Assembly: GCA_964482475.1 (NCBI GenBank)
Contig: CAYZXR010000001.1
Location: 37,997 to 101,996, forward strand
DNA from: an uncultured Planctomycetia bacterium
Lineage (GTDB): Bacteria > Omnitrophota > Gorgyraeia > Tantalellales > Tantalellaceae
Length of the DNA stretch: 64,000 nt
Reading direction: 5' to 3'
Part shown: piece by piece, positions 1-64,000 of the stretch
How the letters are laid out: the number at the start of each line of letters is the position of its first letter
Numbering within the stretch: the stretch's first letter is position 1
Translations under genes and position numbers: made by a program
Notes under the pieces: generated by a model
Seen by the model: the letters and a program-made list of their open reading frames with translations, nothing else
What the model was told of the DNA's origin: nothing
The model's database searches: none

Positions 1-3000
1 GATCCGGCGGCACCATATTCAAAATAATCGCTGTTCTGATTCATGATTTCTTCAAAGAAATCCATTTCTATAGAGGCAACTTCAAAAACATCATCCCGAA
101 GAGCATCAAAAGAACCACCGTTTTCCATGCCTCTGGCAACTAAACCATCTTCCCTGTCCATAACCTTTCCATCTTGATAATCATACAATATCGAGGACAA
201 ACTTTCTTCTTTTTCAGCGTTTCTGGTATGAACTTGTTGTTTGAAAGTATCCGTCTCCGAGGAAAGCATGCTCAAAATATCGAAATTATAATAATCGTAG
301 TGCTCAACTCCTTTGTAGAAATTATCTTCATTAATTTTAAGGTTTTCTATATCGTAAAGTACATCTCTAACAGAGCGCAAGAAAGTAGTGGTAGCACCCT
401 CAACCCCTATCACAAGATAGGTGCTATCATCGAGAATGTCGTCAGCAGCCTCTCCTGCGTTGCTAACGTTATATGTTTGTACAATTGTTCCTTTTTTATC
501 AAGAGTAACTGTCAACTCATCAAACGTTAGTGGAGCAAAAATAGTATAATTCTGATTATCAAGCAAATAAGGTACAGTTTCTTCATTGGTTCTATCCATA
601 AGCAGACTTGATTTATCTTCTATTTCCTGGCATTTTTTAGCAAACGATCCTGTTTGTTCCTCATATCTATCCTCACCAACAACATAGTATTTATAGCTCT
701 CTCCCTCATAATCATCAACTTCAGTAGAATCCGTAACATTTTCTTTGTATTGGTAATCTCCGAAATTTTCTCCCGTTATTGAGCAAACCAATTCCTCAAT
801 TGTTCTTTCATAGCTTGTCTCATCTCTTTCCAATGCATCTCCGGCAATCTCCTCGAGTATACGTCGACCAACTTCCGCATACATAAGATCTTTATCATGC
901 GCATACGGCAAAAAGCTTAATGTTTCTTTTACCCCATAGGGCAACATATCCTCATTGATATCCGTACTTGCCATTATCGCATCATAGTTGTTATATCCAC
1001 CACACCACCAATCAGGAGAAAGATCATAATCCCAAGTACCCGCTGTAAGCATTTGTAATATTTTCATAACAGCATTTGAGTACTCATAATTCAATTCATC
1101 AAGCCTACTCTGCACAGTAGCGTCCGTGAAAAGAATGCCCACATCCGGACTCATTCTATAATTATTAAGCCATATCCATTTTTTGTGGAACTCATTACCA
1201 ACCTGCACCAATGCTTTAGTTGCCGCGTCAACAACCGACTTTCCCAATTCCTGAGCTATCGTTGTAGACAAGAGTTTGGTCTGACTATTTTCAATGATCG
1301 CATCGGCAAAATCCATCCGCTCAGAAAGATCAGTCTCATCATCAGCATATGTCTTGCTTGAAGGCACCCAGGAGTATTCATCAAACAATGTCTTCCTCTT
1401 CTGAGAAATACCGGAAACTTGTTTAATAAGGTCTTCAACTTTTGCTTGGTATTCTTTCACAGCTTCATCAGCTTTGTTTTGATAGACCTGATATGCCTGA
1501 CTTTCCTTTACCGCAAAATTAGAAAATTTCATATAAATACCGGAAGGAGCGTCCTTATGACTCAACTCTATAGTTGCCAATTCCGTGCTAATATCGGAAA
1601 CTTCACCAGTAACTTCCCAACCAAAAATAGCAGACTCATATTTGAGAGATGCTTCTCTAAATAACTTGTCAAACTCATTTAACAATTTTGTAAGTTCAAT
1701 ACCATTGACCATCTGTCGTCTTTCTTCTTCACTCAGATAAGGTGTAGTCAACGTTATTAAACCATGATATTTTTCTTCATCCTCATCTACGATCCCATCT
1801 CCGGAGAAATCAAATAATATTTCATCAGTCATATCAACGTTACCAAGCAAAAACTCAACCAGATACTGCCTCGTCGCGTCTCGGTAGTCCTCAATGTCCC
1901 TGATAAGAGCCCTGTATTCACCTTGCGAAATCTGGTTGTTTACCCTGTCAAGAGTAGCTTGATTCAATTTGTCAGCAACATCTTTTTCTAGAATTTCATA
2001 CATTTCTCCAAGTTTTTTACCACCGGCACCTATTTCCGCGGCATAATCCCTAAAAAAGCTTTCTTCTTCAACATCCAAAGTGGTTCTATCCATCTCATCA
2101 GCATAAATATAATTTTGTTCTTTGTACTCATCATCGTAAAATTTACCTTGCTGAACTAACGCTACCGGCACCAGAACGTCTTCATCCCATTCAACTTTAC
2201 CTGTCAACGCTATCTGGCCATCATACGGACCAATATTTTTTCTAACAATGGAATGTGTGACATACGCATCCGGGTTGCTACCCGTATAGTTAGCATTAGT
2301 CTCATTTTTGATAATCACATCACCCCAAGATATTATATCTCCTTCAACCACCTGAACATTACTTACCGCGAACGAATTAAGACCATTACGCGCTTCATAA
2401 CGTATTTCTGTTGGAATTATATTCCATTCTCCATCCGCATCCAGGTCATATACTTCTGTCTGATATAACTTATATTGCGTTATATCATCGTCAAGCGTAT
2501 CTGCATCCAACTCTTCATAGCCATATATGTCTATATACCACGCTCTTACAACTTGCTTCTGCGAACTTGTATAGTCTAATATTTCCTGCTTCGCAGGACG
2601 GTAATATTCCTGATCAAAATTCGCGAATTCAACATTAAGCACGGCCACCTGTTCAGAATAATCTTTCTGAGCCTGCTCCCTTATTAAAGAGTCACGCAAT
2701 ATAACTGCCTGACGCAAAACCTCACTGCCAGAAGAACTATTTAATTCCGAAATAATATCCTGGCGCCAATCCTCAAGTGTCATCTCCACATCCTGCGTTC
2801 CATCAATATTTTCATAAGGGATATTGTAATCGTTATGATACTGAACAATCCTCTTCCCTTGAGCGGATATTGTTCCATTTCCATCGATATCCGCGTCATT
2901 AGAATTAATCACACCATCACCATTTATATCAACTTTTGGAATCACGGTACCAGAAACTTCGTCATATTTGGAGCTCAAATGTGTTGTTGTTGGGCTATAC

Positions 3001-6000
3001 TGAACAATATCTCCTTTCACTTCCTCAAGAAGATCATCTATATTAAAACTACTTTTCACCCCTTGATACTGTACAACAAACGCTTTCGCTGTCTGCTGAT
3101 ATTGGAACATAGCCATTGATATCAATTGTGCCATATGATTTGAATAAGCTGTAAAAAAGTCGGCCGTTGCAGGTATATTATCATTCTTTTCTGTCACATC
3201 GCTTGTCCACTTTCTGCTCACATTTTCAACATCTACCGCTTTTAATGCCGCATCCATTTCTAATATCTCTATCGCATACTCGTCCATATATCCCAGGATA
3301 GGCGCTTCATAATTTTCAACGCTTCCCATCGACTGGCCGGTTGCGGGATCGTAACCCGGATCATCTATGACCGTTTTAAGCATAGCAACCAGTCCGTTAC
3401 TAATAGATTCGGCCTTCGCCAAAGCAACCAACGTGAACGGATCCGCGTCATCGCCCAAATCAAGAATCCCTTTATCCCAAAGGTTTGATATGTAGTCAAA
3501 ATAATCATTACCGGTAGAATATTCCCCGACAACAAGCTCACCAACATCATTAAACTCACCGGAGCCGGATATTACTTTGTACCCTGACGGAGCATTAGGA
3601 TCCTTCGCAATCGTTATATCTCCGAAATCGTCAGGTAACTTATATTCGATTTCATCACTAAACAGAAACAAAAGTTCTAATTCTTTATGAAATGTATCTA
3701 TCGCTAAGTTTGTTAAGGTCACATCAATATTAAGCACAAGATCGTCTACGGCCTTATCATAGTAATCCAAGTGACCCGGCTGATAGAACTCCCCCTTATC
3801 TTTCGATTCAAGCCATTTTGCAATAACCGTATCTCTTGTATCCTCGAACTCAGTCCCTATCTGTATGCCGATTTGATCCTCGGATACGATTTGATCAGCT
3901 TCCATCGCTATCCATGGATCCAGGGCATCCGTCCATACATCAACCGGGGAACCATCTTTTGTAACAGTAAGATAATATTTATCGCCCTCCATCTCTATGC
4001 TCGCGGAATACCCTGAAGTCATCACTTGACTTGATATTGCCGGATTCTGGTTACTAATACTTGTCCATGCTGTTGAATCAAGCTTCACTTCACCTGCTGT
4101 AACTATTTCATTTAGATCTTTATCATAAGCGTATAACGTATAGCTTCCGCCTTTTTGAGTCGGATCAGATCCCACTAGACTTTGTTTTCTTACCCCGGAG
4201 TTTTCAGCAGTATTACTCATACTCTGCGCGGCCTGCTGCTTACGCTGTATCATAACGTATTTATAGTCGCTTCTTGCTTTCTCAATGTATTCAACTTCAT
4301 CAACAACTTTACCACCTACTGTCGTCGAACTATCCTCTGTTATTAATTCCAATAGACTGCTGCTTGTTGATGTCGGCTCATCATCCATAATAGTGTCAAA
4401 GACTTCATCTTTTTTCTTGTTGTACTCTGTAATAGCTCTGGCTATCTTATAAATAGCACTATCGTTTAAAATGCCTCCAGTAATAGTTCCCAAAGTCTGG
4501 TTGTTCTTGTCAAGTTCGTCATAAACATGTTCATACCCGGCTACCGATCCCAAAACACCTTCCATATACCCCTTTACAGTTGAATCAGTTTCATAGGTGT
4601 CATTGTGTAATTCCTCGAAACCATCGGTAAACAATATATTTTTTCTGTCTCCTTCTCCAGCTTCGTCATATTGATCATTATTATTCGAATCTACATACCA
4701 TTCACCATCGTCCCATTCGCCGTTATTATTCCTATCCGTATATTGTTCGCCATTGTCTCCTCCCAACCATTTTAAAAATTCTTCCGTAAACGAAGCTGAT
4801 GTCTGTATCGATACCCCATCTTCGTTAATGAAAACAATATCACCTGATTGACTGACTTCAATACGCTTAAGATTTTTAACTTTCACAGTCTGTTCGGTCC
4901 ATTCCGGATCACCATTACTGTCCCAAACAAAGTTTCCTTCCTCGTCACGCTCCTGAATTTGAAACGTTATCTCTTCAGCTTCACTAAAAATGCGTCCAAG
5001 ATAATCCATAAAATCGATAATATCTTCTGTCAGATTGTTCGCCGCGCTATCGTTTCCTATATACCAAACAATAAGTTCGATCCAGTCTTTAAATTCATTT
5101 CTACTTGTACTTGCATTGTAGTCAGTAGACAAAACGTTTCCATCTGAACCGTATTGAACACCAATATCTATCGTTGTTCTCTTCGACCACCAATCGAACA
5201 TCGGTTTTAAAACTTGTATTCCGTCCCCCGGATTCAAAAGATTAGAATTCCCATACTGGTTAGTATCATATATATCCACGGCTGTATTCGCACCCGCCAG
5301 AGTTCCAGAGCTAGCCGGAGCCATCCAATTCAAAGCATTGGGGTTTAGATAAATGCCTCCATCCGGCTCGTAACCAGGGGCCCATCCTTCATTAGTAAAT
5401 TCCCAGTCATATGTCAGTTCGGTAACACCTTTTTCTGTCACTCTGTAATAGTTATCCAGTTCGAAAACGACCTGGCTTATAGCTGCATCTATCTCATCAT
5501 CCCGTTCATCTTTCGCGGTTTCAAGCTTTGTCTGGTATTCGTTTAACCTGTCCTGTATTTCCTTCATTCTCTGTTCCAGAGGAACTTCCTCACGCGTTAC
5601 AGTCTCACTATTACCATCTTCGTCAATAACTGTTTTTGTACCACCCTCAAGTTCAAAAAGACGCTGATCCCTCAGTTCTGCCCACATCGACTCTCTATCA
5701 GAAACAATATTACCATTCGAATCCAAGCTAACTGAATCTGAAGCTCTATCATTAAACTCGACAAGAGTAACCTTTTTATCGCCTGAATCAAATCTGTATT
5801 TAAGGGTCATCCCAACATAACTTTTACTGGCACTTCCTTCAGTCCCTCTGTAAATATAAACCATATAATCTGTACATCCCGCGGGAGTGTTAACTGTCTG
5901 GGTTAATTTTTCACATTTAAACTCATAGTTTCCGAAATCATCCGGTATAAGCGCCTGACCATATTCTTCGTTATATCCAGACGTATCGGTTGATCTTTCG

Positions 6001-9000
6001 TCATAATCATCCTCATCTGTTGAATATTGCTTTTTCCATACATTCTTAATCGCTCCGGTTTCTTCATCAATATCAAGCGAGAACGAAGGATTATCTCCAT
6101 CACTTACGACCCACGCCTCAGTTTCAGAATCTTTTTCCCACACGGTTCCCGGATCCGAATCAGGATCGGATTTTTCCAACCACACCGCGGGCACCAGTGG
6201 AGTCCCCTCATTGTCAGTCTTTCTGGCCCAATAAGATGTTCTCCATGCTTTCCATGAAACAACGTCATCGCCGATATATTCCTTAACAATTGTTCTTTCT
6301 TCAGTCAAATGTTTGATCTCGTCATCTGTCAATCGGTCTCCGGAATCAACCAGATCATCGTTAAATGCTTTAATGTTTTCAGGAACAACTTTTTCACTAT
6401 AAGTCTCTATCATGTATATCGCCTGGCCATCTGAGGTTAGATACTCGGAAAAGTCCGCCAAAGTCTTAACCTCGCCTGAACTCGCGTCATAATAAGCTAC
6501 TTTATTCCCGTCCATATCATAATAATCATACAAATGATCCACCTTTACGCGATGCATCTCTATCTTGCCAGAAGCGTCTCTGACAATCTCGCCTGATTCG
6601 CCATACATACTATTCCCATACTCTTCAAATCTAACTTTTATACCATCTTCATTCAATGTCGTAACACTTCCATTAGGACTAGTAACGTATGTTTCTTTTA
6701 TTTTGTCATCCACTGTCCTATCAATTATTTTCCCTCCTGAGAACCCATTTAAACGCTCCCACGCCTTTGCGGCTCTTGCTGCTGCTACTGCTTTTTCTGC
6801 TACTACTACCGCGGCTGCTGCTAATCTTGCTGCTACTGCTCCTGCGGCTGCGGCTACTGCTGCTGCTGCTTCTGCTGCTTCTGCTGCTTCTGCTGCTGCT
6901 TCTGCTGATATGTCTCCTGTTATTCCCGCTGTTGCTGCTTCTTCTGCTACTGTTGCTGCTGCTTCTGCTACTGTTGCTGCTTCTTCTGCTGCTGCTACTG
7001 CTTCTGCAACTTCTGCTGCTGCTGCTACAACGGCGGTTACTGCTGTTGTTGCTGCTGCTGTCGCTGCTGTTGTTGCTGCTGTTGCTGCTGTTGCTGCTAT
7101 TGCCGTTGCTAATGCTACTGCTTCTTCTGCTGCCTCTGCGACGGTAGCTGCTGCTTCTGCAACGGTAGCTGCTGCTTCTTCTGCGGTAGCAGCATAAGCG
7201 GCTGCTTCTCTTGCCGCTACCGCTGCTGCTTCTACTGCTGCTTCTTCTTCTACTGCTTCTGCGGCTGCTGCTTCTTCTGCTGCTGCTTCTGCGGCTGCTG
7301 CTTCTTCTTCTTCTTCTGCTGCTGCGGCTGCTACTTCTGCTGCTGCTGCGGCTGCTACTTCTGCTGCTGCTGCGGCTAATACTGCGGCTGCTGCTGCAAC
7401 TGCTGGACCACAAACAATAAGATTACCATCTAAATCAAAGCTAACTGAATTATCGTTATGTCCTAAAGGAATGACTTCTCCCTCTCTACTATCGTTTTTA
7501 TATCTGTATTTCTCTGACACAAGTAGCTGAGCTGGCACACTTGATGTTTCCTTTGTAAAAATGTAAAGTTCAAAATCCCTAAAATCCTCTATCGAATCAT
7601 GTTCCATAAGCATACATACAAAATCATATTCTTCGTAATCCTCATAGTATTCTTCATATTCTTCATCATATTCCTGATTTTGAGAGGGCGTAATGTCCAC
7701 TACCTCTCCATATACATCAAAATGAATATCCACTAACGGTATATGCCTCTCAGTATCCACAATCCTTCCTTCTAGTTTCAGCCACGATGATTCGGTAAAA
7801 TCTTTCCACGCGCTTCCAGGTAATGGACTATCATCCAATATATCAGATGTATAGGGTGTATCATCAGCCTTTTCAACCCATTCCCTATCACCATTCGTAT
7901 CGGGTATTTCGGCCTGAACCCAATAAGATGTCCTCCATGTTTCCCATGAAACGACTTTTCCTAGCCGATATTCCTTTATGATTTCCCTCGTTTTTGACAA
8001 ATGCTTAATATCATTATCTGTCAACGGATCCTTACCAACACTAACCAACTCCTCATTAAGTGCTTTAATATCTTCAGAAAAAACCGTCTCAGTATAGGTC
8101 TCTTCCATATGCAGTGCCGAACCATCCAATGCCATATAATCTTCATACTCTACATCCACCAACGTTTTAACTTCACCTGAAACCGTATCGTAATAAGAAA
8201 CTTTATTTCCATCCGCATCATAATAATCATAAGCATGAATGGCTTTTACCCTATACATCTCAATCTCTCCGGAAGAATCCCTCGTAATGTTCCCTGCATC
8301 ATCATAAATGCTGTCTCTGTATTCTTCCACTCTAACTCTTACCCCATCTTCGTTGAATGTCTCAACACTGTCTGGACCAAAGTCTAATACTTCCTTTAGT
8401 TTTACATCCAAAGGAAGAAGCCGATCGACAAGACCATACCCAACTTTATAATCACCATTGTTATCGTAACCATCAATGTCGTAACCATCAATGTCGTAAC
8501 CATCAGGATCGTAACCATCAATGTCGTAACCATTAGGATCGTAACCATCGATGTCGTAACCATCAGGATCGTAACCATCAATGTCGTAACCATTGGAATC
8601 GTAACCATCAGGATCGTAACCATTAGGATCGTAACCATCAATGTCGTAACCGTTAGTATTGTAACCACTAGTGTCGTAACCATTGTTATCGTAACCACTA
8701 ATGTCGTAACCATTGTTATCGTAACCATCAATGTCGTAACCACCGATACCGTAACCATTGATATCATAACCATTGACGTCATAACCATTGATATCATAAC
8801 CATTAGCGTCATAACCATTGGCGTCATAATCAGATGTTCCATCCGAGCTACCAATGTCTTTCAATTTATAACTGTATTTATTTACGACACCATACTTATC
8901 AATAACTTTGAGTTTGACACCCTCTTCATTCATAAAAACAGTAGTACCTTCGCTATTAGCCGTATTCGATTGACTCAAACCATCTTCAGTAATAATGCTC

Positions 9001-12000
9001 GTTTCGACTGATTCGATACCATGTCTGTAGCTATCAGGACTAGTTGTAGCAACAGATATCAAGTCCTGATTCTCGTCATAATAATAGCTGTAATAATGTG
9101 TAACGCCTGTTTCATCTATCTCTCTGACAAGTTTTTCTTTACCCGGTTCTCCACTGTACTCGTATGTAGCTTTTCTGATCGGACTCGCGGCATACTCCTC
9201 AGTTCCATACTCGAGATATCTTGTAACTTCTTTTGCAACAAGCCTTCCATCATCACCATACTGGCATGCAGTTACAGAATCTATCTCTTCTATACCTGTC
9301 ATGGAATTTTTTCTGTATTTACGCTCTATATCGATATCCTCTTTGTCTCCAACACTCTCATAAGAAACGACAGAATCAATAACATCATAACCACCTACTG
9401 ATTCCTTGCTAGTGGTAACTGATTGCAACGCACCCATCGAGTCATAATTGTAAACACCGGTTCTTTCAACATCAGTATAATTAGCCTGACCATCCGCCGC
9501 GTAAGATATTGATTTTTCCGTACGTTCATGAGTGTCAACACCTCCGTATATGATCAAAGTATGTTGTTGGAAAAACCCGGACAAATCGCGTTCTATACTC
9601 CCATCCAAAGATATATCATACATGTTTGTATAGTTGATTTGATCAATAAAATCCAGATCTCCCCGATCCTTATCGCCGGCAATATCATCCTCATCAGCAT
9701 CAAGATACCCACCAAACCCGTCAACATTATGATAGGCGTCCGCATAATAACTATTATCGTTGTAATAGTAATAGCTACTTTCCGACAACAACCTCCAATC
9801 AATCACTTCATCAATTGAATCAAATTTCTTATCTTCCACTTTCACATATTGGATCTTTTCATAACCTTTCTCACCTTGATACTCCATGGTACGCTTTAGT
9901 GTTTTCGGATCAAATACGGTTTCTTCGGAACCGCTAACAGCAATTGATGGGTATGTGTAATCGTACTCATACGCCAGCATTTCATCTATCGCATGGTCAC
10001 TATCATATGTATACTCTATTCTTCCCGAAAGTATCAGCTCCGTCCCATCAGAAAAATAATTCGAGGAAAGTGTTTGGCCCACACTATCAAGTTCATGTTT
10101 AATCTGGTTTTGGTCTATAGCATAGTTTTCTACATTGTCTATTCTTTCATTCCCGCTAGCACCTTCATACTCGATTTTGCTTTCTTTTGTAAAGTCGTCA
10201 CGGTATCTTTCCATTAATAACATTTGTTTTGTGTCCACGTCATATATGAAATCATCCCAACTTTTTATTTCACCATTTGTCTGGTAGTAATTAATACTGT
10301 AATTGGCTTTTTCCTCGTCTTTCATACCGGTATATTGCGTACGGCTTATCAATGCTCCATCCTTCAGAGTCTCGGTATATCTCAAGGCTCCATGCATTTT
10401 GAGATATTCCTCGGTTACAACTAACGCGTCAATATCCAACAGAATATCCGACTCTGTCATTCCCGATATTATTCCTGAACAATTCAAAGCCTTAGACTGA
10501 AGATCGTTACTCATTGCCAGAAGATCTTCAGCAACCGCGCTTGTTCCCAAATTCCGCAAAACAACAATCTCGTCTATAGCATTTTGTATATTAGTTTTCG
10601 CCTCCTGCACAATGCTCGCCCTCTTCACGCCTGCCTCAGCAATATCTGCCATGACCAGTTCCTGTATCCTACCAAACTCATCTTTTATTGCATCATAATA
10701 TTTTCTCACCTCAATTGTTCTTCCCATCTCTTCGGAAATCCCTGTTATCCTTAAAAGAACATCTGCCGCGTAATCACTTTCACTTCCTGGAAGAGTTATT
10801 TGAACAGCTGTCACTGTGTCTTCGATATACTCCATTGTTTTCATATAAGCATACAACTCTTCTGCCTCGGTTTTGCGCGCTCCTTCTATCGCGGCATTAC
10901 TCGTAAGCACATCATTCATTTGAACCACAAGATTATAATATCCAAAAATCTTACTTATCTTACTCGCTTCCCCATACTGAGTCCCGTCTTCTTCATATGA
11001 CGACATAGAAGCAATAGCACTTGTCATACCGATAAGGCTGTCTTGTATCGCACTATCATAACTGATCTCCGCGACATAACCAATACTATCCTTGTACAGC
11101 ACGGCCTCCTCATACATTTCCTCAAACCCGTCTTTTGTCTCTTCCGCAGTTTCTTTAACACTCTTAGAATTCCATTTATCCGCACTATCGCTCATGTAAA
11201 GTACTGATTTTTCCATATATTCTGAAATTTTAGCTAAGTTTTCAAACTGATCATTAACTTTGACTTTATCCAAAATTTCTCTAGCGTCAGAAACTGAAGT
11301 AATTATGCCACTACCGCTAATTGCGCTACTAGCACGTGATGAGGTTTGTCTAATCGAGGCAATCTCCAATCCCTTAATCTTACATTCCGCATCAAGCGAC
11401 TCATACTCGTTTCTTAGCTCAGCTCCTGATGCCGGCCAAACCAATAGTCGGCTATTCGCTTCAGACAAATCTGAAAACGCCTGTTTTTCAGTATCAGTGA
11501 TCTCTACCAAAAGTTTATTATCAGTATCTATTGCTACCTGCAAGTCATCTATCGATTTTTCGAGAAACTCAACTTCAGCCTCTTTAAGGTAAACTTCTCC
11601 CCTCGCTCTCTGGGCAACGGCATCAGCGGTCCTATAGGACCCATCCCCAGCATCTCTCAATCCCTGTGCATATTCTTTAAGCATATCACGGCGCGATTCC
11701 AAGTCAGACAGCTCCGTCTCTAACACTGTCAACTGTCTCTGTTTTTCACTCTTTTCAGTTGCAAACGCGTCTTTTTCAGCTACAAGTTTTTCTTTTTCAA
11801 TAACAATGTTCTCATATTCATCTTGAAGCTTATTCTTCTGGTCTATCAAAAGATCTTCATAATCATCAGCCAATATTTTCGCGATATCTCTTTCCTCTTT
11901 GAGCTTGTCCAATTCCAAACTAACCGCATTATAGAGATTCTGCAAAGTTAATGCTTCTTGATAATCCTGAATAAACCCGGCATTACTGGTAAGTGAATTA

Positions 12001-15000
12001 GCTGTAAGTGTCATTTGAGCTGTCTTAAGCATCACATTCATCAAGCTTTGACTAGCAGCCTTGGCTTTTTCTCTCTCTTCATCAGTCGCACCTGACTCCA
12101 TTTTACTTATTTCATCTAGAAAACCAGTTAAGATCTGCTGACCAGCCTCTGCCTGCAAATTTGTCTGTTTTTTAAGATCAGCCGCGGAACTTTCACCTCT
12201 AAGTAAAGCTTTTTCAAGTTCATCCCTGCTACTAGCGCTAACAAGAGATTTGGTTATCTCTTCCGACAATCTAGCTGCCGCTGAACGCTGTGAAACGCCT
12301 TCATTCCTTTCTGTGATCCCGAGTACTTCCTCAGCAAGCCTGTCCCTATATTCGTTAATAGAATTAGTGTTGTTCTGAACATATTCCGCTAACTGCTGAA
12401 AAGAATTTGCTACCCTCAACGAATCCTGAACATCATCATAAAGTGATGCCTCTGCTTTCATTTGCAGATCCAAAGCTTCATCCTTAATATCTCTTGCCTC
12501 CTTGGAAAGCCCCTCAGATAGAAACATCCTGCTAATTCCCACGTTTTGTGAATTTCCAAACGCGTCTCTGCTATATACATCCACAAGCACATACCCTGCC
12601 GCAGGCGATGGAATACTCTCGGCTGACTGCCTTTTTAATTCCAGGCTACCATCCGGTAATGTCCTATACCCAGTCGGAGCATAAGTTTCTCCCGACCATT
12701 TAAAATAGGTCTGATCGCCTATCTTTTTTTCGAACTTATATTCAAGTTTCATGGTGTTTTCATCGGTCTCATCCCAAAGAACTGGTTCAGCTCCCAACTC
12801 CCTGGTTAATTTATCCAAAAATCCCGTCTTTTCCAGATCATCATCTTCTTTCGCAAAGTATGTCAAATAATCTTCCGAGGCTTCATACTCCGTTTGCGCC
12901 CATATCACTAATTCCCTGGTCTCAAAATAATACTTGTATTGTGCTTCTCTCTTTTTAACAGCTGCGTCATAAACAGCTTTTTTGGATATTGTATCCCAAT
13001 GTTCCGATCCTAAACCGTCCCTTGCCGCATCGTAAGCCTCTAAAGCATCTCTTTCTTCTGATAACGCTCTTGAATACTCCAGGCTAGCTATATCTCTAAT
13101 GGCCACAGCCTTATCCCACTTACTTTTCATTTCATCACGTCGGTCAGACGCTAATATTTTAAATCTCTCCGCAATTTTGATTTCTTCCACTTTTTGGTTA
13201 ACTTCATGCTCCTTTTCCCTATATTCACGTTCTTTTTCGTAGTATCCCGTAACAAGAGGAGTGGAAGTGGAATCGTCGAACCACGTAGCGTTTATTTCTT
13301 TATAGAGCCTAAACGAATCGTCAAGTTCATCACTAGATTGCAAAACAGGAATCGGCATCTGCGCCATTCTGTAATCGATCTCTCTTCTCTCAATGTTCTG
13401 CTGTTTTATCTCCATAAAATCATAAATATCGTCATTGATTTTCTCTAGTGCTTCTTCCATGGCGATTACCGCAAAATCCGGTGCGATCATCGAGTATGGT
13501 TTGGTATACGCAACAGTGTCGTGCGCCGTATAGGCATCATTATAGGCATTTGCCTCAACAGCTGATTTCCATTCTTCGTCAGACTCAAATATTGATCTAT
13601 CAACTGAAATGAATGTTCTTTCATAATAAGCAACAGCATCGTCTATCGCGTCAGTAACACTTTTATTGGTTGTAAAAGATTCCAGATCATGGTCAACACT
13701 GTAAGTGTCGTCCGTTGTTGCCCCTATTTCATCAGCATATTCCAAAGCCGTCTCAACAACATCCATATAAGCTCGTCTATATTCTTCCAGTGCCACATCA
13801 AGATTGTCTTTTGCAGCGTCTCGGGTAGATTGCAAATTTGCCAAAATAGATTCATCATCGATCGCATCAAGTTCTCTGTACCTTTCGTTGTATTCTTCAC
13901 AAGCATCCAGATATTTTTTATTTAACCTTTCAACATCTTTTTCCATCTCTTCGGCTGTCTGTCGTTTATAGTAAAGTATGTCTTCCATTAGGTCTTGAGT
14001 TTTTTTCAAATCCTCAAAACTCACCAGATCAACATAATAGCGATTAATGACCTTCGTCCTTAAAATCTTCTGTTCCTCTACCCATTCGTTCCACTTGGTA
14101 TAATCAGAATATACACTTTCAAAAGATTGCGTAGTACCGTTAAGAAAAACATCGTAATCTTCAAAATATTTAGTCCGCTTCGCCCTATCATAATCCGGCT
14201 CCATCGTGGCAACTAATTCCGCCATTGTCATATTCATTTCTTCTCTTGCATCTTCCATCTCAAGACGGGATTCTTCCATTTTATATCCAAGACTATCTAC
14301 TGTATGCCATGGAATGTCGGTATCTCTCTTGAGTATTCCCAGCTCGCTGTCTGGTTCCATAAAAAGTCCATCGTAATTATTTCTATTAGCGGATAGCTCA
14401 AATCCAATAGTCTCGCATCCATACAGTATCAATACTACCGGTATGACGAACACCTTTCCTGTATAGCTTTCATATATTTCATCTAATTCTTCAATTTTAT
14501 CGGCATAATATTCAACAACACTTATGCTTTCTCCTGTATCTTTCGCGTTTTTCCAGTTCGAAAACGCGATCTGTAAATCAACTTTCAACACGGCAATCTT
14601 TTCCTCGAGTCTAGCAAGAGCAACCAGTCCCTGCTTATAATTATCATAAGCATTGTCGTATTCCTCTTTTGCGTTATTGTATATAGCCTGTTTAACCTTG
14701 TATTCACCTTCAATGATTTTCTGCTCCGGAGTAAAGTCTACAACATTATCCATAGCGCTGTTGGCATCAGAAGTCAACTCATCCGAAATATCATCCATCA
14801 GCGCCCAAACACCATCCATATAACTTACCGTGTTAGTAACTTCTGTTTTAACCTGCTCAGCCTGGTCGGATATTTCAGACAGTGCACTTGAATATTCCTC
14901 GGCATATCTTATTGCCATTTCACTGTAATTTGCGCTTTCTCGCAAAGAATTTGCCTCATTTTTAGCCTTTGTATATTCTTTGCGTGATTTACTGGCAAGT

Positions 15001-18000
15001 TCATCTTGCGCCCACATAGCGATCTCAGCTTCACTCGCTATGTTATATGCTGTTTCCATAACAACTTTCGATGCAGATACAGATCCATCATCAATCGCTT
15101 CTGCCTGCAATCCTGCCATGTACTCATCATAAAAACTTTGAGCGATAAGTCTTTCAGAAATAATAAATTCCGTGGTTCCTGTTTCAGGCACACTGTATGT
15201 AAATGACACTGTAACTGTTTTGCCCGTAGAATTATCTGTCACTTCCAGTATGCCCCCGGAAACATCTAGATGATATCCGACAAGATTCCAATTAATCACT
15301 TCCAGGCCACCGGAAGAATCGACCATTATCTGCCCAATTTCAGTAACAGAAAGATTTTCATCTAAAGGATCTGAAAGAATATTATCGAGACTTTTCCGAT
15401 CGTAATCCTCATAAACTTTATCGGAATCTGATGAGCCATAGGAAATGTACCTATTGTATAGAGATTGCGCATCGTCGTCATTTATCACGCCATCAGCATT
15501 CTGGTCACTTATAGCGTTTAAACGTCCTATCCTTGCTTCAGCAAACACCGCCGAAGCTTTCGCGTCACTCCATATCAGTTTAAGAATCTCGTATTTACCT
15601 AACTCCTCGTTATATGTCTCTTTTTTAGCGTTGTACTTGTTAACCGCTTTTTCATATTCTTCCTGCGCTACTGCCGCAGTATGCTTGAATTCCGACAAAT
15701 TGTTTTCAGCCAATATTAACGCTTTCTTTTTCACGATAAGTACAGTATCTGTCTGAATGGCTTCGGAGTTTATCTCGGACATTCTGGATGTAATATCATC
15801 CACTTCCTGTTGCAGCCGCCTTCCTTCTTCTTCAGCATTATCACGCAAAGCTTTTATTTCATTCGCTATAAGATGTAAAAACTCAGCGCGTTCTTCCGTC
15901 TCTAGGGAAATATATCTGTCATTCAAATCATCGCCCGCCTGTCCGCTCCAATAAGAATAAAAATCAGGTGAAGGCAAATCGGAGTTACCATCATCGTACT
16001 GACCGTCATTATTCGAATCTACATAATCTTCGCCCACGTCCCACTGGCCGTTACTATTTGTATCGGTATATGACTCAGGATAATCTATCGAATATCCGTA
16101 CGCGGTTAGAATGTCAATTTCGGATACTGATGATTTCGCATAAACACGTGCAGTTGTATAAGTAGCCTGAGTTTCTACCTTAAAATATGTTTCTCTCAGT
16201 TCCTCTTCCATGGCCATGACTCTGTTCAAAGCTTCTTGAAACGCATCTAAATTAGCTTCCATTTCCTGAGCTTGAAGTCTCTTAAGTTCCGCTTCTTTTT
16301 CAGCCTCTTCAACCGCAAGCCTAGACTCTAATTCTGTCGTCCTTGCTAACATCTCAGCTTCCAAAGATTGATCAACATTTTTCACCGCATCATCCAGAAT
16401 GTCTCTTACTTTCTCAAAATTCGTTCTTGCCACATTCAGGATTGCGTCCTGAGTAGTAACATTGCTTCCTGCAGTCGCTTCATTTTGCCTTGCCGCACAA
16501 GCGTTTTCCTGAAGTTCAAGATCATATGGATTTGATACCATTAATGCCTGTGCCTGAAGCATTACAAGATATTTAGATTCGTATTCTTCACTTGCCGACA
16601 AATACCCTTCCCATGCCTCTGTAAATACCTCTCTCGTTACCTCAATATTCTGCTTATTCGTATAGTACTCATCTTTTTTAGTCTCGGCAAAGGCTTCCGC
16701 CTGTTCAACTGTCTCCGGCGAGAAAGATGTCATATCCATTGTTGCCTGAGCCTGAATAAGAGCATTTTCCGCGTACGCAAGGTTATCACTCAGCAATGTC
16801 TGCCTTGTTGTTTGATTCAGCAATGACTGGTACCCTGCTTGCGTATACAGTTTTATAATGTTCCCCGCTGTTTTCGCCTCCACTGACGCTGTATTCGCAA
16901 GAAACGCTCTTTCACTTGATCCTATCTGGAGTTCAGCCAATTCTTCTTCAAGGTACATAAAAGTATCATAGTACGCCCTTCTCGTTCCATAATCAGTCTC
17001 TGCTTTCATTTTGGTCAGCATATCCTGTTGCATATCAACCAAAACCTCTGCGCTTGTTTTTGCGTCTTCAACTGCTTTAGTGTTTTTGAGAACTGTTGCT
17101 GTCTCCATTAGAAATTCCGCAACATTTGCTCCGTCTGTCACCAAATACGAAACACCGTTCAACATATTAGGTACTTCATTCATGCTATCCCGCTGTTTGA
17201 TAATATATTCCAGTTTTTCTTCAGTTTTTAGTATCTCTCTTTCCAGCTCATCATTTGTCGAATCATATAAGAACTCATTTCTTAAGCGATCCAGCTTTTC
17301 AACCGTGACCTTATATTCAGAATCCATCGGATTACTCACGATAATAGACTCATAAGCAATCAACGCGTTCTGTGCTTCCCTTGCCGCCGCGTATACCTCT
17401 CTGGCCACCTGTTCCGCAAGATCGGCATTTTCCAAAGTAAATACCTCATTAATCAGATCATAATTTATGTCTTCCTTTAAATCATTAACCTCAATTTCTT
17501 TATCCTCGATCTCTTTCTTCAAAAGTTCGTTATCCACATCATTCACCAGACGTTTCTCCAAGGCTTCCAACTCGGCCTTCGCGAGCGCGTAACCATTATC
17601 TCCAAGCAAATACCCGATTCTGTTAATATTCGCTTTAACGGTAGAGGCCGTTTCATATGCACTTCTTTCCAAATCAGCAAGATTCTTTATAGCTCCTAGT
17701 AAAAGACCGTCTTCATCTTCAGCATCCGCGAAACCACCTTCTCTACCAAGCAAGTCTTTCATCCAATCAATGGTATTTTTTTGTTCCGATACTTTCCCTT
17801 CCAGCGTATTGAGAAGTGAATCAGCATAAAATTCCATATCCGCGATCGCGCCATAAACTTCATCTTCTTTCTTCGCCAGGAACAGTCTGTGTTCAGCGTC
17901 AGCAAGTTCTTCTTTTTTCGCGATTATATTTTCAGCTACAGCTCTTAAATTATCATCTTCAATAATTCCGTTTGAAATATTCTCTATAGTCTGTTTCTTT

Positions 18001-21000
18001 ATTTCAAGTTCATTAGCAATACTTTCCAATTCTAAAACCATAGCGTCAAATTGATCCAAAAGACTGGCTTGTTCGTTCAAGAGCGTACCTTTCTGAGCAT
18101 TGAGACTCGCAATGGCTTCTTCAAGAATAGCAATTGCTTCTTCATTTCCTTCTTCATTTTCTTCCTCAGCCAAGTCTGCCTCCGCCAGCAACAACGCGGA
18201 ATTTACCTCATATATCTCCAGATCTTTATCTTCCAGCCAGGTAATCAGCGAATCCAACTGGGTCTCTTCCGTGTGCACATCGGCACTCAATAAAGATATT
18301 TCGTCGACAAGAACAGCAATCGCATCATTGTAATCTTTCGTATATGCATTCAACTCATCCTCAAGTGTATCAACAACGTCTTTAGCTTCTCTCACTACAT
18401 CTTCCACTTCTGTCGCATAATACGCGTCCATCTGCATGGCAACGCCTTCCCTCATAGACTCAACTACTGCATACAGTTGTTCTAAATTGTCATATTCTGC
18501 TTGAACCTTCGTTGCTATCTCAGAATCTTGAATAATCTCATATACCGACCTAGCAAGCTCCGCATTACATCCGGCAAAAACTATGTCACTTAAGCCCTCT
18601 ACAACAACCTTATATCCCTCTATCTTGTTCCAAATTGTTGAAGCAGCAGTATTGTAATCCAATTCTGCGTCTATCGCATTTTCCTCAATGATCTCAGCGT
18701 CAAGAACCTCCTGTGCTACTACGGATAGTCCCTCTTCTATTTCTATCAGCTTTGGTTCCAACAAGCTCTTTGTCACATTCAATACCTCTTCTTCCTCACC
18801 TTCGGCAACATCAAGTTTTTCCTCTATCTCGGCTAATTGGAATTGAACGTTCAGATGTTTCAGCTCAAGCTCCCCTAATTCCACACGTTTCTGATCCGCA
18901 AATGACTTGACTAAATATGTACCTCCTTGATCCCCGTTTAGAGTATCGATAACAGTCTCCGTCCCTCCAGATACGAGACTATCGTATATACTGAAAAGCG
19001 GGGACAAACCACTTAGCCTGTCGGCTATCTCAACACTTACCGCGACAAGCACGTCTCTTTCCGCAACCATCTCACCCTTTAACTCACTGTCAACCTGTGG
19101 ATCATAGGTGGAATCTGACCATACAGTACTTATAACGCTATTTATGATATCAATTTCGTCATCTGTCGACGCTTTCCGCAACTCCAAAGAGGACCTTAAA
19201 CTATCTAGTTCCGCTGTTAGGCTGGAAGCATATCCTACTGAATCAGATCCGTTTGCCGCGGAATCTACCTCGATCTGCATGGTCTTCACATTAACAAGTT
19301 CATCAAGTTCATCAATTGACAAGTCTCCTGAACTTGAAAAATTGGTCACCGCTTTATCGTATAGCCATGAAGTTATATCGGAGAACGATTCTGTCGACAA
19401 CTCGTTCAAAGAAGCCAATGCCGCGTCCATAGATTGTGCTGTAGATCGTGAATACACTTGATCAACATATGCTTTACCCTCGGCGTTATAATAATACCCT
19501 GTTACTGAATCAATCGTTCCATATGTGAACTGTGAAACCCCGGCATTTGCCATTTGGGTATATATTTCCGATACATCAGACGCGTTAACAATACCGTCAT
19601 CGTTTACATCTTTATGAAATCTCAGCATATCCGCATACAGATCGAAATCTGTACTATTGACAACACCATCATTATTTATATCCACTTTTTTCAGCTCTGT
19701 TCCCGTTTGAAAATTCTTCGTATCCATATAGTCCAGCAAGTCCATCCATACCTCTTTATCCACTTCGTTCCTCGCCCCGTCACCATTTATATCAACAAAA
19801 TTGTTCAATGAATTGCTCAGCATGTCTATATCCACTGTATTAAGTTCCCCATCATTATTCATATCAGCTCTGATCTTCTCTTCCGCACTAACAAACCGCT
19901 GGCCCGCTTCCATAGTGGATATCGTTTTAACCTGTTCCTGTATATCTGTTAACACTTGCTGAACAATCGTAGCCATATCAACACTATCAGAAATTATAGT
20001 ATTAGACGGATATTTCAACGCCAGAGATTGCATAGGATTAAAGTAATCAGTCACAGCGTCAACTATGGCATCTATCCTCGCGCTCAAAGAAATAGCTGTC
20101 AGGGGACTTTCATCAATATAAGACCGCAGATTCTCCGCCATTTTCAAGTTCACATTAATCGTGGCTAACTTATTCAGGGCTTCTTCTTCCGCACTGATGA
20201 TATTTTTTATAGTTTGCTCGATATCCGACTGTTTAACCTCCAAAGCATTAACTTTCATCTGCAAAGAATCTCTATAACCAGCTACGGTTGCATTAGACGT
20301 GTCAAGTGCCAAAGCATCGTTAGCGGCATCCAGAATACTTTGCGCATAGATCAACATGTTATCCATCATCTCTTCATACGTTTCCGCTACCACGCTGACA
20401 GGAACAATATCGAGTTGAACCTGGATCGCGTCCGCTTTAAAGATTAGTTTATCGACAAGTTCGGGCAGATACCCCGCTTTTGCCTCTACCGTAAGAGCGG
20501 CATCATATGCCTTGAGTTCAGCGTCAGAAAGAACCCTATTCGCCCCAACATCTTCCTGAGAGATTAAAACCTTTCCTGAATAAATTTGTTCAAAATTATC
20601 TACTGTCATAACATAGGAATATCCATTTGACTCATAAGCCACCTCTCCATCATCAATATTTTCTATTGAAACAAAATGATCTCGACCATTGTTCTTAACC
20701 AAAGCTATAGCCGGCAATGTCACCTGTGATAGATCGCCCAAACTAATCTCTACGCCTTCCAAGTCAGCTCCACCAGCTTTTGCCAAACTCTTAAGCGTAA
20801 ACATCGTTGTCTCAAACTGTCCGGCTTCTGTCATATTGATCGCACCTGACAAGATATCCGAAATGATTGATGCCGCTGAGAGCATCTCTTCTTTGTCTGC
20901 GTCAACATTAAAATAATCGCCGAGGACATAAGACGCACAGTTTATTATCTGTAGACCCTGGTTTGTAAGCCATGAAGCTATGGTGGTTATCCCGCCCGTT

Positions 21001-24000
21001 AAAAGTACCGCAGGATTATTTACAGACAAGAAATCAGTAAATGGAGCGTAGAATGCATTCTGAGGGGCGTTGTATTCTTCAACGACTTTCTTGAAAAAAC
21101 CCGTTACAACACCCGCGATACCTGATGCTATCGCGAATGCTTTCTCTGTGACTGAATTATAAGACGTACTGCCAAATCCAAACGCAACATCACCAAGATA
21201 GTCAATGATCGCTTCTTGCCATGTCGATATTTCTGATACAATGCTTGGATCTTCAACTAACAACCTGATAAAAGTTTCGTCATCTCTTGCAAGAAGATAC
21301 TGAATGGTTCCATCGCTATTCGGTATCACTTGCAGATTATCACCAAGGGCAATTGTCGTCGTCACATCACCCGTAATCGTCTCAAACACTTCTATCAGAT
21401 CGGCACCATCAAAAACCGCGCGAAAAACAGTACCGTCATCCAGATTGGTAACGACTTCAACTCGACCGTCTACAATTGTCATCTCAGTATTCAAATCAGA
21501 CGGGTCTAATAAAACAGTTGTTGTTAATTTGTCACTAACCGATCTGACTATCCCTACACAAACCGCTTCAACTTCATAATAGACACTTCCAAGCTCCATA
21601 CTGTTAGCATACGCCGCCTCTTCGTCTCTTTCTGATGTCGCTATACGCTGGATGCTGTTGTATAGATCTCCCACGTTATCCCTTAGTTCTGATGAAAATA
21701 AAAGTAAAGCAATCAATTTTTCGGAATCATTTTCAGCCACTACCAATGTTTCCAGGTTTTCTGCAAGGTTCAGCATTTCCACACTATTGTTAAGATAGGA
21801 CATACCTTTAGTTTCTATGCCTTCCTGCATTGCGGCGATCTTTTCAATTGATTCCCGGGTATTGCTATTAGCCAGAATAGCTTTACTGGAGCTGGCAATA
21901 CTGATAGCCAGATCAATACCACCAGTTTCATTATACATACCCTCGATCTGCCTCAAATCCTCATTAAGGTTTTTGTAGGCCAAGTCTGCTATTTGCGCGA
22001 ATGAATATGCCCTTTTTGAAGATATAGCAAGTCCTGCGTTCTCAGTACATTGCGCAAGCACCTCAATATTAGCACGGCCTTTATCCGTCGAGGCTTCTCC
22101 GTAAATAGTTGAATATTCTGTTTCTTCATAAGCTTCGATTGTAAGCAACAATACTCTATTATTCTCTTCGACCATTTCATCTAATTTATAGACATTAACT
22201 ATGTCAATATTATCTAGACCGGCGGCGTAGGTATACAATTCATCAAGTTCCCCGTTTTTCTCTTCTATCCTGTTTGCCATTCTTTCGGCAACATTTTCAT
22301 AAGGAGTCAAAGTTATTAACTCGGAAACTTTAAGCATTGTATTAACGATGATCTTACCTTCATCGACTAACGAGTCACCGTTTGTATCGATTGCCGCTTT
22401 TTCTCTAACAATCATCTCGATCGCGCTTCTATCATTTTCTATAGAAGTTTGTGCGGACTCTAACATTGTCATGTCTTCCTCAGTCGCGGCAATAGCCACC
22501 AGAACCATCAAGGTCTCGATCGTCTCCATACCGACTTCAACTGAACTGGCACTCTCCAACGTAGACCTGTCCTGATGAGACAACTCATCTGAAATAATCA
22601 CCAACGCGTCCACCTTCTCAGTAACGGTCAAATTACCTCTTTTGCCTTCAATATCCGCGATATCGACCGCATTCCTAATCGCATTGATAGAAGATACCGC
22701 TTCATCCAATCTATCCTGCACCAATTGAGCGTTCCTATACATTTCCTGGTTAGTTATGTTATCATTGCTAAGATTTGTGGCCAAAACACTTGTCTCTCCC
22801 AACACGTTATATACCGTCAAAGCAACTTCTTCCAATGCCACCATAGTAGTAACATCCACGTCGTCTGAAACAATAAAACCGGTCATAATATTGTTAAGGG
22901 TCTGTACGGAGTCCAGCATCCTGTCTGCCTGATAGGTTAAGTTAGCTCCCTCCGTAACTTTGAATTCTTCCAGGGTAATCTTATCTTCTATCTCTTTTGT
23001 TTTCTGGGTAATCTCGCCAACAACATCCTCGATCTGCTGTTTTTTCGCTGCCATAACCGCTGTCAACGTGACTCCGTCAAGAACAGTATAAACTTCAGCT
23101 GTAAGCTCTTCCGCCATTTCGGTAATTATCAAAGACACTTCAACCATGCCTTTCGCGACAGTTATATCAGCAAAATTCCTGTCTATGTCCGTATGCATCC
23201 TGTTGACCTGTTCAAGATATTCTTCCGCGGCATCAGACAAATTCGCGACAGCTTTCTCAATAGCTTTTTCCCGAGAGGCTTCCACCATTTCCCCCGCCGC
23301 GGTCAGCATTTCATCAATTTCATCAGAATCCACTCGCATAGACTCCGTTTGCAACTCACCCAGCACCTCTTCCATAATCGAAACAAGAGCCATGGCGTAT
23401 GAAGCGTCTTTGGTAGCAAAAATTTCATCTCTAATAGTTTCGATAGTATTTCTATCTGAACGGGCTTCGTTAAGCACATACTCAAAATCCTGCGAAACAT
23501 TAATTGCCGCAAAAACAGTCTGTTCAATATTTTCATATGCTGAAACAATATTATCAAAAGATGTCTTCACGACAGCCAAGTTGCCAGCAATATCAGCATC
23601 CTCAGAATATTCCAGAGATAACAAATTAAGTTCAATTAAGTACTGTTCAGAATCTTTCAATAGCTGCTTAGAAAAGTCGTACAATGCCAAAGTCATTTCC
23701 ATATTGTCCGCACTAATGTAGCCGGTCAAGGAAAGCATCCGGCTCAAACTATTATTAACCGCGTTCACCAGATTATCGCCTTTCTGCTCAAAAGACGTAT
23801 ATTGCCTTAAAATATCTTTGGAATCCGTGATCAGGGCAAGAACATCATTCGCCGACTCTCCGTTAATTTCCGCCAATTCATTTATTTGGCTGTTATTTCC
23901 GTAGACGTCTGAAATAGCGTACAACTCCCGCGACAGGTTAAATATCTCAAGCGCGGCATCATACGCGATCTCGTAGAAAACAGAGGCTATTTCACTGTTT

Positions 24001-27000
24001 TGCGCGATCGTCATTTGTTCTATATTACCGCTTACTATATTAGCGTAATTTTCTATCATCGCGGACAATTCAACAGATCTCGTTTCCGCGTTCTGGATCG
24101 CTGAAAAAGTTATATTCAACCCTTCAATATAGACAACCGCATCAGCGATAACTTCCTGAGCAGCATCATTAAAAATGACCAGTTCGGGATTATCTGTCAC
24201 TAGTTCGGTAAGAGCATCGGCCGAATCATCAGCCAACATGACAAGCTTAACGGACAAAGCTACTAAGTCTTCAGCTGTAGCGCTATTATGTTCTTTATCC
24301 AGCCCTTCAGAAAACATCTTCGCAAGAGTAACATATTGAGTTATCGCGCTTACAGTCAGGTCATTATGATCATCCGGAACATCAAACTCAACTGTTGAAG
24401 ATCTTTCCGTTATATACGAAACACCGTTCTCGGACGTAATCCTGAGCGATTCGCCCCATGCTTTATCTGAATTACTCCCGACTAGATTGTTCATCTGCGT
24501 TTCATAATTTGAAGCATCCAAAACCAAAGAGTCTATAAGATTCTTGAGAGCTATCCTTTCTTCTTCACTTATAGATAAATCAAATGCTTTAATGGCCAGA
24601 TCCAGCACCCTGTCTAATTCATCGATATTATCAAGTATCTCCGCGGCTTCGTTATTGAAAAGATATGACTCATTAAGCCTGTTTTCTATTAACGCGACAG
24701 CAGCCGTCACCTGTGTCAATTCATCTAAAATAGTCAAAGCATCCGACGTGCCCGCGCTTAAAGCGCTATTGTAAACCTCTTCTACCAATTCCTTGGCTTC
24801 TTGGGCAAGATACAGCATAAGCTCTATCTCATCAATTGATAACACGGTCAAAGATTTCGCTTGCATCCCTTCAGCTATTAATCTGTTCTGTTCAACCAGT
24901 TCCAGCGGGGTCATCTCGATCGTTCCCGGTTCAAGTTCATCGACTAACTGATTCGCAATTTCCAAAGAAACGTTCAACCTTGCCAGCTCATTATTAAGTG
25001 CGCCTATGAGTTCCTGAGCTTCAGACGGGCTTGCCATCATCATGCTCATCCTCAGCACTATATCCGCCAACATCTCTACTTCCCCAACCATATTCTGTAT
25101 CGCACTTTCATCCGCAGCCGCTTCACGCCATTCTAAAACTCCTTCACCCCTAAGTAGCGTCATTTCCTCTGCTATGGCGGCGGCATTATTAGCGTACGAT
25201 ACGGACAATTCCACCGGATTTGTTCCCCATATCTGGAACAATGCCTCAATATCCGCCGCGTCTACCATACCATCTGTGTTAATATCATATGACGTCAGAG
25301 ACCCAATAGACTCTTGCAGAATACTCGCATCAATACTTGTCAATTTTGAGTCTTTATCAAGATCCGCAGCCACAACATCTTCAGCACTTATGTCAAATTC
25401 CGAAGCTTCCACTATCCGATTCAGAGTGATAACATCTGACTGGTCAATCATATTGTCCTTATTGATATCGATACGATTATCCATCGCGTTTTGTAACGAT
25501 ACTTTATCATCGTTGTCTATAATTCCATCGCCGTTGATATCCGCATCGCCTGTCCAACTGGTATACAAGTTCTTCCTGTAATAAGTATCTAACCTCGCGA
25601 CATCCTGGGCATTCAACTGTCCGTCTCCGTTAATATCTTTACCGCCATAGGCGTTTTCAACATACAGAAGTTTATCTTTGTTATCCACCATGCCGTCATT
25701 ATTTATATCAGCTTTTTCAACATCTGCTATACTGACACCGGCCTCTTCCTGCATTATCACCGTTCTTTCGACTTTAGCGACATCGTATTCTGTAAAAACA
25801 CCGTCACCATCCACATCCTTTATACCCGCAAGCGCGCCTTCCAGAATGTCCGCGTCTTCATCGCTGATCTGTCCGTCATCATTGATGTCTGATAATATGA
25901 TATCGGCTTCAGTATACTTATGACCAAGTCTCTGATACAACATCGCGTCTTCTAAGACAGCGATATCCAATCCATCAACCACACCGTCAGACACGCCATC
26001 CGCACCACTTACGTCGGATATTGAGTAATTATTGTAAGCATTTCTTAACGCCTCAAGATCACTTACATCAACCATTCCGTCGTTATTGACATCCAAAAGC
26101 TCGTCATTTTCTGTTTCTTCTTTCGTAACATCCAAATTATTAAATTCAATTATATCACTGAATCTTACAATATCATCTATGTCCAACTCTCCGTCACCAG
26201 TCACATCGGCGATAGAAGCCTCCTCCAGCATCCATTCAAGTTTCTGTTTATCTGAAATGGTAACCTCTTCGTCACGATCTATGTCAGCCGCCCTGATCTC
26301 ACCCGGCATCGGCATATCTGATTCATAGATATAATCGATCATATTTGTAAGAGTTTCGATATCCGCGGAATCCACATAATCATCAGCATTCATGTTAAAG
26401 AGATTAGCCTCCATATCAATGGTATGATAATATAAATCTTCATACGCATTATTATCTAAGTCGTTCACAATACCGTCTTTATTGATATCCGCGAACTCTT
26501 TCTCCTGTTCGGTAACCTCGTACGCAATAGATTCCCGTATATCTGAAAGCCGATTTATATCCGCCTCGTCTACACTACCGTCATCGTTAACATCGAACAT
26601 CTTGCGCTTATCAACCATCGTTTTATATATCTCGTAATCATTTTCAGTAAATTCACCGTCACCATCAATGTTCCCAGCTGTTGTCAAATCTTCCAATGAT
26701 ATTGAGTAACCCAGGTTATAAAAATCGATGATCTGCTGCATCGCTTCGACATCTTCTTCATTCGCTTTCTTGTCACTATTGAAATCAACTTTGTGCATAC
26801 TTCTTAACAAGTTAGACACATAATCATAATCAGTATAATCAACCTGCCCGTCATCATTTGTATCTGCTTGCATTATCGCTTCGGCATCTACATCCAGTTC
26901 TTTATCCCTAAGAATATCAATTACCCTGTCCACATCGCTGCGTCCTACCACACCATCACCGTCAACGTCTCTACCTTCCAACGCACTAATCGCGTTCTCC

Positions 27001-30000
27001 ACGCTTGTCCAGTCCGTCTCATCGACAACACCGTCACTATTGATATCTGCCTTGCTATAATCCGCAAGCTGCATCACGTCACCCTTCCTGATCCCCTGCA
27101 GAATATCATTCATAAGAGAAATATCTTCTTGATTGACCAGATCATCATCCGTAATGTCGGTTTCATCCACAAACGCCAAAGCCTGGCTTAAGGCGACCGC
27201 ATCCAGATCATCAATAACCCCGTCCTCATTGATATCCGGTCTGCCACCATCGGCTATCTTGACCTCCGAAATACTATAAATCGTCCCTTCAAGCTCAACT
27301 CTTCCTGTTTCTGTATCGGAAATATACAAGTTGCCATCCGCGTCAATAAAAGTACAGGTCCCGTCATCGTTCATCTTATAGCTATACTCCACGCCCTGCA
27401 CATCAAGAACACCGTCGTATACATGTTCACTTAATTCGTCATATTCCTCAACGATACTAATACTACCTGTGTAGATATCTTTCGTTATGTTATATACCCT
27501 GCCTTCTATGTTAATCTTGTCTATATCAGCATCCGTTGTGTACGCTCTATATCCATCATCCAGCGTATATGTACCGTCATAATTATCAAGCACCTCATAA
27601 AGCACCCCATTAAGATCAACCAGTTGTTCCATTATCGTAACACTTGTCAAATGGCGCTCCTCCAACTCATAATGTCCGGTCAAAGCGTCATATGAAATAT
27701 GAAAAATACCACCGTTCCATTCTATCTCATTTGTCACAAGATTACTTACAGAGCCTCCCAGACTAAAAGTACCATCATCATTCTGTCCTATGCCAATTCC
27801 ATTTTTATCAGATGGATTAAACTTGATAACTTCACGCCCTGAAGCATAGTCAAATCTTGACTCAGCGTAACGGTATTGTTCAACTAAAATGATCTTTCCC
27901 GTTGCATAGTCAGTCTCTATATCATACGTTCTACTTCCCAATATAACCGTTCGATTTATCTCACTTAGGATTTCCCCTCCACTATATGCCGCAAACAGAT
28001 ACACACCATCCGGATTCGCTAGAACATCATAGATTTCATCGTCTACCTCTATAGTCTGATCAGCGACTAAATAGCTCTCAACATGTGATTCAACTAGCTT
28101 AATATCTCCAGTTATTTGATCAATCACGATATCATACACAGTTCCCGCAACATTAACTTTCGTCGCACCTTTGCGCGTTGTATACTCATCTTCTTCGCCC
28201 TCAAAAGTATACGAACCATTTTTATGGTTTTTAACCCTGTAAAATTCACCATTCAGAGATATCACCTGGTCATATACCATCCGGGCCATATCAGCAATCT
28301 TTTTAAGAGTTACATTCCCGGAATTGTTAACGCTGATATCGTATTGCTCATTTCCGATTGTAACAACTCCATCATACGTGCTTACATACTGTTCTTCGTC
28401 CAACACGAAAGTATATGTTTCATCCTCGTTGTTTACAACATCCACTGTCAGGCCTTCAAGATCGATCAACTGATCTGCCAAATGCTCACTTGTCAGATAC
28501 GCGCCTTCTCGTTTTTCCAAAATCACATCGCCGTTGTGTTCTATCGTCAGATCATATATTTCTTCGTTAATCTCAACTATATTCAGCCCGGGATAACTAA
28601 TATAGGTATGTTGTCCGTCATCAAAAATATATTGACCATTACCCAAATCATTTACCGCGTAACGAATACCATCTAAGACAATAACTTCATCCGCGACAAA
28701 AGAGCTTGTTGTACTACCCGCTTCAACCAGTTCTAATTCTATTCCATTGATTACACCTAAAGCCATATCCGCCAGGACATCTGTGATCCTGGATACATCT
28801 TCCGAATTAACTTGTCCATCACCGTTTATATCAACTTGTCCGCTAATCGTGTTCGACAACAGCCTCATATCCTGATCGTTCACAACACCGTCATCGTTTA
28901 TATCCGCTTTGTTCAAAGTCCCGGGCTGCAATTGATCTAATTGTTCCATGCTACTCATTGCTCCCTGCAACTGAACCAAATCATCGACATCATATACACC
29001 ATCGGCGTTAAAGTCGCTTGTATCGACAAGAGGATAATCCCTGATCGCTTCACGGAGTCTGGCAGTATCTTCGGTTGTCACTGACCCGCTTCTGTCAATA
29101 TCCGCGCGCCTAACCATATCCTCAGAGACTCCTAGAGCCATAGCTTCCGCAATTTCCTCCATACGCTGTACATCCTGCTCGTCAAAAACACCACTTAGAT
29201 CAACATCCAGATCCTGGCTCAGTATTTCCTGTAAATCATCAGCATCGGTTTGATCTAGAACGCCATTATGGTTAACATCGGCGCTTTCAACCACGTTCGG
29301 CTGTAGCACCGGAGCCACCAGCTCGCCGTTATTGACGTTATCGTCGGTATCGTCGTAGTAAACCATCTCGTTCGGATCATACAACTTGTTATAAATATCC
29401 ATGAAAATATCATAATCTTCTCTTTCCGTCTGACCACTTCCATCAATATCATACTTATTACGCACAATATCATAGAGATCATTGGCATCCGAAAAATTTA
29501 CCGACCCATCTTTATTCACATCCGCTATTGCTTCCCAATCATTAATATTGTCAGTTGTGATCTTTGCTCCTCCTCCAAGAGGATCTTCATACCACATTGT
29601 CTTTTGGATGCTTTGAATATCAATGCTGTCAACTCTGTCATCACCGTTAACATCTTTATAGTTTCCGCTTATTTCCTCAAATAGTTCGATATCATTTTTA
29701 TTTAAGATCCCATCCTTATTAAGATCAGCTTTTTTTACGACTTTCGGCTGCTGCAATTGTCTTTTATATACATCCGACAAAGCATATGTCGTACCTTTGA
29801 TATCAACACTATCTTCACCTGTCTCTTCGTCGTAATAGCTATAATAAGTGTTTATCTTGTCCTTGAACCTATATGTACCATCTTCTTCATCTCTTGTGAC
29901 CCTATAGTTAGTGCCCTCGATTACAACCGTGTGTTCATCATCCGTTCTTTCGGTATCCGGTCTTTCGACTAAAGTTACTTTGCCTGTTTCAATGTTAGTT

Positions 30001-33000
30001 GCGATCTCATACAAAACCTCATCCAGCGCAACTAACTCAACATTCAACCCGTCTTCAAGCGCAAAATAGCTTCTTTCATATAAACCTTCTTTTGTCTTAA
30101 AATTATGCGTGCCATCGTCCATGTGTGTAACCTGATAGTCCACTCCCATAGCCCTAATTGACTCATCCGCTGTTTTCGTACTAACAATGATCGGACTGTC
30201 TATTACGGCATTGCCCTCATCACCTATAGTGATTTCCAGAACCATACCCTTAATATTAAGCAACATTTTCTCATCTTCCAGATAGCTAAGGTATTCGTTC
30301 GTCCCGTCATTAAACGAATAGATACCGTCAGAAATGGTTGTCACTATGTATATAGTGTTATCTATCTCAAGCGTCTGGTTATCAACTGTCTGGCTGCTTA
30401 ATGGAAGGACTCTTTTAAGAATAACAGCCGAATCAATCTCAGAAATAGCGTACTTGACACCTTCAAGATCAACATAATGCGTTAAGCCTTCTTCATAGCT
30501 GTCAGCCGACATCACTCCGTTAAATATCCTGTATCCTTCGTCCTGTATAGAAACATTGTAGTCAATACCATCCAATCTTATCACGGTATCCGCGGCTTTC
30601 ACACTTGAAGAATCCACTGATTCCAAACTCAATGTTCCATCAGCGTCTTCAATCACTGTTAAAGTTACTTCATCAATCGTTACCTGACTTTGATCATTGC
30701 TATCAGCGAATATCTCTCTCTCGATAGCTATATCACCCGAAACTTGATCAAGATCAATACTGTATTCCTTATCGCGAATATTGACCTCATTGTTTTCATT
30801 TAAATAATAAAACGTTTTTTCAACAAACTGACCGAATTTTATACTGCCTATCTGCAAAGGACAGTTGCTATCGCTATTCGTCCAAACCAGTTTAACTTCA
30901 TTCGTTCCTGACCCCAGATCAATGTCAAGCATGCCCGTAACAAACTCCCCACCATTCACCGGAACTTCGATCGTTCCTTGCTGTTCACCATTGACATATA
31001 CGGCAAAATTGTATTTGTAAGTAGAATTATCTCCGTAATGATATCCGTCATAATAATAGGAGCTGACCGGTTCCAGAACCTGCCTTGTATCAACGACAAG
31101 ACTATGTAACCCCGCTTTGTCCACATCTAACATATACGTTAAATACGCGCCTGAGCCCGCAGTATTAAGCATATTGTCCGAGATCGTCCAATCCGAACTT
31201 CTGTCAACAGTATCCACAACATCCTGTTCTTCAAAAACCTTTTCCATATCCAACGGACTTCCTGAAGCAACCTGTATTCCATAACACCCGATTTCGTCCT
31301 GAACCCATTCAAAAGTGTAATCATCAATCTCAATCGTATTATCTCCGACATTTACACCTTCCTCCGTTTTACTTACCTTGTATGTTCCATCACCGTTATT
31401 CAAAATGTCATATTCCTGACCATCTACTGACACCTTCTGATCATACGTCTCAAAGCTTCCAAGATCCGGCTGACTCAAAATAACTTTATCACTCACAATA
31501 TCTTTTTTAATATCGAATGTAACCCCTTCAATGTCTATCTGTCCTGTATCCTTATTGCTAGTATAAACATCAGTATCCTTATCCATAACATTGAACGCAT
31601 ATAAACCATCGGAATCTGTAATCAGATTGAATATTTTTCCATCAAATTCAAAAGAAGCGCCTTGTGTAAACTGAGATTTTTGTGTTGTAAATATCGTGTA
31701 ATCTTCTTCGTTGATCCTAAAATCAGCATTAAAATCCACCGGATCATCGCATGCTTCTATAAATATACTTTCCACTAAAAGGCCTTCATCAAGCGAAGGT
31801 TCATCCATGCTTTCAAACTTTAATATGTGCCAGCCCGCTTCCAAATAAACATATTCTTCGGCTAACTCGAGTTCATTGATATTCCTCAACACTTCAAGTT
31901 CCGTGGTTTTCTCGCCGTCAACATAGATCATAAAAGAAGAATATTCCGGTTCCGGCGAATCCTTGACGCCCCAATACTCTACCCATTCATCGGATGAACC
32001 TGTTTCCTTAACACCTATATGTTCTATTTCAATGTTACCGTAGTTTACACCGCTATCAATCACCGGATAGAAACAGAAATTACGGATCGTCCCGGACCAA
32101 TTCGCGTTGTCCGCCATGTCGATATAATAAGTATGATATTCCCCGTCAGGTATGATGAGAAAATCTTGATACCCGGCTCCGGAACTGCTGTCCCAATACA
32201 ACCGCGCGGTGGTACCCGAATCGGCTTTATATTTAATTTCAGCGTATTTATTGGTGTCTGCGTTAACATCAATCGAATACGGACTGGCGAAACGCGGACT
32301 CGTACCCGTAATCTGGGCTGATATAGCTCCTTCCGGAGTATAGGTAAACGAACTCAGGCCGTAATATGATGACGCGTACCATGGTTCATCATATGTGCCA
32401 CCGGACCAGTTCACTCTATATTCATAAACCGTATCATTCTTAGCCGACAGTCCAACTTTATGATACCCTGATTCTTCAATGTTCACTTCATAAGTGATCG
32501 GCAAATATTCTCCATACCCATACATGTCGTAGCCCGATCCTAACGTGCTCACTTCAGCACGGTGCAAAACATCGCCGTCCTTTACCCACTCATGGTAGCT
32601 TTCATCCCAATAATAGTCTTCATGATAATAGTCTTCATCAATTGCTCTTGAAGACCAGAGATCCGCGGCATTTATCTCTATCCTCTGCTGGCTAATGGCA
32701 TTCCGAACTATAGCGTCATCATCGTCTCCCACTATGCCATTATTATTCAGATCAATCTCTAACTTCTTAACCAACTCAACTCTTCCATCCGTTTCGTCCT
32801 CAAGCACCAAATAAACCACATCATCGATCTCAACATTATCAACAGGAATCTTATCTTCCTCAACAATAACAAAATTATCTATTCCCCATGATGCTCCCGT
32901 TGCCCCTTCATTAAGTGTTGATCCGAATTCTAACACTAATTCATCTGTACTGTTTGTAACTAGAATGGGTATTTCTACATGTTGTACAAAATCATTATAA

Positions 33001-36000
33001 TTACTGCGGGTTCCTTCCAGATTGGATGTACCCTGGCTATACGTGTGTACCTGGCTCCAAACTTCCACCCCGTTAACTTCTAGATATCCTTTTTCTCCAG
33101 CATCCCAACCATCAATAAAATAATAATCAAAACTTATTGTTGCTTTGCCATATTCAGAAGTCTGATTAAAAGTCTTTTTAGCAACAACATTTTGTCCAAA
33201 ATTGCCATATCCACCCAGGATAGTCTCTCCACCGGCCACAGTTGTTTCTGTTCTGGTCCAATCAGCTACCGTTCCATTGAAATTTTCACTATACTTGACC
33301 GGTAAATATGGCGTATATCTACTTCCTTCAGAATCAAGCGCATAGTACTCATCATCAAGCCTCTGTCCCACATAATAAACAGTGCCATCAAGGTTGACTT
33401 TCTCTAATTCTGATGTATCCATATATTGCGTATGGAACATATCTAGGTCTGCTTCATTAACAACTGAATCATTGTTCAAGTCAGATTTTCTTTCGTACGT
33501 ACCGGAGGTTATCGCGGCCAGAATAATATTTTCATCCTCTATGTCTATCTGTCCGTCCTCATTTACATCCGCCGTTAGATATTCGACCAATGAAACACTA
33601 CCCGTTTCGTTTCTCTGGACCAGATAAACCGTACCATCGATCTCAACATTGTCGGCTGTACCCTTGCCTTCCGCGGCAATAAAGAAATTATCCAATCCCC
33701 ATGACTCATTTGTCGCGCCTTCGTTGACTGTTGATCCAAATTCTAATACCAATTCATCTGCATAATTCGGCACAGTGATCTCTACATGCTGCACAAGGTC
33801 GTTATAGGACCACGTACCGGACAAATTAGACGGACCCTGACTATATGTGTATGTCTGGCTCCAAACTTCCTCACCGTTAATTTCCAGATAACCTTTTTCA
33901 CCATCCCAGGAATCAAGAAAATAGTAATCAAAGCTTATCGTAACTTCATCATATTCGGAAAACTGGTCAAAGATTTTTTCGTCCGTCACGTCCTTGCCAA
34001 ATTGACCATATCCGCCCAGAATAGTCTCTCCACCTGCCACAGTTGTCTCTGTTCTTGTCCACCCGGACACATCATCGTTGAAATTTTCAGAATCTTCTAC
34101 ATATGGCAAGTGTGGCGTATACCTATTGTCTTCAAAATCAAGCGCATAATACTCACCATCAAGCCTCTGTCCTACATAATAATCAGTACCGGCAAGATCG
34201 ACTTTCTCTAATGCTGATGTATCCATGTATTGCATATGGAACATATCTAGGTCTGCTTCATTGACAACTGAATCATTGTTCAAGTCAGATTTTCTTTCAT
34301 ACGTACCGGCGGTTATCACGGCCAGAATAATATTTTCGTCCTCTATGTCTGTCTGCCCGTCCTCATTGACGTCCGACACTAGGTGTTCGACCAATGAGAC
34401 ACTTCCCATCTCATTTTCCTGAACCAGATAGATACTACCATCGATCTCAACGTTATCAGCGTTAACGAAACCTTTCGCCTCAAAAACCAGATTATCCATT
34501 CCCCAAGATTCGTCCGTCGCCCCCTGATTAAGTGTCGACCCGAATGTTAATGTCAACTCATCCGCCGTGGCCTTGGACATAGTCAGCTCTACATGCTGTA
34601 TAAGGTCATTCCAGCCACCCGTGCCGGACAAGTTGGTCGGGCTCTGACCACATGAATGCGCCTGACTCCAGACCTCTTCACCGTTAATCTTTAAATATCC
34701 CGCTTCTCCATCCCAAGAATCAATAAAATAATAGTCAAAACTTATCGTCACTTCCTCGTATTCGGAGAGCTGGTCAAAGGTTTTTTCGGCTATAGCACCT
34801 GAACCGAATCTGTTGTACCCACCTAAAATGGTCTCTCCACCAACCACGGACGTTTCCGTTCTGGTCCAACCGTCAATTGTCCCATCAAAATCATCAATGT
34901 TCCATATCCCGGGTGCACTTGGTATATACTCATTCCCCTCTCTATCAAACGCGTAGTATTCACCGTCGATACGCTTCCCTATATAATAAGAACTACCGGC
35001 AAGATCAACCTGGTTCAATGCTGAAGTATCCGTATATTGCATATGAAAAATATTCAGATCATCATCATTAACAAAACCGTCGGTGTTTATATCCGCAGCT
35101 TCATTGTATATTTCCAGAGCTGATGTCATGATACCCGCGTCCGTCTCATCGACCTGTCCATCTCCATTAAGATCACTTCTTAAAACCTCTGACAATGAAA
35201 TCGTTCCGAGAGACTCATCAACGGCATATGCCCTACCGTCTATTTCGACTATTTGACCCGTTGAAGTACCTGTTGCTTCATTATTCCGTAATGTGTATTC
35301 ACCGGAAACATCATCATAAATAAGTGCATACTGAACGCCATTAGCAGTCACGCTATTGTCTGTCAAATGTTCGGAGAAAATGGTAAAATCAACATTTTCT
35401 GGAGTATCTCCCGCGACATAGTATCTCCTATCATTAATCTCCAGATAACCTTCCGCATCCGGTTTAATGGTGTCTATACCGTCATTGAAATCGAATGACC
35501 CGGAACCATCCGCAACTACGGTTAGCAGGTCGTTACCGGCAGATATTATTTCTTCCGTAACCTCCGTTGCTGCTTTATTGGACAACAGCTGCAAAGGTTC
35601 CAGTCCAGCTTCGACATTAGCTATCTGATATTTCTCTCCGCCAATATCAACATACCATTCCCCGTTTTCCTGATAGGGATCGTACGATTGTCCCGAATTC
35701 TGCGAATAGAACTGATACCAGTAAATACTTCCATTATACTCCTCAAAATTCCAGGAGAACGTCTCTCCATTAACTATAAGGGTGCCTCCCTTATAATAAC
35801 CATCACCCCAGTCATCGTTCCACGATATCTGTTCGTTCTCAGAAACTCTGACAAGTCTTGTAATAATCTCAAGATTTTCCAAATTATCGCCTACAATATC
35901 GCAAATAGCACCGTCAGTGAATTCGACAGCATTAGTCTCAGGATTGCTTCTAAATTCGTTCAGACCATCAGAAAACACATAAACTACAACACCGCCTACC

Positions 36001-39000
36001 TCTTCCATTGTTATCATGTACATCTCATCGGAAACGGCTATAACCCTGTCAGCTACGTGGGTAATAGTTGTTCCCGGCTGGCTTACTACAGCAATATCGG
36101 CAGCTGTTGTTCCGTTTATACCATAAACCGTATCTCCTATTTGGACTGACTCGCCACTAACACATGTGTAAATATCCCCAGTATTTGTATTTTCAACAGA
36201 ATATACACTAGTCGCATCATCATGATTTATCGTGTAATAAACACCGTCAAGAGCTATCCAAGTCTGTTCGCCCACCGTATAAGTAACCGGTTTTTGTGTT
36301 AAAATAATATTGCCTGATTCATTTTCAACAATATCGTACGTAACCATATCGATAAATACTGTGTTACCCTCGATACTTGTAATAGTTGAATTATCAAAGG
36401 CGGTAAACACATAAACCCCTTCCTCCGTTTTTTTAACGTCATAAATCTTATTGCCTACTTTAAGAGCTTTTACATCGCTGATCGTACTGATTACCGGAGC
36501 CTCCGCGAGAATGACCTCGCCTGTTTCGGCTACTTGATCGATCAGATATTTTGTCCCTTCAATAACAACTTCGGAAGCGTTTACACTTGTATAACTAACA
36601 TCGCCGTTAGTAAAACCAAGCTCGCCTCCGTCCTCCGCGATATCATAGACTTTATTCCCTACTTTAACCGCTTGCGTATCGTTAACTGTGCTTAATATCG
36701 GCGCCTCCGCGAGAATGACCTCGCCGGTCGCCGCTACTTTCTCAATTTGATATTTTGTTTCACCAATAAAAACATACGTAGAATCTACACTCGTATAGCT
36801 CGCGTCAACACCAATAAAAACTAACTCATCGCCCTGTTCTACAACATCGTAAACACCACCCGCTACCACTATCGCGTCAACACCAATATATTCACTCTTT
36901 ATTGGCCTTTCAGATATCAAACTTACTTCAAGTGTTTCAGGATTCTGATAGATATAATACGTTTTATCTCCGACCACTATCGTACCCTCTTCAGTACTTT
37001 GAACTTCATAGTAATTGGACCCCAGCGTATAGGTGCCATCATCGTTAACAAAAACCATGTAATTTGTTCCGTCAATCAGGACCATCTGGCTATTAACTGA
37101 TTGAATACCTGCGGCTAATTCCATTAAACTGACGATATCCCCATCAATGGTAATACTGTATTCCACGCCACGTAACTTCACAGTACCGGTTGTACTATCA
37201 CTTTCATAATCGTTTGTCCCATCTGACAAGATTAAAGTCTTTGCTCCCTGGTCATCAAAAGCAACCGTATAGCTATATACTCTGCTATTTAAAAGCATCG
37301 TATTTTCGAGTACCGGTAAACTTGCTATCGGAATTTCATCCAACGTTAATTCATTCTTACTAGGATCAGCGGAAATTCTGTAATACGCCCCCTGTAACAA
37401 TATCCTCTCGGCATCGACATCTATGAAATACTTGTGAGTATCATGTGATAACGTGAAGGTATTATCATCATTCTTGATAGCGTTGTAGGTGATACCCGCT
37501 ACCTCTATAGCCATATCGTACACCATTTCACTCGCTATTTCGACTGCCGCGAGTGTAACGGTATCACCACTAGTTACATTAACCTGATATTTTACTCCGG
37601 CCAGGTCCACAGTCATATCGGCGTCGCTTACATGGTAGTTTTCTCCGTCATCAAAAGCAAAAATATATCCATCACCCTCAATCTTTTTGTAGCTATAATT
37701 TCTTTCATCCACCTTAATAAGCGCATTATCAATATTCTCACTTGAGATAACTTGTTTATTTTCGGCTTTTTCTTCATCAAAGATAGCGAGGTCTTTGTCA
37801 TCGATTACAAAGTCACCATTTATATCCGCCATGTTGACTTTATGATCTGCAACAAATACATCTTTTACCTGCACGCTCAAAGAACCATATTGATCTATTT
37901 CGTTGTAAATACTTGAAATATCCCAACTGATCTTTATTTCATGTTCCCCTTCTGTCAAGTAAAGCTGGCTAAATCCCTCGTTATACTCTTCTTCGGCTTT
38001 AACGCTGAATTTACCGGAATATATACCATCGACCCAGACCTTGAAATCGTAGGAATAATCCAAGAAAACTTTATCATCACTGGCATCATAATAATCTTTC
38101 GGGCTGTCTATGTCTTTATATGCTTTCGCAAATAGACCCACATCAAACACACTTGATGAATCAACATCAACTTTATAGTTCATCTCGTTGATAGAGTATT
38201 TATCGGTTCCGTCAAAGATCGTTTCCTTATCATAATTATTATAATTCTCCATCATTACCGGATCTTCCGAACGCGTCATGTAAGGATCGTAATAATCATC
38301 AGATTCCGAAACTTCAACATAGTCATTTACATTTGCGTAAAGTGTGTCACCGTCTGAATAGAAGCCATATGTGTCTTTGGCGCTTACATACTGACCAAAC
38401 CCATCGTTAATTTTATACCGATGTTCAGAATCGTCCTCATCAACAGTAACTGAATAGAATCTTCCATCGATCTCAAGCTTCTGAACTTCATATGATTTAA
38501 GGCCTTTTTCCTGAAGCGTAATAATATCATTTTCGTCTTGTTCCATATTGTAAATAACTCCGTCAAGACCGATTGTCGAAGTTGCCGGATCGCTATAATA
38601 AATGCTTTCACCGTCAGTGAAATAATATACATTTGCTTCTGGGTCTTCCCCATATTTGTAATAAACTAGACTAGTTCCGTTAACAAAAATCTCTATTGGA
38701 TCATCACTTACCGGTGACCCCGCCATTACAGCAAACTCTTCACCGGCAACTTCAATTATGTCAGCCGTTTTACTTGACGCATACGCTTCAGAAATTACCA
38801 CATCCGCGTTGTCCGGACCGGTCGCCGTTATGAAATACTTTTGGCCCTCTATTTCTATCTCGGATCTATAAAGCGCAAAAGCACCAATTCCGACATTTCT
38901 TCCATCACGATCTCTCGGATAATAGAGCATACTTTTTAACGATGTATATGTATCTGTACCGTCCGTTAGCGTATAGTATTTTACATCGTGCTGTTTTTGC

Positions 39001-42000
39001 TCATAAGTATTTTGATCGTGTGCCTCAACACACGCTTCTAACGTCGCGGTAAATTCGTAATAAACACCATTCAGAACCATTCCCCCGGTCTCAAGCTTAT
39101 ACTCATTATGTTTTTCTGTTAGCTGGATATCACCAGATTCTGACCAGGCGACGCGATAATCTTTTCCCCCTATGTTTACAACTTCAGTATCGTCCTCTAT
39201 TTTACTCAAGTAACGCATATGGTCATTATCCCATCTTATAAAAGTATGAGTACCATTATCGTTGAGCATCACCTCATAATAATATCCACCGAGCTCAATA
39301 GCGGTATCCGATATCATCTCGCTTTCATACGCGCTTACTCTTTCAAGCAAAACTTTTCCCCTCGCGTCGGTAGTGATTGAATACCCCTTGTCATCGATGA
39401 CAACAAGATTGCCAACATCGTTACTTGTATAACTTGCTCCCTCTTTCTCATACGCAGCTGTAAAGGTATAGCTGCCGTCAGTCCCCTCAGTCACAACAAA
39501 GAAATCATCACCTATTGCTATGTCCGGCAATGTAAAACTATTGATATAATGTGCCATCAAATCAGCGTTACCGGGATTGTTTTCGTCAACTACAACATCA
39601 TACGTAATGCCATCATCTAGGGTAACTTTATTTGTAAATGGGTTAGTCTCATATTCCTTCGGATAATAGGAAGCACCGAAATCAGAATAATTCATATCCC
39701 TCGAACCCGAACCTACAGAAACGGTATAAGTACCTTCACTTCTTGACGTCATGTAAACCTCACCATCAAGTTCAATACCCGGACCAACTTCGGTGATATA
39801 TTCAACTCGTCTCAAAGCCAGCTGACCTGTTTCGGTATCCTCTAATACATAATATTCATGACCATCAAGATAGACCGTACTTGATTCGGTAAGTGAGTGA
39901 GTATCCGTTCTGTCACTTATGTAATACTCTCCGTTATCGGCCTTAAATACATCGTAGAATTCGTTTGCACCATCCAGCTGGACAGTATTCACATATGTCA
40001 CCGAAGGCTCTTGCTCCATTCTTCTGATAACCACTTCACCCTGTTTATCTTCTCCATCCAGGGTTTTAATGTTATATGAATATGTCACTATATAATAGTG
40101 GTTGTATGCTGATTCCGGCGGAGTATCTTCCATGCCATCCCAACCCGCCTTAAGCTCTTTGATTTCTTGAACAGCCCTGTCATTTTCAATATACTCAGCG
40201 CCTTTAACGTTCTCACTAGTGAGTTCCTGTACTGTAAGCGTCACATTACCTGTAAGCTGTTCAATCTCAACCGTATAAACTGTACCATCTTCAGTATCAG
40301 GAACCTTAATAGTTTGAGTTTTAGGATCTGTGAAATACGCTTCACCTGCGCTATCAGTAAACTTATAGTAATATACTTCCTCTTCATCAGTATAAAGCTC
40401 GTATACATCTTCTGCCTGTTCGATGGTAAAGATATCGTTTCCTATCTTAATTAACTCTTCCTTATACGTGGCAGTCTTTGGCGTGCCGTCTTTTACTACT
40501 GCGTACTCTTCTGTTACCGGGTTCTGGAATATTCTATACGTATTGCCTCCGGCTTCAAATGTATTGGTATATTCATCATAGTGGAAAGTCTCCTCGTTTT
40601 CCGCCTTCATAACATCGGCCAATGTGTATACCTTCCATGTATCGTCACCATCAACTTTCTCGCCTTTCATATACTCCAGCAGAGCAGTCGGTTTATTTGA
40701 ATAGTAGCTATAGTTAGCATCATACCCGGTATCTAAATAGTAGCTCTCATCTATTACACGCGTCCCGTCTATCTCGGAACCCAGACTTACATCAAAATTC
40801 CAACTTGTAGCAACGACCTGATCTAATGACGCAAGACCATATGTTGCATGCTCAACCAGACCTATCTTGCCGGTTTCCGCGTCATAAGTAATATCGTAAT
40901 CCACCCCATTTAAGCTAAACCCTTTTCTATAGGATTTTGCTTTGTTTAAATTAGTTGTCACTTCATTCCCATCATCAAAATAATAACCTACGTCATTGTT
41001 ATATTGAGGGCTGAAAACTCTCTCGATATCTGTTTGATATATCGTAACCGTCTTCGTGGGTTGATAGAAGTTACTAGTCGCATATACTGTCATCTCATTA
41101 GCATCTTCATACATGTACGGATCATAATAATAATCATCCATATCGTTTATCGCATACTCGTAAGTATACGAGTTTGGCGTACCGAACAGAATATCGTTAT
41201 TTCCCTGATAGTTAGAATCACCGTAAATATCGTTATTATACCGACCTGTAAAGGCCTTTAGCAACGGATCAGTCATCCCCATCATCATATAGTCAGCATA
41301 CGCATTCTTGTTTATACCTTTATATTGGTCTTGTGAATACAAGTAATCCGCATACCTGGCAACCATTTCCATGGCGTTATAATCTTTAACCCATAGGTTA
41401 TCGTATGTATCACTCTCACCATGTGTATAAAAAAGATCATATAGCTGTTTGACGTCTTCTGATGACTGAATATAAGGATCTTCATCGCCTACCTTCAACG
41501 ACTCAGGCGGCCAGACATCATAATATGAACCATCATAAGCGTCCGGATTTAGATACGCTTCTTGATATAGATCAAGCATCCCAGTCTTATACAAAGTGTA
41601 CCAACTATACCAAGAATAACTACTCCATTGATCTCTTGTTTCAATATCCTTGGTTACATCACGAACTTCTATATAATCCATCGCGTCTCCCGCGACATGC
41701 TTTTCTTTTAATGTGAGCTTGCCGGTTTCAGGATCTGTTCCTACTTTATATTCCTTGCTGCCGACAGTAACTTCTCGCGCGGCGACATACTGATTATCTC
41801 CTTCAGAAAATACATACTCCCCATGCTCATTTTTTGTCACGCTATAAACACGTTCCTCATCTCCGAGCCTGATCAAATCCTTACTAATAAGAATACTGCT
41901 TGTATGTATCTCTACCAAACTCACAAAACCAGTGACATTATCGTAGTTCACGTTATAAATGCGTCCGTCACCAAGCGTCACCGTATTAGTGTCTATATCA

Positions 42001-45000
42001 CTGGTATACACATTAAAATTGTCGCTAAAAGTGACCTTACCCGTCAAACTATCCCGTGAATAATTATATCCGTCAGCGTCATTTGACACCCTTAACGCAA
42101 GTTTACCTTCAACCGGAGTACTTGTAACATATTCCTCAACCAGATTAACACCGTTTTCTGTCTCAATAATGCTATATAGCTCTCCATTAATAACTACATT
42201 ATTAGCAACAGCATACTGTCCGCTTTCGTCCCTAAATAGCATATCTCCGGTATCCACGTCTTTTTCAACAGCGATAAATTCATTCTTCTCAATAACTGTT
42301 GTCGGCAGTACAAATTTGGAGAAAAATGTGATCTCATATTTATCCTGATCCGCCAGGTTAACAACCGTTACTTCAGGTGCGTTCGCGCTTAAGAAATCAT
42401 CATCTTCAATATTTTCCTGTATAGAAAATCCTCCCAGCTTCAGAGTTACTCCGGGAAGCTCAATATATTCCCCAAGTCCGCCTTCCGGTTTTTCCTCTAT
42501 CACAGACTGATACTTCATATTACCGCTAAACAGCGAATGTGTTTCACCGGTTTCAACTATAGTATATAGGCTGGCTTCACCAGTCTCCTGGTTTACCACC
42601 TCTATCGCGTTGCAATATATGCTCGGATAGTCCTCTACACCTATGGTTGCTTCAGGCAGATCAACAAAGAACTTCTTTGCTTCCATTGACATTGCCTTCG
42701 CCGGCTCCCAGAAGGTCTCTTCAATAACTACGGCTGAATCAATAACACGATTTGAATACGTTATGCCATTATGTGTGATTGTAAAGGATGGCTCGTATGT
42801 GTTATTGCTTTCGTTATGTATGGTCTCATAATCGATGTCATATGTAATGCCGCCAATCGTCAATTGCCTCTGTGCTTGAGCCCCAAGAGGATTATATAGA
42901 TCAACTTGAGTGCTTGTTTCAAAATACTTTTGCGTTAGCCGTACTCTTGGTTCGTTCAGGTCTTCGATATCCTCAACATCATAATAAGTTCCTGCTATGT
43001 TAATAACCTTTACTCCAAGGTTTGTTGTATAATTCAAATCCCCGTTATTAAATGTAATCGTTTCATCAGCGTTTCTAATCACACTATAAAGAACCTCATC
43101 CAGCTCAACTATTTCCTTATAATCGAGCGAGCTCACACTAGTATCTCCAATTAAAGTAACAGTATCTGTGTCTTCATCGTAAACAATGTAATAAATCTCA
43201 TCGTTTATCAATATTATCTCTGTATCTATGCTCTCTATGGGAATATTTACCCCATCATCAAGCATGTACTTATCATCCGTAACCGTTAACGAGTAAACTG
43301 TTCCATCAAGAACTACTAATTTTTCATACCTTGAAGCGATATCTGTATATTTTTCTATAAGTTTTATTCCTTCTTTCGCGTCCAACTCAACTATATATGT
43401 CTTCCCGTCATACAAAGTCACTTCTTTTGTGTCCAGATCTGATACATACGTTTTAGTGTTAAACTTAAACGAATAGGTTCCATCCGTGTTCACCTCAGCT
43501 ATGTATAGCTTATTATTCACTCTGTACATATTAACGCTTGTGGATTCCCTGTCAGAAGCAGTGAACTTAAACTCACCGGTAACAGCGTCTACACTTATGC
43601 TGTACTCCTTTCCCTTAATAAAGATAGTCTCTTGCTCCGGATCGATAGTCGTGATTATCAAGCCACTCTCATAATCAGTAAATACATATTTACCTTGATA
43701 GTTCTTGTCTATTACATAATATTCACCATTTAAGTTTATAACTTTAGCCGCTGTTACATCTTCCTTGTGGTTCTCAAGATAAACATAGCCTGTAATATCA
43801 TCCACATAGATATCGTACAAGGTTCCTCTGACTTGCTCCACATCCTCCGCACTCAAACCTTCGGTGAGATCCCCATATGATGTATGAAGCACTTCACCAA
43901 GTCTGACCGTATTCGTTGTGCTGTCGCTTACATATTCATGTGTCCCATCATTGAATGTATAAGTACCATCTCCATTATTGACAACCTGATAGTTAGCTCC
44001 GTATACCTCTATAACCTGGCCTTCAACAACTGAACTTGTCGCGGTCATTTCCCTCAACGTAACCATGCCGGTGAAAGGATCATCAACCACGTCATACATT
44101 ATGTAGTTGCCGAGAACAACCGTATTAGTTGTTTTATCTGAAACAAAACTCTTGCCCCAAAGACTTGAATAGAAAGCATACGATCCGTCACCATTATCTA
44201 CAACGCTGAGCACTGTAAACTCTTTCGATATAGGATCAACATATGCCGCCTCAAACGGTGTTAGACCATAGTTGTTGGTAGTAGCAACCTCAGAAACCCT
44301 GGTATCCCGCGTCATTAAACTTACAGCACCGGTTTCAGGATGTTTAGTTATCTGATATGTCAATTGCCCAAGTTCCACTGTACCTGTACGTGGGTCACTG
44401 TAAAAAACATTATCTTTCGCAAAGATCGCCTTCAGCATGGCTTTATACGCGTCAAACTCGGTACCATCGACTTCGCCGTTTTCATCGACACCAAGAGTAA
44501 TACCTGCTTCCGCTACCAGCATATTGTAATCATCGTCTGTCATGCCACCATTTTTGTTAAACATATAGCTTCCGTCGGAAAGAGCGATCGCGTCATACTC
44601 GTCCCCTAAAATACTCAACGATGTTACAAATCTGCCCAATTCATCGGCCCATATCTCAGCCGTCTGTATACTGCTCAAATACTGAGTACGGCCCTGGTAG
44701 CCGTCACCGTTTTCCAGAGCCAGCTTAATTTGAGTGAAAGGTGTGCTTTCGCTAACAATCGGTTCTCCATTGGAATTTTTCTCTGTTAAAACCAGTTCTC
44801 CGGTAACATTATCTGTACTGATCTGATAGGCTTTACCATCAAACAAAGTCACCTCATCAGCTTCTTTGTTACTAATATATTCGCGGCTTGTTGTATTGTC
44901 AGGATCATAAGTTATTTGAACTATCCCACTAGCATCCGTGAAGAACTTATGATTGATATCTACCGTGGTATTTTCTTTGAGAAATACGTTTCCTGAACTG

Positions 45001-48000
45001 ATAACCACTTTATATTCCGTTCCGTCCAGTATTACAGTTGAATCAGCCGCGTTGCTTTGTTTGGCTACAATCGCGTCATCAAACTCGTAAATACCATCTC
45101 CCAGATCTGTTACAGCATATTCTATGTTTGCCGTTGTTAAAGTCTTACCGAGATCATAAGAAGAGTTTATCTCAATCTCGATTCCCTCTGGCGCGGCAAT
45201 AAGAATAAGACCTCCGTTCTCCGGAGTTCCGACAGCTTCATAAACAACACCGTTACCCACAGTTACAATTTTTCTGTTTCCGTCTTCAACAAAATCATAA
45301 GTCGTTCCTGTCTCCTTGTCCGTTATTCTTGTGCCATCAAAAGCATATGTCCTGCCATCGACTTTAACTTCAAATAGTTTTGGTTGACTGCTAACAACTA
45401 TCCCATCCACTTGTGAAGTCAACGCGATCTTTGCCCCAGGAGCTTTTATGATGCTATACACATTGCCATCTACAACTATTTCTGTCCCGGAGGCATCGCT
45501 TGCATATTGATCACCACCTCTTGACAATACATATGTACCATCTGAATAGGCTTTATAAACATAGGTTTCACCGTTAATATCTATCTTCCCGCCAAGTGAT
45601 GTACGGCTAAAAGCTACCGGCTCCGCAACTTGAACTAATTTTATTTCCGTACCAGTCTTAATGATATCGTACCGGATACCACCAAGCTCTACAGTTTCAT
45701 TAGCGGAATCACTACGATAAAGACCGTCACCATCAACAAATTGATAGGCTCCGTGTCCTTGATCCAAAACGCTGTAAACGTTACCGCCGGCCTCAATGAG
45801 ATCCCCTCGAGAAGAAGTCCAGTCAGTGCTTTCCAACCCACAAATGATACCCCTATCCCCGGCTTGGGCTATATCTTTTTGCAGTACAAAGTATCCTACT
45901 CCTTTTGATACATCTCCATATACACGATACGCACTACTACCTTGTGGGGTCACCGTATCGGTAACCTCTCGCTTATAGTAGTCACTGTACATCAAGTATA
46001 CTTTACCATTCTCTTCAATAATATCATGCGTTCTACCATCAATTACTATTTGTTTTGAACCTTTGTTCGCGATATCGCCTGTAACCACATTAACATCAGC
46101 GTGGTCTAGAAGCGCGACAACGCTCACATTATCGTTCGCATCCAGCATTGTGACGAATTTATACGTTACACCTTCAACGTCAAATATCGTCGTTCCACTG
46201 GCAGCTATCTCGCCTAACTCCGTAGCCCCGTCCATTAAACCGAAAGACCCATCTTCTTTTTCGATAGAATAGTAATTCTTCTCGCCTACCCCCACAACGC
46301 TAATACCCTTGCTATAGTTTTCTACTTCCTCAACCGTCAAATAAACCATCTCACCATCATTTAACTCATATAAATTATTTTCTATCCTCAAAGCCACATA
46401 AATAGTTCCATCAATATTCAGCAACGTGCCATCTGCATGTACACTTGATGACAAAGATTCGTCCCTTCTGGTTTCCTTTAGTGTAATATCATCCGGAGAA
46501 CCGCCGACTATGGCATATCTAACACCATTAAGAGTGACAGTATTGGTCTCATCATTACTTAATGCTGCCTCGGCCCCGTCCTGTGGTGTGAATGTGTATG
46601 CGTATGTACCGTCTGTTTCCCGACCAATAACGTAGTTATTACCATCAACAGTAGCAACCTGGTTAGAAAGCGCGACAATGTCCCCTGTTGTATCTTTCAA
46701 TTCAACTTTACCGGTTTGCCAATCTCTGATTACATCAAAGGTTCCCTCCGGCAAAACAACTAGGGAAGCATTCCCTTCTGTCATATATTCGTCACTACCA
46801 CTAGTAAATTTGTATTCCTTTGATACCTTGTCATATGCAATATAATAGTCCGCACCTCCGACTTCCATTAATTGACTATCAGCTGATAAAATATCCACTG
46901 CCACGCTCTTCTCTATTAAAGATATTTCTGAAGGTAATGACCCGTCTGTTACGTCTACTACATAATCCTTACTCCCGATAGAGACAATACTCGTATAATC
47001 GTTGAAATCTCCCGTAGGCTCAAATATCTCTCCCTGCAGATTATCGAATTGTATGTTATTATATACACTTCCGGAATCGTAATATACGCTGCCTCCTCCG
47101 ATTACACCATAATAATCGCCCTCTATGGACATAGCTACTTCCGCACCCTCTAATGCCTTCGCGTCACTCGTGCCGCTTGGTTTAAAAGTAAAACCATCTT
47201 GAGGCGTACCTGAGACTTCATAATCAACACCGTTTATGGTAATTATCTTGTCGGATTCCTCACGCATGCTGCAAGAATCTATTGTTCCCCATCCGGAATC
47301 ACGTAAATAAAATGTCTTATCACCATTTACTCCATTGTAATTATACGAATAATAGTACTGAACCCCTTCCAACGTAAACGCGCCCTCCGTATTGTCATAG
47401 TAATACGATATTGTCGGATCAGTACTTGCCTGTGTCGTACCAATCAGCTTCACCCCTTCTCCAGAAACGAACATTACCTGATAAACCTCATCATTGATAG
47501 TTACTTCACCGGGAATCTGGACAGATCCTACGTTAAAAATATAGCATTCGTCGTCGGAATACATATCCCATCCATAGCGAGTCCCATCCAGATAAAAGCT
47601 ACCGTTGCCCCACAAATCTCGCCACTGAATTTCGAGATTCTCTACCGGTATCGCGCTACCGGCTCCAAGGGCAGTCAGGACCTCATCCAACGTTGTTCCT
47701 ATGCAAGAATACTCAACACCGTCTATTAATGCGTTATCTCCGAAATTAACTCTTGCTACTTCTGACGTGCCATTATCAAACACTATCATCCCCTCTTCCA
47801 CATATATCGCGTAATAATCATCTACTGCCTCACCCGCAAATCTGAGGACGCGCTTATCCACCGGTTCAATAACAGTTCCTGTCGCCGCGACTAATTGCAC
47901 ATCTCCCGTCATAAGCTGGAAGACTTTATAAACAACCCCATTTAATGTTACTGAATCAGTTTCAGTAACATTAATTGTCGCGAAAGTATTAGACGTTTCT

Positions 48001-51000
48001 ATTTCATAGAAAGTATAAATATCTCCTTCCTTTATCACACCATATGCTTCAATAAGCCCGTCATTTGCTATCGCTATCACTTGATCATAAACAACTTCGA
48101 CAGGGATCTGTTTACTAACTATTATGTTGTCCAATCCCGACCCATCAATATCATAGGTCATGCCCTGGATAATAACTGACGTTCCGTCCTCACTGCTGGC
48201 AAATGTATCCACTCCATCATTAAACCTGTATTGCTGACCATCAAAAGTAATTGAGTAAACTTTGCCTCCAAGAATCACTGTTTTTCTGCTACTAGATTCA
48301 ATGGCTTCTTCACCACGGCTTAAACTATAGGTACCGTCCTCGGATCTAGCCAGTTCGTATACGACGTCACCGATTGAGATCTCATTTTCATTAGCAGTTA
48401 TTATTTCGCTTGTGCCATCATTAAAGCTGAAAGACCCGTCATTATTATAGGTGTACGTATAATCATAATTTTTGTGATCTACCCCTACTACTCCTTCAGT
48501 CTGCACTCCACCTTCTATCGGCACTATAACGTAATCACCATCATTATTTTCCTTATACCGGTAACCGTCAGGCATAATAACAAATCCTTCAGTATCGATT
48601 AATCCGTTGAAATCATATGTAGCGCTTGTCTGTGTATCTGCCTGCACAACCTGGCCGTTTTCATCTATTGAACATGGAATAAATTTATATCCATATTCAT
48701 AGAACTCATAGCCATTCTCGCTATATGTCATTTTTGTATAATGAACTCTGTAATAGGTACCATTCACTTCTATCATCTGAACGGAACTACTGTTGTCACT
48801 CCTTTCCACAAGTGTAATCGCACCGGTTTCCTCATCTTCCTCGATATCGTACCTTACCCCATCCACCTCAATATAATTAACCGCGTCGCCTGAGGCATTC
48901 TCCTGTATAGCTGCCTGCCCCATAGCGTCTAAAATAATCTGCCTGTCCACGTCATCTAATAAGCCGTCATCATTAATATCTCCGGCAATTTTTTCTCTCA
49001 AGGTTACGTCACCTGTAGCAGGAGTATAAGATATCTTGTACTCCACGCCGTCAATAACCACATTATCATACCCATTTATACTGGAATAATAATTTTCTCC
49101 ATCGGTAAAAATAAACCCATCCTGCGAAGTGTTATTTATTGTATAGTTTTTACCATTGAGCCTTATTGCTTTTGTCGCAAGCGAGATTGAAATGCTTACC
49201 TTGGAATCCAAATATCTTTCCTTAAGAGCGATCTTACCTATAGCCAGATCCGTTATCACATCATAAACATCCCCTTCGATAACCACGACATCCAGACCTT
49301 TCTGGCTTATATAGCTCTCCTCACCATCATCAAAGACATATGTCCCATCTTCTTGTTTAGATATGATATATTGTTTGCCGCTGAGCGAAATTATCTCATC
49401 CTGAACAACAATACTTGAAACATAAAGTTTTCTTAAGGAAATATCACCCGTGATCTCGTCAATTTGTATCTTAAATGTTGTACTGCCGACTTTTACAACT
49501 GTTTCCCCTTCGGCATCCAGTCTACTATCATTTCCAAAACCGTCGTAGTAAACCGTATATGTGCCATTCTGGTTGTCTCTGATGCCGTATGTCTTACCCT
49601 CAACATCAACAACTTCATCAAAAATGCTTTCACTGATCTCAGGATTCTTATCTAATGCCACCCTCCAGAAATTGATCAGATCCATAGTCTGTTTTACAGA
49701 ATCAAGGTCACCCTCGCTGACTTTTCCGTCTTTATTAATATCCCGCGCTATCTCTAACGCACCTGCCAGTAGCTGTGAATCAGTATAACTAACCTGCCCG
49801 TCACCGTTAATGTCCGCATTTGCAAGTTCTTCTTCATCAACCTTTATCTCATTTGATCTGATTATCTCAGAGATCCTATCCAGATCTCCCTGGTAAACAT
49901 AGCCGTCTCCATCAACATCAACATTATAATCCCGCACTTCATTGAACAGATCTAAATCGCCAGGATCAACTACTCCATCCTTATTAAGATCTTTCGCTGC
50001 TATGTCTTCCAATACCTCTTGAGTACCAGTATTCATTACAGAATTTATATAGGCTAACAACGTATTTACATTTGGAATTTCTTCCTGTCCATCGTTATTA
50101 AGATCCAGATTCAGTTTATAGATATTATCCAAAGTCGCTTTATATTGTTCGATATCGAGATTGTCAACATCTCCGTCACCATTAATATCCGCATTTGCAA
50201 GTTCTTCTCCTGTAATGCCGTATGCCAAATATTCTTTCACCACCTGCCAACGAGCCAGATCATCTTCATCAATTCTTGTGTCGTTATTGATATCAACGTT
50301 ATTATCCACCATGTCTTTCAGATTCTCCAGATCATAGGTATTAATAATCCCGTCATCATTAACATCAGCGTTATTCAAGTCAGAAATATTCAATGAGCTG
50401 TACTGCAACATAGTGTTAATTGATTCATTCATCATATCAGCTTCTGCCTGGATTATTTCACCATCGCCATCCAAATCAAAACTGCTAAAATCAAAAACAT
50501 CCATGATGTCGACTAAACCCTGCTGATCAATGTTTTCGTCAAGCCCGGCACTTGAAATATCCATTTCTTTTTCAGTCTCGACCCCCAGTGAATCAACCAA
50601 CCCTTTTAAAACCGCAATATCATTATCATCCGCTATCCTATTCTTATTTAGATCAAGCTGTTTCGTGATTTCCTGAGCCAAAAATTCGATATCAAACTCT
50701 TGTGTTTCCTGAGACGCACCAACAAATTCATCGATTATGCCCTGAATAGTTTGAACATCTCCTTCATCAAAATTCAATCTCTCGACCAAGCTTATCTCAT
50801 CTGTGTCAATATCCCTGTTGACGGTATACGCGCATTCGTCCACGATAACACTCTTAGTTAAAACATCGCTTGTAAATTCTTCATCTGTAGATACATCTGT
50901 AAATGAATAGGTTCCATCTTCGTTTTCGGAAATGATCAGCTCCCGACCCTCTAAGGATATACTATTAGAGGAAACCGAGGAGCTCTCTTTCTTTTCTTTA

Positions 51001-54000
51001 TTCTTGTATATGAGCCTGAGATCTTCTAATTCATCTATCACGTCTTTGATCTCTCTCGCTTCCAACGCGTTTGCTTTAACATCTTCCGTCATATAAACAT
51101 CTTCTATGTCAATAGTTCCATCACCGTTGACGTCTCTTGCGGTTTCCGTAACAAATTGCAGTTTCTCTATATCTGTATAAGTAACATCACCATCATTGTC
51201 AATATCCACATTAAGCCTTTGACTCAATGACGCTTCTTCCCCAATTTCTTTTTCATAAATAGCCTGTTTAACAATGTGAACATCATCGCTGCTTACCTTG
51301 CCATCATTGTCAATATCACTACTGATTATCGAATCTTTATTGAAGATCCCTTCAAATTCCAAAATATCGTTTGTATAATCTTTCTCACCTTCTTTCGGTC
51401 TCCTTACAACCCTAGAACCAACGCCATCGCTACCACCTTCCATTTCTCCGGTAAATTCCCCATCCTCATCCATATCAGCTCTATAAAAATCTTCCAGCGT
51501 TAGAGGAATATCTAACGCTTTATACTTTTCAATTTTATAAGCATCACTTTTTCTCACCAGCTGATCCTGACTGAGAGAGGCAAGCTTTTCTCTTGCTTCT
51601 TTCACTTCAAGTTCATCGGCAGCATCAATAATAAAATCGTTATTTACGTCCCGTCTCTGGTAATCGTAAGGATTTAGGACATATCCCATTCCGTCAACAC
51701 CTGTTAATTCTATCTGCCTCTTGGTTTCTCTGAGAAGTTCAACATCAATGAAGTCGAACTTTCCGTCATTAGTTAAGTCATAATAATTGTTATTATTTGT
51801 TTCCAATGCCAGCATAAACTGTTCATAATCTGTCCTGGATATCTCGCCATCCCCGTCCCTGTCCGCTATTGCGCTATCGATCGTACCGTTACCATCAACA
51901 TCTACCAGCTCTAATCTCCAATCAGTCACTTCCTTATTCACAAAAATAGTCTCTACATTTACCTTATTATCATCATTCTCATCCAGACCCTTCAATACCG
52001 TCATATAATTACTTATCTTTATTAAATCTTCCAAAATCTTTCTATCATTATCTGTTCCAGATGAATAATCGATTACTCCGTCATCTCTAAGGCCATCCAG
52101 ATTAATACGCCCCTCGATAACATTATTAATCTCGGTTATGTCCTCTGTACCCACAACATCATCACCATCAAAATCATAAGTTTTATATTCACTAATTTGC
52201 AGAATCTCACCGTCTTCAATAGCCCCTAACGCATCCATTAACATCTTTTCATCTCTTAAATCTACAACACCGTCTTGGTTTAAATCCAACTCTGTTGTTG
52301 CGGATACCAATTCCTGCATTTTTAAAATATCTTCGTTATTAATTAAGTTATCCTCATTCACATCCGCTTTGCTCATTAGAAGTCGTGTTAATTCAAGATC
52401 GGCACCACTCATAACATCTTCAATTCTCGCGACATCAAGCGCGTTTACAAAACCATCTCCATCAACATCCGGAACTGTTCGTTTTATTTCCTCAAAAGCA
52501 AATGGCGCTTTTGCCAACCACTTTTCCGCAAGCGCGATCTGGTTCTTGACCGCGTCATATTCTTGATCAATACTGTTCAAATCCTTCAATGTCACGAACC
52601 CATCTCCATCGATGTCAGCCCTATTCAGCTCGGCCCCACCAACGATCTTGCCTGAAATAAAGTTCGAAATAACAGTTTCAACCTGAGTTATCTCATCAGC
52701 ACTTATCCACCCGCTCCCATCCAGATCCAACCCTTCAGGGGCCTCTAACGCGTTTTCCAGTAAATCTTTATCAGCATATGTTACATACCCGTCTCCATCA
52801 AGATCAGACAGATCCATCATGCTTTCTGTAACAGTAAGAGCATCCTTATAGATTATATTCTCGATTGTCTGAATGTCAGAATTGTTAACAGATCCGTCAC
52901 CATTAACATCAATTACACGAGCAAGCGCGGTTGCAATATATTCCCGGTCATTGTCTGTAACATATCCGTCACCATCAACATCCATTCTATTGATTTCTTC
53001 GACTGTTAGATACTTACCCGCGGCAACTAGGTTTTTTATTCTGAAAATTTCTTCTCTGTCCTGACCATCGATAACAGTGTCTCCGTTTATATCGTATTTT
53101 GAGCGATCGATCAAAGCCAAAGCCGAGATGTCGTCCAAAATTTCATCAACCCAGTAACTCATATTTTCATAATCAGCATCATCCACTACGCCATCTGAAT
53201 TCAAATCCGCCTTTTCCACTTCTTCCGGTAAGGCCGTTTCTCGAAGACCAAGAGAGGTTATGACATCTTCTAGTGACGCTACATCCGCGCTATTTCGTTT
53301 GCCATCACCATTCACATCACTTTGAGCGTATCTTTGCAATGCTGTTCTCAAGACATCAACATCGGCTTCTGAGACATTTCCGTCTCCATTAATATCAGCT
53401 CGTCCGATTGTTCTGCTAGAAAATGAAAAGCCCATATAATCCATTACATCATTTAATCGAGCCAGATCCTTTTCATCAAAAGTCCCATCTCCATTAATAT
53501 CTGTCTGCCCTACCAAAAGTCCCCTTGTGTAAGTAACGTCCCTATTGTCCACAACCCCATCCCCATTTACATCCGCATAATCAAACTTGTGGGATTCGGT
53601 CGACATGCGAATGAGCTCTGAAATAACTTCAAGATCGGATGTATCAATATTTCCACTATTATTGATATCAAAAACATTCAAATCATCCACATCGACGCTA
53701 CCGTCTTTATTAATATCCGAAATCATCAATGTCTCTATGAATGTTTTATCCACTACATTGGCGTTGCCGTCGCCATTCGCATCAGATCTTGATAGTTCAA
53801 TAATTTGTTTAACAATAGAATAGTCCCATGCGTCAATCTCACCATTTTTATCGACATCAACATTGAGTGATTTAGCGACATATTGCTCTTCCAGTGACGC
53901 AATTGACTCTACCGCACTCAAGTTCGTTATAAACTCAACTGTCTCACGAGAGGTATATTGATCTTGACCGACCTGTATACCTATATCTATACCCGAAGCG

Positions 54001-57000
54001 ACTACCTCAACCGCTCCCAGTAAACGATCATTATCCACATATATTTGAGCGAATGCCAGATCGGCATCATCAATTATCCCGTTACCGTTTATATCAGATT
54101 TCTCAATTTCATTCACACTTATCGTATGCATCGCATCAACAATATCGCGTATATATGCCATATCAGCAAAGTCTGCCTCCGTGTCACCATCAAGATCTTT
54201 GTAATATTCCAGACTTTTACTTAACGCGGTGAAATCCCTGTAATCAATAAAACCATCCGCGTTTATATCCGCTGATTCAATTAATTCTTTTGACGCTATA
54301 ATATCCTGCAAACGCGCAAGATCTTTCGCGTCAACGACCGAGTCCCTTGTAAGATCATAATAAATGGAATATTCTCCATCACCAGCGGCTTCTGTACCCT
54401 CGAGCCATAATTCAACATCCATATCAGTGATTTGCCCATCTTTGTCCATATCAGCAGTACTAACCAGACTTTCAGCCGTTATAATGTTTTCGATCATCCT
54501 GCCATCACTGATTGACAAAACTCCGTCACCATCAACATCAAATCTATCAAGTGGCGGACTTGTAATATAGATTTCATCTACATCTATTCCTGAGATATTG
54601 AACCCTCTATCAAGTTCGAATTCGACTTCATGTGTTCCGGGGTCTATCCCCTCAAGCTCTATGGAAATAGCTTTCCTGGCCATAATTCCTTGCGTATTTG
54701 GAACTATTATTGTGCCATACTCCTCTCCATCCACCTTCACGGTAAACAGCGCGACTTCTTTCTCCCCGTTCATAACTTCAAGACCAATAATATATTTTCC
54801 ATCCTTTTCCATGTTCACAACTTTTGTCATTGAATAACTGGCCCCATCCATCTCATAACGGTCCGTAGTCGGACTATAAGAATTCCACTCATCGCTATCT
54901 TGCCAATCTATAACACCATCTGAATTAATATCGGATTTCTGCAAACTATCATAGGACAAATAGTATTGAGGTAAATCTATCTTAACAAACTTCTTATCCG
55001 CGATTGTTGCATTCATGATCTCTTCAATAATTTGCACGTCATCTTCATCGATGAGGCCATTACCGTCTATATCTACATGGTTCTTAATGGCCTCTCCAAG
55101 TAAGAATTCATCCGCATAATTCACAATGCCATCACTATTAAGATCAGCTGCCATCAATCCCGCTTTAGTAATCCCAAGGTTATTTACAGCGTTTGTTACA
55201 AACCTTTCGATCTCATCAAACGCTTCGACATCTGCATAAGTAACGCTATTGTCCTGGTCAAAATCTGTGGTGCCGTAAAATGCTCCTTCAAGAACCGCTA
55301 TTTCATTCGGGTCCATAACTCTATCCCGATCATAATCTAACATCCCGAAAATTCTATCTTTTATAGACGAGGTCAGGATTGCGTTTTCCAGAAACTCACG
55401 ATCTTTTTCATCGCTTGTCCCGTCTCCATTAAGATCTAAAGCTACAACACCATCCGACTGTATTCTGAAAAACTCTTCCATATCACCGGCATCTACATGA
55501 CCTGTATTATCCACATCAGCTTCATTCATGACGCTATTCCGGGTCATAACAGCAAGTATCAGATCTAGATCCAGTGCGCTAACAATACCATCTTTGTTGA
55601 TATCTTTCTCAAATCCCGGATCGCTGAATGCTTCGATATCGTCTTCATCAACTTTGCCATCACCATCGAGGTCACTTCTAGCCTCATATATTAGTTGTTC
55701 TACCAGAGTTTTCATACTATCCGCGCTAACGTATTGACCTGAAAGATTGAAATACTTGTCTGACAATACCAGGTTGTCCTCATCAAGCTCCACATTATAC
55801 ACATAATTGCCTATCCGCAGATCCCCATATGCCGTGCTTGCAACTGAACCCTCTGATGAAGTCAGAGTAAATGTTCCATCGCTGTTATCCACTATTCCGT
55901 AATCAACACCCTGAATCCTTATGGTTGTCATTCCAGCAGAGGCAACAAACCTATATTCTCTGGTAAACGTCGTTTGTCCTGATACTTCGTCATAAACCAC
56001 TTTAAATACTTTGCTGTCTATCTTCACTTCACCATCTTGTATCGCATAAGTTCTGTCACCGGCAGAAATACTCATGCCGTTTGATGCTATAGTAAAGTTT
56101 TCGCCGTTCAACGTCACTAAACTGCCAACGGAAATTATTTCAACTCTGTCTGCCGCGCCCAAATCCAGATCATAGTAATTCTCCATATTGCTTACCAATG
56201 CCAACCTATCAGCGGCGTCAATTATCCCGTCTCCTGTAAGATCCGCGTTTTTCAGCATTTCCACATCAACTACTTCCGCGGCATATATGGCTCGATACAC
56301 TTCATAAGCTTCCTGGGCTTTATCTGATATCTCCCTTAATTCTTTTAAAGCCTGGACTATTTCAACGTCTTTTACGTTTAAGTCATGTTCATCAAGCCTT
56401 CCGTCGCCATCAAGATCATACAAGTTGAACAGTTCTAATGAATCTTCCATAGCCTGCACATCGGCGCCATCAACCACACTGTCGTTGTTGGAATTTACAA
56501 CGTAGTATTGTCCAAAAAGCGCTATGAGCTGACCATCAGCAACCTGACTTTCTATCTGCCTTGTTAGTTCTATTTCACGTCCGGTGAGAATTATCGAATA
56601 AATGTCTTCACCTATCTGAATCGCACCTTGTTCACTTGAATAGCTATCCGTGAAGGTTGACAAAACAAATTCGTCACCATTAACATCCACCGTGAAGTCC
56701 TCACCGTTAATAGTCAACACTCCGTTACGAGAAATAAGAGTTAAAGAAGATGGATCCTCAACTATCTCTTTTAAGAAAACAATATTACTTACATTATCAA
56801 CACTTATCTCATAAACTCTTCCACCCAACTCGATTGTTTCTCTTGAAGAATCTGTTTGGTATCTATCAAATCCATCAGCAAAAATATAAACACCTTTGAT
56901 ATTGTCATAAGTAACAGTGTATACTTTACCGCCTACGGTAATTGCCGGTTCTTTGCGCCTGCTAGTAAATGATTTTTCAATTATCAAGTCACCCGAAGGT

Positions 57001-60000
57001 CTTTCTGTAAGATTATATGTATACCTACCTATCCTGGCCACATCACCTTCGTCCCCATAATAAACTCGCGGATATGCTGTCTTTCTCTCGGTAAATATAA
57101 ATCTACCATCTTCAGCCTTGCTAATAGCGTAATCGACTCCGTCTATTTCTACCCGATTATTTTCGGAGAAAACACGGCTTCTTTCTTCAATGGTAAAAAT
57201 ACCGTTTTCGTCTTTTGACGCATCAAAAAGGATGTTACCGATCAACAATACATGCTCGCCGTTACTATTTATATAACTATTGACAACATCCCCTGCCGCT
57301 GTCTTCAGGGAATATGTCTCCGCACCTCTTTGAGTTAATGCATATTCCACTCCTTTTATCTCTATCCTGTTACCTTCAGCCTTTTGAACATTCGGCTCGG
57401 TAAGCGCAAGGAATCCCGAATCTTGATCCACATCAATGTTATACAAATAACCATCGCTTAACCTTACCGTCTGACAAACAAAATCACTTTCAAACTCATT
57501 TTGATCATCGCTGAATACATACGTACCTCTGTTGTAATCAAACTCAACTGTATACTCTTTTCCATATACCAAGATTGACGGCAAGCTTGACACCATGCTA
57601 CTTTTCGCATGTACTTGATCGAGAGCAACCTTGTCAGTTAATGGATATTTTGAAACATTAAATGATTTCCCTTCCAAAAATACTATATTCCCCTGAAATA
57701 GACTTGATGCAACTATCTTCCCATCATCAAAAAGACATGTGCCATCTTCTAGTGTTTCTACAACATAAATTTTCCCATCCAACAGAACCGCTTCTTCGTC
57801 AAGCACCGAGGCTTCGCTAACAGTCTCATAAAGCGAAATGTTCCCATCTGTATCCTGCAAGACATTGTATTTTATTCCAGAAACTTCGATCGTGTTCCCA
57901 TCAGATGAACTGGTAGCAATTACAGAGTTACCAACCTTCAGTGTTCGAATGCCTTCCTGCGACTCAACAACATCATATACAAGACTTCCGATCTGCAACC
58001 TTTGAAGCGCGACATTTTCAATATTATCCGAAGTTAGTATGCTAGCGGAAGCCACACTAACCATAGGTTCAACCATTGATAAGCTAAGAATACCCTCACT
58101 CACAAAAGCCTGATACTTTAATCCTTCAAGATCGGCAAGATCACCCTGCGCAAGTGTGAATTCCTCGATCCCTCTCGCGACTGTAAAGCTTCCATCTTCA
58201 TTGCTTGCAACTTCGTACTCTCCTCCAGCCAGGCTAATAACCTGATCAGCTACATGCTCACTTGTGTAAACTATTCCCATAGCCTCCGGAACAACAGCAA
58301 GCAGAACAACATCACCAGTAGCGTCATTTGTAGTCACAACATATTTTCTCTCCAAGAAACTCACAACTTCTCTCGCCTGATCATCTATTTCACAAGAAAT
58401 GATTTTAGCCCCATCATCAAAGTTATGTGTTCCATCCGTATTTTTTGTTACCTGTAACTTCAGTGACGGAGTTGTCTCGCCTTGGTATCTTTGTACTAGT
58501 ATTATCACTTCATCCGCAAGAACTGACGATGTTACCGGCTGCACAATCAACGAGATATCCCCTGTAACTTCATCGGCAATACCTATATCATAGCTAATAC
58601 CCTCTATGACTATTTTTCCGCCCAAATCATCACTAAGATACCCACTCAATCCGTTGCTTAAGACATATCTTCCTTCGGTGTCTGTACTAACAGTATAATT
58701 CATACCGTCGATTGAAAGTACTTGGCTAGCAACCTGATATAGATCACCTGATCCACCCTGCAAAGTGATCTCATTATTAGCTACATCAACTACAATATCA
58801 TAGACAACATCTTCTAATTCTATCTTATCTGTAGCAGCATTAGAATAGATCACATTCCCTTGATGTTCAAAGGCATATGTCTTAGCTCTATCGTTATACG
58901 TAACCGCGTATGTCCTACTTCCTACTCTGATGACCTGATCCGCCAGAATTGAGCTAACCTCAGGAACTTTTACGACAAAAAGCTCCGATGTTATCCCATC
59001 CCTGCTAACAACATATTCCGCACCATTAATGTTAATAAAGTTCTCACCCGATTGAGCCGAGAATTGATCTTCGCCGTTATATAACATATATCCTTGAGTC
59101 CCGGCATCATAAGAAATTGTATAGAAGCTGCCCTCGATCTTCACGACATCGTCAGTAACAGGCAACCCCGTCAAATGCTTTTCTATCAAGTTTACTTCAC
59201 CTGTTACATTGTCCACTTCGACACTGAATTCACTTCCGTTAATAACTACTGATCTTTCTTCACCTTGTGCGTCATAACTATTCACACCGTCTGCTATGCT
59301 ATAGGTTTCGTCAAATGTTATGTCTGATTTCCTTCTCTCATTCGGACTAACTGCCAAAGCGATATACTCTATTATGTCGTCCATACGAGACAAGTCTTCT
59401 TCATCGATACGATTGTCGCCTGTAAGATCAGCTACACTTAACGCGTTAAGGAAATAGTCCCTATCAGATAATCCGCTGGCGATGTTATAATCCAGCTTAC
59501 CGTTATTGTTGTAATCCATTTCATATCTATAGGTAGTGCTATATCCGGATGTTTCTTTAACCTGATTCATAAGCTTTTTACTGACATAGTAATAAGCTAC
59601 ATCTTTTACACGTTCGACATCTGAGAAATCCACCTGGTTAACCGGTTCTAATTCCCCCTGTCCGTTATCGTATTCATTAATGAAACTGTATATTTCATCA
59701 AGATCAGCATTATCAACGATCCCGTCACCATTAATATCCGCCAATACGTCATACTGGCCGATATAGTTTTCCACATAAACAATATCATCCTCTCCGACTA
59801 CATCAAGCCCAAACATGCTGTATTTATCTATTTTAGCCTCTAGCGCATCTACGTCGTCCAGCCAAATAACCCCATCCCCATTAACATCTACCGTCGCCAG
59901 ATTAAATTCGGTCTTATTAACAAAAACTTCGCGGACTTGCACACTATGATCAATGCCAATATTCGTAAACTTGAATTCAATATCATGTTCCCCTTTACTC

Positions 60001-63000
60001 AAGTCCAACCTAACACTTCCTTCAACATATTTGGCGTCATTGCTTCCGTCTAATTTAATCGTGTTTCTATACATCCCGTCTATATAAACCTCTACTTCAT
60101 ATCGGAACCCGAGAGGAAGATCAGCCCCTGAATATTTGCGTGCTGAAATACCTACATAATAACTTGCGGAATTTTCAATATCATACGCATAAGTTAAAAC
60201 GGCATCTTTGGTTGAAGAATACATACTGTCGTATTCAGCGGTGAATTGGGCTAAAGTCTGTACGCTGGACGCATCCTTTCTCCCCTCTAAAATGCTACCT
60301 TCCGGCCAAAGTGGGTCATCAACTTTACTCCCCGGCCATATCAACTCATAGGCTTTCTCAACAAACTCTACGTCTACTTCGTTCACTAATCCTTCATCGA
60401 CCTGACCATCATCACTTAAGTCATTTAAATTATAATTATCATAGTTCCTATAACTGTTCATGATTATCGCATAGTCTTCTTGATCTACCAGGCCATTACC
60501 ATTCAGATCGGCATCTTTAAATGTCTCTTGCAAATTCCAGTCATATTCATCAAAAACTCCGTCGCCATTTCTATCTCCAAAAGCACCTGTTTCGACCAGG
60601 TTATCGTAATAGGCGATAATCCCCTGCATCTTGTACATGTTCTCGAGCCACGCAGCATCCGTGTCATCGATAACACCGTCCGCGTTCAGATCATACAAAT
60701 ACACCAATGAATCCAGAGCTTCCTGCAACTCTTCGATATCTTCCGTATCAATGTAACCGTTGTTCCTATAACCTTCTTCATCGTCCCACTTACTGTTTTC
60801 TCGCAAATCAAACTCAATAGCTTTATTCTGAAGGTAATTATCTCTTGAGATCACAACCACTTGAGCCAGAGCCTCTTCATCAGAATACTCAACGCCATCT
60901 ATCTCAACATGAAAAGTCATGTCGTGATACAAAAGCGTGTCTCTCATAGTCTGGACATCCTTCGCGTTCACTATGCCATTTTCATCATGATCGGCTCGAT
61001 TTACCAATACCTGCTTATCAATATTCGTCTGTATAACTTCCGCGTCAGACACGTTAATATATCCATCGCCATCAACATCCACCATACTGGTTTGTTTTAT
61101 TGTTATCTGACCATCGCCGATACTGTAAACCTTAAATAGGTTTTCACCTATCTCTATCAGGTCAGAACCTTCAATGCTCACATAAACATCTTCATTATCT
61201 GCTTTGTTAACAAAAGTCCAGGTGTCATCCTCAAAAGTTATATCAAATTGTCCCACAAGAGCAATCTCGATCACGCCTTCCGCGCTTGTATACTCTTTCG
61301 GCTGTTTAAAAATTCGTATACCTTTAGTAATAGTGTCCTGTTCTACTTCGTATGTAATACCATCAATAACAACTTCATTTGATATTACTTCCACAGTAAC
61401 CCCGTTATCGCCTAACAAGGTCCATGTTTCATCTCCATGAGCTGTTACGTTATAACTAACTCCTTCAAGCTCTATGATCTGGTTATAAACTGTCTCACTG
61501 CCATCAGGACGAACACTTAGGAAAATGTGATTTGAATCCGCGCTAAGCTTGTTTATGGTATACGTTGTATTATTAATTCCAACTTCCTTGCCACCATCAA
61601 CAGAGACAATTCCGTCTCCAAAAATATATTCACTACCGTTAAATGTAATGTCATATACAACATCCTGTAGCTCTATTGCCATCCCTTCGGTTTCAACACT
61701 CGAAGATGGAGGAAGGGCGAGCGAGATATCACCTGTTATGATATCTCTATCAACATTATATTGAACACCTGCCAGTGTTATCGAGTCCGTCGCGCCTTCA
61801 GCTACTAAAGACCCGGAAACCAAATCGGTAAAACTGTAAACTCCTGTTGCGGTTTCGGAGACATTATAAACAACCCCAAGCTCGCCGCCTACTCTGATCT
61901 GGCTGTTACCCAAGACTTCTGTCGCACCGGAAATGTCTCTATCCATATTGATAACGCCGGCAGTTTCACTGATAACATATGGCTTATTACCCAAAATAAC
62001 GTTATTGCCAATACTGTTGATCTGGGCTATATTGCCTAAAATATCCGTAAAAATATAATTTTCACCCTCTTTTGTGACGGTATAAACAATATCCTCAAAC
62101 TCTACTTGATTTGCCAACTCTTGTGAGCTGACCACTTTTTCAGCTATCAATGTAATGCTGTCCTCTACCGGATAATCTTCTACCACGCGATAAGATACCT
62201 GTCCCAGAACAACATCTCCGTCCGAGCTTAACACGTCCTCCGCAGTGTCAAAAAGATTAACAAATCTGTATTCGTCACCAACAACTGATATTTCGTAAAC
62301 ACTTCCCGCTACCTTCATAATATTTTGAGACACAGCCATACTCGTTTGCCCCATCTCTGTAAGCACAAGGCCATCCTGTTTCTCTGTTACTAGATATCGA
62401 CTGTCATTTATGGATACTTCACTATTCACGTCAGTTTGCGTGGAATTATTTTCATTTGTTGTTTCGGTAAATGTGAAAATGCCTGATTTTTTTGAAATTG
62501 AGTATACTTTGTCTCCGATAGAAATTAGATATCCAGGAATCTCAAAACCCCGTGATAATTTTTCCTTAAGAACAATATTGCCTTGAGGGTCAACTACCTG
62601 AATATCGTAAATAACATCATCTATAGAAACGGTACCTGTATTAACATCGCTATCATATGTAACCTGACTATCGGCGGTAGATTCAAATGTATAAATTCCA
62701 TCCTGCAAATTTACCGTGTACAACACATCGTTTAAATACATTGAGTTGGATTCTTCCGGTAAATCGGATACAATATTAGCTTTTTCGGCGATAGAAATGT
62801 TATTTTGATCGTCTTTAACAACGTTATAAGTTCTGCCATCAAATACAAATTGATTTTCGCTAACCGCTATCTTATCAAAAGAGTCCTCTATGCTTGTTAA
62901 CTCAAACTCTCCGTCACCCACCTGTCTTATATCGTATATCGTACCATTAAAATTCACCATCGGACGCTCTCTTTCCACTCCGACTTTAAACATCGGGGTG

Positions 63001-64000
63001 AAAATCATCTCGCTGTCTGAATAGGTAAGTCTATATTCGTTCGATCCGATAATAACCTCAGATCCGGAATTCGTCGTATCAATAAGAACTGCTGCGTTAA
63101 ATACATCTACCAGCTTATATTCTGATCCATTTTGAAGAACATCATATACTTTGTCGCCGGCAAAAATGAATTGTTTATCATCATCAACACTATCGCTTAT
63201 CATCGCTATTTTCGTTAAAGTTATTTGTCCAAAAGAGGGATAATCTTCTGTTATGCTATATTTGCGGCCATCTATGTAAACTTCATTTCTCGCCTCGTTA
63301 CTGTTCCATATATCAGCCCCATCCTGAACATTAACAAATTGATACTTCCCGTCAACTACACTAAACTCATACAAAGAAACCTCATCGCTGGATCCAACAA
63401 TGCTTACATTGCCACTTTCACTAACAATTCGCTCTTTAGCATATATGTCCCTGTCTGCCTGATCGATCACACCATTAATATCTAGATCGGCCCGTATGTC
63501 GTAGACCTGATCTTCTATAACTAAGTTGCCCAACAAACAATTCGTTCCTTCTTTCCACCTTATACGTATTGTATGATCACCGGATGCCAGCTCCTGCCCC
63601 ATTAACTGGCCTATATTAAACCGTCTTGCGTCTTCAACAATTGAGAATTCTCCAACCGGCTCATCCATGCTATCAATGAAAACTTCAAAAATATGGATGC
63701 CATACTCATTCCCCTGACCTCTTGTTTCAAAACCTATGTCATATAAGCCCTGACCGTCAAGATTAACCTGGTAATCAATGTAATAATCCGTGTCATTATC
63801 GTATGTGGCGCTGATCGATAGATTATCCCCAGATCCAACCACGGTAAACCCCTGAATATTCGTATTTTGATCTACACCTACAACCACAGGGCCAACTGAC
63901 CCAAACGCGTCATTTATTATCTGATCATCTAACATATCTATAGAGTTACTACCGTCTAAGTCTGAAAAAGCGTCCTCACTAATAGTTACAATACCAGCAC
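1..64000 (-). CDS. Internal part of a single giant multidomain protein gene, partial at both ends (no start or stop in the window). Likely a secreted or cell-surface calcium-binding fibre, adhesin or scaffold protein.
   Basis: Hand translation of the minus strand at about 25 sampled points is stop-free and protein-like in one constant frame. Examples with 3'-end coordinates: 1–59 gives FFEEIMNQNSDYFEYGAAG; 841–899 gives HDKDLMYAEVGRRILEEIAG; 17,400–17,459 gives DLINEVFTLENADLAEQVAR; 25,317 gives LQESIGSLTSYDINTDGMVD; 63,900–63,998 gives AGIVTISEDAFSDLDGSNSIDMLDDQIINDAFG. The ORF track has no ORF in this frame, 13 short ORFs in one alternate minus frame and 1 in the other, and only ORFs of 210 aa or less on the + strand. 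Confidence 0.85.
2880..2940 (-). other. Isolated dockerin-like calcium-binding loop.
   Basis: Verified translation: PKVDINGDGVINSNDADIDG. Confidence 0.55.
4680..4760 (-). other. Thrombospondin-type-3-like aspartate-rich calcium-binding motif, copy 1. It is homologous to the copy at 15,960–16,090.
   Basis: Verified translation: TDRNNNGEWDDGEWYVDSNN. Compare T-D-T-N-S-N-G-Q-W-D-V-G-E-D-Y-V-D-S-N-N in copy 2. Confidence 0.55.
5750..6720 (-). other. Module A, about 320 aa. YD-repeat-containing domain, paralogue of module B, lying immediately C-terminal to the Ala/Glu linker.
   Basis: Verified at 6,481–6,540: DHLYDYYDMDGNKVAYYDAS, two consecutive Y-D-x-x-G-N motifs typical of Rhs/YD repeats. Nucleotide co-linearity with module B. 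Confidence 0.6.
6780..7400 (-). repeat. Ala/Glu-rich low-complexity linker of about 200 aa with imperfect GCN/GAA repeats. Probably a rigid helical or extended spacer.
   Basis: Verified translation of 7,200–7,260: EAVEEEAAVEAAAAVAAREAA. Verified at 7,380–7,400: AVAAAAA. The antisense strand carries (gct/gca)n, giving the spurious poly-Ala and poly-Leu + strand ORFs at 6,565–7,197 and 6,689–7,147 and the Ser/Arg-rich minus off-frame ORF at 6,721–7,413. Confidence 0.8.
7440..8410 (-). other. Module B, about 320 aa. A YD-repeat-containing (Rhs-type YD motif) domain followed by an acidic Tyr-rich stretch at about 7,590–7,680. It is a paralogue of module A.
   Basis: Nucleotide co-linearity with 5,750–6,720 at a constant offset of 1,691 nt, for example 'ccaataagatgt[ct]c tccatg[ct]tt[tc]ccatgaaac' at 7,919 and 6,228. 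Verified translation of 7,590–7,680: QEYDEEYEEYYEDYEE. The C-terminal end reads SFDLDGNLIVCGPAV, verified at 7,401–7,439. Confidence 0.6.
8440..8860 (-). repeat. Tandem array of a 15-nt, in-frame pentapeptide repeat D-G-Y-D-x, about 27 copies. The fifth position varies (I/P/S/N/A/V/T).
   Basis: Antisense repeat 'gtaaccatcaatgtc' with slight variants. Verified translation of 8,460–8,520: DGYDPDGYDIDGYDIDGYDN. The track ORF at 8,402–8,854 (MVTIL...) is the off-frame reading of the same repeat. Confidence 0.8.
8860..10450 (-). other. Beta-rich region between the helical region and the pentapeptide array. Part of it is probably a third, diverged copy of the YD-type module.
   Basis: Antisense similarity of 8,880–8,990 to module A and module B ('...ttcattcataaaaacagtagtaccttcgctatt' versus '...ttcattcaatgtcgtaacacttccattagg'). 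At 10,441–10,500 the frame reads QSKALNCSGIISGMTESDIL. Confidence 0.35.
15960..16090 (-). other. Thrombospondin-type-3-like aspartate-rich calcium-binding motif, copy 2.
   Basis: Verified at 16,021–16,080: PESYTDTNSNGQWDVGEDYV. Downstream the protein continues with D-S-N-N-D-G and more Asp-rich residues. Confidence 0.5.
19560..19900 (-). other. Dockerin-like pair of calcium-binding loops inserted in the helical region.
   Basis: Antisense 'atacatcagacgcgttaacaataccgtcatcgtttacatc' reads DVNDDGIVNASDV. Antisense 'gtactattgacaacaccatcattatttatatccac' reads VDINNDGVVNST. Confidence 0.55.
20640..21600 (-). other. Papain-like cysteine peptidase domain resembling peptidase family C39 (the bacteriocin-processing, double-glycine peptidase fold), embedded in the helical region.
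   Basis: Verified translation: ...TGGITTIASWLTNQGLQIINCASYVLGDYFNVDADKEEML... with Gln-x(3–6)-Cys, the Cys at about 20,937. About 87 aa further C-terminal: ...VKNNGRDHFVSIENIDDGEVAYESNGYSYVMTVDNFEQI..., with the His at about 20,676. This matches the C39 layout of Q...C, about 70–90 aa, then H-F-V-[VI], then a D/N-rich strand and an ...F..I. tail. Confidence 0.45.
25100..29760 (-). repeat. Dockerin-like calcium-binding repeat array A, about 1,500 aa. Short beta-hairpin repeats are interspersed in its lower-coordinate third, about 27,300–28,700.
   Basis: Verified loops: 25,261–25,320 gives YDINTDGMVD; 27,001–27,060 gives YSKADINSDGVVDETDWTS; 27,181–27,300 gives PDINEDGVIDDLDAVALSQ; 29,641–29,760 gives KKADLNKDGILNKNDIELFEEISGNYKDVNGD. 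Interspersed beta repeat, verified at 27,301–27,420: YDGVLDVQGVEYSYKMNDDGTCTFIDADGNLYISDTETG. Confidence 0.65.
29760..32750 (-). other. Beta-rich block between dockerin-like array A and the triplicated module.
   Basis: Composition and periodicity as in the other beta blocks. No calcium-loop motifs were seen. This region was not translated. Confidence 0.35.
32750..35200 (-). repeat. Three tandem copies of an 804–810 nt (about 268 aa) beta-sandwich-like module. Copies 2 and 3 are about 85–90% identical at the nucleotide level and copy 1 is more diverged.
   Basis: Direct nucleotide comparison: 33,433 'tggaacatatctaggtctgcttcattaac...' matches 34,237 'tggaacatatctaggtctgcttcattgac...'. The antisense ORFs in the track at 33,382–33,627 and 34,225–34,422 are near-identical. 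A more diverged copy lies at about 32,900. Verified protein fragments from the copy at 33,590–34,395: KSDLNNDSVVNEADLDMFHMQYMDTSALEKV and SEYDEVTISFDYYFLDSWDG. Confidence 0.7.
35200..49650 (-). repeat. Long beta-repeat block of about 4,800 aa made of short periodic units roughly 35–60 aa long. The recurring signature is hydrophobic-x-G-x-x-Y ... DDGT-x-x-F-x-D-x-D-G-N-x-Y ... T-G-x-[IV]-x-L-[VIE]. It contains near-identical 180-nt tandem units at about 36,480–36,900.
   Basis: Verified translation of 36,480–36,780: TYVFIGETKYQIEKVAATGEVILAEAPILSTVNDTQAVKVGNKVYDIAEDGGELGFTNGDVSYTSVNASEVVIEGTKYLIDQVAETGEVILAEAPVISTI, with the repeat unit visible twice. 38,401–38,460 gives FYSVTVDEDDSEHRYKIND. 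Confidence 0.5.
49650..56450 (-). repeat. Dockerin-like calcium-binding repeat array B, about 2,200 aa. This is the largest array in the window.
   Basis: Verified loops at both borders and inside the array. 49,681–49,740 gives INKDGKVSEGDLDSVKQTMD. About 52,000 gives ADRDGDGEIS. About 53,400 gives TIGRADINGDG. 56,221–56,280 gives LKNADLTGDGII. About 56,400 gives FNLYDLDGDG. Confidence 0.65.
56450..59300 (-). other. Beta-rich repeat block between dockerin-like arrays B and C.
   Basis: Composition and periodicity match the beta-repeat block at 35,200–49,650 (Y/D/T/V/I/G/N-rich, roughly 35–60 aa periodic units). No D-x-D-x-D-G loops were seen. This region was not translated. Confidence 0.4.
59300..61100 (-). 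repeat. Dockerin-like (EF-hand-type, Ca-binding) repeat array C, about 600 aa.
   Basis: Verified loops: 59,401–59,460 gives SVADLTGDNRIDE; 61,021–61,080 gives DVDGDGYINVSDAEVIQTNI. Between them are many antisense 'gtcaccatt/atcaccgtt...gatatc' units, which read as D-x-N-x-D-G on the minus strand. Confidence 0.6.
61100..64000 (-). other. Beta-rich repeat block (N-terminal-most part visible), with at least one isolated dockerin-like calcium-binding loop at about 63,900–63,960.
   Basis: Verified translation contains SDLDGSNSIDMLDD. The surrounding sequence is rich in Y/D/T/V/I/N/G, with the periodic short repeats typical of beta-strand modules. Confidence 0.5.

Follow-up and report, generated by a model that had tools for sequence, protein, structure and literature searches.

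Omnitrophota giant proteins are thought to help their cells attach to other cells and feed on them, and proteins of tens of thousands of residues probe how far transcription, translation, folding, and export can be pushed. One survey counted 3,650 proteins of at least 10 kaa and 348 of at least 30 kaa, with a maximum of 147,155 aa (bioRxiv 10.64898/2026.06.07.730766). Among the Omnitrophota, the Dockerin-type giants (bioRxiv 10.1101/2023.11.21.568195; class 3 in bioRxiv 10.64898/2026.06.07.730766) are open reading frames (ORFs) of tens of thousands of codons, encoding many dockerin/EF-hand repeats, long repetitive antiparallel-beta regions, and large unmatched stretches, with a long N-terminal part devoid of transmembrane (TM) helices, a C39 peptidase-like domain located toward the C-terminus, and C-terminal TM anchors followed by SecA-related domains. 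The Archaeovorin-type giants (Velamenicoccus archaeovorus and relatives; West-Roberts et al. 2023) are likewise giant single ORFs with predicted antiparallel-beta filament regions, but have many TM regions and no dockerins; their C39 and/or S8 peptidase domains are proposed to cut the polyproteins. The cleavage points of giant polyproteins are, however, described as unknown (West-Roberts et al., bioRxiv 10.1101/2023.11.21.568195).

Two groups of C39 peptidases are instructive here. Those of the AMS/PCAT systems (LahT, PCAT1, ComA; 6MPZ, 4RY2, 3K8U) are fused to an ABC transporter and act on a leader that forms the N-terminus of a separate small peptide, with the substrate consensus Leu(-12)-X3-Glu(-8)-Leu(-7)...Gly-Gly/Ala/Ser (PMC6363468); canonical substrates need Gly at -2. 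In the second, StbD-CT (Citrobacter rodentium, CdiA-like, PDB 8SSK), the C39 domain is part of a very large exported protein with a diglycine cis site in the adjoining linker, N-terminal to the peptidase, and cis auto-processing at this Gly-Gly site was shown experimentally (bioRxiv 10.64898/2026.05.07.723447). StbD-CT is a C-terminal toxin that cleaves topoisomerases.

We analyzed a 64,000-nucleotide stretch of DNA (the window) that an initial annotation had placed entirely within one ORF of more than 21,000 codons extending past both edges. The minus-strand frame in question, whose codons have their highest plus-strand coordinate at ≡2 mod 3 and their lowest at ≡0 mod 3, was expected to contain no stops, and we found none in 21,332 codons, whereas the remaining five frames contain 685, 944, 1,226, 1,461, and 2,781 stops and no open run longer than 233 codons. 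The chance of such an open length is about 1e-302 when the stop rate is taken from the least stop-rich alternative frame (3.2%), and about 1e-703 when computed from base composition. Two places where the hand-read frame had appeared to slip, a suspected frameshift at 27,181-27,240 and an off-by-one at 38,401-38,460, both trace to copying errors; the consensus frame is the only one open at either place, and it encodes ordinary module and dockerin sequence there. The giant frame is missing from the ORF list because ORFs open at both edges are left out of that list; it has two minus-strand ORFs (starts 7413 and 8854), both in other frames, and an Ala/Glu-rich low-complexity stretch gives rise to the long ORFs of other frames at 6565-7413, which are spurious. 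Codon-position composition is steady along the whole window (G at position 1, 0.39-0.48; GC2, 0.30-0.39), overall GC is 40.75%, and tRNA and Rfam scans of the window were both empty. Given its uniform codon bias and the collinear fragments in independent metagenome-assembled genomes (MAGs), the window frame is a real protein-coding gene. No start codon, stop codon, signal peptide, membrane anchor, SecA-like domain, or neighboring gene lies within the 64-kb window. The initial annotation had ranked the gene among the largest prokaryotic coding sequences known, which is no longer apt, as proteins of 10-30 kaa are now merely "large" and 147,155 aa has been reported; the visible 21,332 aa fall in the large class (at least 10,000 aa) and below the 30,000-aa giant threshold, with both ends lying outside the window. 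The features are as follows, with plus-strand coordinates and with amino acids numbered from the high-coordinate end.

1..64000 (codons 3..63998), minus strand: internal ORF fragment, aa 1-21332; zero stops, uniform codon-position composition
27303..63281, minus strand: beta-rich region with 72-aa two-hairpin modules, aa 240-12232; 73 non-overlapping near-full copies, 98 HMM hits
49680..55682, minus strand: main dockerin type I/EF-hand-like block, 26 modules, aa 2773-4773; Pfam and in-window HMM
32613..35279, minus strand: three tandem ~270-aa composite units, aa 9574-10462; self-similarity, 48-66% in protein and 66-74% in DNA
25239..29756, minus strand: second dockerin-rich region, 18 modules, aa 11415-12920; Dockerin_1 E 4.5e-62 in 7 stretches, and in-window HMM
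21249..25001, minus strand: helix-former-rich region upstream of the peptidase, aa 13000-14250; composition, no internal repeats
20544..21128, minus strand: Peptidase C39 domain, aa 14291-14485; Pfam PF03412, conserved residues, AF2 fold
20496..20531, minus strand: double-glycine-leader-like motif LSDAELKAYDAA, aa 14490-14501; translation, relatives, AF2
19530..19946, minus strand: three dockerin-like modules just 3' of the peptidase, aa 14685-14823; in-window HMM
9099..19451, minus strand: long helix-former-rich region, aa 14850-18300; composition, weak hydrophobic segment at aa 16516-16534
8454..8831, minus strand: about 25 pentapeptide repeats GYD[IPNT][DN], aa 18390-18515; read directly, DNA self-similarity 73-79% (8454-8832)
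5703..8441, minus strand: duplicated ~340-aa unannotated domain, aa 18520-18861 and 19088-19432; self-BLAST, 39-49% identical
6759-7421, minus strand: Ala/Glu-rich low-complexity stretch between the ~340-aa copies, aa 18860-19080; sequence
3..5702, minus strand: C-terminal-most visible part, aa 19433-21332; ORF still open at the window edge

The visible product of at least 21,332 aa is strongly acidic (Asp+Glu make up 20%, and each 100 residues have a net charge of about -8 to -17) and almost free of cysteine. Its first ~13,000 aa form a beta-rich array of about 73-90 two-hairpin modules, about 60 dockerin/EF-hand modules, and three unannotated beta-rich domains, and are followed by a helical spacer, the C39 domain, three dockerin-like modules, and at least 6,500 aa without an assigned family; about 8,000 aa in all lack any family match. 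A crude hydropathy scan, made without a dedicated TM predictor, gave six windows above 1.6 in the whole visible protein, two of them in beta modules, three in an Ala-rich low-complexity stretch, and one at aa 16516-16534. This last is a weak candidate, and TM anchoring inside the window was otherwise rejected on the same scan. Pfam matches across the 21,332 aa include no RTX or cohesin domain. We infer that the protein is exported and forms a surface fiber or scaffold, stiffened by calcium, with which the bacterium would attach to other cells or to polymers of theirs, the role already proposed for the published Dockerin-type giants of Omnitrophota.

Dockerin type I (PF00404), a duplicated calcium-binding loop-helix, scores above threshold, and the in-window consensus is DvngDGvvdeeD...aDiNgDGvvddaD. 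The main block matches Dockerin_1 in 10 stretches (E 1.9e-80) and EF-hand_7 (E 2.7e-26), the latter also above its Pfam cut-off. In the second dockerin-rich region, hairpin modules are interleaved with the dockerins, and the region is collinear with a related protein (P0014; aa 11273-14502, E 1e-153) and a related genomic locus (L004; aa 11908-14855, E 1e-91). The three modules following the peptidase are the second conserved segment matched by many relatives (query 700-815). The whole visible protein has about 62 dockerin-like modules by the in-window HMM and 18 Pfam stretches, with 76 strict Ca-loop motifs, compared with 0.8 in shuffles.

The hairpin module, with the consensus eTVeigGvtYdIvedegeielve...vieldGevYtvtkngdGtytFsdgeneytSd, is modeled as a beta meander and is also found in eight relatives; its longest tandem runs are of eight copies (aa 8796-9352) and seven copies (aa 11751-12228). 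We considered an RHS/YD-repeat identity for it and rejected this, the resemblance being loose (G..Y.V....DG.Y.F) and the model having no significant RHS-shell match. Each ~270-aa composite unit consists of a dockerin, a hairpin, and a ~160-aa unannotated beta-rich domain ending in ...ESWG[LIM]DN..., of which the Dockerin_1 part alone is matched in Pfam. Judged by sequence identity, no other duplication in the window is as recent as this triplication.

By architecture, the window protein is a further member of the published Dockerin-type Omnitrophota giants (West-Roberts 2023; Nielsen & Lui 2026), sharing with them a single ORF tens of thousands of codons long, the dockerin and antiparallel-beta repeats, the unmatched stretches, the long N-terminal part without TM helices (here by the crude scan), the position of the C39 domain, and an affinity to Omnitrophota MAG proteins, which are its closest sequences. 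It differs in several respects. Up to 15 dockerin copies are reported for the type, considerably fewer than are seen here by the in-window HMM, and the DUF1080, ILEI, and GNAT domains were not detected. Of the Pfam families proposed in the initial annotation, Dockerin_1 and Peptidase_C39 are present, whereas neither RHS_repeat nor TSP_3 has a match at E<=0.01 across the 21,332 aa; the Dockerin-type giants carry both TSP3 and discoidin (F5_F8_type_C), and the latter is also without a match here at that threshold. We note that TSP3 and discoidin repeats are accessory in the published description and not a strict requirement. The 6,800 aa that follow the C39 domain contain neither TM anchors nor SecA-related domains, and the ORF continues past position 1. 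The C39 domain is shared with the Archaeovorin-type giants as well, but in the visible fragment dockerins are present and no TM segment is convincing. The Chlorobium chlorochromatii giants (36,805 aa and ~25,000 aa), an example given in the initial annotation, are similar in being very long repetitive ORFs of a cell-attached bacterium with a proposed adhesion role, but have haemagglutinin, fibronectin, and RTX-type repeats, and we found no sequence relationship to the window protein. The fragment adds a highly divergent member to the Dockerin-type giants, with unusually many dockerin modules, a well-defined unannotated hairpin repeat, and ~8,000 unmatched residues.

An exhaustive HMMER search gave 110 hits; names were looked up for 30 of these, and 27 carried an organism name. 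Candidatus Omnitrophota MAG proteins account for 25 of the 27, including all ten best, which agrees with the earlier guess that candidate-phylum lineages carry such genes, and most of them are labeled partial and fill their contig; single weaker relatives are labeled Nitrospirota and Uhrbacteria. Of four related loci in GTDB genomes, three belong to Omnitrophota, and in each of the four the frame is open over the full length. The source is therefore most probably an uncultivated bacterium of the phylum Omnitrophota. We are quite confident in the joint reading that the 64 kb are an internal piece of a genuine giant Omnitrophota surface-protein gene whose C39 domain is probably self-processing.

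It is unlikely that the gene, though real, comes from some other lineage, be it another PVC phylum (Planctomycetota, for example) or a Firmicute rich in dockerins, even though the window has no phylogenetic marker gene, the nearest relatives are just 30-40% identical in the best-conserved domain, the GC content (40.8%) is well below the 51-57% of the related loci, and one of these (L004) is labeled "uncultured Planctomycetia"; other PVC phyla and Clostridia likewise have dockerin repeats and proteins of at least 10 kaa. Nonetheless, apart from the predominance of Omnitrophota among the named relatives, the hairpin module recurs in these relatives, as does the C39 domain together with its motif, and no Clostridia protein is among the 30 name-checked relatives of the 110 hits. 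We also regard it as very improbable that the long ORF is an assembly artifact, with misjoined or collapsed repeats generating a 64-kb frame that is in no real genome. The protein is certainly repetitive (half of its residues are in internal-repeat HSPs by self-BLAST), dockerin-type genes break up in assemblies because of their repeats (West-Roberts et al., bioRxiv 10.1101/2023.11.21.568195), and neither of two public contig collections contains the exact 42-45-mers of the two window ends. However, the repeats are old and divergent: their DNA identity does not exceed 79%, in stretches no longer than 289 nt, and is ~74% over 1.5 kb, and only five 40-mers are repeated in the window, so that an assembler should be able to tell the copies apart. 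After a random misjoin the frame would survive in only one case out of three and the domain order would be lost, but the order from hairpin/dockerin array through spacer, C39 domain, and dockerins to the unannotated region recurs collinearly in three independent assemblies, and the composition is uniform along the window. Nothing in the sequence itself suggests a repeat-driven misjoin. A relic gene that is decaying or not translated, or one that yields only shorter products from internal starts, could be entertained in light of the ~8,000 aa without a family match, but is extremely unlikely: neutral drift would introduce stops at ~3-13% per codon, whereas the module consensus and the Ca-binding loops are maintained, as are the catalytic residues, and the unannotated region retains 23-28% identity to the Omnitrophota protein P0005, which is collinear over aa 14221-20748.

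The C39 domain lies downstream of every large dockerin/hairpin array, embedded 14,000 aa into the protein and, in contrast to the AMS/PCAT peptidases, not fused to an ABC transporter. The match to PF03412 spans aa 14395-14481 (profile positions 43-129 of 133) and scores 32.1 bits, the gathering score being 22 (E 1.1e-7). The center comprises Gln14347, Cys14354 (codon 20937-20939, in INCASYV), and His14441 (codon 20676-20678, in DHFVSI), as in AMS/PCAT peptidases, and the three are invariant in a 13-sequence alignment of the closest relatives; more broadly, the Cys is present in 64 of 72 aligned relatives (Ser in six) and the His in 71 of 72. The third triad position (Asp at His+16 in LahT) is Ser/Asn in the window's domain. 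The domain is predicted to have a papain-like C39 fold, with an AF2 model of pLDDT 82.4 and pTM 0.79 whose top Foldseek matches are all C39 domains (6MPZ, 7N87, 8SSK, 6V9Z, 3ZUA, and 3K8U; probability 1.00, TMt up to 0.69), the best being LahT150 (6MPZ), PCAT1, StbD, and ComA at TMt 0.64-0.69.

Directly beyond this domain, a detail that is possibly new, the leader-like motif LSDAELKAYDAA begins 49 residues past His14441. It agrees with the C39 recognition consensus (PMC6363468) at -12, -8, -7, and -4 (hydrophobic), although it ends in Ala-Ala where relatives, like AMS/PCAT substrates, have Gly-Gly/Ala/Ser; the relatives read L[ST]D.EL..[VIL].G[SAG] at the equivalent place. The strict pattern is found 44-61 aa past the His in 23 of 61 relatives, compared with 0.027 expected per search window. 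AF2 predicts a helix and strand over the motif with pLDDT of ~93-96, dropping below 50 directly after. The notion of many C39 sites along the chain is not supported, as a PSSM scan of the 21,332 aa yielded only the positionally conserved site above shuffled controls. A C39 domain with intact residues and an in-chain, substrate-like motif conserved in position provide a specific hypothesis for a polyprotein cut site.

We reasoned that the C39 domain probably processes its own polyprotein, and the position and consensus of the motif ~50 residues past the His suggest a candidate cis cleavage site or docked pseudo-substrate; cleavage there would part the adhesive N-terminal portion from the unannotated C-terminal portion. 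Unlike the AMS/PCAT leaders, the motif is on the same chain as the peptidase and C-terminal to it, and unlike the StbD site it is followed by at least 6,800 aa, with no immunity gene or toxin context visible in the window. It is a substantial possibility, although short of an even one, that the C39 domain instead acts in trans on secreted, prey, or host proteins (a toxin like Tox-PL-C39/StbD) or as a substrate tether, with the motif being structural or autoinhibitory. The Ala at -2, where Gly is needed canonically, is consistent with this, as are the 38 of 61 relatives missing the strict motif and the want of a second significant leader-like site in 21,332 aa; polymorphic toxin systems do use C39 domains as toxins, and West-Roberts et al. 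(bioRxiv 10.1101/2023.11.21.568195) leave cis and trans both open. Pointing the other way are the fit to an experimentally defined consensus, the fixed distance from motif to His in the 23 relatives, the modeled order of the motif as part of the domain ahead of a disordered linker, and the precedent for C39 cis cleavage in StbD-CT. More tentatively, and with self-processing still our preferred reading, the C39 domain and motif might constitute a conserved self-cleaving Omnitrophota cassette and the hairpin a new repeat family of "antiparallel beta-helix" filaments, a combination that we think rather unlikely. If true, the cassette would be the first concrete, sequence-defined cleavage point for the large/giant polyproteins of Omnitrophota, and the window's gene, with Ala in place of Gly at -2, would encode a variant that cleaves slowly or not at all.

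The region upstream of the peptidase (aa 13000-14250) has no Pfam match worth noting at E<=1 and no internal repeats by self-BLAST; aa 14850-18300 gave no match in Pfam, NCBIfam, or PDB-sequence searches, and neither did aa 19433-21332 in these or a word-indexed protein search. Comparison of the last 8,332 aa with NCBIfam and PDB sequences, and of ten unannotated segments with Pfam at E<=1, returned noise only. The word-indexed search (aa 14001-15000, aa 19333-21332, and relative P0001) found only a self-match, its index being evidently saturated by low-complexity and dockerin words. Protein P0005 is collinear with aa 17868-18378, partly conserves the second ~340-aa copy, and has a short collinear match at aa 20618-20748.

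A six-frame translation of the window yielded no stop among the 21,332 codons of one minus-strand frame (offset 2 of the reverse complement; codons with their highest plus-strand coordinate ≡2 mod 3 and their lowest ≡0 mod 3), which is exactly the frame in which the initial annotation had described an uninterrupted ORF. The other five frames contain 685 to 2,781 stops, with no open run exceeding 233 codons, and the probability of an open run of this length arising by chance is ~1e-302 when stops are taken to be as frequent as in the alternative frame with the fewest, or ~1e-703 from base composition alone. The ORF track is indeed empty in this frame, because ORFs running off both window ends are omitted from it. 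At two places where the frame had been suspected to slip (27,181-27,240 and 38,401-38,460), the consensus frame is the sole open one and encodes ordinary dockerin/hairpin-module sequence; the suspected slips therefore arose in copying. Codon-position composition is alike in all 1,500-codon blocks (G at position 1, ~0.4; GC2, ~0.3), and scans of the window found no tRNA or Rfam family inside it. The giant open reading frame is real, was observed correctly, and comprises at least 21,332 codons.

Residue i of the visible protein (the fragment, numbered from the high-coordinate end) corresponds to window coordinates (63999-3i) to (64001-3i). The fragment is strongly acidic (Asp accounts for 10.6% and Glu for 9.4% of residues), carries a net charge between -8 and -17 per 100 residues along its whole length, and has only 37 cysteines (0.17%). 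We note that the plus strand of the whole window has 16,556 C and 9,524 G residues, a strong strand asymmetry that results from the abundance of G at first codon positions (GAN, GGN, GTN, GCN) in the minus-strand gene rather than from replication skew.

An exhaustive HMMER search with residues 14001-15200 as query identified 110 related proteins, the best with an E value of 6e-63 and 31% identity over ~620 residues. Thirty relatives were looked up, and most are annotated as partial and fill their whole contig, being fragments of other very long genes; an organism is named for 27, of which 25 are Candidatus Omnitrophota (one of them Ca. Gorgyraea atricola), and the other two belong to Nitrospirota and Uhrbacteria. 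Four loci were added by scanning the GTDB species genomes, three in Omnitrophota MAGs and one (L004) on a 229 kb contig labelled 'uncultured Planctomycetia' (CAYPCX010000002.1, 229,015 bp, range 99988-120644), all open end to end in the match frame for up to 20,657 nt. In L004, one frame is open over all 20,657 nt fetched, and a dockerin/hairpin array is followed by a C39 domain; its content of dockerin, C39, and unannotated sequence is as in the window. L004 is probably another very long gene, and it is possibly either mislabelled or an example from a non-Omnitrophota PVC lineage. The window holds no phylogenetic marker gene and is absent from the two public contig collections searched, and its GC content is 41%, compared with 51-57% for the related loci. 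By sequence comparison, the window gene is akin to the large proteins of Omnitrophota, and its source is most probably a member of that phylum with no close relative sequenced. A word-indexed search of 5.8 billion clusters did not find these relatives, whereas the exhaustive HMMER search found some at E values of 1e-63; the misses probably reflect acidic, low-complexity, and dockerin 5-mers saturating the 8,000-candidate list, and for proteins of this kind an empty word-indexed result does not speak against the existence of relatives. With a database member as query, the word-indexed search returned nothing but that query.

Because internal repeats cover half of the protein, we considered whether the reading frame could derive from a chimeric assembly. 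However, the repeats are old: the strongest DNA self-matches within the window have 79% identity across 289 nt and 74% across 1.5 kb, and just five 40-mers are present more than once, each as a pair. Moreover, the fragment is collinear with sequences from three independent assemblies: the Omnitrophota protein P0005 (residues 14221 to 20748), the relative P0014 (residues 11273 to 14502; E value, 1e-153), and locus L004 (residues 11908 to 14855). The age of the repeats and this shared order of parts make a repeat-driven chimera unlikely.

The first ~13,000 residues are rich in predicted beta structure, and their principal features are as follows.

Residues 1 to ~13,000, minus strand: beta-rich region
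Residues 240-12232 (window 27303-63281), minus strand: at least 73 copies of a 72-residue two-hairpin module, from an in-window iterative HMM
Residues 2773-4773 and 11415-12920, minus strand: concentrations of dockerin modules, from an in-window HMM
Residues 9574-10462 (window 32613-35279), minus strand: three tandem copies of a ~270-residue composite unit, from self-similarity

The 72-residue module consists of two 'xVxLxGxxYxV...' hairpin units, and the in-window HMM returned 98 hits, including 73 nonoverlapping near-full copies in tandem runs of up to eight. It matches no Pfam family and has no convincing solved structural homologue, but is also present in eight Omnitrophota-type relatives in up to 18 copies, and is an unannotated repeat family. 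AlphaFold2 modelled four consecutive modules as an all-beta meander (mean pLDDT, 77.6; pTM, 0.43; 22 paralogous rows). For the giant proteins of Omnitrophota, in both of their classes, West-Roberts et al. (bioRxiv 10.1101/2023.11.21.568195) predicted 'antiparallel beta-helix' filaments, to which this module may correspond, but a model of four modules is too short to show it. Interleaved with the hairpins are dockerin/EF-hand modules, the former as the initial annotation had predicted; Pfam Dockerin_1 matches 18 stretches (E values, 1.9e-80 and 4.5e-62), EF-hand_7 matches with an E value of 2.7e-26, and an in-window HMM recognizes ~62 dockerin-like modules, of which 50 are nearly complete. Matches to a strict calcium-loop pattern number 76 in the protein versus 0.8 in shuffled sequence. 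Copies of the composite unit share 48-66% amino acid identity and ~74% DNA identity, and each holds a ~160-residue beta-rich domain ending in ...ESWG[LIM]DN..., which has no match in Pfam and is possibly lectin- or CBM-like.

Also borne out was the prediction of a Peptidase_C39 domain, which lies beyond the beta-rich region and is followed closely by a short motif.

Residues 14291-14485, minus strand: Peptidase_C39 (32.1 bits; cut-off, 22)
Residues 14490-14501 (window 20496-20531), minus strand: double-glycine-leader-like motif LSDAELKAYDAA, homologous to the segment in relatives

In the alignment, Cys14354 ('INCASYV'), one of the 37 cysteines of the fragment, occupies the position of the catalytic Cys, and His14441 ('DHFVSI') that of the catalytic His. 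Among 72 aligned relatives the Cys is present in 64 (Ser in six) and the His in 71, and Gln, Cys, and His are invariant in the closest 13. An AlphaFold2 model of residues 14291-14540 (23 aligned sequences; pLDDT, 82.4; pTM, 0.79) has as its best structural matches only C39 domains, those of LahT150 with bound leader (6MPZ), PCAT1, StbD (8SSK), and ComA, and the C39-like domain of HlyB, with TMt up to 0.69. Profile match, catalytic residues, and fold together place the domain in family C39, and its catalytic centre is intact.

The leader sequence that C39 peptidases recognize has been defined experimentally as Leu(-12)-X3-Glu(-8)-Leu(-7) with a hydrophobic position -4 and a cleavage site in which Gly is followed by Gly, Ala, or Ser (PMC6363468). 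A conserved segment just past C39 in many relatives agrees with this consensus, as in P0001 (LTDAELMEVTG|S), P0005 (LTDEELMILAG|S), P0004 (MSDAELIDAKG|S), and P0024 (LSDAEMMNIRG|A), with P0012 and others also carrying it. Relatives with Gly-Ser include MGD2278957.1 and MFC1643912.1. The strict motif is present in 23 of the 61 relatives with enough downstream sequence, 44-61 residues past the catalytic His (mostly 48-51), compared with an expectation of ~0.027 matches per interval of that size from the background of the same proteins. In the fragment, LSDAELKAYDAA begins 49 residues past the catalytic His in the same chain. Its Leu(-12), Glu(-8), and Leu(-7) agree with the consensus and its position -4 is aromatic, but -2/-1 are occupied by Ala-Ala rather than Gly-Gly, Gly-Ala, or Gly-Ser. 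Among leader-like sites in the fragment it scores highest, and it alone exceeds shuffled controls. AlphaFold2 predicts a short helix and then a strand here (pLDDT, ~93-96), with confidence dropping below 50 directly afterwards. A segment docked on the domain, with a flexible linker after it, would be expected to give such a modelled pattern. The motif is thus a possible self-cleavage or pseudo-substrate site. Auto-processing in cis at a diglycine site has been demonstrated for StbD-CT, a C39 domain in a large exported protein of Citrobacter rodentium (bioRxiv 10.64898/2026.05.07.723447), and West-Roberts et al. put forward C39 and S8 domains as the processing enzymes of giant proteins, stating the cleavage points to be unknown (bioRxiv 10.1101/2023.11.21.568195). 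Neither that study nor the second giant-gene paper mentions a double-glycine motif, and the C39 domain with its cis leader-like motif is a modestly novel detail that is open to experiment.

From residue ~13,000 the composition turns to helix-forming residues, in which residues 13000 to 18000 are rich, and the following features were recognized.

Residues 14685-14823, minus strand: three dockerin-like modules, downstream of Peptidase_C39
Residues 18390-18515 (window 8454-8831), minus strand: run of ~25 G-Y-D-x-[DN] pentapeptides (...NGYDIDGYDPNGYDPDGYD...)
Residues 18860-19080 (window 6759-7421), minus strand: Ala/Glu-rich low-complexity stretch (AAAAVLAAAAAEVAAAAAAE...)
Flanking that stretch, minus strand: two copies of a duplicated ~340-residue domain
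Window 6565-7197 and 6689-7147, plus strand, and 6721-7413, minus strand: ORFs overlapping the Ala/Glu-rich stretch

Searches of Pfam (down to matches at E≤1), NCBIfam, and PDB sequences returned nothing for the ~6,500 residues after the three dockerin-like modules, and sequence unmatched in these searches totals ~8,000 residues (window 3-19451 and 21249-25001, minus strand). P0005, an Omnitrophota protein annotated as 'S8 family serine peptidase, partial', is the one public protein collinear with these regions (23-28% identity). The pentapeptide run is the most repetitive DNA of the window, with 73-79% identity between shifted copies. The ORFs of 150-230 codons in other frames within 6565-7413 were rejected as genes, being by-products of the GC-rich, stop-poor DNA of the Ala/Glu-rich stretch. 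This stretch has the top hydropathy scores of the protein, yet is unlike a true transmembrane helix; the hydropathy scan revealed no convincing transmembrane helix in the fragment and a single weak candidate (residues 16516-16534).

The 'Dockerin-type giant proteins' described by West-Roberts et al. and the 'dockerin-bearing' class reported by Nielsen and Lui (bioRxiv 10.64898/2026.06.07.730766) share this architecture. Unlike the Dockerin-type proteins, the fragment has no detectable TSP3 (contrary to initial expectation), discoidin, DUF1080, or GNAT domains, has far more dockerin modules than the published 'up to 15 copies', and is very divergent in sequence, and no C-terminal TM/SecA part is in view. 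The fragment is not an RHS protein, although RHS repeats had been suggested, and we also rejected identity as a PCAT transporter or as an Archaeovorin, the latter having many TM regions and no dockerins. Nor is its size alone exceptional, although it had been placed among the largest prokaryotic coding sequences; in one survey, 3,650 proteins reach 10 kaa or more, 348 reach 30 kaa or more, and the longest has 147,155 aa (bioRxiv 10.64898/2026.06.07.730766). The window protein joins a known class as a new and divergent member, and it has one unannotated repeat family.

The product is likely to be exported and mostly extracellular, given that it is acidic, contains hardly any Cys, carries calcium-binding modules, lacks TM segments, and is analogous to the published class. 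By binding Ca2+, the dockerin/EF-hand modules would lend stiffness or cross-links to a long fibre of beta modules that attaches to other cells or polymers, a combination to which we give an even chance. More tentatively, and somewhat improbably for the family as a whole, the C39 domain would cleave the chain that it belongs to, at the leader-like motif or close to it, parting the N-terminal fibre from the C-terminal part. For the window copy, self-cleavage is less probable still because of the Ala at -2, and its motif may act instead as a docked pseudo-substrate.

Follow-up and report, generated by a model that had tools for sequence, protein, structure and literature searches.

Bacterial genes of giant size, tens of kilobases long and reported mostly in Omnitrophota, have been discovered only recently and are unannotated over most of their length. 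Here, we asked what a sharply bounded, helix-rich region of about 5,000 residues, without repeats or a detectable family, represents within one such giant protein, which is encoded across the entire 64-kb stretch of DNA analysed (the window). A sequence-only reading of the locus had described the region (hereafter, the span) as an uninterrupted alpha-helical segment that would extend for hundreds of nanometres as a molecular spacer or fibre. In the interpretation that we prefer, and to which we give roughly even credence, the span forms the helix-rich central to C-terminal portion of an extremely acidic, dockerin-bearing giant surface protein belonging to the “Dockerin-type giant proteins”, where it would serve as a scaffold built of helical hairpins or bundles in series.

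A single open frame with a helix-rich interior

The minus-strand reading frame comprises 21,332 codons without a stop, and the other five frames contain 685–2,781 stops each. The frame is open at both ends and runs past the window, so that 21,332 aa is a lower bound on the length of the protein. Codon usage is consistent along it (RSCU r 0.86–0.96), both peptides quoted in the sequence-only reading are present on this strand (window positions 17,400–17,459 and 22,380–22,439), and the expectation that the helical segment belongs to one gene was borne out, no internal stop splitting the span. The window holds no other gene: two plus-strand ORFs (23,146–23,721 and 25,042–25,581) were set aside as chance ORFs opposite the GAN-rich frame, without a family match, and an Rfam search of the window returned no matches. 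The features discussed below are collected in Table 1.

Table 1. Features of the giant reading frame and of the helix-rich span, ordered from the N-terminal side
Feature	Window position	Protein position (aa)	Strand	Basis or remark
Giant ORF	3..63998		(-)	0 stops; contains the helix-rich span
Beta-rich N-terminal region	27258..63527		(-)	Iterated HMM search, alignments A1 and A2, Pfam Dockerin_1 and EF-hand
Final dockerin array	25209..27248		(-)	Dockerin_1 and Ca-loop motifs; adjoins the N-terminal side of the span
Helix-rich, non-repetitive orphan span	10329..25208	~12,930-17,890	(-)	Composition, periodicity, salt bridges, AF2 DSSP
Helical block I	21579..25208	12,930-14,140	(-)	Composition and sequence reading; outside the AF2-modelled segments
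Beta-looking insert 1 (putative)	21129..21578	~14,140-14,290	(-)	Direct sequence reading only
C39-like peptidase domain	20529..20978		(-)	Pfam PF03412
Embedded dockerin pair(s)	19554..19883	~14,705-14,815	(-)	Pfam Dockerin_1 and Ca-loops
Helical block III	16083..19553	14,815-15,972	(-)	AF2 DSSP, pLDDT 37.5, secondary structure only
Asp-rich Ca-loop-like motif	15969..16082	15,972-16,010	(-)	Self-BLAST; non-helical in AF2 DSSP
Single EF/dockerin-type loop and beta insert 2	15129..15518	~16,160-16,290	(-)	Motif and AF2 DSSP
Sole helical stretch with a detectable relative	13587..13832	16,722-16,804	(-)	Relative P0001/L001, exhaustive phmmer
Single Ig-like beta module	12552..12776	17,074-17,149	(-)	Homology to adhesin repeats; strands in AF2 model 2
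Antiparallel helical hairpin	11322..11981	17,340-17,453 and 17,459-17,559	(-)	AF2; two helices, turn at DAGDGS

In the beta-rich N-terminal region, an iterated HMM search recovered a module of ~140 aa, with GxxYxV...DGxYxF sub-repeats, about 59 times. Dockerin/EF-hand arrays lie among the copies, and the same region holds three tandem dockerin+beta-domain units. Alignment A1 proved too divergent to serve as a search probe. Pfam Dockerin_1 was detected in 9 of the 22 tiles, where the stretches that are significant individually number at least 27. The match in the final array comprises seven stretches (E 1.5e-41). Strict Ca-loop motifs number 45 against 1.1 expected.

At the edges of the span, composition changes sharply. 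Gly+Pro amounts to 5% in the span versus 9.6% elsewhere in the ORF; in blocks of 400 aa, it is 3–8% in the 13 consecutive blocks of aa 12,800–18,000 versus 7–13% in the 32 N-terminal blocks, and A/L/E/K/M/Q/R together make up 37.5–55% versus 26–37%; for the span proper, helix-forming residues range from 41 to 55%. Local hydrophobic power at a period of 3.5–3.6 is 1.6–2.1-fold in the span, compared with ~1.0 in shuffled sequences and ~0.9 in the N-terminal part, and opposite-charge pairs at i/i+4 number 236 versus 162 ± 11 in shuffles (z about 6.6). Amphipathic periodicity of this kind and an excess of i/i+4 salt bridges are hallmarks of formed helices. The helix-favouring, Gly/Pro-poor character originally ascribed to the segment is confirmed.

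Segmented helices in a span almost without relatives

Two AF2 models, both computed without an alignment, cover 1,753 residues (36% of the span) and assign 69–71% of them to helix by DSSP, so that secondary structure prediction over this portion is not mostly beta or disordered, in agreement with the sequence-only reading. With mean pLDDT values of 37.5 and 49.8, what is usable in these models is the local secondary structure and one hairpin; the quality of model 1 (1,200 aa, pLDDT 37.5) did not permit a fold search, and only its DSSP string was used. The modelled helices (n = 44) have a median length of 15.5 aa and a maximum of 114 aa, those of 61, 70 and 107 aa being among the helices of block III; 11 of the 44 reach at least 40 aa, whereas regular helices of 12–20 aa would be expected of a HEAT, ARM or TPR alpha-solenoid, a fold common in Archaeovorin-type giants. 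Together with the lack of HEAT, ARM or TPR matches in Pfam even at E ≤ 1, this led us to reject an alpha-solenoid. The sole confidently modelled piece of the span is the core of the antiparallel hairpin (aa ~17,370–17,520, pLDDT 70–92); the hairpin is about 15 nm long in the model. The two DSSP strings were also used to train a logistic classifier of secondary structure, which was dropped because its cross-model accuracy was 0.70–0.78 versus a baseline of 0.69–0.71 and because it called the beta-rich N-terminus 54% helical.

Several properties of the span are those expected if its ~4,900 residues formed a single unbroken fibre, alpha-helical or coiled-coil, and thus a rod measuring hundreds of nanometres: the helix-favouring composition, Gly/Pro-free runs that in some cases reach 74–137 aa, Pro-free runs of up to 627 aa, and an autocorrelation of heptad type (lags 7 and 14). 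That autocorrelation, however, has decayed by lag ~21, a Gly or Pro occurs every 19 residues on average, the median Gly/Pro-free run is 11 residues, and strict heptad-compatible segments, as picked by a home-made, conservative filter that missed the AF2-modelled hairpin, cover 14% of the span and do not exceed 79 aa. Moreover, loops lie between the modelled helices, and the piece modelled best is a fold-back hairpin. A single alpha-helix (SAH, E/K-rich) domain, with its dense alternation of E and K/R blocks, was likewise rejected: just one 40-mer in the span qualifies, and K+R is 8.3% versus 19.7% for D+E.

Neither is the segment “uninterrupted”, nor is “every sample” from it helical, since beta, Ca-binding and peptidase modules are inserted along its length, which further argues against a continuous fibre. 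The PF03412 match of the C39-like domain (aa 14,395–14,481; E 1.6e-8 / 9.1e-9; 34.9–35.7 bits versus a cutoff of 22) is partial, spanning profile positions 43–129 of 133 only. The region contains, in contexts resembling the motif, a Cys at aa 14,353 (NCASYVLG) and a His at aa 14,441 (RDHFVS), which we take to be the candidate catalytic residues of the C39 motif; phmmer found no PDB sequence match for it. The embedded dockerins comprise two to three Dockerin_1 stretches (E 5e-13), with Ca-loops at aa 14,772 and 14,796, and the Asp-rich Ca-loop-like motif recurs at aa 19,748–19,779 (66% identity over 32 aa, self-BLAST). The Ca-binding motifs (window positions ~16,000 and ~19,700) and the C39-like domain are located as in the sequence-only reading. 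Farther along the span lie the EF/dockerin-type loop DQNADGVINDDD at aa 16,164, strands of beta insert 2 at aa 16,223–16,265 (AF2 DSSP), and the Ig-like module, which matches Ig-like repeats of an RTX-type adhesin (P0002).

Spectrin- or apolipoprotein-like repeats, which had been raised as an option, are not apparent in the span: there are no self-hits at E ≤ 1e-5, the best low-stringency self-alignment scores 25.4 bits versus 25.0–30.4 in local shuffles, and no long-period autocorrelation peak exceeds 0.1. Homologues of the span are almost nil among about 1.8 billion representative proteins. Three word-index searches with about 4,200 aa of the span returned nothing, phmmer against the PDB with aa 12,900–17,900 (5,000 aa, nearly the whole span) gave no match, the helical blocks, block I included, matched no Pfam, NCBIfam, PHROG or PDB family (NCBIfam and PHROGs yielded nothing meaningful), and scans of GTDB representatives, JGI metagenomes and IMG/VR yielded no relatives. 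The one helical stretch with a detectable relative matches a protein from a 513-bp ENA contig at 57–60% identity (E 9e-18). Comparison of the two (89 codons; dN 0.28, dS ~2.0, dN/dS about 0.14) indicates that purifying selection is acting on this sole comparable stretch.

Scaffold, polyprotein or disordered chain

If the span is a scaffold, it would be a non-repetitive string of discrete amphipathic helices, typically of 10–60 and occasionally of 100–114 residues, packed as antiparallel hairpins or small bundles, presumably also outside the modelled hairpin. The C39-like peptidase domain, a few dockerin/Ca-binding modules, the Ig-like module and two more beta inserts would be threaded between the helices. 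Dockerin pairs, Ca-loops and Ig-like modules are typically extracellular. Given that the embedded modules are of this type and that no transmembrane (TM) segment lies between them, the whole span is most likely located outside the cell. Such a scaffold or stalk would be segmented and semi-rigid, with a length of tens of nanometres, perhaps up to a couple of hundred, and not ~700 nm. It would both link a distal adhesive array (the about 59 beta modules plus the dockerin arrays) to the protein's C-terminal part and hold the two apart, and the embedded peptidase may process the giant protein. We infer this function from position and composition only, and a spacer or scaffold role, as initially suggested, is plausible. 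In a bolder version, unlikely when taken as a whole, about 5,000 unique residues arranged as serial antiparallel hairpins or bundles would form an extracellular stalk of 100–250 nm that sets the reach of the adhesive dockerin array of an episymbiont or predator and is cut or remodelled by the C39 peptidase, a functional analogue of Embp/Ebh without tandem duplication or detectable relatives.

Doubtful, but the most serious contender, is a polyprotein-like concatenation of unrelated all-alpha domains (binding modules, effectors or toxins) in place of a structural spacer; the C39-like peptidase may release the individual domains. The wholly non-repetitive character of the span, the Cys and His in the embedded domain and the purifying selection would all fit such an arrangement, as would the proposal that C39 domains may cleave a larger propeptide (West-Roberts et al., 10.1101/2023.11.21.568195). 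However, none of the helical blocks belongs to a family that we could match, double-glycine leader-like cleavage motifs are not enriched in the span (1 versus 1.3 expected), hydrophobic hairpins of the pore-forming-toxin kind are absent from it in a hydropathy scan, and the modelled helices are long and hairpin-like, not compact and globular.

It is distinctly unlikely that much of the span is disordered or conditionally folded (e.g., in a Ca2+- or partner-dependent manner), such that the helical signal reflects propensity and not stable structure. The net charge of −565 over 4,960 aa and the low AF2 confidence over most modelled residues would fit a disordered chain, as would the position of 17 of the 48 200-aa blocks, which lie just across the charge-hydropathy (Uversky) line on its disordered side. 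Overall, however, the span lies on the folded side of that line, with a hydrophobic content (33%) close to that of the beta-rich N-terminal part (35%), and an orphan sequence modelled with no alignment is expected to give low pLDDT. The helical periodicity, the salt-bridge excess and the low dN/dS also argue against disorder.

A cytoplasmic or membrane-embedded span, resembling the multi-TM Archaeovorin-type giants, is very improbable. Both gene ends lie beyond the window, which leaves the topology unanchored, and there is one borderline hydrophobic segment in the span (aa 16,512–16,536), but hydropathy peaks at 1.82 and no TM segment in the span is convincing; the dockerin pairs, Ca-loops and Ig-like module follow one another without such a segment between them; and upstream, a Kyte-Doolittle scan of aa 0–12,900 showed two borderline hydrophobic peaks and no other TM candidates. 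Finally, the continuous fibre is hardly credible and already largely refuted: of the original proposal, the predominantly alpha-helical character and the single ORF stand, whereas one unbroken helical or coiled-coil stalk of ~5,000 residues finds no support, and the notion of one 700-nm helix should be abandoned.

As a stalk, the span would determine by its length the working distance of the adhesive array of the cell; as a series of distinct domains, it would constitute a large reservoir of unknown folds. To our knowledge, long helical rods on cell surfaces consist of tandem repeats. Because the span does not, its origin and its maintenance, given the purifying selection on the one 89-codon stretch compared, would call for another explanation.

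Relation to other giant surface proteins

Dockerin-type giant proteins have been reported from Omnitrophota genomes (West-Roberts et al. 2023, bioRxiv 10.1101/2023.11.21.568195), and a “dockerin-bearing” class of giants was described by Nielsen & Lui 2026 (bioRxiv 10.64898/2026.06.07.730766). The former are at least 30,000 aa long, with numerous Dockerin/EF-hand repeats, a CBM-like+dockerin ladder, bacterial thrombospondin type 3 and discoidin (F5_F8_type_C) repeats, and lack TM helices over most of the N-terminal part (10.1101/2023.11.21.568195). The protein analysed here shares with them the giant single ORF, the many Dockerin_1/EF-hand repeats, units of a dockerin plus a ~200-aa beta-domain, large unannotated stretches, an N-terminal bulk without TM helices and, nearer the C-terminal part, a C39-like peptidase domain. 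In one of three Dockerin-type examples, a C-terminal C39-like domain is followed by TM anchors and SecA-like domains (10.1101/2023.11.21.568195); in the 6,800 aa of the window C-terminal to the C39-like domain, we found no SecA match and no clear TM segment (Kyte-Doolittle). Unlike the Dockerin-type giants, the window contains no matches to TSP3 (PF18884) or discoidin (F5_F8_type_C), searched within the window at E ≤ 0.01 in all tiles and at E ≤ 1 in the span and aa 10,000–12,000. Furthermore, its significant Dockerin_1 stretches exceed the “up to 15” copies given by Nielsen & Lui (10.64898/2026.06.07.730766), and a helix-rich region of ~5,000 aa is not described in the text of either study.

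At the level of structure, a Foldseek search with AF2 model 2 returned only generic two-helix hairpins (YscO/FliJ-type proteins, SMC arm fragments, MacA), all at E > 0.03 and 10–23% identity. The hairpin core superposes on 4mh6 with a TM-score of 0.76 on the target and an rmsd of 3.5 Å over 154 columns, a likeness of shape only, with no sign of common descent or function. Unlike the coiled coils of the myosin rod or M protein, the span shows no unbroken heptad register over hundreds of residues with the conservative filter used here, and Gly/Pro is not near absent.

The staphylococcal adhesins Embp and Ebh are giant surface proteins in which alpha-helical bundles form a rigid, elongated, beads-on-a-string rod; the F/FG (FIVAR-GA) repeats that build it are recognisable, arranged in tandem and about 50 in number (Buttner et al. 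2020, PMC7587433). In contrast, the span shows no detectable repeats, such as the tandem units of ~100–130 aa typical of spectrin- or Embp/Ebh-type rods, and no FIVAR, GA or spectrin match in Pfam, its helices appear to be longer (hairpins of ~100 aa), and unrelated modules are inserted between them. For a segmented helical stalk, Embp/Ebh nevertheless provide the nearest working analogy.

A sharply bounded helix-rich region with many discrete helices

A six-frame stop-codon map found 0 stops in the 21,332 codons of one minus-strand frame (window 3-63,998) and 685-2,781 stops in each of the remaining five frames. This frame extends past both window ends, so that the gene exceeds 64 kb, and its codon usage is consistent throughout (RSCU r 0.86-0.96; GC3 0.33-0.39). 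The window therefore lies wholly within one gene, whose product has more than 21,332 aa (residues are numbered here along the part encoded in the window). GC skew of the + strand is uniformly negative over the window. The protein is strongly acidic as a whole (D+E ~20%, K+R 7-8%), and the net charge of the part encoded in the window is about -2,580.

The sequence-only reading had described an uninterrupted alpha-helical or coiled-coil segment at window 10450-25050, equivalent to aa ~12,982-17,849; the minus strand encodes both of its example peptides, at aa 15,513 and aa 13,853, and no internal stop splits the span. Its helix-rich character is borne out by composition, hydrophobic periodicity, autocorrelation and charge pairing. 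In 400-aa blocks, composition changes abruptly at aa ~12,800 and ~18,000, with 3-8% Gly+Pro and 37.5-55% A/L/E/K/M/Q/R between these limits, and 7-13% and 26-37%, respectively, in the N-terminal 12,800 aa. By sequence reading, we set the edges of the span (window 10,329-25,208) at aa ~12,930, directly after the final dockerin of an array, and aa ~17,890, directly before a Tyr/Asp-rich region. Within the span, local hydrophobic power at a period of 3.5-3.6 is 1.6-2.1x (~1.0 in shuffles, ~0.9 in the N-terminal part), hydrophobic autocorrelation is above 0 at lags 7, 11 and 14, and there are 236 i/i+4 opposite-charge pairs versus 162 +/- 11 in shuffles.

The span is helix-rich and its frame intact, but the helix is not uninterrupted, and non-helical modules are embedded in it. 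Runs free of Gly and Pro have a mean of 19, a median of 11 and a maximum of 137 residues, and only three reach 100 residues or more. Segments passing strict heptad criteria (hydrophobic residues at 7 or more of 8 a/d positions, no more than 3 strong hydrophobics at the others, no Gly/Pro) measure 28-79 aa and cover 14% of the span, versus 1-4% in shuffles; these criteria are conservative and did not pick up the hairpin modelled by AlphaFold2, which makes the coverage a lower bound. Because no homologues exist, AlphaFold2 was run without an alignment, on aa 15,150-16,350 and aa 17,040-17,593; mean pLDDT was 37.5 and 49.8, respectively, and the modelled tertiary structure is therefore mostly unusable. 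By DSSP, the two models are 69% and 71% helical, in 44 loop-separated helices (median 15.5, mean 27.8, maximum 114 aa), 11 of which are at least 40 aa long.

Across the two modelled segments, pLDDT rises to 70-92 only at aa ~17,370-17,520, within helices at aa 17,340-17,453 and 17,459-17,559, with a 5-residue turn between them at DAGDGS. The models show at least one long antiparallel hairpin in the span, and this piece, as modelled, is a fold-back ~15 nm long rather than an extended rod. Foldseek on the confident hairpin returned only generic antiparallel two-helix hairpins (YscO, SMC arm fragments, MacA), all at E > 0.03. The most striking part of the sequence-only reading, a single helix or coiled coil of ~5,000 residues, fails given the short Gly/Pro-free runs and heptad segments, the 44 helices and this hairpin; what is shown is a sharply bounded helix-rich region with many discrete helices.

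Modules, repeats and relatives

The calcium-binding motifs and the C39-like domain embedded in the span lie where the sequence-only reading had placed them. The C39-like domain has Cys 14,353 (NCASYVLG) and His 14,441 (RDHFVS) at motif-like positions, and we take these residues to be a candidate catalytic pair. The two copies of the 32-aa Asp-rich loop motif, ~3,800 aa apart and 66% identical, are the sole sequence common to the span and the C-terminal region.

Features of the giant protein; 0-based residue index i converts to window coordinate 64,000-(2+3i)
Feature	Residues (aa)	Window	Strand	Basis or remark
Beta-rich modules, ~140 aa	158-12,247	27258-63527	(-)	~59 copies, the final one ending at aa 12,247
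Three tandem 268-aa units	9,600-10,404	32787-35198	(-)	dockerin pair + ~200-aa beta domain
Beta-looking block	~14,140-14,290		(-)	sequence reading only
Peptidase_C39 match	14,395-14,481		(-)	Pfam, E about 1e-8, above curated cutoff
Dockerin pair(s)	~14,705-14,815		(-)	Pfam + Ca-loop motifs
Asp-rich Ca-loop motif	15,972-16,010		(-)	self-BLAST; second copy at aa 19,748
32-aa loop, copy 1 (within the Asp-rich Ca-loop motif)	15,972-16,003	15969-16082	(-)	
Lone EF-type loop + beta strands	~16,160-16,290		(-)	Ca-loop motif scan + AlphaFold2 DSSP
Ig-like module	17,074-17,149		(-)	matches RTX-type adhesin repeats; strands in AlphaFold2 model
Tyr/Asp-rich region	~17,900-18,386	8841-10298	(-)	directly C-terminal of span
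GYD-x-N/D pentapeptides	~18,386-18,515	8454-8840	(-)	~26 in tandem; DNA period 15/30
Duplicated ~230-aa module	18,520-18,744 and 19,091-19,432		(-)	35-55% identity
Ala/Glu/Thr/Val tract, ~215 aa	~18,864-19,079	6762-7406	(-)	low complexity, (GCA)n-like DNA
32-aa loop, copy 2	19,748-19,779	~4,660-4,760	(-)	

Self-BLAST (300-aa tiles, E <= 1e-5) showed that the N-terminal 12,900 aa are rich in repeats and found, at aa 12,900-18,000, no self-matches beyond the dockerin block and the 32-aa loop motif. The best alignment within the span at E <= 10 scores 25.4 bits, versus 25.0-30.4 in locally shuffled controls, and the autocorrelation of the smoothed hydrophobicity and helix-breaker tracks has no peak higher than 0.1 for lags of 20-400. 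Thus, the spectrin- or apolipoprotein-like repeats for which the sequence-only reading had proposed this autocorrelation check find no support, nor does a periodic architecture like that of Embp, from which the span differs in this respect.

Relatives are scarce. Searches with ~4,200 aa of the span in a 5.8-billion-protein index gave none; phmmer found no match to the span in PDB, GTDB representative genomes, JGI metagenomes and IMG/VR yielded no relatives when scanned, and matches in Pfam (E <= 1), NCBIfam and PHROGs are confined to C39 and dockerin. An exhaustive phmmer search of aa 16,533-17,733 against 1.84 billion representatives yielded two matches, one being the Ig-like module (RTX-type adhesin repeats) and the other a fragment of 103 aa that shares 60% identity with aa 16,722-16,804 and comes from a metagenome contig (ENA ERZ1742237 NODE_319667; 513 bp, low coverage). 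This contig, which carries the only relative of the helical sequence, is probably partly an artefact, given its adapter-like end (...GRASCRERV) and an in-frame stop that precedes the homologous part on its upstream side. Over 89 aligned codons, the fragment and the span have dN 0.28 and dS about 2.0, with 49% identity at third positions and 74% at first and second positions, which indicates purifying selection on this stretch. What is left after the single-helix claim fails is a large, family-less helical region, with selection suggested by this one short pair only.

N-terminal of the span, the beta-rich modules, with ~35-aa sub-repeats (VxIxGxxYxV...DGxYxF), share ~25% mutual identity, have no Pfam match, and may be the beta-helix/ladder structures described for giant Omnitrophota proteins. 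Dockerin_1/EF-hand arrays account for at least 27 significant stretches in the window (Pfam tiles). Strict Ca-loops number 45 where 1.1 are expected, and only 3 of the 45 are inside the span. The mutual identity of the three tandem units (50-68%) is far above that of the protein's other repeats and suggests recent duplication. Beyond the span, the Tyr/Asp-rich region looks RHS/YD-repeat-like (IEYTYDSDH, YYSYYYDENQD) and the pentapeptides may be a Ca-binding or beta-roll-like element; neither has a Pfam match. The low-complexity tract, flanked by the duplicated module, is the source of the highest hydropathy peaks in the window, and the + strand ORFs at 6,565-7,197 that it produces are spurious.

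Architecture and location of the span

We propose that hairpins or bundles in the span would form a segmented scaffold that links the distal adhesive array with the protein's C-terminal part. As a rough estimate, which is arithmetic on a model rather than a measurement (4,960 aa at ~0.7 helix and 0.15 nm per residue, shared among 2-3 helices per bundle), the span would extend ~170-260 nm with bundles end to end, and less if packed, versus ~730 nm for a single helix. A hydropathy scan found no convincing TM segment within or before the span. Modules of extracellular type (dockerin, Ca-loop and Ig-like) occur along it without an intervening TM segment, from which we infer that the span lies outside the cell.

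Alternatively, but with lower probability, the span could be a polyprotein in which unrelated all-alpha domains follow one another and might be set free by the C39-like peptidase, although double-glycine leader motifs are not enriched in the span and none of its helical blocks matches a known family. Disorder, partial or conditional, appears still less probable. Of 48 blocks, 17 fall just to the disordered side of the charge-hydropathy line, as is common for coiled-coil-like sequences. A cytoplasmic location is unlikely for a span threaded with such modules, and a continuous coiled-coil fibre is essentially refuted.

Comparison with Dockerin-type giant proteins

The segmented scaffold would belong to a gene that is, by architecture, of a recently described kind. 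Dockerin-type giant proteins of Omnitrophota combine dockerin/EF-hand arrays, a ladder of CBM-like domains and dockerins, and an N-terminal bulk without TM segments; in one of them, TM anchors and SecA-like domains come after a C-terminal C39-like domain (West-Roberts et al. 2023, bioRxiv 10.1101/2023.11.21.568195). The protein studied here fits this description in its dockerin/EF-hand arrays, its units of dockerin plus beta domain, its C39-like domain and an N-terminal bulk with no convincing TM segment, and it also fits the dockerin-bearing class whose unannotated "dark-matter fraction" awaits structure prediction (Nielsen & Lui 2026, bioRxiv 10.64898/2026.06.07.730766). It differs in that the TSP3 and discoidin domains carried by the Dockerin-type class were not detected in the window by Pfam, and in having at least 27 Dockerin_1 stretches in a partial protein, whereas the maximum in the catalogue of 916 Omnitrophota proteins is 15 copies per protein (Nielsen & Lui 2026), although counting thresholds may differ. 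The text of neither paper mentions a helix-rich region of such scale; the helix-rich orphan region is a previously undescribed feature of this recently described kind of giant protein.

Follow-up and report, generated by a model that had tools for sequence, protein, structure and literature searches.

The giant ORF and its conserved module

The window analysed here, a 64-kb stretch of DNA, consists of one ORF on the minus strand, which runs through 21,332 codons without a stop in a six-frame stop-to-stop scan and encodes part of a dockerin-rich giant protein whose length exceeds 21,000 residues. The features discussed below are given in window coordinates; amino acid (aa) positions in the ORF are 0-based.

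3..63998, minus strand: fragment of the giant ORF of the dockerin-rich protein (six-frame scan), open at both window ends
19431..21479, minus strand: module of some 680 aa conserved in relatives (aa 14173-14855; blastp and multiple alignment)
20556..21056, minus strand: C39-family papain-like peptidase domain (aa 14314-14480; Pfam, hhalign, AF2 model)
20958..20960, minus strand: candidate oxyanion-hole Gln14346, invariant in the 10-sequence closest subclade
20937..20939, minus strand: putative nucleophile Cys14353, motif I-I-N-C-A, aligned by hhalign to the (D/E)-C-G catalytic Cys of eight annotated C39 ABC transporters
20676..20678, minus strand: putative general base His14440, motif D-H-F-V, aligned with PCAT1 His99 and the canonical His
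20625..20630, minus strand: Ser14456 and Asn14457, the Ser aligned with Asp115 of PCAT1 and with the canonical Asp (HMMER and hhalign alike)
20496..20531, minus strand: double-glycine-leader-like motif LSDAELKAYDAA, positions -12 to -1, homologous to LTDEELMxIAGS of relatives
19536..19874, minus strand: three dockerin-type Ca-binding loops (aa 14711, 14772 and 14796; Pfam Dockerin_1, E = 9.4e-11, three stretches; regex map)

Three Pfam families exceeded their thresholds across the whole ORF, namely Dockerin_1, EF-hand_7 and Peptidase_C39, which agrees with the claim of the initial annotation that the peptidase is the sole recognisable catalytic domain in the 64 kb. Dockerin_1 accounted for 18 stretches, summed over the three 5,000-aa chunks with any match, and the regex map placed 79 dockerin-type Ca-loop motifs in the ORF, as against 1.3 expected. 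The Pfam scan gave no match to ABC_tran or ABC_membrane anywhere in the 21,332 aa, and none to TSP3 or SecA within the window, the C-terminus of the ORF lying outside it. No convincing transmembrane segment was found in the window, including the vicinity of the C39 domain. The helical region said to enclose the domain, some 4,800 aa long, has only crude compositional support: the fraction of helix-forming residues is 0.38-0.53 over aa 13,000-17,900, compared with 0.28-0.38 upstream.

The peptidase lies within a module common to the giant ORFs of relatives (E = 1e-37 to 1e-64 in blastp searches with aa 11000-18000 against the translated relatives L010, L012, L015 and L016). Within the module, a beta-rich lead-in and helices precede the C39 domain, which is followed by the leader-like motif, a helical stretch and the three dockerin Ca-loops. 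These three loops are located just downstream of the peptidase, which is flanked by dockerin Ca-loops on both sides. No strongly hydrophobic segment was detected between the downstream loops and the upstream dockerin arrays, while relatives with the C39 domain near their N-terminus carry one signal-like hydrophobic segment (residues 8-30) ahead of it. In the window, more than 14,300 aa of the ORF precede the domain, which resides among dockerins; the dockerin-bearing part that holds it is therefore probably extracytoplasmic, not cytoplasmic. Of the four MAGs that hold the domain's nearest genomic relatives, two are from Candidatus Omnitrophota and two carry the label “uncultured Planctomycetia”; the host may best be explained as an Omnitrophota-like bacterium.

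The peptidase domain and its active site

Several lines of evidence support well the conclusion that the locus encodes a genuine C39-type (clan CA, double-glycine) cysteine peptidase domain, as the initial annotation had proposed. The Pfam model Peptidase_C39 (PF03412) was matched with E = 3.8e-9 and 36.9 bits, against a gathering score of 22, and was also matched by all 44 aligned family members that were sampled. A profile of the family identified the peptidase domain of PCAT1 in the PDB (E = 3.4e-10), and its hhalign comparison with eight annotated C39 ABC transporters, including CvaB, gave a probability of 99% and E = 7.5e-18 over 125 columns and aligned the Cys and His to the catalytic positions. 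The AlphaFold check suggested earlier yielded an AF2 model with a pLDDT of 90.9 and a papain-like alpha+beta fold, in which Cys14353 is placed at the N-terminus of a helix (44-53) and His14440 in a beta-strand (129-139). The domain includes an N-terminal helical extension that is absent from canonical C39 domains.

Could two motifs resemble C39 sequences by chance in a long ORF of biased composition, with no real peptidase domain behind them? In favour of this, the alignment to PF03412 takes in positions 43-129 of the 133 in the profile, its C-terminal two thirds only, a phmmer search of the PDB with the single domain sequence produced no match, and AF2 run on the single sequence alone reached a pLDDT of 37. 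Against it stand the hhalign alignment, which covers the Cys region, the existence of 153 clusters of homologues (40 with E <= 1e-10) and the uniform PF03412 match of the sampled members, and we rule out chance resemblance for practical purposes. This subfamily was found mostly in very long ORFs, not N-terminal to ABC transporters.

The extent assigned to the domain by the initial annotation (20640-21600, strand not stated) requires correction. It covers most of the domain, but the true span is approximately 20556-21056 on the minus strand: the last 28 or so domain residues fall below 20640, and bases 21057-21600 encode sequence of the larger conserved module that lies upstream of the peptidase. 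The two sequence strings on which the proposal was based are both present in the minus-strand translation, WLTNQGLQIINCASYVLGDYF at 20910-20972 and NNGRDHFVSIENIDDGEVAYESNGYSYVMTVDNFEQI (partly below 20640) at 20583-20693, and the Cys and His they contain are separated by 87 residues, as reported.

Of the predicted Gln/Cys/His/Asp tetrad, the Cys and His were upheld. Of 152 family copies, 141 have Cys at the Cys column (10 have Ser) and 151 have His at the His column; PCAT1 His99, with which this His is aligned, corresponds to His102 in chain numbering. The two remaining positions deviate from the canonical pattern. The acidic residue had been sought in an “Asp-rich strand” (IDDGE), whereas the canonical Asp column, about 16 residues past the His, is occupied by Ser14456 (...AYESNG...). 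Across the family this column contains Asp in 108 copies, Glu in 22 and Ser in 14, the Ser copies making up the 14-member closest subclade, with Asp or Glu elsewhere. In papain the third residue of the triad is Asn; by analogy, Asn14457 could fill this role in the window, so that the chemistry may survive. The candidate Gln14346 is found at C-7, one column off the canonical Gln at C-6 in the hhalign alignment, and its column is mixed in the family as a whole (Gln 43, Pro 40). Within the closest subclade, Gln, Asn-Cys and His are all invariant. In addition, Cys is rare in the ORF (37 of 21,332 residues, 0.17%), and the one Cys that the domain has falls on the catalytic column. As judged from such conservation, the active site of the family appears to be under selection.

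The leader-like motif and its possible role

A further feature of the family is a short motif following the domain. The canonical form, L-[ST]-x-x-E-[LM]-x-x-I-x-G-[GAS], is found 20-25 residues past the domain in about 58% of the copies, 80 of the 139 complete tails being leader-like, with the consensus L(-12) S/T D x E/Q M/L K x I/V x G A/S/G. This agrees with the published recognition rule of C39 peptidases (PMC6363468: Leu-12, Glu-8, Leu-7, a hydrophobic residue at -4, and Gly-Gly, Gly-Ala or Gly-Ser at the end). A strict regular expression (LSxxELxxIxG[GAS]) was matched by 16.7% of downstream tails and 0.1% of background windows, and a relaxed form by 44% and 1.4%, respectively; the family sequences are interrelated, and this enrichment therefore reflects a conserved extension, not independent recurrences. 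One family tail exceeded the cut-off of the NCBIfam bacteriocin leader model TIGR01847 (16.4 vs 15.7 bits). Most often, cleavage is predicted 26-30 residues past Gly165. It is thus evident at the sequence level that the motif exists in the family and keeps a fixed spacing from the domain.

The copy in the window is degenerate. In LSDAELKAYDAA, positions -2/-1 read Ala-Ala where relatives carry Gly-Ser, and the predicted scissile bond would lie between Ala14500 and Leu14501. The site ranks third of about 21,300 ORF positions on the family PSSM, even though it has no Gly. It scores 7.5 of 12 on the consensus, under the threshold of 8, and has no match in NCBIfam. The PSSM gave no other site above the null in the 21,332-residue ORF, and cutting of the protein into many pieces is therefore unsupported.

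These observations suggest, at about even odds in our judgement, that the giant protein is cut by its own C39 domain at the downstream motif. The helix-forming motif would fold back into the substrate groove of its own domain, or enter that of a neighbouring copy, and Cys14353 and His14440 would cut directly after it, releasing an N-terminal dockerin-rich part that ends with the peptidase and a separate C-terminal part. A broader proposal, which we put forward more tentatively and at somewhat less than even chance, is that the C39 domain and the double-glycine leader constitute a self-contained cis-cleavage cassette, in effect a processing system of the bacteriocin type joined in one polypeptide, acting outside the cytoplasm and marking a post-export split of giant proteins. 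In many relatives a transmembrane helix, or else cationic amphipathic repeats resembling class II bacteriocins, would come directly at the start of the product past G-[GAS], and the cassette might therefore also free membrane-active or membrane-anchoring pieces. The autoprocessing guessed at in the initial annotation gains support from this family-wide motif, the cleavage itself being a prediction. The activity of the copy in the window is uncertain: with Ala-Ala for Gly-Ser, and Ser (or the next-residue Asn) for Asp, its cleavage may be slow or lost. Also counting against self-cleavage, the ten family copies with Ser for Cys still have the motif.

Alternatively, the domain might be a catalytically dead or nearly dead relic, retained as a structural or binding module that, for example, clamps the neighbouring leader-like helix. 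A precedent is the C39-like domain of HlyB, which has no Cys and binds its substrate with no cutting. The Ser in place of the canonical Asp, the Ala-Ala at the putative scissile pair (instead of Gly-[GAS]) and the displaced Gln would all suit such a relic. We nevertheless regard it as unlikely. The loss of Cys that defines HlyB-type domains is not seen here, and a Cys kept in an ORF otherwise nearly devoid of this residue, together with a His equally invariant in the closest subclade alongside Gln and Asn, argues against decay. Moreover, the Ser at the Asp column is no private degeneration of the window, being common to the 14 members of the subclade, which otherwise retain Gly-Ser sites, and Ala-Ala or Ala-Gly pairs recur in the members P0014, P0018 and P0033.

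An active C39 peptidase might also act in trans, with the downstream motif not being its physiological site; its substrates could be separate double-glycine-leader peptides, other copies of the giant protein, or surface proteins of prey or host. West-Roberts et al. state that such domains “may cleave other protein substrates” (10.1101/2023.11.21.568195). Seven family copies of the “RAPP” type and 39 of the “FVWG” type have no canonical downstream motif and still retain the Cys and His, so a cis site is not needed for retention of the active site. The conservation of these residues, the degenerate Ala-Ala site of the window and the position of the domain among adhesion-type dockerin modules are likewise compatible with trans action. 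It is, however, hard to see why a leader-like motif should stand at a fixed short distance in so many copies if it were unrelated to the peptidase. The window holds the giant ORF alone, and the domain is internal instead of forming a C-terminal toxin module. For these reasons we consider action exclusively on other molecules improbable.

Bacterial giant proteins of 20,000 to more than 100,000 residues are a recent discovery, and the question arises whether they function as single chains or as cut pieces. The pairing of a conserved internal protease with a recognition motif of its own, at constant spacing, leads to a testable prediction, namely one defined cleavage point. If true, self-cleavage of the giant protein would place a C39/double-glycine system at work outside its usual ABC-transporter setting.

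Comparison with known systems

The C39 domain of the window belongs to the same Pfam family as those of the PCAT/AMS transporters (PCAT1, ComA, LahT, CvaB), with the catalytic Cys and His on the same columns. The substrate rule of these transporters (L-12, E-8, L-7, hydrophobic -4, G-2, G/A/S-1) is that of the domain-adjacent motif of our family. In PCAT/AMS proteins, however, the C39 domain is fused N-terminally to an ABC transporter and the motif is carried by a separate peptide, whereas in the ORF of the window the domain is internal, has no ABC fusion and is followed by the motif in the same polypeptide. The surroundings of the Cys also differ ([DE]-C-G vs N-C-[AG]), and the family possesses an insert of about 11-13 residues past the Cys helix with a near-invariant Asp (148/152). 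The extra N-terminal helical extension and the Ser at the Asp column of its subclade set the domain of the window further apart.

A close resemblance exists to the giant proteins of Omnitrophota described by West-Roberts et al. in 2023, which, like the ORF of the window, combine many Dockerin_1/EF-hand repeats with a C39 domain towards the C-terminal part. The available text of that preprint (bioRxiv 10.1101/2023.11.21.568195) and of a 2026 preprint (10.64898/2026.06.07.730766) reports C39 domains in these proteins, and the latter places PF03412 among the two largest architecture clusters of long Omnitrophota proteins. Our finding therefore mainly confirms and sharpens an existing annotation. 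In the available text of both preprints there is no mention of a double-glycine or leader motif or of a cleavage site, and neither the downstream motif nor the cis arrangement was encountered in the parts of the literature covered by our full-text searches. TSP3 repeats, a C-terminal transmembrane anchor and a SecA-like region, which are features of the Omnitrophota class, were not seen in the window, which lacks both ends of the gene.

Other C39-related domains differ in organization. The C39-like domains (CLDs) of HlyB-type type I secretion ABC transporters have no catalytic Cys and are N-terminal parts of the transporter, not of the cargo, whereas the domain of the window keeps both Cys and His. 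The C39-like Tox-PL-C39 and CdiA-CT domains of polymorphic toxins (PMC3482391; PDB 8SSM, 8SSK) are C-terminal exchangeable toxin modules accompanied by immunity proteins. The domain of the window, in contrast, is internal, being followed by at least 6,800 aa, and is nearer to PCAT-type enzymes than to CdiA-CT.

In function, the proposed C39 cassette would resemble the cysteine protease domain (CPD, family C80) found in MARTX and in the large clostridial toxins. Once exported, these huge polypeptides are cut at defined adjacent sites by the protease built into them. The CPD belongs to clan CD, not CA, has an unrelated fold, is activated by inositol hexakisphosphate and cuts after Leu; the likeness would thus be one of built-in self-cutting.

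The giant reading frame and its C39 domain

A six-frame scan revealed that a single stop-free frame of the minus strand fills the entire window (3-63998; 21,332 codons) and is open at both ends; amino acid i (counted from 0) corresponds to window bases 63996-3i to 63998-3i. The encoded chain is acidic (Asp plus Glu make up about 20% of residues), Cys is scarce (37 residues, 0.17%) and His accounts for 0.68%. The skewed composition of the plus strand (G 14.9% vs C 25.9%) is explained by a coding strand rich in Asp, Glu, Val and Gly codons. ORFs of 150-230 aa in other frames of either strand are probably shadows of the giant ORF.

Only Dockerin_1, EF-hand_7 and one Peptidase_C39 exceeded the Pfam thresholds in the entire ORF. 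Dockerin_1 accounted for 18 stretches in total over the three 5,000-aa chunks having any, and a regular expression located 79 dockerin-type Ca-binding loops in the giant ORF, against 1.3 expected. Residues 0-13,000 (window approximately 24999-63998, minus strand) are strongly repetitive: a position may have as many as 39 paralogous blastp hits within the chain. They contain clusters of Ca-loops at aa 1,000-5,000 and 9,500-13,000. The repeats end abruptly near aa 13,000, at the start of a unique region rich in helix formers; the part from there to aa 21,332 is for the most part unique, the C39 region occurring once. The initial annotation had placed the domain in a helical region of about 4,800 aa, for which the compositional enrichment of helix-forming amino acids at aa 13,000-17,900 offers crude support.

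Strongly “hydrophobic” segments in the window were confined to low-complexity runs rich in Ala, e.g. AAVAAAAGAVAARLAAAAVVVA and AAAAAEVAAAAAA (window approximately 6800-7430, minus strand, aa 18857-19067), and one weak 19-mer at aa 16515; the window contains no convincing transmembrane helix. A sub-threshold match to the IS66 transposase family inside the giant ORF (window approximately 18220-18620, minus strand, aa approximately 15128-15260; E = 7.7e-4, 19.4 bits vs a cut-off of 23.1) was regarded as probably spurious.

Both peptide strings on which the prediction of a C39-type peptidase had been based were located in the minus-strand translation of the giant ORF, with the reported spacing of 87 residues between Cys14353 (codon 20937-20939) and His14440 (codon 20676-20678). 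The family assignment was borne out by Pfam (PF03412, E = 3.8e-9, 36.9 bits vs a cut-off of 22), the alignment covering profile positions 43-129 only, i.e. the His half. A word-index homology search gave no match with either the domain or a 44-sequence family alignment, and the family came to light when 1.84 billion representative proteins were searched exhaustively with phmmer, which yielded 153 clusters at E <= 1e-3, of which 40 reached E <= 1e-10. The phmmer matches span query residues 5-175 approximately, including the Cys half; most of them lie in long proteins of as many as 7,800 aa, their length often limited by the contig, and some contain 2-4 copies of the domain.

All 44 members of the sampled family alignment (A1) matched PF03412. 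The single query sequence found no match in the PDB with phmmer, and the A1 profile recognized the solved C39 domains of PCAT1 (E = 3.4e-10), LahT150 (1.2e-8) and ComA (5e-6); the family His coincided with PCAT1 His99, and the column 16 residues beyond it with PCAT1 Asp115. Comparison by hhalign with eight N-termini annotated as “peptidase domain-containing ABC transporter” in plasmid records, including CvaB, gave a probability of 99% (E = 7.5e-18, 125 columns). AlphaFold2 supplied with A1 produced a model with the Cys at a helix N-terminus and the His on a beta-strand (pLDDT 90.9, pTM 0.82), as opposed to a pLDDT of 37 from the single sequence. Judged by these profile comparisons and this model, the domain is a C39 peptidase domain, and a chance resemblance was excluded.

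Putative catalytic residues

Among 152 aligned domain copies, the Cys column is occupied by Cys in 141 and by Ser in 10, the His column by His in 151, and the position before the Cys by Asn in 134. The hhalign comparison set Asn-Cys-Ala of the query on the canonical (D/E)-C-G, His on His, and Ser14456 on the canonical Asp. The canonical Asp column holds Asp in 108 copies, Glu in 22 and Ser in 14; here the query has Ser14456, followed by Asn, a pair found throughout its closest subclade of 14 members, in which Gln at C-7, Asn-Cys and His are invariant. The oxyanion Gln of canonical C39 domains is at C-6, so that of the query is one column off. Asp14380, situated 27 residues past the Cys and conserved as Asp in 148 of the 152 copies, belongs to an insert of approximately 11-13 residues, which is absent from canonical C39 domains. 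Thus, in the originally proposed Gln/Cys/His/Asp tetrad the Cys and His were right and the Gln approximately so, whereas the Asp was wrong. Ser or Asn may stand in for the catalytic Asp.

A leader-like motif downstream of the domain

We also examined the tails of all copies, i.e. the residues past the last conserved domain motif (G-x-V/I-L). In most tails, a sequence like LTDEELMILAGS, LSDAEMMNIRGA, LNDLQMREIRGG or LTENEMMNIVGG is present at a constant distance. The consensus of 101 tails, anchored on G-[GAS], is L(-12) S/T(-11) D(-10) x E/Q(-8) M/L(-7) K x I/V(-4) x G(-2) A/S/G(-1), and predicted cleavage points are most frequent 26-30 residues past the conserved Gly165. This consensus equals the recognition rule of C39 peptidases: Leu-12, Glu-8, Leu-7, a hydrophobic residue at -4, then Gly-Gly, Gly-Ala or Gly-Ser (PMC6363468). 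A strict regular expression matched 16.7% of tails and 0.1% of 50-residue windows taken elsewhere in these proteins (44% vs 1.4% with a relaxed one); since the sequences are homologous, these numbers reflect a conserved leader-mimicking extension and not independent events. The curated bacteriocin-leader model TIGR01847 scored above its cut-off for one tail, and other leader models matched weakly.

Tail types among the C39 domain copies
Leader-like: 80 copies
Divergent FVWG[SDN] motif, then a hydrophobic segment: 39 copies
R-A-P-P: 7 copies
Other: 13 copies
Truncated: 13 copies

Loss of the catalytic Cys is not coupled to loss of the motif, as all 10 of the Ser-for-Cys copies have a leader-like tail.

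The window has the following sequence at the position homologous to the relatives' motif:
20496-20531, minus strand, leader-like motif VLSDAELKAYDAA, followed by LTVE after the predicted cut

The motif keeps L-12, S-11, D-10, E-8, L-7 and K-6, with Tyr at -4 and Ala-Ala where the nearest relatives have Gly-Ser; Ala-Ala or Ala-Gly pairs also occur in the homologues P0014, P0018 and P0033.

A second Gly-Gly, directly upstream of the peptidase (FLSVNNPAVLLTGG, aa 14322-14335, window 20994-21035, minus strand), was considered as an alternative site. Its counterpart in the closest relatives reads ML...NPxILLTGG, with hydrophobic residues at -12, -7 and -4, and in the AlphaFold2 model the stretch falls within helices and a loop of the N-terminal extension, all modelled with confidence. 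It may be a site, a pseudo-substrate or structural only.

Relatives and a possible self-processing cassette

C39 domains in such giant proteins are already known from two preprints: “Dockerin-type” giant proteins of Omnitrophota were defined by West-Roberts et al. (10.1101/2023.11.21.568195), and in a 2026 preprint (10.64898/2026.06.07.730766) PF03412 makes up one of the two largest clusters when long Omnitrophota proteins are grouped by architecture. No text covered by a limited literature search described a double-glycine motif in cis beside these domains, and the text of West-Roberts et al. contains no double-glycine or leader term.

A search with the 300-aa region found no close relatives in genome or JGI metagenome contig collections. 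Genomic relatives were retrieved by a pattern search from a five-sequence alignment (A1 and a further alignment, A2, being too diverse); the closest, at 37-40% identity, are two Candidatus Omnitrophota MAGs and two labelled uncultured Planctomycetia. In each of them the C39 domain lies inside an ORF that extends across the entire locus retrieved, one such locus being 12.5 kb of a 229-kb contig, and the homology covers a module of about 680 aa (aa 14173-14855). Locus L012 (GCA_042569705.1, JBHPHD010000010.1) combines the same module (P0004, with two C39 copies, one having Ser for Cys) with a Peptidase_S8 subtilisin domain in one giant ORF, in agreement with West-Roberts et al., who mention S8 domains.

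Relatives with an N-terminus-proximal domain have one signal-like hydrophobic segment (residues 8-30) before the C39 domain. Eight of them (P0001, P0006, P0007, P0015, P0019, P0023, P0024 and P0026) share a fixed layout: this segment, a C39 copy with the leader motif near residue 600, and, some 1,000 residues further, a second copy with an R-A-P-P tail and without the leader motif. This arrangement suggests that each protein has two C39 copies with different functions.

The best-supported reading, to which we give an even chance, is that domain and motif constitute a self-processing cassette built into the protein. About 9 residues past the domain, the tethered leader-like segment would dock into the substrate groove of the peptidase, either in the same copy or in a neighbouring one, and the Cys and His would cut behind the two small residues. 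Two products of the giant chain would result: a dockerin-rich one of at least 14,500 residues, with the peptidase at its end, and the remainder downstream, at least 6,800 residues long. Cutting at many sites was set aside as unsupported, because a PSSM built from 101 family sites gave no further above-null site in the whole ORF (best real score 10.4 bits vs a mean maximum of 11.3 in shuffles).

Two other explanations have to be weighed against self-processing. The domain might be kept as a binding module without activity; with Ala-Ala at the predicted cut and Ser in place of Asp, the activity of the window copy is uncertain. The single Cys and the His are retained in a protein with hardly any Cys, which points to a functional active site, and the presence of the catalytic Cys led us to reject an inactive C39-like domain (CLD) of the Cys-less type. 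An inactive module appears rather doubtful. That the domain acts in trans, as a protease on other substrates, is unlikely.

Dockerin Ca-loops are found on either side of the domain with no strongly hydrophobic segment in between; together with the N-terminal signal-like segment of the relatives, this suggests that the peptidase probably acts outside the cytoplasm. In this respect it would differ from transporter-borne C39 domains, which do not act there. In many relatives (e.g. P0085, P0100, P0066, P0053, P0059, P0065, P0125, P0126 and P0145) the predicted cut is followed by a transmembrane-like helix or cationic amphipathic repeats, for instance GG then RGGILGFFEKVVKGIVNSIKTLV, or GA then GWFSKAVSKAKSVAKSVSK. 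In their layout, these homologues are reminiscent of a class II bacteriocin precursor that is fused to, and follows, the peptidase processing it.

Follow-up and report, generated by a model that had tools for sequence, protein, structure and literature searches.

A tandem array of dockerin and jelly-roll modules, putatively adhesive, within a bacterial gene longer than 64 kb

The region described here contains three and a quarter copies of a composite, putatively extracellular module embedded in a giant acidic protein that is probably surface-located. The reading that we favour, and hold to be somewhat better than even, is that the copies arose by old duplication, were partly homogenised by conversion and serve multivalent Ca2+-dependent adhesion, a function that we infer. 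In each module, a short three-stranded beta element would lead into a type I dockerin, then into a second short beta element and finally into a jelly-roll domain. Old tandem duplication would have built the array, with unit A branching first and units B and C separating later, and all copies would then have been retained under purifying selection. Gene conversion over ~240–300 nt covering the B and C dockerins would be a later step. The jelly-roll domains, judging from their modelled fold, would act as ligand-binding heads, probably for glycans, with the Ca2+-loaded dockerins and the hairpins as stiffening connectors. Three such heads in series would provide multivalent Ca2+-dependent attachment to the surface of another cell.

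One gene, longer than 64 kb and with a product exceeding 21,332 amino acids, holds the module array. Across the window, that is, the whole 64-kb stretch of DNA analysed, the host frame has no stop codon, versus 685–2,781 stops in the other five frames. The original prediction did not link the module to this window-wide open reading frame (ORF). The main features are as follows.

3..63998, reverse strand: host gene frame, 21,332 codons without a stop, running past either end of the window
34458..35264, reverse strand: unit A, 807 nt, ORF residues 9,579–9,847, the oldest copy
35058..35174, reverse strand: unit A dockerin Ca2+ loops DLNGDGQVDETD and DINTDGFVNDDD (loop motif; Pfam)
34458..34898, reverse strand: beta jelly-roll of unit A, residues 9,701–9,847 (family profile)
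33654..34457, reverse strand: unit B, 804 nt, ORF residues 9,848–10,115
34251..34373, reverse strand: unit B dockerin Ca2+ loops DVNEDGQTDIED and DLNNDSVVNEAD (loop motif; Pfam)
34131..34368, reverse strand: putatively homogenised tract on the unit B side, dockerin and start of the linker
33654..34091, reverse strand: beta jelly-roll of unit B, residues 9,970–10,115, pLDDT above 90, CBM-like predicted fold
32841..33653, reverse strand: unit C, 813 nt, ORF residues 10,116–10,386
33447..33569, reverse strand: unit C dockerin Ca2+ loops DVNEDGQIDIED and DLNNDSVVNEAD (loop motif; Pfam)
33327..33564, reverse strand: putatively homogenised tract on the unit C side (88% over 300 nt, repeat family D2)
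32841..33290, reverse strand: beta jelly-roll of unit C, residues 10,237–10,386
32613..32840, reverse strand: partial fourth unit, 76 aa, ORF residues 10,387–10,462
33382..33627, forward strand: 81-aa antisense ORF, the dockerin tract read on the opposite strand, most likely non-coding
34225..34422, forward strand: antisense ORF of 65 aa, paralogue of the ORF at 33382..33627

The tandem triplication of a module of ~268 aa had been predicted correctly: there are three direct repeats, all in frame, with a start-to-start spacing of 801–813 nt. Together they span 32,841–35,264 and form by far the strongest internal repeat of the 21,332-aa frame (535 bits, 67% amino acid identity over 402 aa), at an internal position (aa 9,579–10,386 of > 21,332). 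With its period limit of 500, Tandem Repeats Finder missed the array. In every unit, small beta-hairpin linkers accompany a type I dockerin, which has both Ca2+ loops intact, and a jelly-roll domain of 147 aa; the dockerin half had previously been overlooked. The partial fourth unit matches positions 1–77 of the module HMM (E 3e-8) and consists of the N-terminal hairpin (DNVEID..VYLV) and one Ca loop, lacking the second loop, the linker and the beta domain.

The host product is acidic (D 10.5%, E 9.4%, ~20% D+E) and poor in cysteine (0.2%). A Pfam scan of the ORF in five pieces spanning the window (whole-segment E ≤ 0.01) detected at least 20 Dockerin_1 stretches (204–219 bits; 7–9 stretches per 4,400-aa piece), EF-hand_7 and a Peptidase_C39 match at aa 14,395–14,481 (33.5 bits). 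There are 94 EF-type Ca loops in the ORF, and a crude hydropathy scan, the only source for them, places TM-like segments far downstream of the modules. Thrombospondin type 3, discoidin, DUF1080, GNAT and SecA-like domains were not found in the window in the same five-piece scan, and the window shows no RTX or T1SS signal. Based on domain types, composition and the crude hydropathy scan only, the host protein is predicted to be extracellular or surface-located.

The best extended relatives of the window are partial proteins from Omnitrophota/Omnitrophica MAGs with ~30% identity, among them PIU40730.1, which is 30.6% identical to the window ORF over 1,457 aa; these distant relatives are the basis for a tentative placement of the window in Omnitrophota. 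In MFC1643850.1 and MGB2601658.1, a dockerin-like part is combined with the same beta domain. The 'dockerin-bearing' class of Omnitrophota giant proteins has been named in 10.64898/2026.06.07.730766, and the Dockerin-type giant proteins of this phylum were described as consisting of repeating CBM35-like/dockerin subunits with a C39 domain and a proposed role in attachment; the examples have lengths of at least 30,000 aa and also carry thrombospondin type 3 and discoidin repeats (10.1101/2023.11.21.568195). With its predicted domain content and these relatives, the window gene seems to fit this group. The two have in common numerous dockerin/EF-hand repeats, long unannotated stretches and a repeating CBM-like beta domain with dockerin-like helices, the subunits being compared with Fig. 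6 of that paper by description; an enormous single ORF (at least 21,332 codons with both ends open in the window) and a C39 peptidase-like domain are apparently shared as well. There are also differences. Thrombospondin type 3 repeats were not detected in the window, but could lie outside it, and neither were discoidin, DUF1080, GNAT or SecA-like domains. As for the C-terminal TM anchor of the published proteins, the window offers TM-like segments from the crude hydropathy scan. In the published subunit the helices flank the barrel, while in the window modules both dockerin helices lie next to each other ahead of the beta domain, which may be only a matter of phase in a tandem array. Finally, the ladder-like rigid geometry is not predicted here (pTM 0.39).

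For the last 147 residues of unit B, the AF2 model (pLDDT above 90) has 109 PDB fold matches at E ≤ 1e-3 (Foldseek). The best of these are CBM35, CBM22, CBM27, CBM36, CBM61, porphyran- and alginate-binding CBMs, MAM and the Kgp adhesin domain, so the beta-sandwich or lectin-like character originally proposed is upheld by the modelled fold. The predicted jelly roll is superimposable on solved CBMs, sharing the fold of the CBM35 of Pc1,3Gal43A (7bys), CBM22 (4xup/1dyo), CBM27 (1of3), CBM36 (1ux7) and CBM61 (2xon), with Foldseek E of 1.7e-5 to 4e-4 and TM of ~0.4–0.57 normalised on the CBM. The relationship is, however, remote: identity is 10–19%, and the beta domain has no Pfam or NCBIfam match at E ≤ 1 and shows no sequence membership of a CAZy or Pfam CBM family. 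Likewise, no sequence match was found in the PDB, profile search included, and no CBM family occurs among the Pfam families listed for 83 scanned members of the beta-domain family. The jelly roll is a generic fold, also present in domains that do not bind ligands. The more specific suggestion of a laminin-G/ConA-like fold is not supported, as the units have no Pfam Laminin_G match and the top folds are CBMs; in the relative P0021, Laminin_G_3 occupies residues 218–371, apart from its beta-family domains at 1,155–1,298 and 2,157–2,294.

Profile searches place the beta domain in a family of 4,413 representative proteins at E ≤ 1e-3 (161 at E ≤ 1e-30) from bacteria, ciliates and choanoflagellates, which, as judged by these searches, is a large, widespread and putatively extracellular family that neither Pfam nor NCBIfam models cover and to which no PDB chain is similar in sequence. 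The window copies keep its conserved residues, namely F, W, LGG, DSWD, E and ESWG-DN. Fibrinogen-like, collagen-like and Bdellovibrio MAT-fibre parts are found as N-terminal partners, and by profile the unnamed C-terminal domain of fibrinogen-like YCDxxxxGGGW proteins (NCBIfam NF040941), collagen-like adhesins and Bdellovibrio MAT fibres belongs to the same family, sharing F…GW…LGGY…DSWD.E…ESWG.DN with the window copies. Adhesin heads sit at the C-terminal position behind such fibre parts (PMC10769870). Most members carry the domain at the C-terminus or in back-to-back arrays of 150–180 aa, whereas in the window it is internal and alternates with dockerins at a 268-aa period; outside the window, this alternation was seen only in Omnitrophota fragments. 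In addition, most members have two conserved cysteines (TxCG…; …CG…), both of which are absent from the window copies.

These properties bear on the strongest competitor of the adhesive reading, a possible but distinctly less probable one, according to which the modules are a passive extender or stiffener: Ca2+ bound by the dockerins would rigidify the chain, and the jelly rolls would be spacers that project distal binding domains and bind no ligand themselves. Giant RTX adhesins have such extenders in their tandem Ig-like repeats, and many Ca sites together with acidity are typical of Ca2+-rigidified fibres of the MpIBP/SiiE type. SiiE and MpIBP/LapA-type RTX adhesins are giant, Ca2+-dependent proteins with tandem Ig-like/BIg repeats, and the window protein resembles them as a very long acidic, presumably surface-located protein with tandem beta domains and Ca2+ sites, but it is several-fold longer and combines jelly rolls with dockerins in place of the Ig-like/BIg domains. 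The internal position of the modules (aa 9,579–10,386 of > 21,332), the ~94 Ca-type loops and 20% D+E of the host protein, and the fact that no specific binding-site residues are picked out are all consistent with an extender. By contrast, in collagen-like, fibrinogen-like and MAT-fibre proteins the beta family is found at the C-terminal tip, a place where binding heads rather than spacers are typically located; it is at the extreme C-terminus in 50 of the 56 single-domain members among those listed. Moreover, the closest solved folds are glycan-binding CBMs, and bacteria and eukaryotes alike conserve the polar set (DSWD, E, ESWG-DN).

The dockerin part of units A–C has the paired architecture of type I dockerins, with two EF-hand-like loops, each followed by a helix, and all six loops fit D-x-N-x-D-x3-[DN]-x2-D (ligand positions 1, 3, 5, 9 and 12). 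In the AF2 model, helices follow the loops at 38–49 and 67–77, at low pLDDT, the dockerin part being poorly modelled overall (pLDDT 35–63). Against Dockerin_1 (PF00404; Pfam gathering threshold 22.9 bits), unit A scores 31.6 bits, above the cutoff, and units C and B score 20.2 and 16.3, below it. Two 12-residue Ca2+ loops ~28 residues apart, each with a helix after it, are shared with cellulosomal type I dockerins, which are, however, single C-terminal enzyme tags, in contrast to the dozens of internal repeats per polypeptide found here, of which units B and C fall under the Pfam cutoff.

It is improbable, in our view, that these are true cohesin-binding dockerins that recruit cohesin proteins or bind the neighbouring jelly roll, giving a cellulosome-like complex or a self-locked 'ladder'. 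Such docking would agree with the Dockerin_1 matches with their intact paired loops and helices, and in a Dockerin-type giant protein West-Roberts et al. compared the repeating subunits with a dockerin/cohesin pair and reported a ladder-like macrostructure (10.1101/2023.11.21.568195). Against it, cohesin is absent among the Pfam families of the window (whole-segment E ≤ 0.01) and among the best 50 PDB fold matches of the beta domain, which are CBMs and other jelly rolls. The two-unit model (pTM 0.39, low confidence on the dockerin) predicts neither a locked interface nor a defined inter-module geometry. A related and doubtful conjecture, about as improbable, is that the jelly roll founds a large, as yet unnamed family whose cysteine-free version, coupled one-to-one with dockerins in Omnitrophota-like giants, acts as a cohesin analogue, so that Ca2+ would zip modules of the same chain or of different chains into a rigid ladder or a surface mesh.

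Over whole units, B and C share 78% of their DNA sequence, A and B 62% and A and C 61%, with amino acid identities of 76%, 58% and 52%, respectively. Thus, numbering in the protein direction, the first unit (A) is the older and the second and third (B and C) are the closest pair, as anticipated. The identity of about 90% ascribed to the units is reached at most locally, since whole units share 61–78% and the highest stretch, 33,301–33,600 versus 34,105–34,404 (repeat family D2), is 88% identical over 300 nt. Nor is the triplication recent, with dS of ~0.96 overall for B–C and saturated for A versus B or C. For whole units and beta domains alike, dN/dS is 0.09–0.17, and values of ~0.1–0.15 point to purifying selection on all three copies.

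Divergence between B and C is not uniform. Within the tract, 11 of 80 third positions differ, versus 97 of 267 overall (permutation p<1e-4), 90-nt windows reach 96% identity, and dS is 0.26 in the dockerin versus 1.79 in the beta domain. The near-identity claimed for these two units at the DNA level applies to the tract (88–96%) but not to the whole unit (78%). As A and B differ at 47 of 78 of the same third positions, site-level constraint is ruled out as the cause of the low B–C divergence. From these substitution patterns, the ~240–300 nt B/C tract is best explained as homogenised by gene conversion. The near-identical antisense ORFs at 33,382–33,627 and 34,225–34,422 do exist; both result from reading the most similar tract on the opposite strand, and the former is most likely non-coding.

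The repeats had also been regarded as a substrate for unequal crossing-over and assembly collapse. A past exchange between B and C is indeed suggested by the tract, but the case for a strong substrate is weak: the units differ at 22–39% of bases and the longest exact run common to two of them is 35 nt, so that reads or k-mers separate the units and RecA-type exchange would be inefficient. It is thus very unlikely that we are dealing with a recent triplication of unstable copy number among strains, prone to assembly collapse or expansion and with an observed count that may be an artefact: the tandem layout, the 300 nt at 88% with 90-nt windows of up to 96% and the traces of B–C exchange would suit it, but whole-unit identity of 61–78%, dS of ~1 or saturated, exact runs of at most 35 nt, in-frame units and dN/dS of ~0.1 would not, and collapse or expansion artefacts give identical copies rather than diverged, selected ones.

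As a result of domain duplication, the array is nothing unusual, and its copies resemble adhesion repeats already described in giant Omnitrophota surface proteins. The module is nevertheless a tractable piece of a nearly uncharacterised gene class, bacterial ORFs > 60 kb, as it combines, in 268 aa, an expressible size, a confidently predicted fold and clear putative Ca2+ sites. The old copies, the strong purifying selection and the one putative conversion tract indicate that such genes grow by ancient retained duplication and not by recent expansion, in agreement with a nucleotide-repeat survey of Omnitrophota (10.64898/2026.06.07.730766). Knowing the ligand of the module would offer initial experimental access to the attachment targets of Dockerin-type giant proteins and would permit annotation of thousands of domain-bearing proteins now labelled 'hypothetical'.

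A direct-repeat search of the region finds six overlapping repeat families within 32,789–35,074, with a start-to-start spacing of 801–813 nt. The tandem repeat put forward by the original prediction exists, as three in-frame units (A, B and C, in protein order) followed by a partial fourth. Each full unit is a module of about 268 residues, consisting of a short beta element, a type I dockerin, a second short beta element and a 147-aa jelly-roll beta domain. The units and the short repeat at their distal end are:

34,458–35,264 (aa 9,579–9,847), minus strand: unit A, in frame
33,654–34,457 (aa 9,848–10,115), minus strand: unit B, in frame
32,841–33,653 (aa 10,116–10,386), minus strand: unit C, in frame
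32,613–32,840, minus strand: partial fourth unit of 76 aa, after unit C
32,610–32,638: 15-nt tandem repeat, 1.9 perfect copies of ATAATAGTCTTCATG (Tandem Repeats Finder)

Tandem Repeats Finder handles periods of up to 500 and for this reason does not report the unit array. Its sole match in 30–38 kb is the 15-nt repeat, located at the distal end of the partial fourth unit; the protein sequence there is …DEDYYHEDYY…. When the entire translated frame was compared with itself by BLAST in chunks, no other internal repeat came close to the array (535 bits versus 183 bits for the runner-up). Within the ORF, the beta domain, with its linker of 40 aa, is restricted to the three units; dockerin-like segments are scattered widely.

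The units had been described as recently triplicated at about 90% identity, which does not agree with their divergence. Compared as DNA over their whole length, units B and C are 78% identical, A and B 62%, and A and C 61%; the corresponding protein identities are 76%, 58% and 52%. A value near 90% applies only to roughly 300 nt: 33,301–33,600 and 34,105–34,404 are 88% identical, with 90-nt windows reaching 96%. Nei–Gojobori estimates of B–C dS are 0.96 overall, with 0.26 for the dockerin part and 1.79 for the beta domain, whereas the synonymous sites of A versus B or C are saturated (pS about 0.75), arguing against a recent event. For whole units and beta domains, dN/dS is 0.09–0.17. Within alignment codons 29–109, the third positions of B and C are different at 11 of 80 sites, compared with 97 of 267 overall, and none of 10,000 shuffles (0/10,000) gave a contrast as extreme. 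At those 80 codons, A and B differ at 47 of 78 third positions; thus, the similarity of B and C in this tract does not reflect site constraint. From these comparisons, we read the triplication as old, with unit A splitting first and B and C later, every copy as kept by purifying selection, and a tract of ~240–300 nt (B 34,131–34,368 and C 33,327–33,564) as homogenised later by gene conversion. The two near-identical antisense ORFs cited in the original prediction do exist; they are a reverse reading of the homogenised tract inside the 64-kb sense ORF and are rejected as genes. The longest exact run shared by B and C is 35 nt, and the other pairs share 13 and 15 nt. Since no exact run exceeds 35 nt, the array is a poor substrate for the assembly collapse originally proposed and is only weakly suited to unequal crossing-over, which was proposed as well. 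An assembly artefact as the origin of the units is rejected, the copies being diverged, in frame and under selection.

The array resides in a single very long gene. A frame scan of the 64,000 bases shows that minus-strand 3–63,998 contains 21,332 codons and zero stops and is open at both window ends, and therefore the host gene exceeds 64 kb; the remaining five frames have 685–2,781 stops each. GC skew is strongly negative across the window (-0.18 to -0.35), consistent with a single purine-rich coding strand. The product is acidic (D 10.5%, E 9.4%, C 0.2%). Dockerin_1 stretches, at least 20 of them, together with an EF-hand_7 and a Peptidase_C39 match, are almost all that Pfam recognises in it; the final 4,132 aa of the frame (window 3–12,398) match no Pfam family at E<=0.01. 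A regular expression for EF-type loops gives 94 matches in the ORF, concentrated at aa 1,000–5,000 and 11,000–13,000. The main features of the frame outside the array are:

~49,000–61,000 and ~25,000–31,000, minus strand: dense dockerin/EF-hand Ca2+ loop arrays, Dockerin_1 204–219 bits per 4,400-aa piece
~36,270–37,600 (aa 8,801–9,242), minus strand: short-period internal repeat just upstream of the array, from self-similarity
20,556–20,816 (ORF aa 14,395–14,481), minus strand: Peptidase_C39, Pfam 33.5 bits versus a cutoff of 22
14,391–14,462 (aa 16,513–16,536), minus strand: TM-like segment, from a hydropathy scan
7,767–8,441 versus 6,096–6,737 (aa 18,520–18,744 versus 19,088–19,301), minus strand: second internal duplication
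6,780–7,433 (aa 18,856–19,073), minus strand: several Ala-rich hydrophobic stretches, from a hydropathy scan

The two dense Ca2+-loop blocks are weakly alike, with 25–37% identity between them. The repeat just upstream of the array has a 69-aa offset and covers ~400 aa at 32% identity. The second internal duplication, 231 aa at 49% identity and a 568-aa offset, flanks the Ala-rich region. The Ala-rich stretches themselves fall where GC content rises locally to 0.45 (6–8 kb) and where the off-frame ORFs are longest (6,565–7,413). The hydrophobic segments could anchor the protein in a membrane, a long way downstream of the module. No enzyme-like domain other than Peptidase_C39 was found in the window, and a word-indexed protein search with the C39 region gave no matches. 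C39-like domains, reported in Omnitrophota giant proteins, have been proposed to act in propeptide processing.

In each unit, the Pfam type I dockerin occupies residues about 28–72, scoring 31.6 bits in unit A, 20.2 in C and 16.3 in B versus a cutoff of 22.9. The pattern D-x-N-x-D-x3-[DN]-x2-D fits all six Ca2+ loops (6/6) of units A–C. The C-terminal 147 aa, that is, the beta domain, match neither Pfam nor NCBIfam, and a profile search of PDB sequences with this domain matched no chain. A profile built from the three window copies and four weak database matches was searched against 1.84 billion representative proteins and matched 4,413 of them at E<=1e-3 (161 at E<=1e-30). Many of these proteins are multi-copy, with up to 11 copies per protein and lengths of up to 7,122 aa. 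Among 83 members scanned, no Pfam or NCBIfam family listed accounts for the beta domain; P0001, a 186-aa family protein with little beyond this domain, has no family match in either database. Partner domains in the 83 members include the fibrinogen-like YCDxxxxGGGW domain (15/83), COLFI, collagen, EGF and the Bdellovibrio MAT-fibre N-terminal domain, and the beta domain forms the protein end in 50 of the 56 single-domain members listed. The window copies keep the conserved family residues and lack two cysteines typical of most members. The set of family proteins P0006, P0010 and P0023 includes multi-copy arrays from two eukaryotes, Tetrahymena utriculariae (4,020 aa) and the choanoflagellate Hartaetosiga gracilis (3,571 aa), and a Pirellulales protein with the beta domain at a 257–286 aa period. 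The family therefore reaches across domains of life, yet neither Pfam nor NCBIfam has a model that matches it.

From 47 aligned sequences, AlphaFold models unit B with a mean pLDDT of 78, with >90 in the beta domain, about 60–70 in the two short three-stranded elements and 35–63 in the dockerin helices. Foldseek against the PDB returned 109 matches at E<=1e-3, with 10–19% identity. The leading ones are CBM35 of a fungal galactanase, PorU, CBM22, CBM27, CBM36, CBM61, porphyran- and alginate-binding CBMs, MAM and a gingipain adhesin domain. The CBM-led matches bear out the beta-sandwich, lectin-like character originally suggested, at the fold level; the laminin-G/ConA assignment is not upheld, as the units have no Pfam match to it and the leading fold matches are CBMs.

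Neither the source sequence nor close relatives of the array were found in the genome contigs scanned with unit B and the A/B/C alignment, in metagenome contigs scanned with unit B, or in viral contigs, plasmids and phages. Two metagenome matches to a degenerate GGETILGGY DNA pattern are due to chance and show no tblastn similarity. A short way upstream of the array, a region of about 1,350 aa (aa 7,416–8,763, window 37,710–41,753) has no Pfam domain. A word-indexed protein search with these 1,348 aa, limited to 8,000 candidates, returned nothing, although BLAST finds PIU40730.1 (30.6% identity over 1,457 aa), a partial protein which fills a 10-kb Candidatus Omnitrophica MAG contig and has two beta-domain copies; the candidate limit probably explains the miss. 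Of all the matches, PIU40730.1 gives the best indication of taxonomic origin. Two partial Omnitrophota proteins, MFC1643850.1 and MGB2601658.1, join a dockerin-like segment with the beta domain, a combination with no further cases among the matches listed; MGB2601658.1 additionally bears Laminin_G_3, DUF1080 and a sialidase-N lectin domain. A role in attachment was proposed for the Dockerin-type giant proteins of Omnitrophota, which combine numerous dockerin/EF-hand repeats with a C39-like domain and with repeated subunits of CBM35-like and dockerin-like parts (West-Roberts et al., 10.1101/2023.11.21.568195); the dockerin-bearing class was recovered again in a 2026 preprint (10.64898/2026.06.07.730766). 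Judged by its domains, the host gene appears to match this class, within limits: it shares the dockerin/EF-hand repeats and the CBM-like plus dockerin units and has a Peptidase_C39 match, but no TSP3, discoidin or SecA-like domain is present inside the window, and identity to known Omnitrophota fragments is low.

Module anatomy, selection regime, fold and family relationships are shown by these analyses. As for function, the jelly rolls would be ligand-binding heads, probably for glycans, with Ca2+-loaded dockerins and hairpins as connectors, and three heads in series would let the protein attach multivalently to another cell. Chief among the alternatives is a spacer with a purely structural role, stiffened by Ca2+. 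In a second and more novel alternative, the dockerins may bind a cohesin-like protein or domain, which could be the neighbouring jelly roll. The two-unit AlphaFold model (pTM 0.39) does not define the inter-module geometry and neither supports nor excludes a fixed arrangement such as a rigid 'ladder'. Overall, the dockerin plus CBM-like module is present in three and a quarter copies that are old and under selection, within a giant gene probably of the Dockerin-type surface-protein class, and its modest added value lies in the beta domain, which represents a large family with neither a Pfam or NCBIfam model nor a sequence match among solved structures.

What the first reader, a model, noticed from the sequence alone, without database searches (positions are those of the whole stretch)
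49650..56450. Three very large arrays of dockerin-like calcium-binding repeats, the reverse of the usual one-dockerin-per-protein arrangement
In cellulosome systems a dockerin is a single C-terminal pair of EF-hand-like loops, each about 22 aa, that docks an enzyme onto a scaffoldin carrying many cohesins. Here the loop D-x-[DN]-x-D-G-x-[IV]-[NDS]-x-x-D recurs continuously over about 2,200 aa at 49,650–56,450, about 1,500 aa at 25,100–29,760 and about 600 aa at 59,300–61,100. Extra pairs sit at 19,560–19,900 and single loops at 2,880–2,940 and 63,900–63,960. That many tandem dockerin-type modules in one polypeptide suggests one of two things. The protein could be a multivalent plug that docks onto many cohesin-like partners. 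Alternatively it could be a calcium-rigidified rod segment, as in RTX or cadherin-type adhesins.
Basis: partly seen in the sequence, partly recalled or inferred. Interest (0 to 1): 0.75.

Follow-up and report, generated by a model that had tools for sequence, protein, structure and literature searches.

The report
Dockerin arrays inside a giant gene
The calcium-binding dockerin repeats are real, but all of them lie in one enormous gene (over 21,000 codons, filling the whole window) of a kind already described in the tiny, host-dependent Omnitrophota bacteria, so this is a new and very divergent example of a known oddity rather than a new kind of system.

Summary
The loop D-x-[DN]-x-[DN]-G-x-[IVL]-x-x-x-[DE] occurs 70 times against 0.3 expected by chance. 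A loop+helix HMM finds 92 units. Pfam Dockerin_1 scores 266.8 and 199.4 bits, with 18 significant stretches. The arrays are not continuous: only 36-43% of their residues belong to loop-helix units. They are interspersed with beta-hairpin repeats and a recurrent CBM-like beta-module.

The closest relatives (25-32% identity, collinear over 1,000-2,100 aa, including the C39 peptidase-like region) are contig-truncated giant ORFs from Candidatus Omnitrophota MAGs. "Dockerin-type giant proteins" were described by West-Roberts et al. 2023 and noted by Seymour et al. 2023. An exhaustive census finds relatives with up to 46 matched stretches in 2,796 aa.

Of the 92 units, 85 keep the full Ca2+-ligand set. 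Modules often abut with no linker. The cohesin-contact positions are unconserved and acidic, and no cohesin domain was detected. The arrays are most likely Ca2+-stabilised structural or adhesive segments of a surface fibre, not a cohesin-docking plug. Structure prediction was inconclusive. Verdict: new member of a known kind.

The parts
3..63998 (-). Single open reading frame with no stop in 21,332 codons, open at both ends of the window. It is a fragment of a giant gene; the N-terminal side lies at high coordinates.
   Evidence: Six-frame stop count: 0 stops in this frame against 685-2,781 in the other five frames. The protein is 20% D+E, 7.2% K+R, and has 37 Cys.
49680..56495 (-). Main dockerin array (aa ~2,502-4,773): 41 loop+helix units, 29 two-loop module matches (23 near full length), interrupted by beta-rich inserts.
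   Evidence: The Pfam Dockerin_1 best stretch is aa 4694-4748, covering model positions 3-56 of 57.
28764..29732 (-). Second array, first half (aa 11,423-11,745): 9 loop+helix units.
   Evidence: Pfam Dockerin_1 199.4 bits for aa 9200-14000.
25218..27239 (-). Second array, second half (aa 12,254-12,927): 17 loop+helix units. It is separated from the first half by 532 aa of beta-hairpin repeats.
59361..61085 (-). Third array (aa 972-1,546): 9-10 loop+helix units with an embedded CBM-like beta-module.
19542..19871 (-). Two abutting dockerin modules (4 loops, spacing 24-37-24) just C-terminal to the C39-like domain (aa 14,710-14,819).
   Evidence: Pfam Dockerin_1 24.9 bits.
32613..35276 (-). Three tandem copies of a ~268-aa unit (50-79% identical), each holding a beta-rich lectin-like segment plus a dockerin pair (aa 9,575-10,462).
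   Evidence: Self-BLAST; units at aa 9607, 9635, 9875, 9904, 10143, 10172, 10416; Dockerin_1 at 16.4 bits, below cutoff, in one copy.
59883..60188 (-). ~100-aa beta-module (aa 1,271-1,372) whose last strand runs straight into a dockerin loop. It is a conserved companion of dockerin arrays in this family; a CBM-like identity is only hinted at.
   Evidence: It recurs at aa 8,644-8,726 and 10,993-11,053 and in at least 14 census proteins. Faint CBM_6 match at 14.8 bits against a cutoff of 28.9. Profile against PDB: CBM77 at E=0.13.
37821..38069 (-). Second copy of the beta-module (aa 8,644-8,726), abutting the isolated dockerin loop at aa 8,723.
54540..54878 (-). ~113-aa beta-rich insert between two dockerin loops of the main array (aa 3,041-3,153).
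   Evidence: Sequence reading. Weak matches to P0018 and P0014. No Pfam hit above cutoff.
35799..49661 (-). Long block of ~35-aa beta-hairpin-type repeats (V.I.G..Y.V..D..TG.I.L) separating the dockerin arrays (aa 4,780-9,400). The same family also occurs at aa 150-960, 1,575-2,500, 10,725-11,400 and 11,760-12,250.
   Evidence: Self-BLAST; sequence. It aligns to Omnitrophota relatives P0025 (243 bits over 1,015 columns), P0018 and P0024.
20556..20816 (-). Peptidase C39-like domain (aa ~14,395-14,481); the only enzyme-family signal in the window.
   Evidence: Pfam PF03412 at 32.8-36.9 bits against a cutoff of 22, model positions 43-129 of 133. NCBIfam NF045998 at 25.6 bits. The region aligns to Omnitrophota relatives P0037 (130 bits), P0015 and P0026.
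2886..2933 (-). Isolated dockerin-type loop (aa 20,356-20,371), VDINGDGVINSNDADI.

Best explanation
The window is an internal fragment of one giant gene (more than 64 kb, more than 21,332 aa) of the 'Dockerin-type giant protein' class known from Candidatus Omnitrophota. The flagged regions are arrays of genuine dockerin-family modules. Each module has two 12-residue Ca2+-binding loops, each followed by a ~12-aa helix, ~35 aa apart. Many modules are joined head to tail with no linker, so that the exit helix of one loop leads directly into the next loop.

Shown: the ORF, the family assignment by profile, the intact Ca2+-ligand pattern, the spacing, the collinear homology to Omnitrophota giant-ORF fragments, and the absence of detectable cohesin.

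Inferred: after export into a Ca2+-containing environment, the ~90 or more sites in this fragment bind Ca2+ and lock the acidic chain into folded, stiff segments. [quoted passage not shown] On this reading the dockerin modules act as Ca2+-dependent structural or adhesive elements, possibly packing against the adjacent beta-modules, rather than as plugs for cohesin-bearing partners. This is functionally analogous to RTX, cadherin-like and BIg-repeat adhesins but built from a different fold.
For: There is one stop-free frame of 21,332 codons. Dockerin_1 scores 266.8 and 199.4 bits with 18 significant stretches. The loop+helix HMM finds 92 units, with consensus A-D-[ILV]-N-G-D-G-x-[VI]-D-x-x-D and Asp at position 12 in 91 of 92. 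Of the 92 units, 85 have all ligand positions 1, 3, 5, 9 and 12. Spacing modes are 24 and 35-37 aa and often alternate, giving a 59-aa period equal to the length of the Pfam model.

The module profile's best PDB hits are C. thermocellum dockerins. Information content is confined to the ligands, Gly6 and the hydrophobic core; the cohesin-contact positions are unconserved and acidic, whereas 17/18 are basic in Firmicutes-type multi-dockerin controls. No cohesin family hit appears in 21,332 aa or in the relatives' ORFs.

The arrays are 23% D+E with one Cys each, and there is no convincing transmembrane helix in the first ~16,500 aa. Relatives collinear over 1,000-2,100 aa, including the beta-hairpin and C39 regions, are all partial giant ORFs, and 17 of the 18 with an organism label are Omnitrophota. 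A conserved beta-module runs directly into a dockerin loop, matching the CBM-plus-dockerin 'ladder' in West-Roberts et al. 2023. The published interpretation of such proteins is as adhesins. Predicted secondary structure is a regular coil-helix repeat with the helix/short-helix/helix pattern between 35-spaced loops.
Against: There is no experimental or confident structural evidence for a rod. Both AlphaFold2 models were of low confidence (pLDDT 60.8 and 69.8, pTM 0.33-0.34), and the fold search gave no significant match (best E 0.45). Variable helix surfaces could equally mean many different partner specificities rather than none. The rest of the genome could not be inspected, so cohesin-like partners elsewhere cannot be excluded. 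Extracellular location is inferred, because no signal peptide or anchor lies within the window. The Omnitrophota origin rests on ~25-32% identity to relatives; the source contig was not found. The CBM assignment of the beta-module is below every significance threshold.
Confidence: 0.55

Rival explanations
1. Reverse scaffoldin: the tandem dockerins are a multivalent docking platform that recruits many cohesin-bearing proteins (enzymes or anchors) onto the giant protein, or plugs the giant protein onto a cohesin-covered surface.
For: The modules are bona fide members of the dockerin family by profile, and high-affinity cohesin binding is the only experimentally established function of that family. 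The variable helix surfaces could encode many distinct specificities. Cohesin-dockerin systems exist outside Clostridia, for example in Cloacimonadota and Chlorobium.
Against: No cohesin family hit appears in 21,332 aa or in the ORFs of related contigs. Neither Omnitrophota giant-protein paper reports cohesin partners. Contact positions 10, 11, 17 and 18 carry 0.24-0.56 bits and are acidic, unlike the basic 17/18 pair in Firmicutes-type controls. Zero-linker packing of modules would sterically hinder a ~150-aa cohesin docking on each one. Non-cellulosomal dockerins without cohesins are well known (Peer et al. 2009, as cited).
Confidence: 0.15
2. Intramolecular docking: the dockerin helices do not bind external partners. 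Instead they clamp onto the neighbouring beta-modules of the same chain (a fused CBM-plus-dockerin fold), building the ladder-like superstructure predicted for another Dockerin-type giant protein. The long pure-dockerin stretches would then be connectors.
For: A ~100-aa beta-module recurs three times here and in at least 14 related proteins, and nearly always runs straight into a dockerin loop. Other beta-rich inserts sit between loops (aa 3,041-3,153). West-Roberts et al. predicted dockerin-like helices flanking a CBM35-like barrel in CAILPI010000004_73.
Against: Most units here (for example aa 3,424-3,870, 4,500-4,780 and 12,250-12,930) are in runs with no beta-module between them, so this can explain only a minority. 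The CBM-like nature of the module is not significant.
Confidence: 0.2
3. The motif recurrence is a by-product of an Asp/Asn/Gly-rich composition or of misassembled repeats, and the long frame is not a real gene.
For: The protein is very Asp-rich (10.5% D). Giant repeat-rich genes are prone to assembly problems; the relative L001 is broken by N-gaps.
Against: There are 70 strict motif hits against 0.3 in shuffles. There are zero stops in 21,332 codons against hundreds to thousands in the other frames. Position-specific conservation matches the dockerin profile. There are no long or near-identical DNA repeats in the array. Collinear homologues exist in independent MAGs.
Confidence: 0.02

Closest known systems
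Dockerin-type giant proteins of Candidatus Omnitrophota (West-Roberts et al. 2023, bioRxiv 10.1101/2023.11.21.568195). See also the dockerin-bearing class in bioRxiv 10.64898/2026.06.07.730766 and the nine-dockerin giant ORF of Aquinicolibacterium lacustre in Seymour et al. 2023, PMC10066038.
   Same: It is a giant ORF with many Dockerin_1/EF-hand repeats and a C39 peptidase-like domain on the C-terminal side. Long N-terminal stretches lack transmembrane helices. A beta-module is fused to dockerin helices, and large unannotated beta-repeat regions are present. The closest database relatives are partial Omnitrophota ORFs with collinear alignments.
   Different: It is only 25-32% identical to any relative, and nothing closer exists in the 5.8-billion-cluster database or in the contig collections. 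No TSP3, discoidin, DUF1080, GNAT or SecA hits occur within the window. The count here is 18 Pfam-significant dockerin stretches, 45 near-full modules and 92 loops in a 21-kaa fragment, against 'up to 15 copies' and 'nine' in the published surveys. The C-terminal ~6,300 aa have no detectable relatives at all.
Type I dockerin modules of clostridial cellulosomes (Pfam PF00404; for example PDB 1ohz_B, 4fl4_A, 1daq_A)
   Same: The two-fold duplicated segment is the same: a 12-residue loop with ligands at 1, 3, 5, 9 and 12, Asp at position 12, Gly6 and a hydrophobic residue at 8, followed by a helix. Loop-to-loop spacing is ~35 aa, and the profile match covers positions 3-56 of 57.
   Different: There are dozens per chain instead of one C-terminal copy, and modules abut without linkers. 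The cohesin-contact positions 10, 11, 17 and 18 are unconserved and acidic instead of Ser/Thr and Lys/Arg. No cohesin was detected. No glycoside hydrolase is attached within the window.
Small multi-dockerin proteins of Firmicutes-type (P0001, P0004, P0008 and others; 330-680 aa, 4-9 dockerin modules)
   Same: They carry several complete dockerin modules in tandem in one polypeptide.
   Different: Their modules are separated by 20-30-aa linkers, with no 22-27-aa spacing in P0001. Positions 17/18 are basic as in canonical dockerins. They have normal protein size with signal-peptide-like N-termini, and show only ~25% identity and at most 63 bits to the window.
Ca2+-rigidified repeat adhesins (RTX beta-roll adhesins, cadherin-like and BIg-repeat adhesins such as those of Chlorobium chlorochromatii, bioRxiv 10.64898/2026.03.19.712371)
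   Same: The proposed working principle is the same: a very long, acidic, Cys-poor, repeat-built extracellular protein whose repeats need Ca2+ to fold and stiffen after export and which is used for cell-cell contact (inference; for the Chlorobium case).
   Different: The fold and family are different. There are no RTX nonapeptide, cadherin or BIg Pfam hits above threshold in the window. This is a functional analogy only.
EF-hand pairs (calmodulin-like, Pfam EF-hand_7)
   Same: EF-hand_7 scores 93 bits. Calmodulin lobes score nearly as well as dockerins against the module profile (41.8 against 52.2 bits), and at zero-linker junctions each loop is flanked by helices on both sides.
   Different: Asp rather than Glu occupies loop position 12 in 91 of 92 units. 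Dockerin_1 outscores EF-hand_7 nearly three-fold. The context is that of an extracellular giant protein rather than a cytosolic sensor.

Membership tests
Dockerin type I module (Pfam PF00404) | Significant match to the family profile above the curated threshold | tested here: met
   266.8 bits with 10 stretches (aa 0-4800), 199.4 bits with 7 stretches (aa 9200-14000) and 24.9 bits (aa ~14671-14732), against a cutoff of 22.9. The best stretch covers model positions 3-56 of 57.
Dockerin type I module (Pfam PF00404) | Two duplicated ~22-aa segments (Ca2+ loop plus helix), about 33-37 aa apart | tested here: met
   Spacing modes are at 35 and 37 aa (14 cases in 31-39, with 20 pairs extracted). The alignment to 4fl4_A and 1ohz_B spans both loops with almost no gaps.
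Dockerin type I module (Pfam PF00404) | Ca2+-ligand residues at loop positions 1, 3, 5, 9 and 12, with Asp at 12 | tested here: met
   85 of 92 units have the full set: D1 in 89/92, N/D3 in 85/92, D/N5 in 88/92, D12 in 91/92. Actual Ca2+ binding was not measured.
Dockerin type I module (Pfam PF00404) | Three-helix fold with the two loops paired | tested here: inconclusive
   The four-loop model (pLDDT 69.8, pTM 0.33) shows the expected helix/short-helix/helix order. Foldseek against PDB gave only non-significant EF-hand and dockerin hits (best E 0.45; 4fl4_A TM 0.37).
Dockerin type I module (Pfam PF00404) | Conserved cohesin-recognition residues (positions 10/11 Ser-Thr type, 17/18 Lys-Arg type) | tested here: not met
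   These positions carry 0.24-0.56 bits. Position 18 is acidic in 39/92 units and basic in 3/92. Control Firmicutes-type units are basic at 17/18 in 38%/62%.
Dockerin type I module (Pfam PF00404) | A cohesin partner encoded in the same organism | not testable with these tools
   The window holds only this ORF and the source contig was not found. Within the ORF no cohesin family hit exists, and none is on record for the relatives' ORFs.
Omnitrophota Dockerin-type giant protein (West-Roberts et al. 2023) | Giant ORF (tens of thousands of aa) | tested here: met
   More than 21,332 aa, open at both ends. The authors' working limit of at least 30,000 aa cannot be checked because the gene ends lie outside the window.
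Omnitrophota Dockerin-type giant protein (West-Roberts et al. 2023) | Numerous dockerin / EF-hand repeats | tested here: met
   18 Pfam stretches, 64 module matches (45 near full length) and 92 loop units.
Omnitrophota Dockerin-type giant protein (West-Roberts et al. 2023) | Bacterial thrombospondin type 3 repeats, discoidin, DUF1080, GNAT domains | tested here: not met
   No such Pfam hit at E<=0.01 anywhere in the 21,332 aa. They may lie outside the window. The relatives P0011 and P0019 do carry DUF1080/3keto-disac_hyd and Laminin_G_3.
Omnitrophota Dockerin-type giant protein (West-Roberts et al. 2023) | Origin in phylum Omnitrophota | tested here: inconclusive
   There is no taxonomic marker in the window. 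Of the best-matching many-dockerin proteins with an organism label, 17 of 18 are Omnitrophota MAG proteins. They align collinearly over 1,000-2,100 aa at 25-32% identity.
Omnitrophota Dockerin-type giant protein (West-Roberts et al. 2023) | C39 peptidase-like domain towards the C-terminus | tested here: met
   PF03412 at 32.8-36.9 bits at aa ~14,395-14,481. The region is conserved in P0037, P0015 and P0026.
Omnitrophota Dockerin-type giant protein (West-Roberts et al. 2023) | C-terminal transmembrane anchor followed by SecA-related domains | not testable with these tools
   There is no SecA hit in the window. The only marginal hydrophobic segment is at aa 16,515; the other two peaks lie in a poly-Ala tract. 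The true C-terminus is beyond the window.
Omnitrophota Dockerin-type giant protein (West-Roberts et al. 2023) | CBM35-like beta-barrel flanked by dockerin helices | tested here: inconclusive
   The conserved beta-module-plus-dockerin-loop unit is present, but CBM similarity is sub-threshold: CBM_6 at 14.8 bits and CBM77 at E 0.13.
RTX / cadherin / BIg Ca2+-dependent adhesins | RTX nonapeptide beta-roll, cadherin or BIg domains | tested here: not met
   There are no such Pfam hits above threshold; Big_11 reaches only 19-23 bits against a cutoff of 25. The resemblance is functional only.
Scaffoldin (cohesin arrays) | Tandem cohesin modules | tested here: not met
   No cohesin family hit in 21,332 aa.

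The most novel reading that the evidence does not exclude
The zero-linker concatenation of dockerin modules (alternating 24-aa and 35-37-aa loop spacing, shared with Omnitrophota relatives but absent from Firmicutes-type multi-dockerin proteins) may build a continuous, Ca2+-dependent EF-hand superhelix or rod. That would be a previously undescribed fibrous architecture in which the dockerin fold has been re-purposed from a cohesin plug into a calcium-gated structural spring or tether of a giant predatory or episymbiotic surface fibre. Its hypervariable acidic helix faces would provide a diversified binding surface.
Probability: 0.25. Interest if true: 0.65.

Novelty: new member of a known kind. 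Interest (0 to 1): 0.35.

Why it matters
Giant genes of Omnitrophota are among the longest known in any organism, and their function is untested. This window adds a very divergent member (no relative above ~32% identity among billions of proteins) with one of the largest dockerin counts seen.

The analysis also sharpens the functional question. The calcium ligands and core are conserved while the cohesin-contact surface is not, and modules are fused without linkers. That pattern argues that in these proteins the dockerin fold serves as a calcium-dependent building block or adhesive element rather than in cellulosome-type docking. If confirmed, this would be a clear case of a classic protein-protein interaction module re-used as fibre material. 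It would also help explain how ultra-small bacteria attach to hosts or prey.

For the scan itself the lesson is practical: the flagged 'three arrays' are one gene, and the class is already in the literature.

Tried and rejected
(1) Finding the source or close relatives. The C39 region gave nothing in GTDB representative genomes or in the 5.8-billion-cluster protein search. Exact 40-mers from both window ends gave nothing in genome contigs or metagenome contigs.

(2) The word-indexed homology search with a dense array stretch returned only weak Firmicutes-type hits. The true relatives appeared only with the exhaustive profile search.

(3) Structure. A 338-aa ten-loop stretch with a paralogue alignment gave pLDDT 60.8 and pTM 0.34. 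A 111-aa four-loop unit with 16 in-register units gave pLDDT 69.8 and pTM 0.33. Foldseek against PDB was non-significant.

(4) Identity of the inserts. Relaxed Pfam on ten segments, a profile of the recurrent beta-module against PDB and member-wise Pfam gave only sub-threshold CBM hints.

(5) C-terminal 8.3 kaa. There were no PDB relatives (one search was a frame error), no NCBIfam hit beyond the C39 match, and no homologues of the duplicated 270-aa domain.

(6) Rejected: chance or compositional origin and an assembly-repeat artefact.

(7) Rejected: TSP3-type or RTX-type repeats. There are no Pfam hits, and Dockerin_1 dominates.

(8) Rejected: the apparent 'five separate dockerin genes' in the relative L001. 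ORFs 2-5 are split by N-runs, which are scaffold gaps.

(9) The Kyte-Doolittle 'TM' peaks at aa 18,859 and 19,047 were rejected as transmembrane helices because they lie in a poly-Ala low-complexity tract.

Full report
**1. What is in the window.**
Listing ORFs gave only eight short ones in 64 kb, which suggested a frame running off both ends. A six-frame stop count confirmed it. One minus-strand frame has no stop in 21,332 codons, while the other five frames have 685-2,781 stops. GC content is ~40%, with a constant strong strand skew. The whole window is therefore an internal piece of a single gene longer than 64 kb. The product is very acidic (D 10.5%, E 9.4%, K+R 7.2%) and has only 37 Cys.

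**2. Check of the observation.**
A slightly generalised strict pattern gives 70 hits against a mean of 0.3 in composition-preserving shuffles.

An iterated HMM of one loop plus its helix finds 92 units at i-E<0.01, distributed as follows:
- 41 in 49,650-56,450
- 26 in 25,100-29,760
- 9 in 59,300-61,100
- 4 in 19,560-19,900

"Continuously" is an overstatement, because loop-helix units cover only 36-43% of the residues in the arrays. The second array is split by 532 aa of another repeat. At the DNA level there are only 30-43-nt matches of 60-88% identity over the loop-coding motif. The repeats are therefore ancient and diverged, not a misassembly.

**3. What the repeats are.**
Pfam gives Dockerin_1 at 266.8 bits (10 stretches) for aa 0-4800 and 199.4 bits (7 stretches) for aa 9200-14000. 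It gives 24.9 bits next to the C39 region, against a cutoff of 22.9. EF-hand_7 reaches 93 bits on the same stretches. There is no TSP3, RTX, cadherin or cohesin hit anywhere.

The unit consensus is A-D-[ILV]-N-G-D-G-x-[VI]-D-x-x-D-[LV]-x-x-[LI]-x-x-x-[IL], with Asp at loop position 12 in 91 of 92 units. Of the 92 units, 85 carry every ligand position.

Loop-to-loop spacings have two modes, 24 aa and 35-37 aa, which often alternate (…37, 24, 35, 66, 24, 35, 24). The 35-37 pairs are the Pfam-defined dockerin; the best stretch, aa 4694-4748, covers model positions 3-56 of 57. The 24-aa steps are junctions where one module's last helix runs directly into the next module's first loop, with no linker.

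A profile of 19 two-loop modules (A1) finds C. thermocellum dockerins as its best solved relatives: 4fl4_A at 52.2 bits, then 6kg9_A, 1ohz_B and 1daq_A. These align over both loops with the same spacing, and calmodulin lobes follow close behind.

**4. Structure tests.**
A ten-loop stretch (aa 3,424-3,762) modelled with paralogues gave pLDDT 60.8 and pTM 0.34. Only the regular coil-helix periodicity can be trusted. A four-loop unit (aa 4,667-4,777) with 16 in-register units gave pLDDT 69.8 and pTM 0.33. It showed helix/short-helix/helix between the 35-spaced loops, as in dockerins. Foldseek against the PDB listed only EF-hand proteins and dockerins, but none significantly (best E 0.45). The fold assignment therefore rests on sequence profiles, and how the modules pack in tandem is unresolved.

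**5. Context inside the protein.**
Self-comparison shows that the N-terminal ~13,000 aa alternate between dockerin arrays and blocks of ~35-aa beta-hairpin-type repeats.

A ~100-aa beta-module (aa 1,271-1,372) recurs at aa 8,644-8,726 and 10,993-11,053 and in at least 14 related proteins. It almost always runs straight into a dockerin loop. Its similarity to carbohydrate-binding modules is only sub-threshold.

A Peptidase_C39-like domain lies at aa ~14,395-14,481 (32.8-36.9 bits), followed by two abutting dockerin modules.

The remaining ~6,300 aa have no family, structure or homologue hits. This part contains a G-Y-D-x-[ND] pentapeptide array and a ~210-aa Ala-rich tract flanked by a duplicated domain. 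No convincing transmembrane helix is present.

**6. Relatives and taxonomy.**
The C39 region and exact 40-mers found nothing in the genome and metagenome collections or in the word-indexed protein search. A dense array stretch found only weak Firmicutes-type multi-dockerin proteins with linkers.

The exhaustive profile search over 1.84 billion representatives found 19,282 proteins at E<=1e-3 and 118 at E<=1e-30. The top ones hold 20-46 matched stretches in 2,000-7,800 aa.

BLAST of these against the window protein shows collinear alignments of 1,000-2,100 columns at 25-32% identity. For example, P0037 residues 1633-3734 match aa 11,273-13,009 and its residues 5593-5888 match the C39 region. 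P0025, P0018 and P0024 also match the beta-hairpin blocks.

Of 20 top proteins looked up, 17 are labelled Candidatus Omnitrophota/Omnitrophica MAG proteins, one is labelled Uhrbacteria, and two have no organism. Nearly all are "partial", with the contig about three times the protein length.

A 69.9-kb Omnitrophota contig (L001) is filled by dockerin-bearing ORFs that are separated only by N-run scaffold gaps. L002 is similar. No cohesin family is on record for any of these ORFs.

With the same profile, this window has 64 module matches (45 near full length) in 21,332 aa, whereas P0009 has 40 (35) in 2,796 aa. The density here is therefore not exceptional. The 22-27-aa zero-linker spacing is common in the Omnitrophota proteins (15 of 46 gaps in P0009) and absent from P0001.

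**7. What is known.**
West-Roberts et al. (bioRxiv 10.1101/2023.11.21.568195) define "Dockerin-type giant proteins" of Omnitrophota. These have many dockerin/EF-hand and TSP3 repeats, and one has C39-like domains. They also have TM and SecA parts near the C-terminus, a beta-helix tubule, and a CBM35-like barrel flanked by dockerin helices. They are proposed to mediate attachment to host or prey. A 2026 preprint lists PF00404 in 21 long Omnitrophota proteins with up to 15 copies. Seymour et al. 2023 reported nine non-cellulosomal dockerins in a giant ORF and suggested an adhesin role. Neither giant-protein paper reports cohesin partners.

The finding is thus a new, highly divergent member of a described class. 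It meets most of the defining features that could be tested within the window. It lacks TSP3, discoidin and DUF1080 hits, which may lie outside the window.

**8. Mechanism.**
Shown:
- intact ligand sets
- conservation limited to the ligands, Gly6 and the hydrophobic core
- near-zero information and an acidic bias at the positions that contact cohesin in type I dockerins, whereas Firmicutes-type controls are basic at 17/18 in 38%/62% of units and the Omnitrophota relatives behave like the window
- zero-linker concatenation of modules
- no detectable cohesin

Inferred: the arrays are Ca2+-dependent structural or adhesive segments of an exported surface fibre. They would fold and stiffen on binding roughly one Ca2+ per loop, possibly packing against the adjacent beta-modules. 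This is functionally analogous to RTX, cadherin-like and BIg adhesins. I put this at about 0.55. Cohesin-type multivalent docking is at about 0.15, and purely intramolecular dockerin/beta-module clamping, as the main role, at about 0.2. These readings are not mutually exclusive. Decisive tests are listed separately.

**9. Verdict.**
Novelty: new member of a known kind. Interest is moderate to low for the scan (0.35), because the phenomenon is striking but already published. The open point of interest is the possible re-use of the dockerin fold as a linker-less calcium-dependent fibre element.

Noticed in passing
window 8454-8829 (minus strand, aa ~18,388-18,515): About 25 tandem pentapeptide repeats G-Y-D-x-[N/D] (…YDINGYDIDGYDPNGYDPDG…), seen by TRF as period 15/30. 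No family match; function unknown.
   Followed up: partly
window ~6777-7415 (minus strand, aa ~18,862-19,075): A ~210-aa Ala/Glu/Thr low-complexity tract encoded by a GCA-rich run (TRF period 3, ~209 copies). The two strongest hydrophobicity peaks in the protein lie inside it and are probably not transmembrane helices. The short plus-strand ORFs at 6565-7413 in the ORF list are artefacts of this run.
   Followed up: partly
window ~7600-8453 and ~5960-6740 (aa 18,520-18,790 and 19,088-19,345): A ~270-aa domain duplicated at ~55% identity on either side of the Ala-rich tract. It has no Pfam, PDB or database homologues.
   Followed up: yes
window 32613-35276 (aa 9,575-10,462): Three tandem copies of a ~268-aa unit at 50-79% identity, by far the most recent duplication in the gene. 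Each copy combines a Trp/Gly-rich lectin-like beta segment with a dockerin pair.
   Followed up: partly
window ~20,900-20,960 and ~20,670-20,700 (aa ~14,347-14,366 and ~14,438-14,448): Read by eye, the C39-like domain has a possible catalytic Cys motif (QIINCASYVLGDY) upstream of the Pfam-matched part, and a His motif (GRDHFVSIENI). Whether the peptidase is active and self-processes the giant protein was not tested.
   Followed up: no
window 3-19,000 (aa ~15,000-21,332): About 6,300 aa with no Pfam, NCBIfam or PDB hit and no alignment to any of the 157 related proteins collected. This is orphan sequence even within the Dockerin-type family. The only marginal hydrophobic segment is at aa 16,515-16,533 (window ~14,400-14,453).
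   Followed up: partly
L001 1-31046 (JADGBR010000015.1, GCA_015231405.1): The five consecutive 'genes' (3,026, 3,985, 942, 1,013 and 14,271 aa) called on this 69.9-kb Omnitrophota contig are separated, for ORFs 2-5, only by runs of N (10, 10 and 91 nt). They are probably one giant gene split by scaffold gaps. Only the first junction has a real TGA with a frame change.
   Followed up: partly
P0020 (KKW34662.1): One many-dockerin protein with the same beta-module-plus-dockerin unit is labelled Candidatus Uhrbacteria (CPR) rather than Omnitrophota. This could be a binning error or a sign that the architecture occurs outside Omnitrophota.
   Followed up: no
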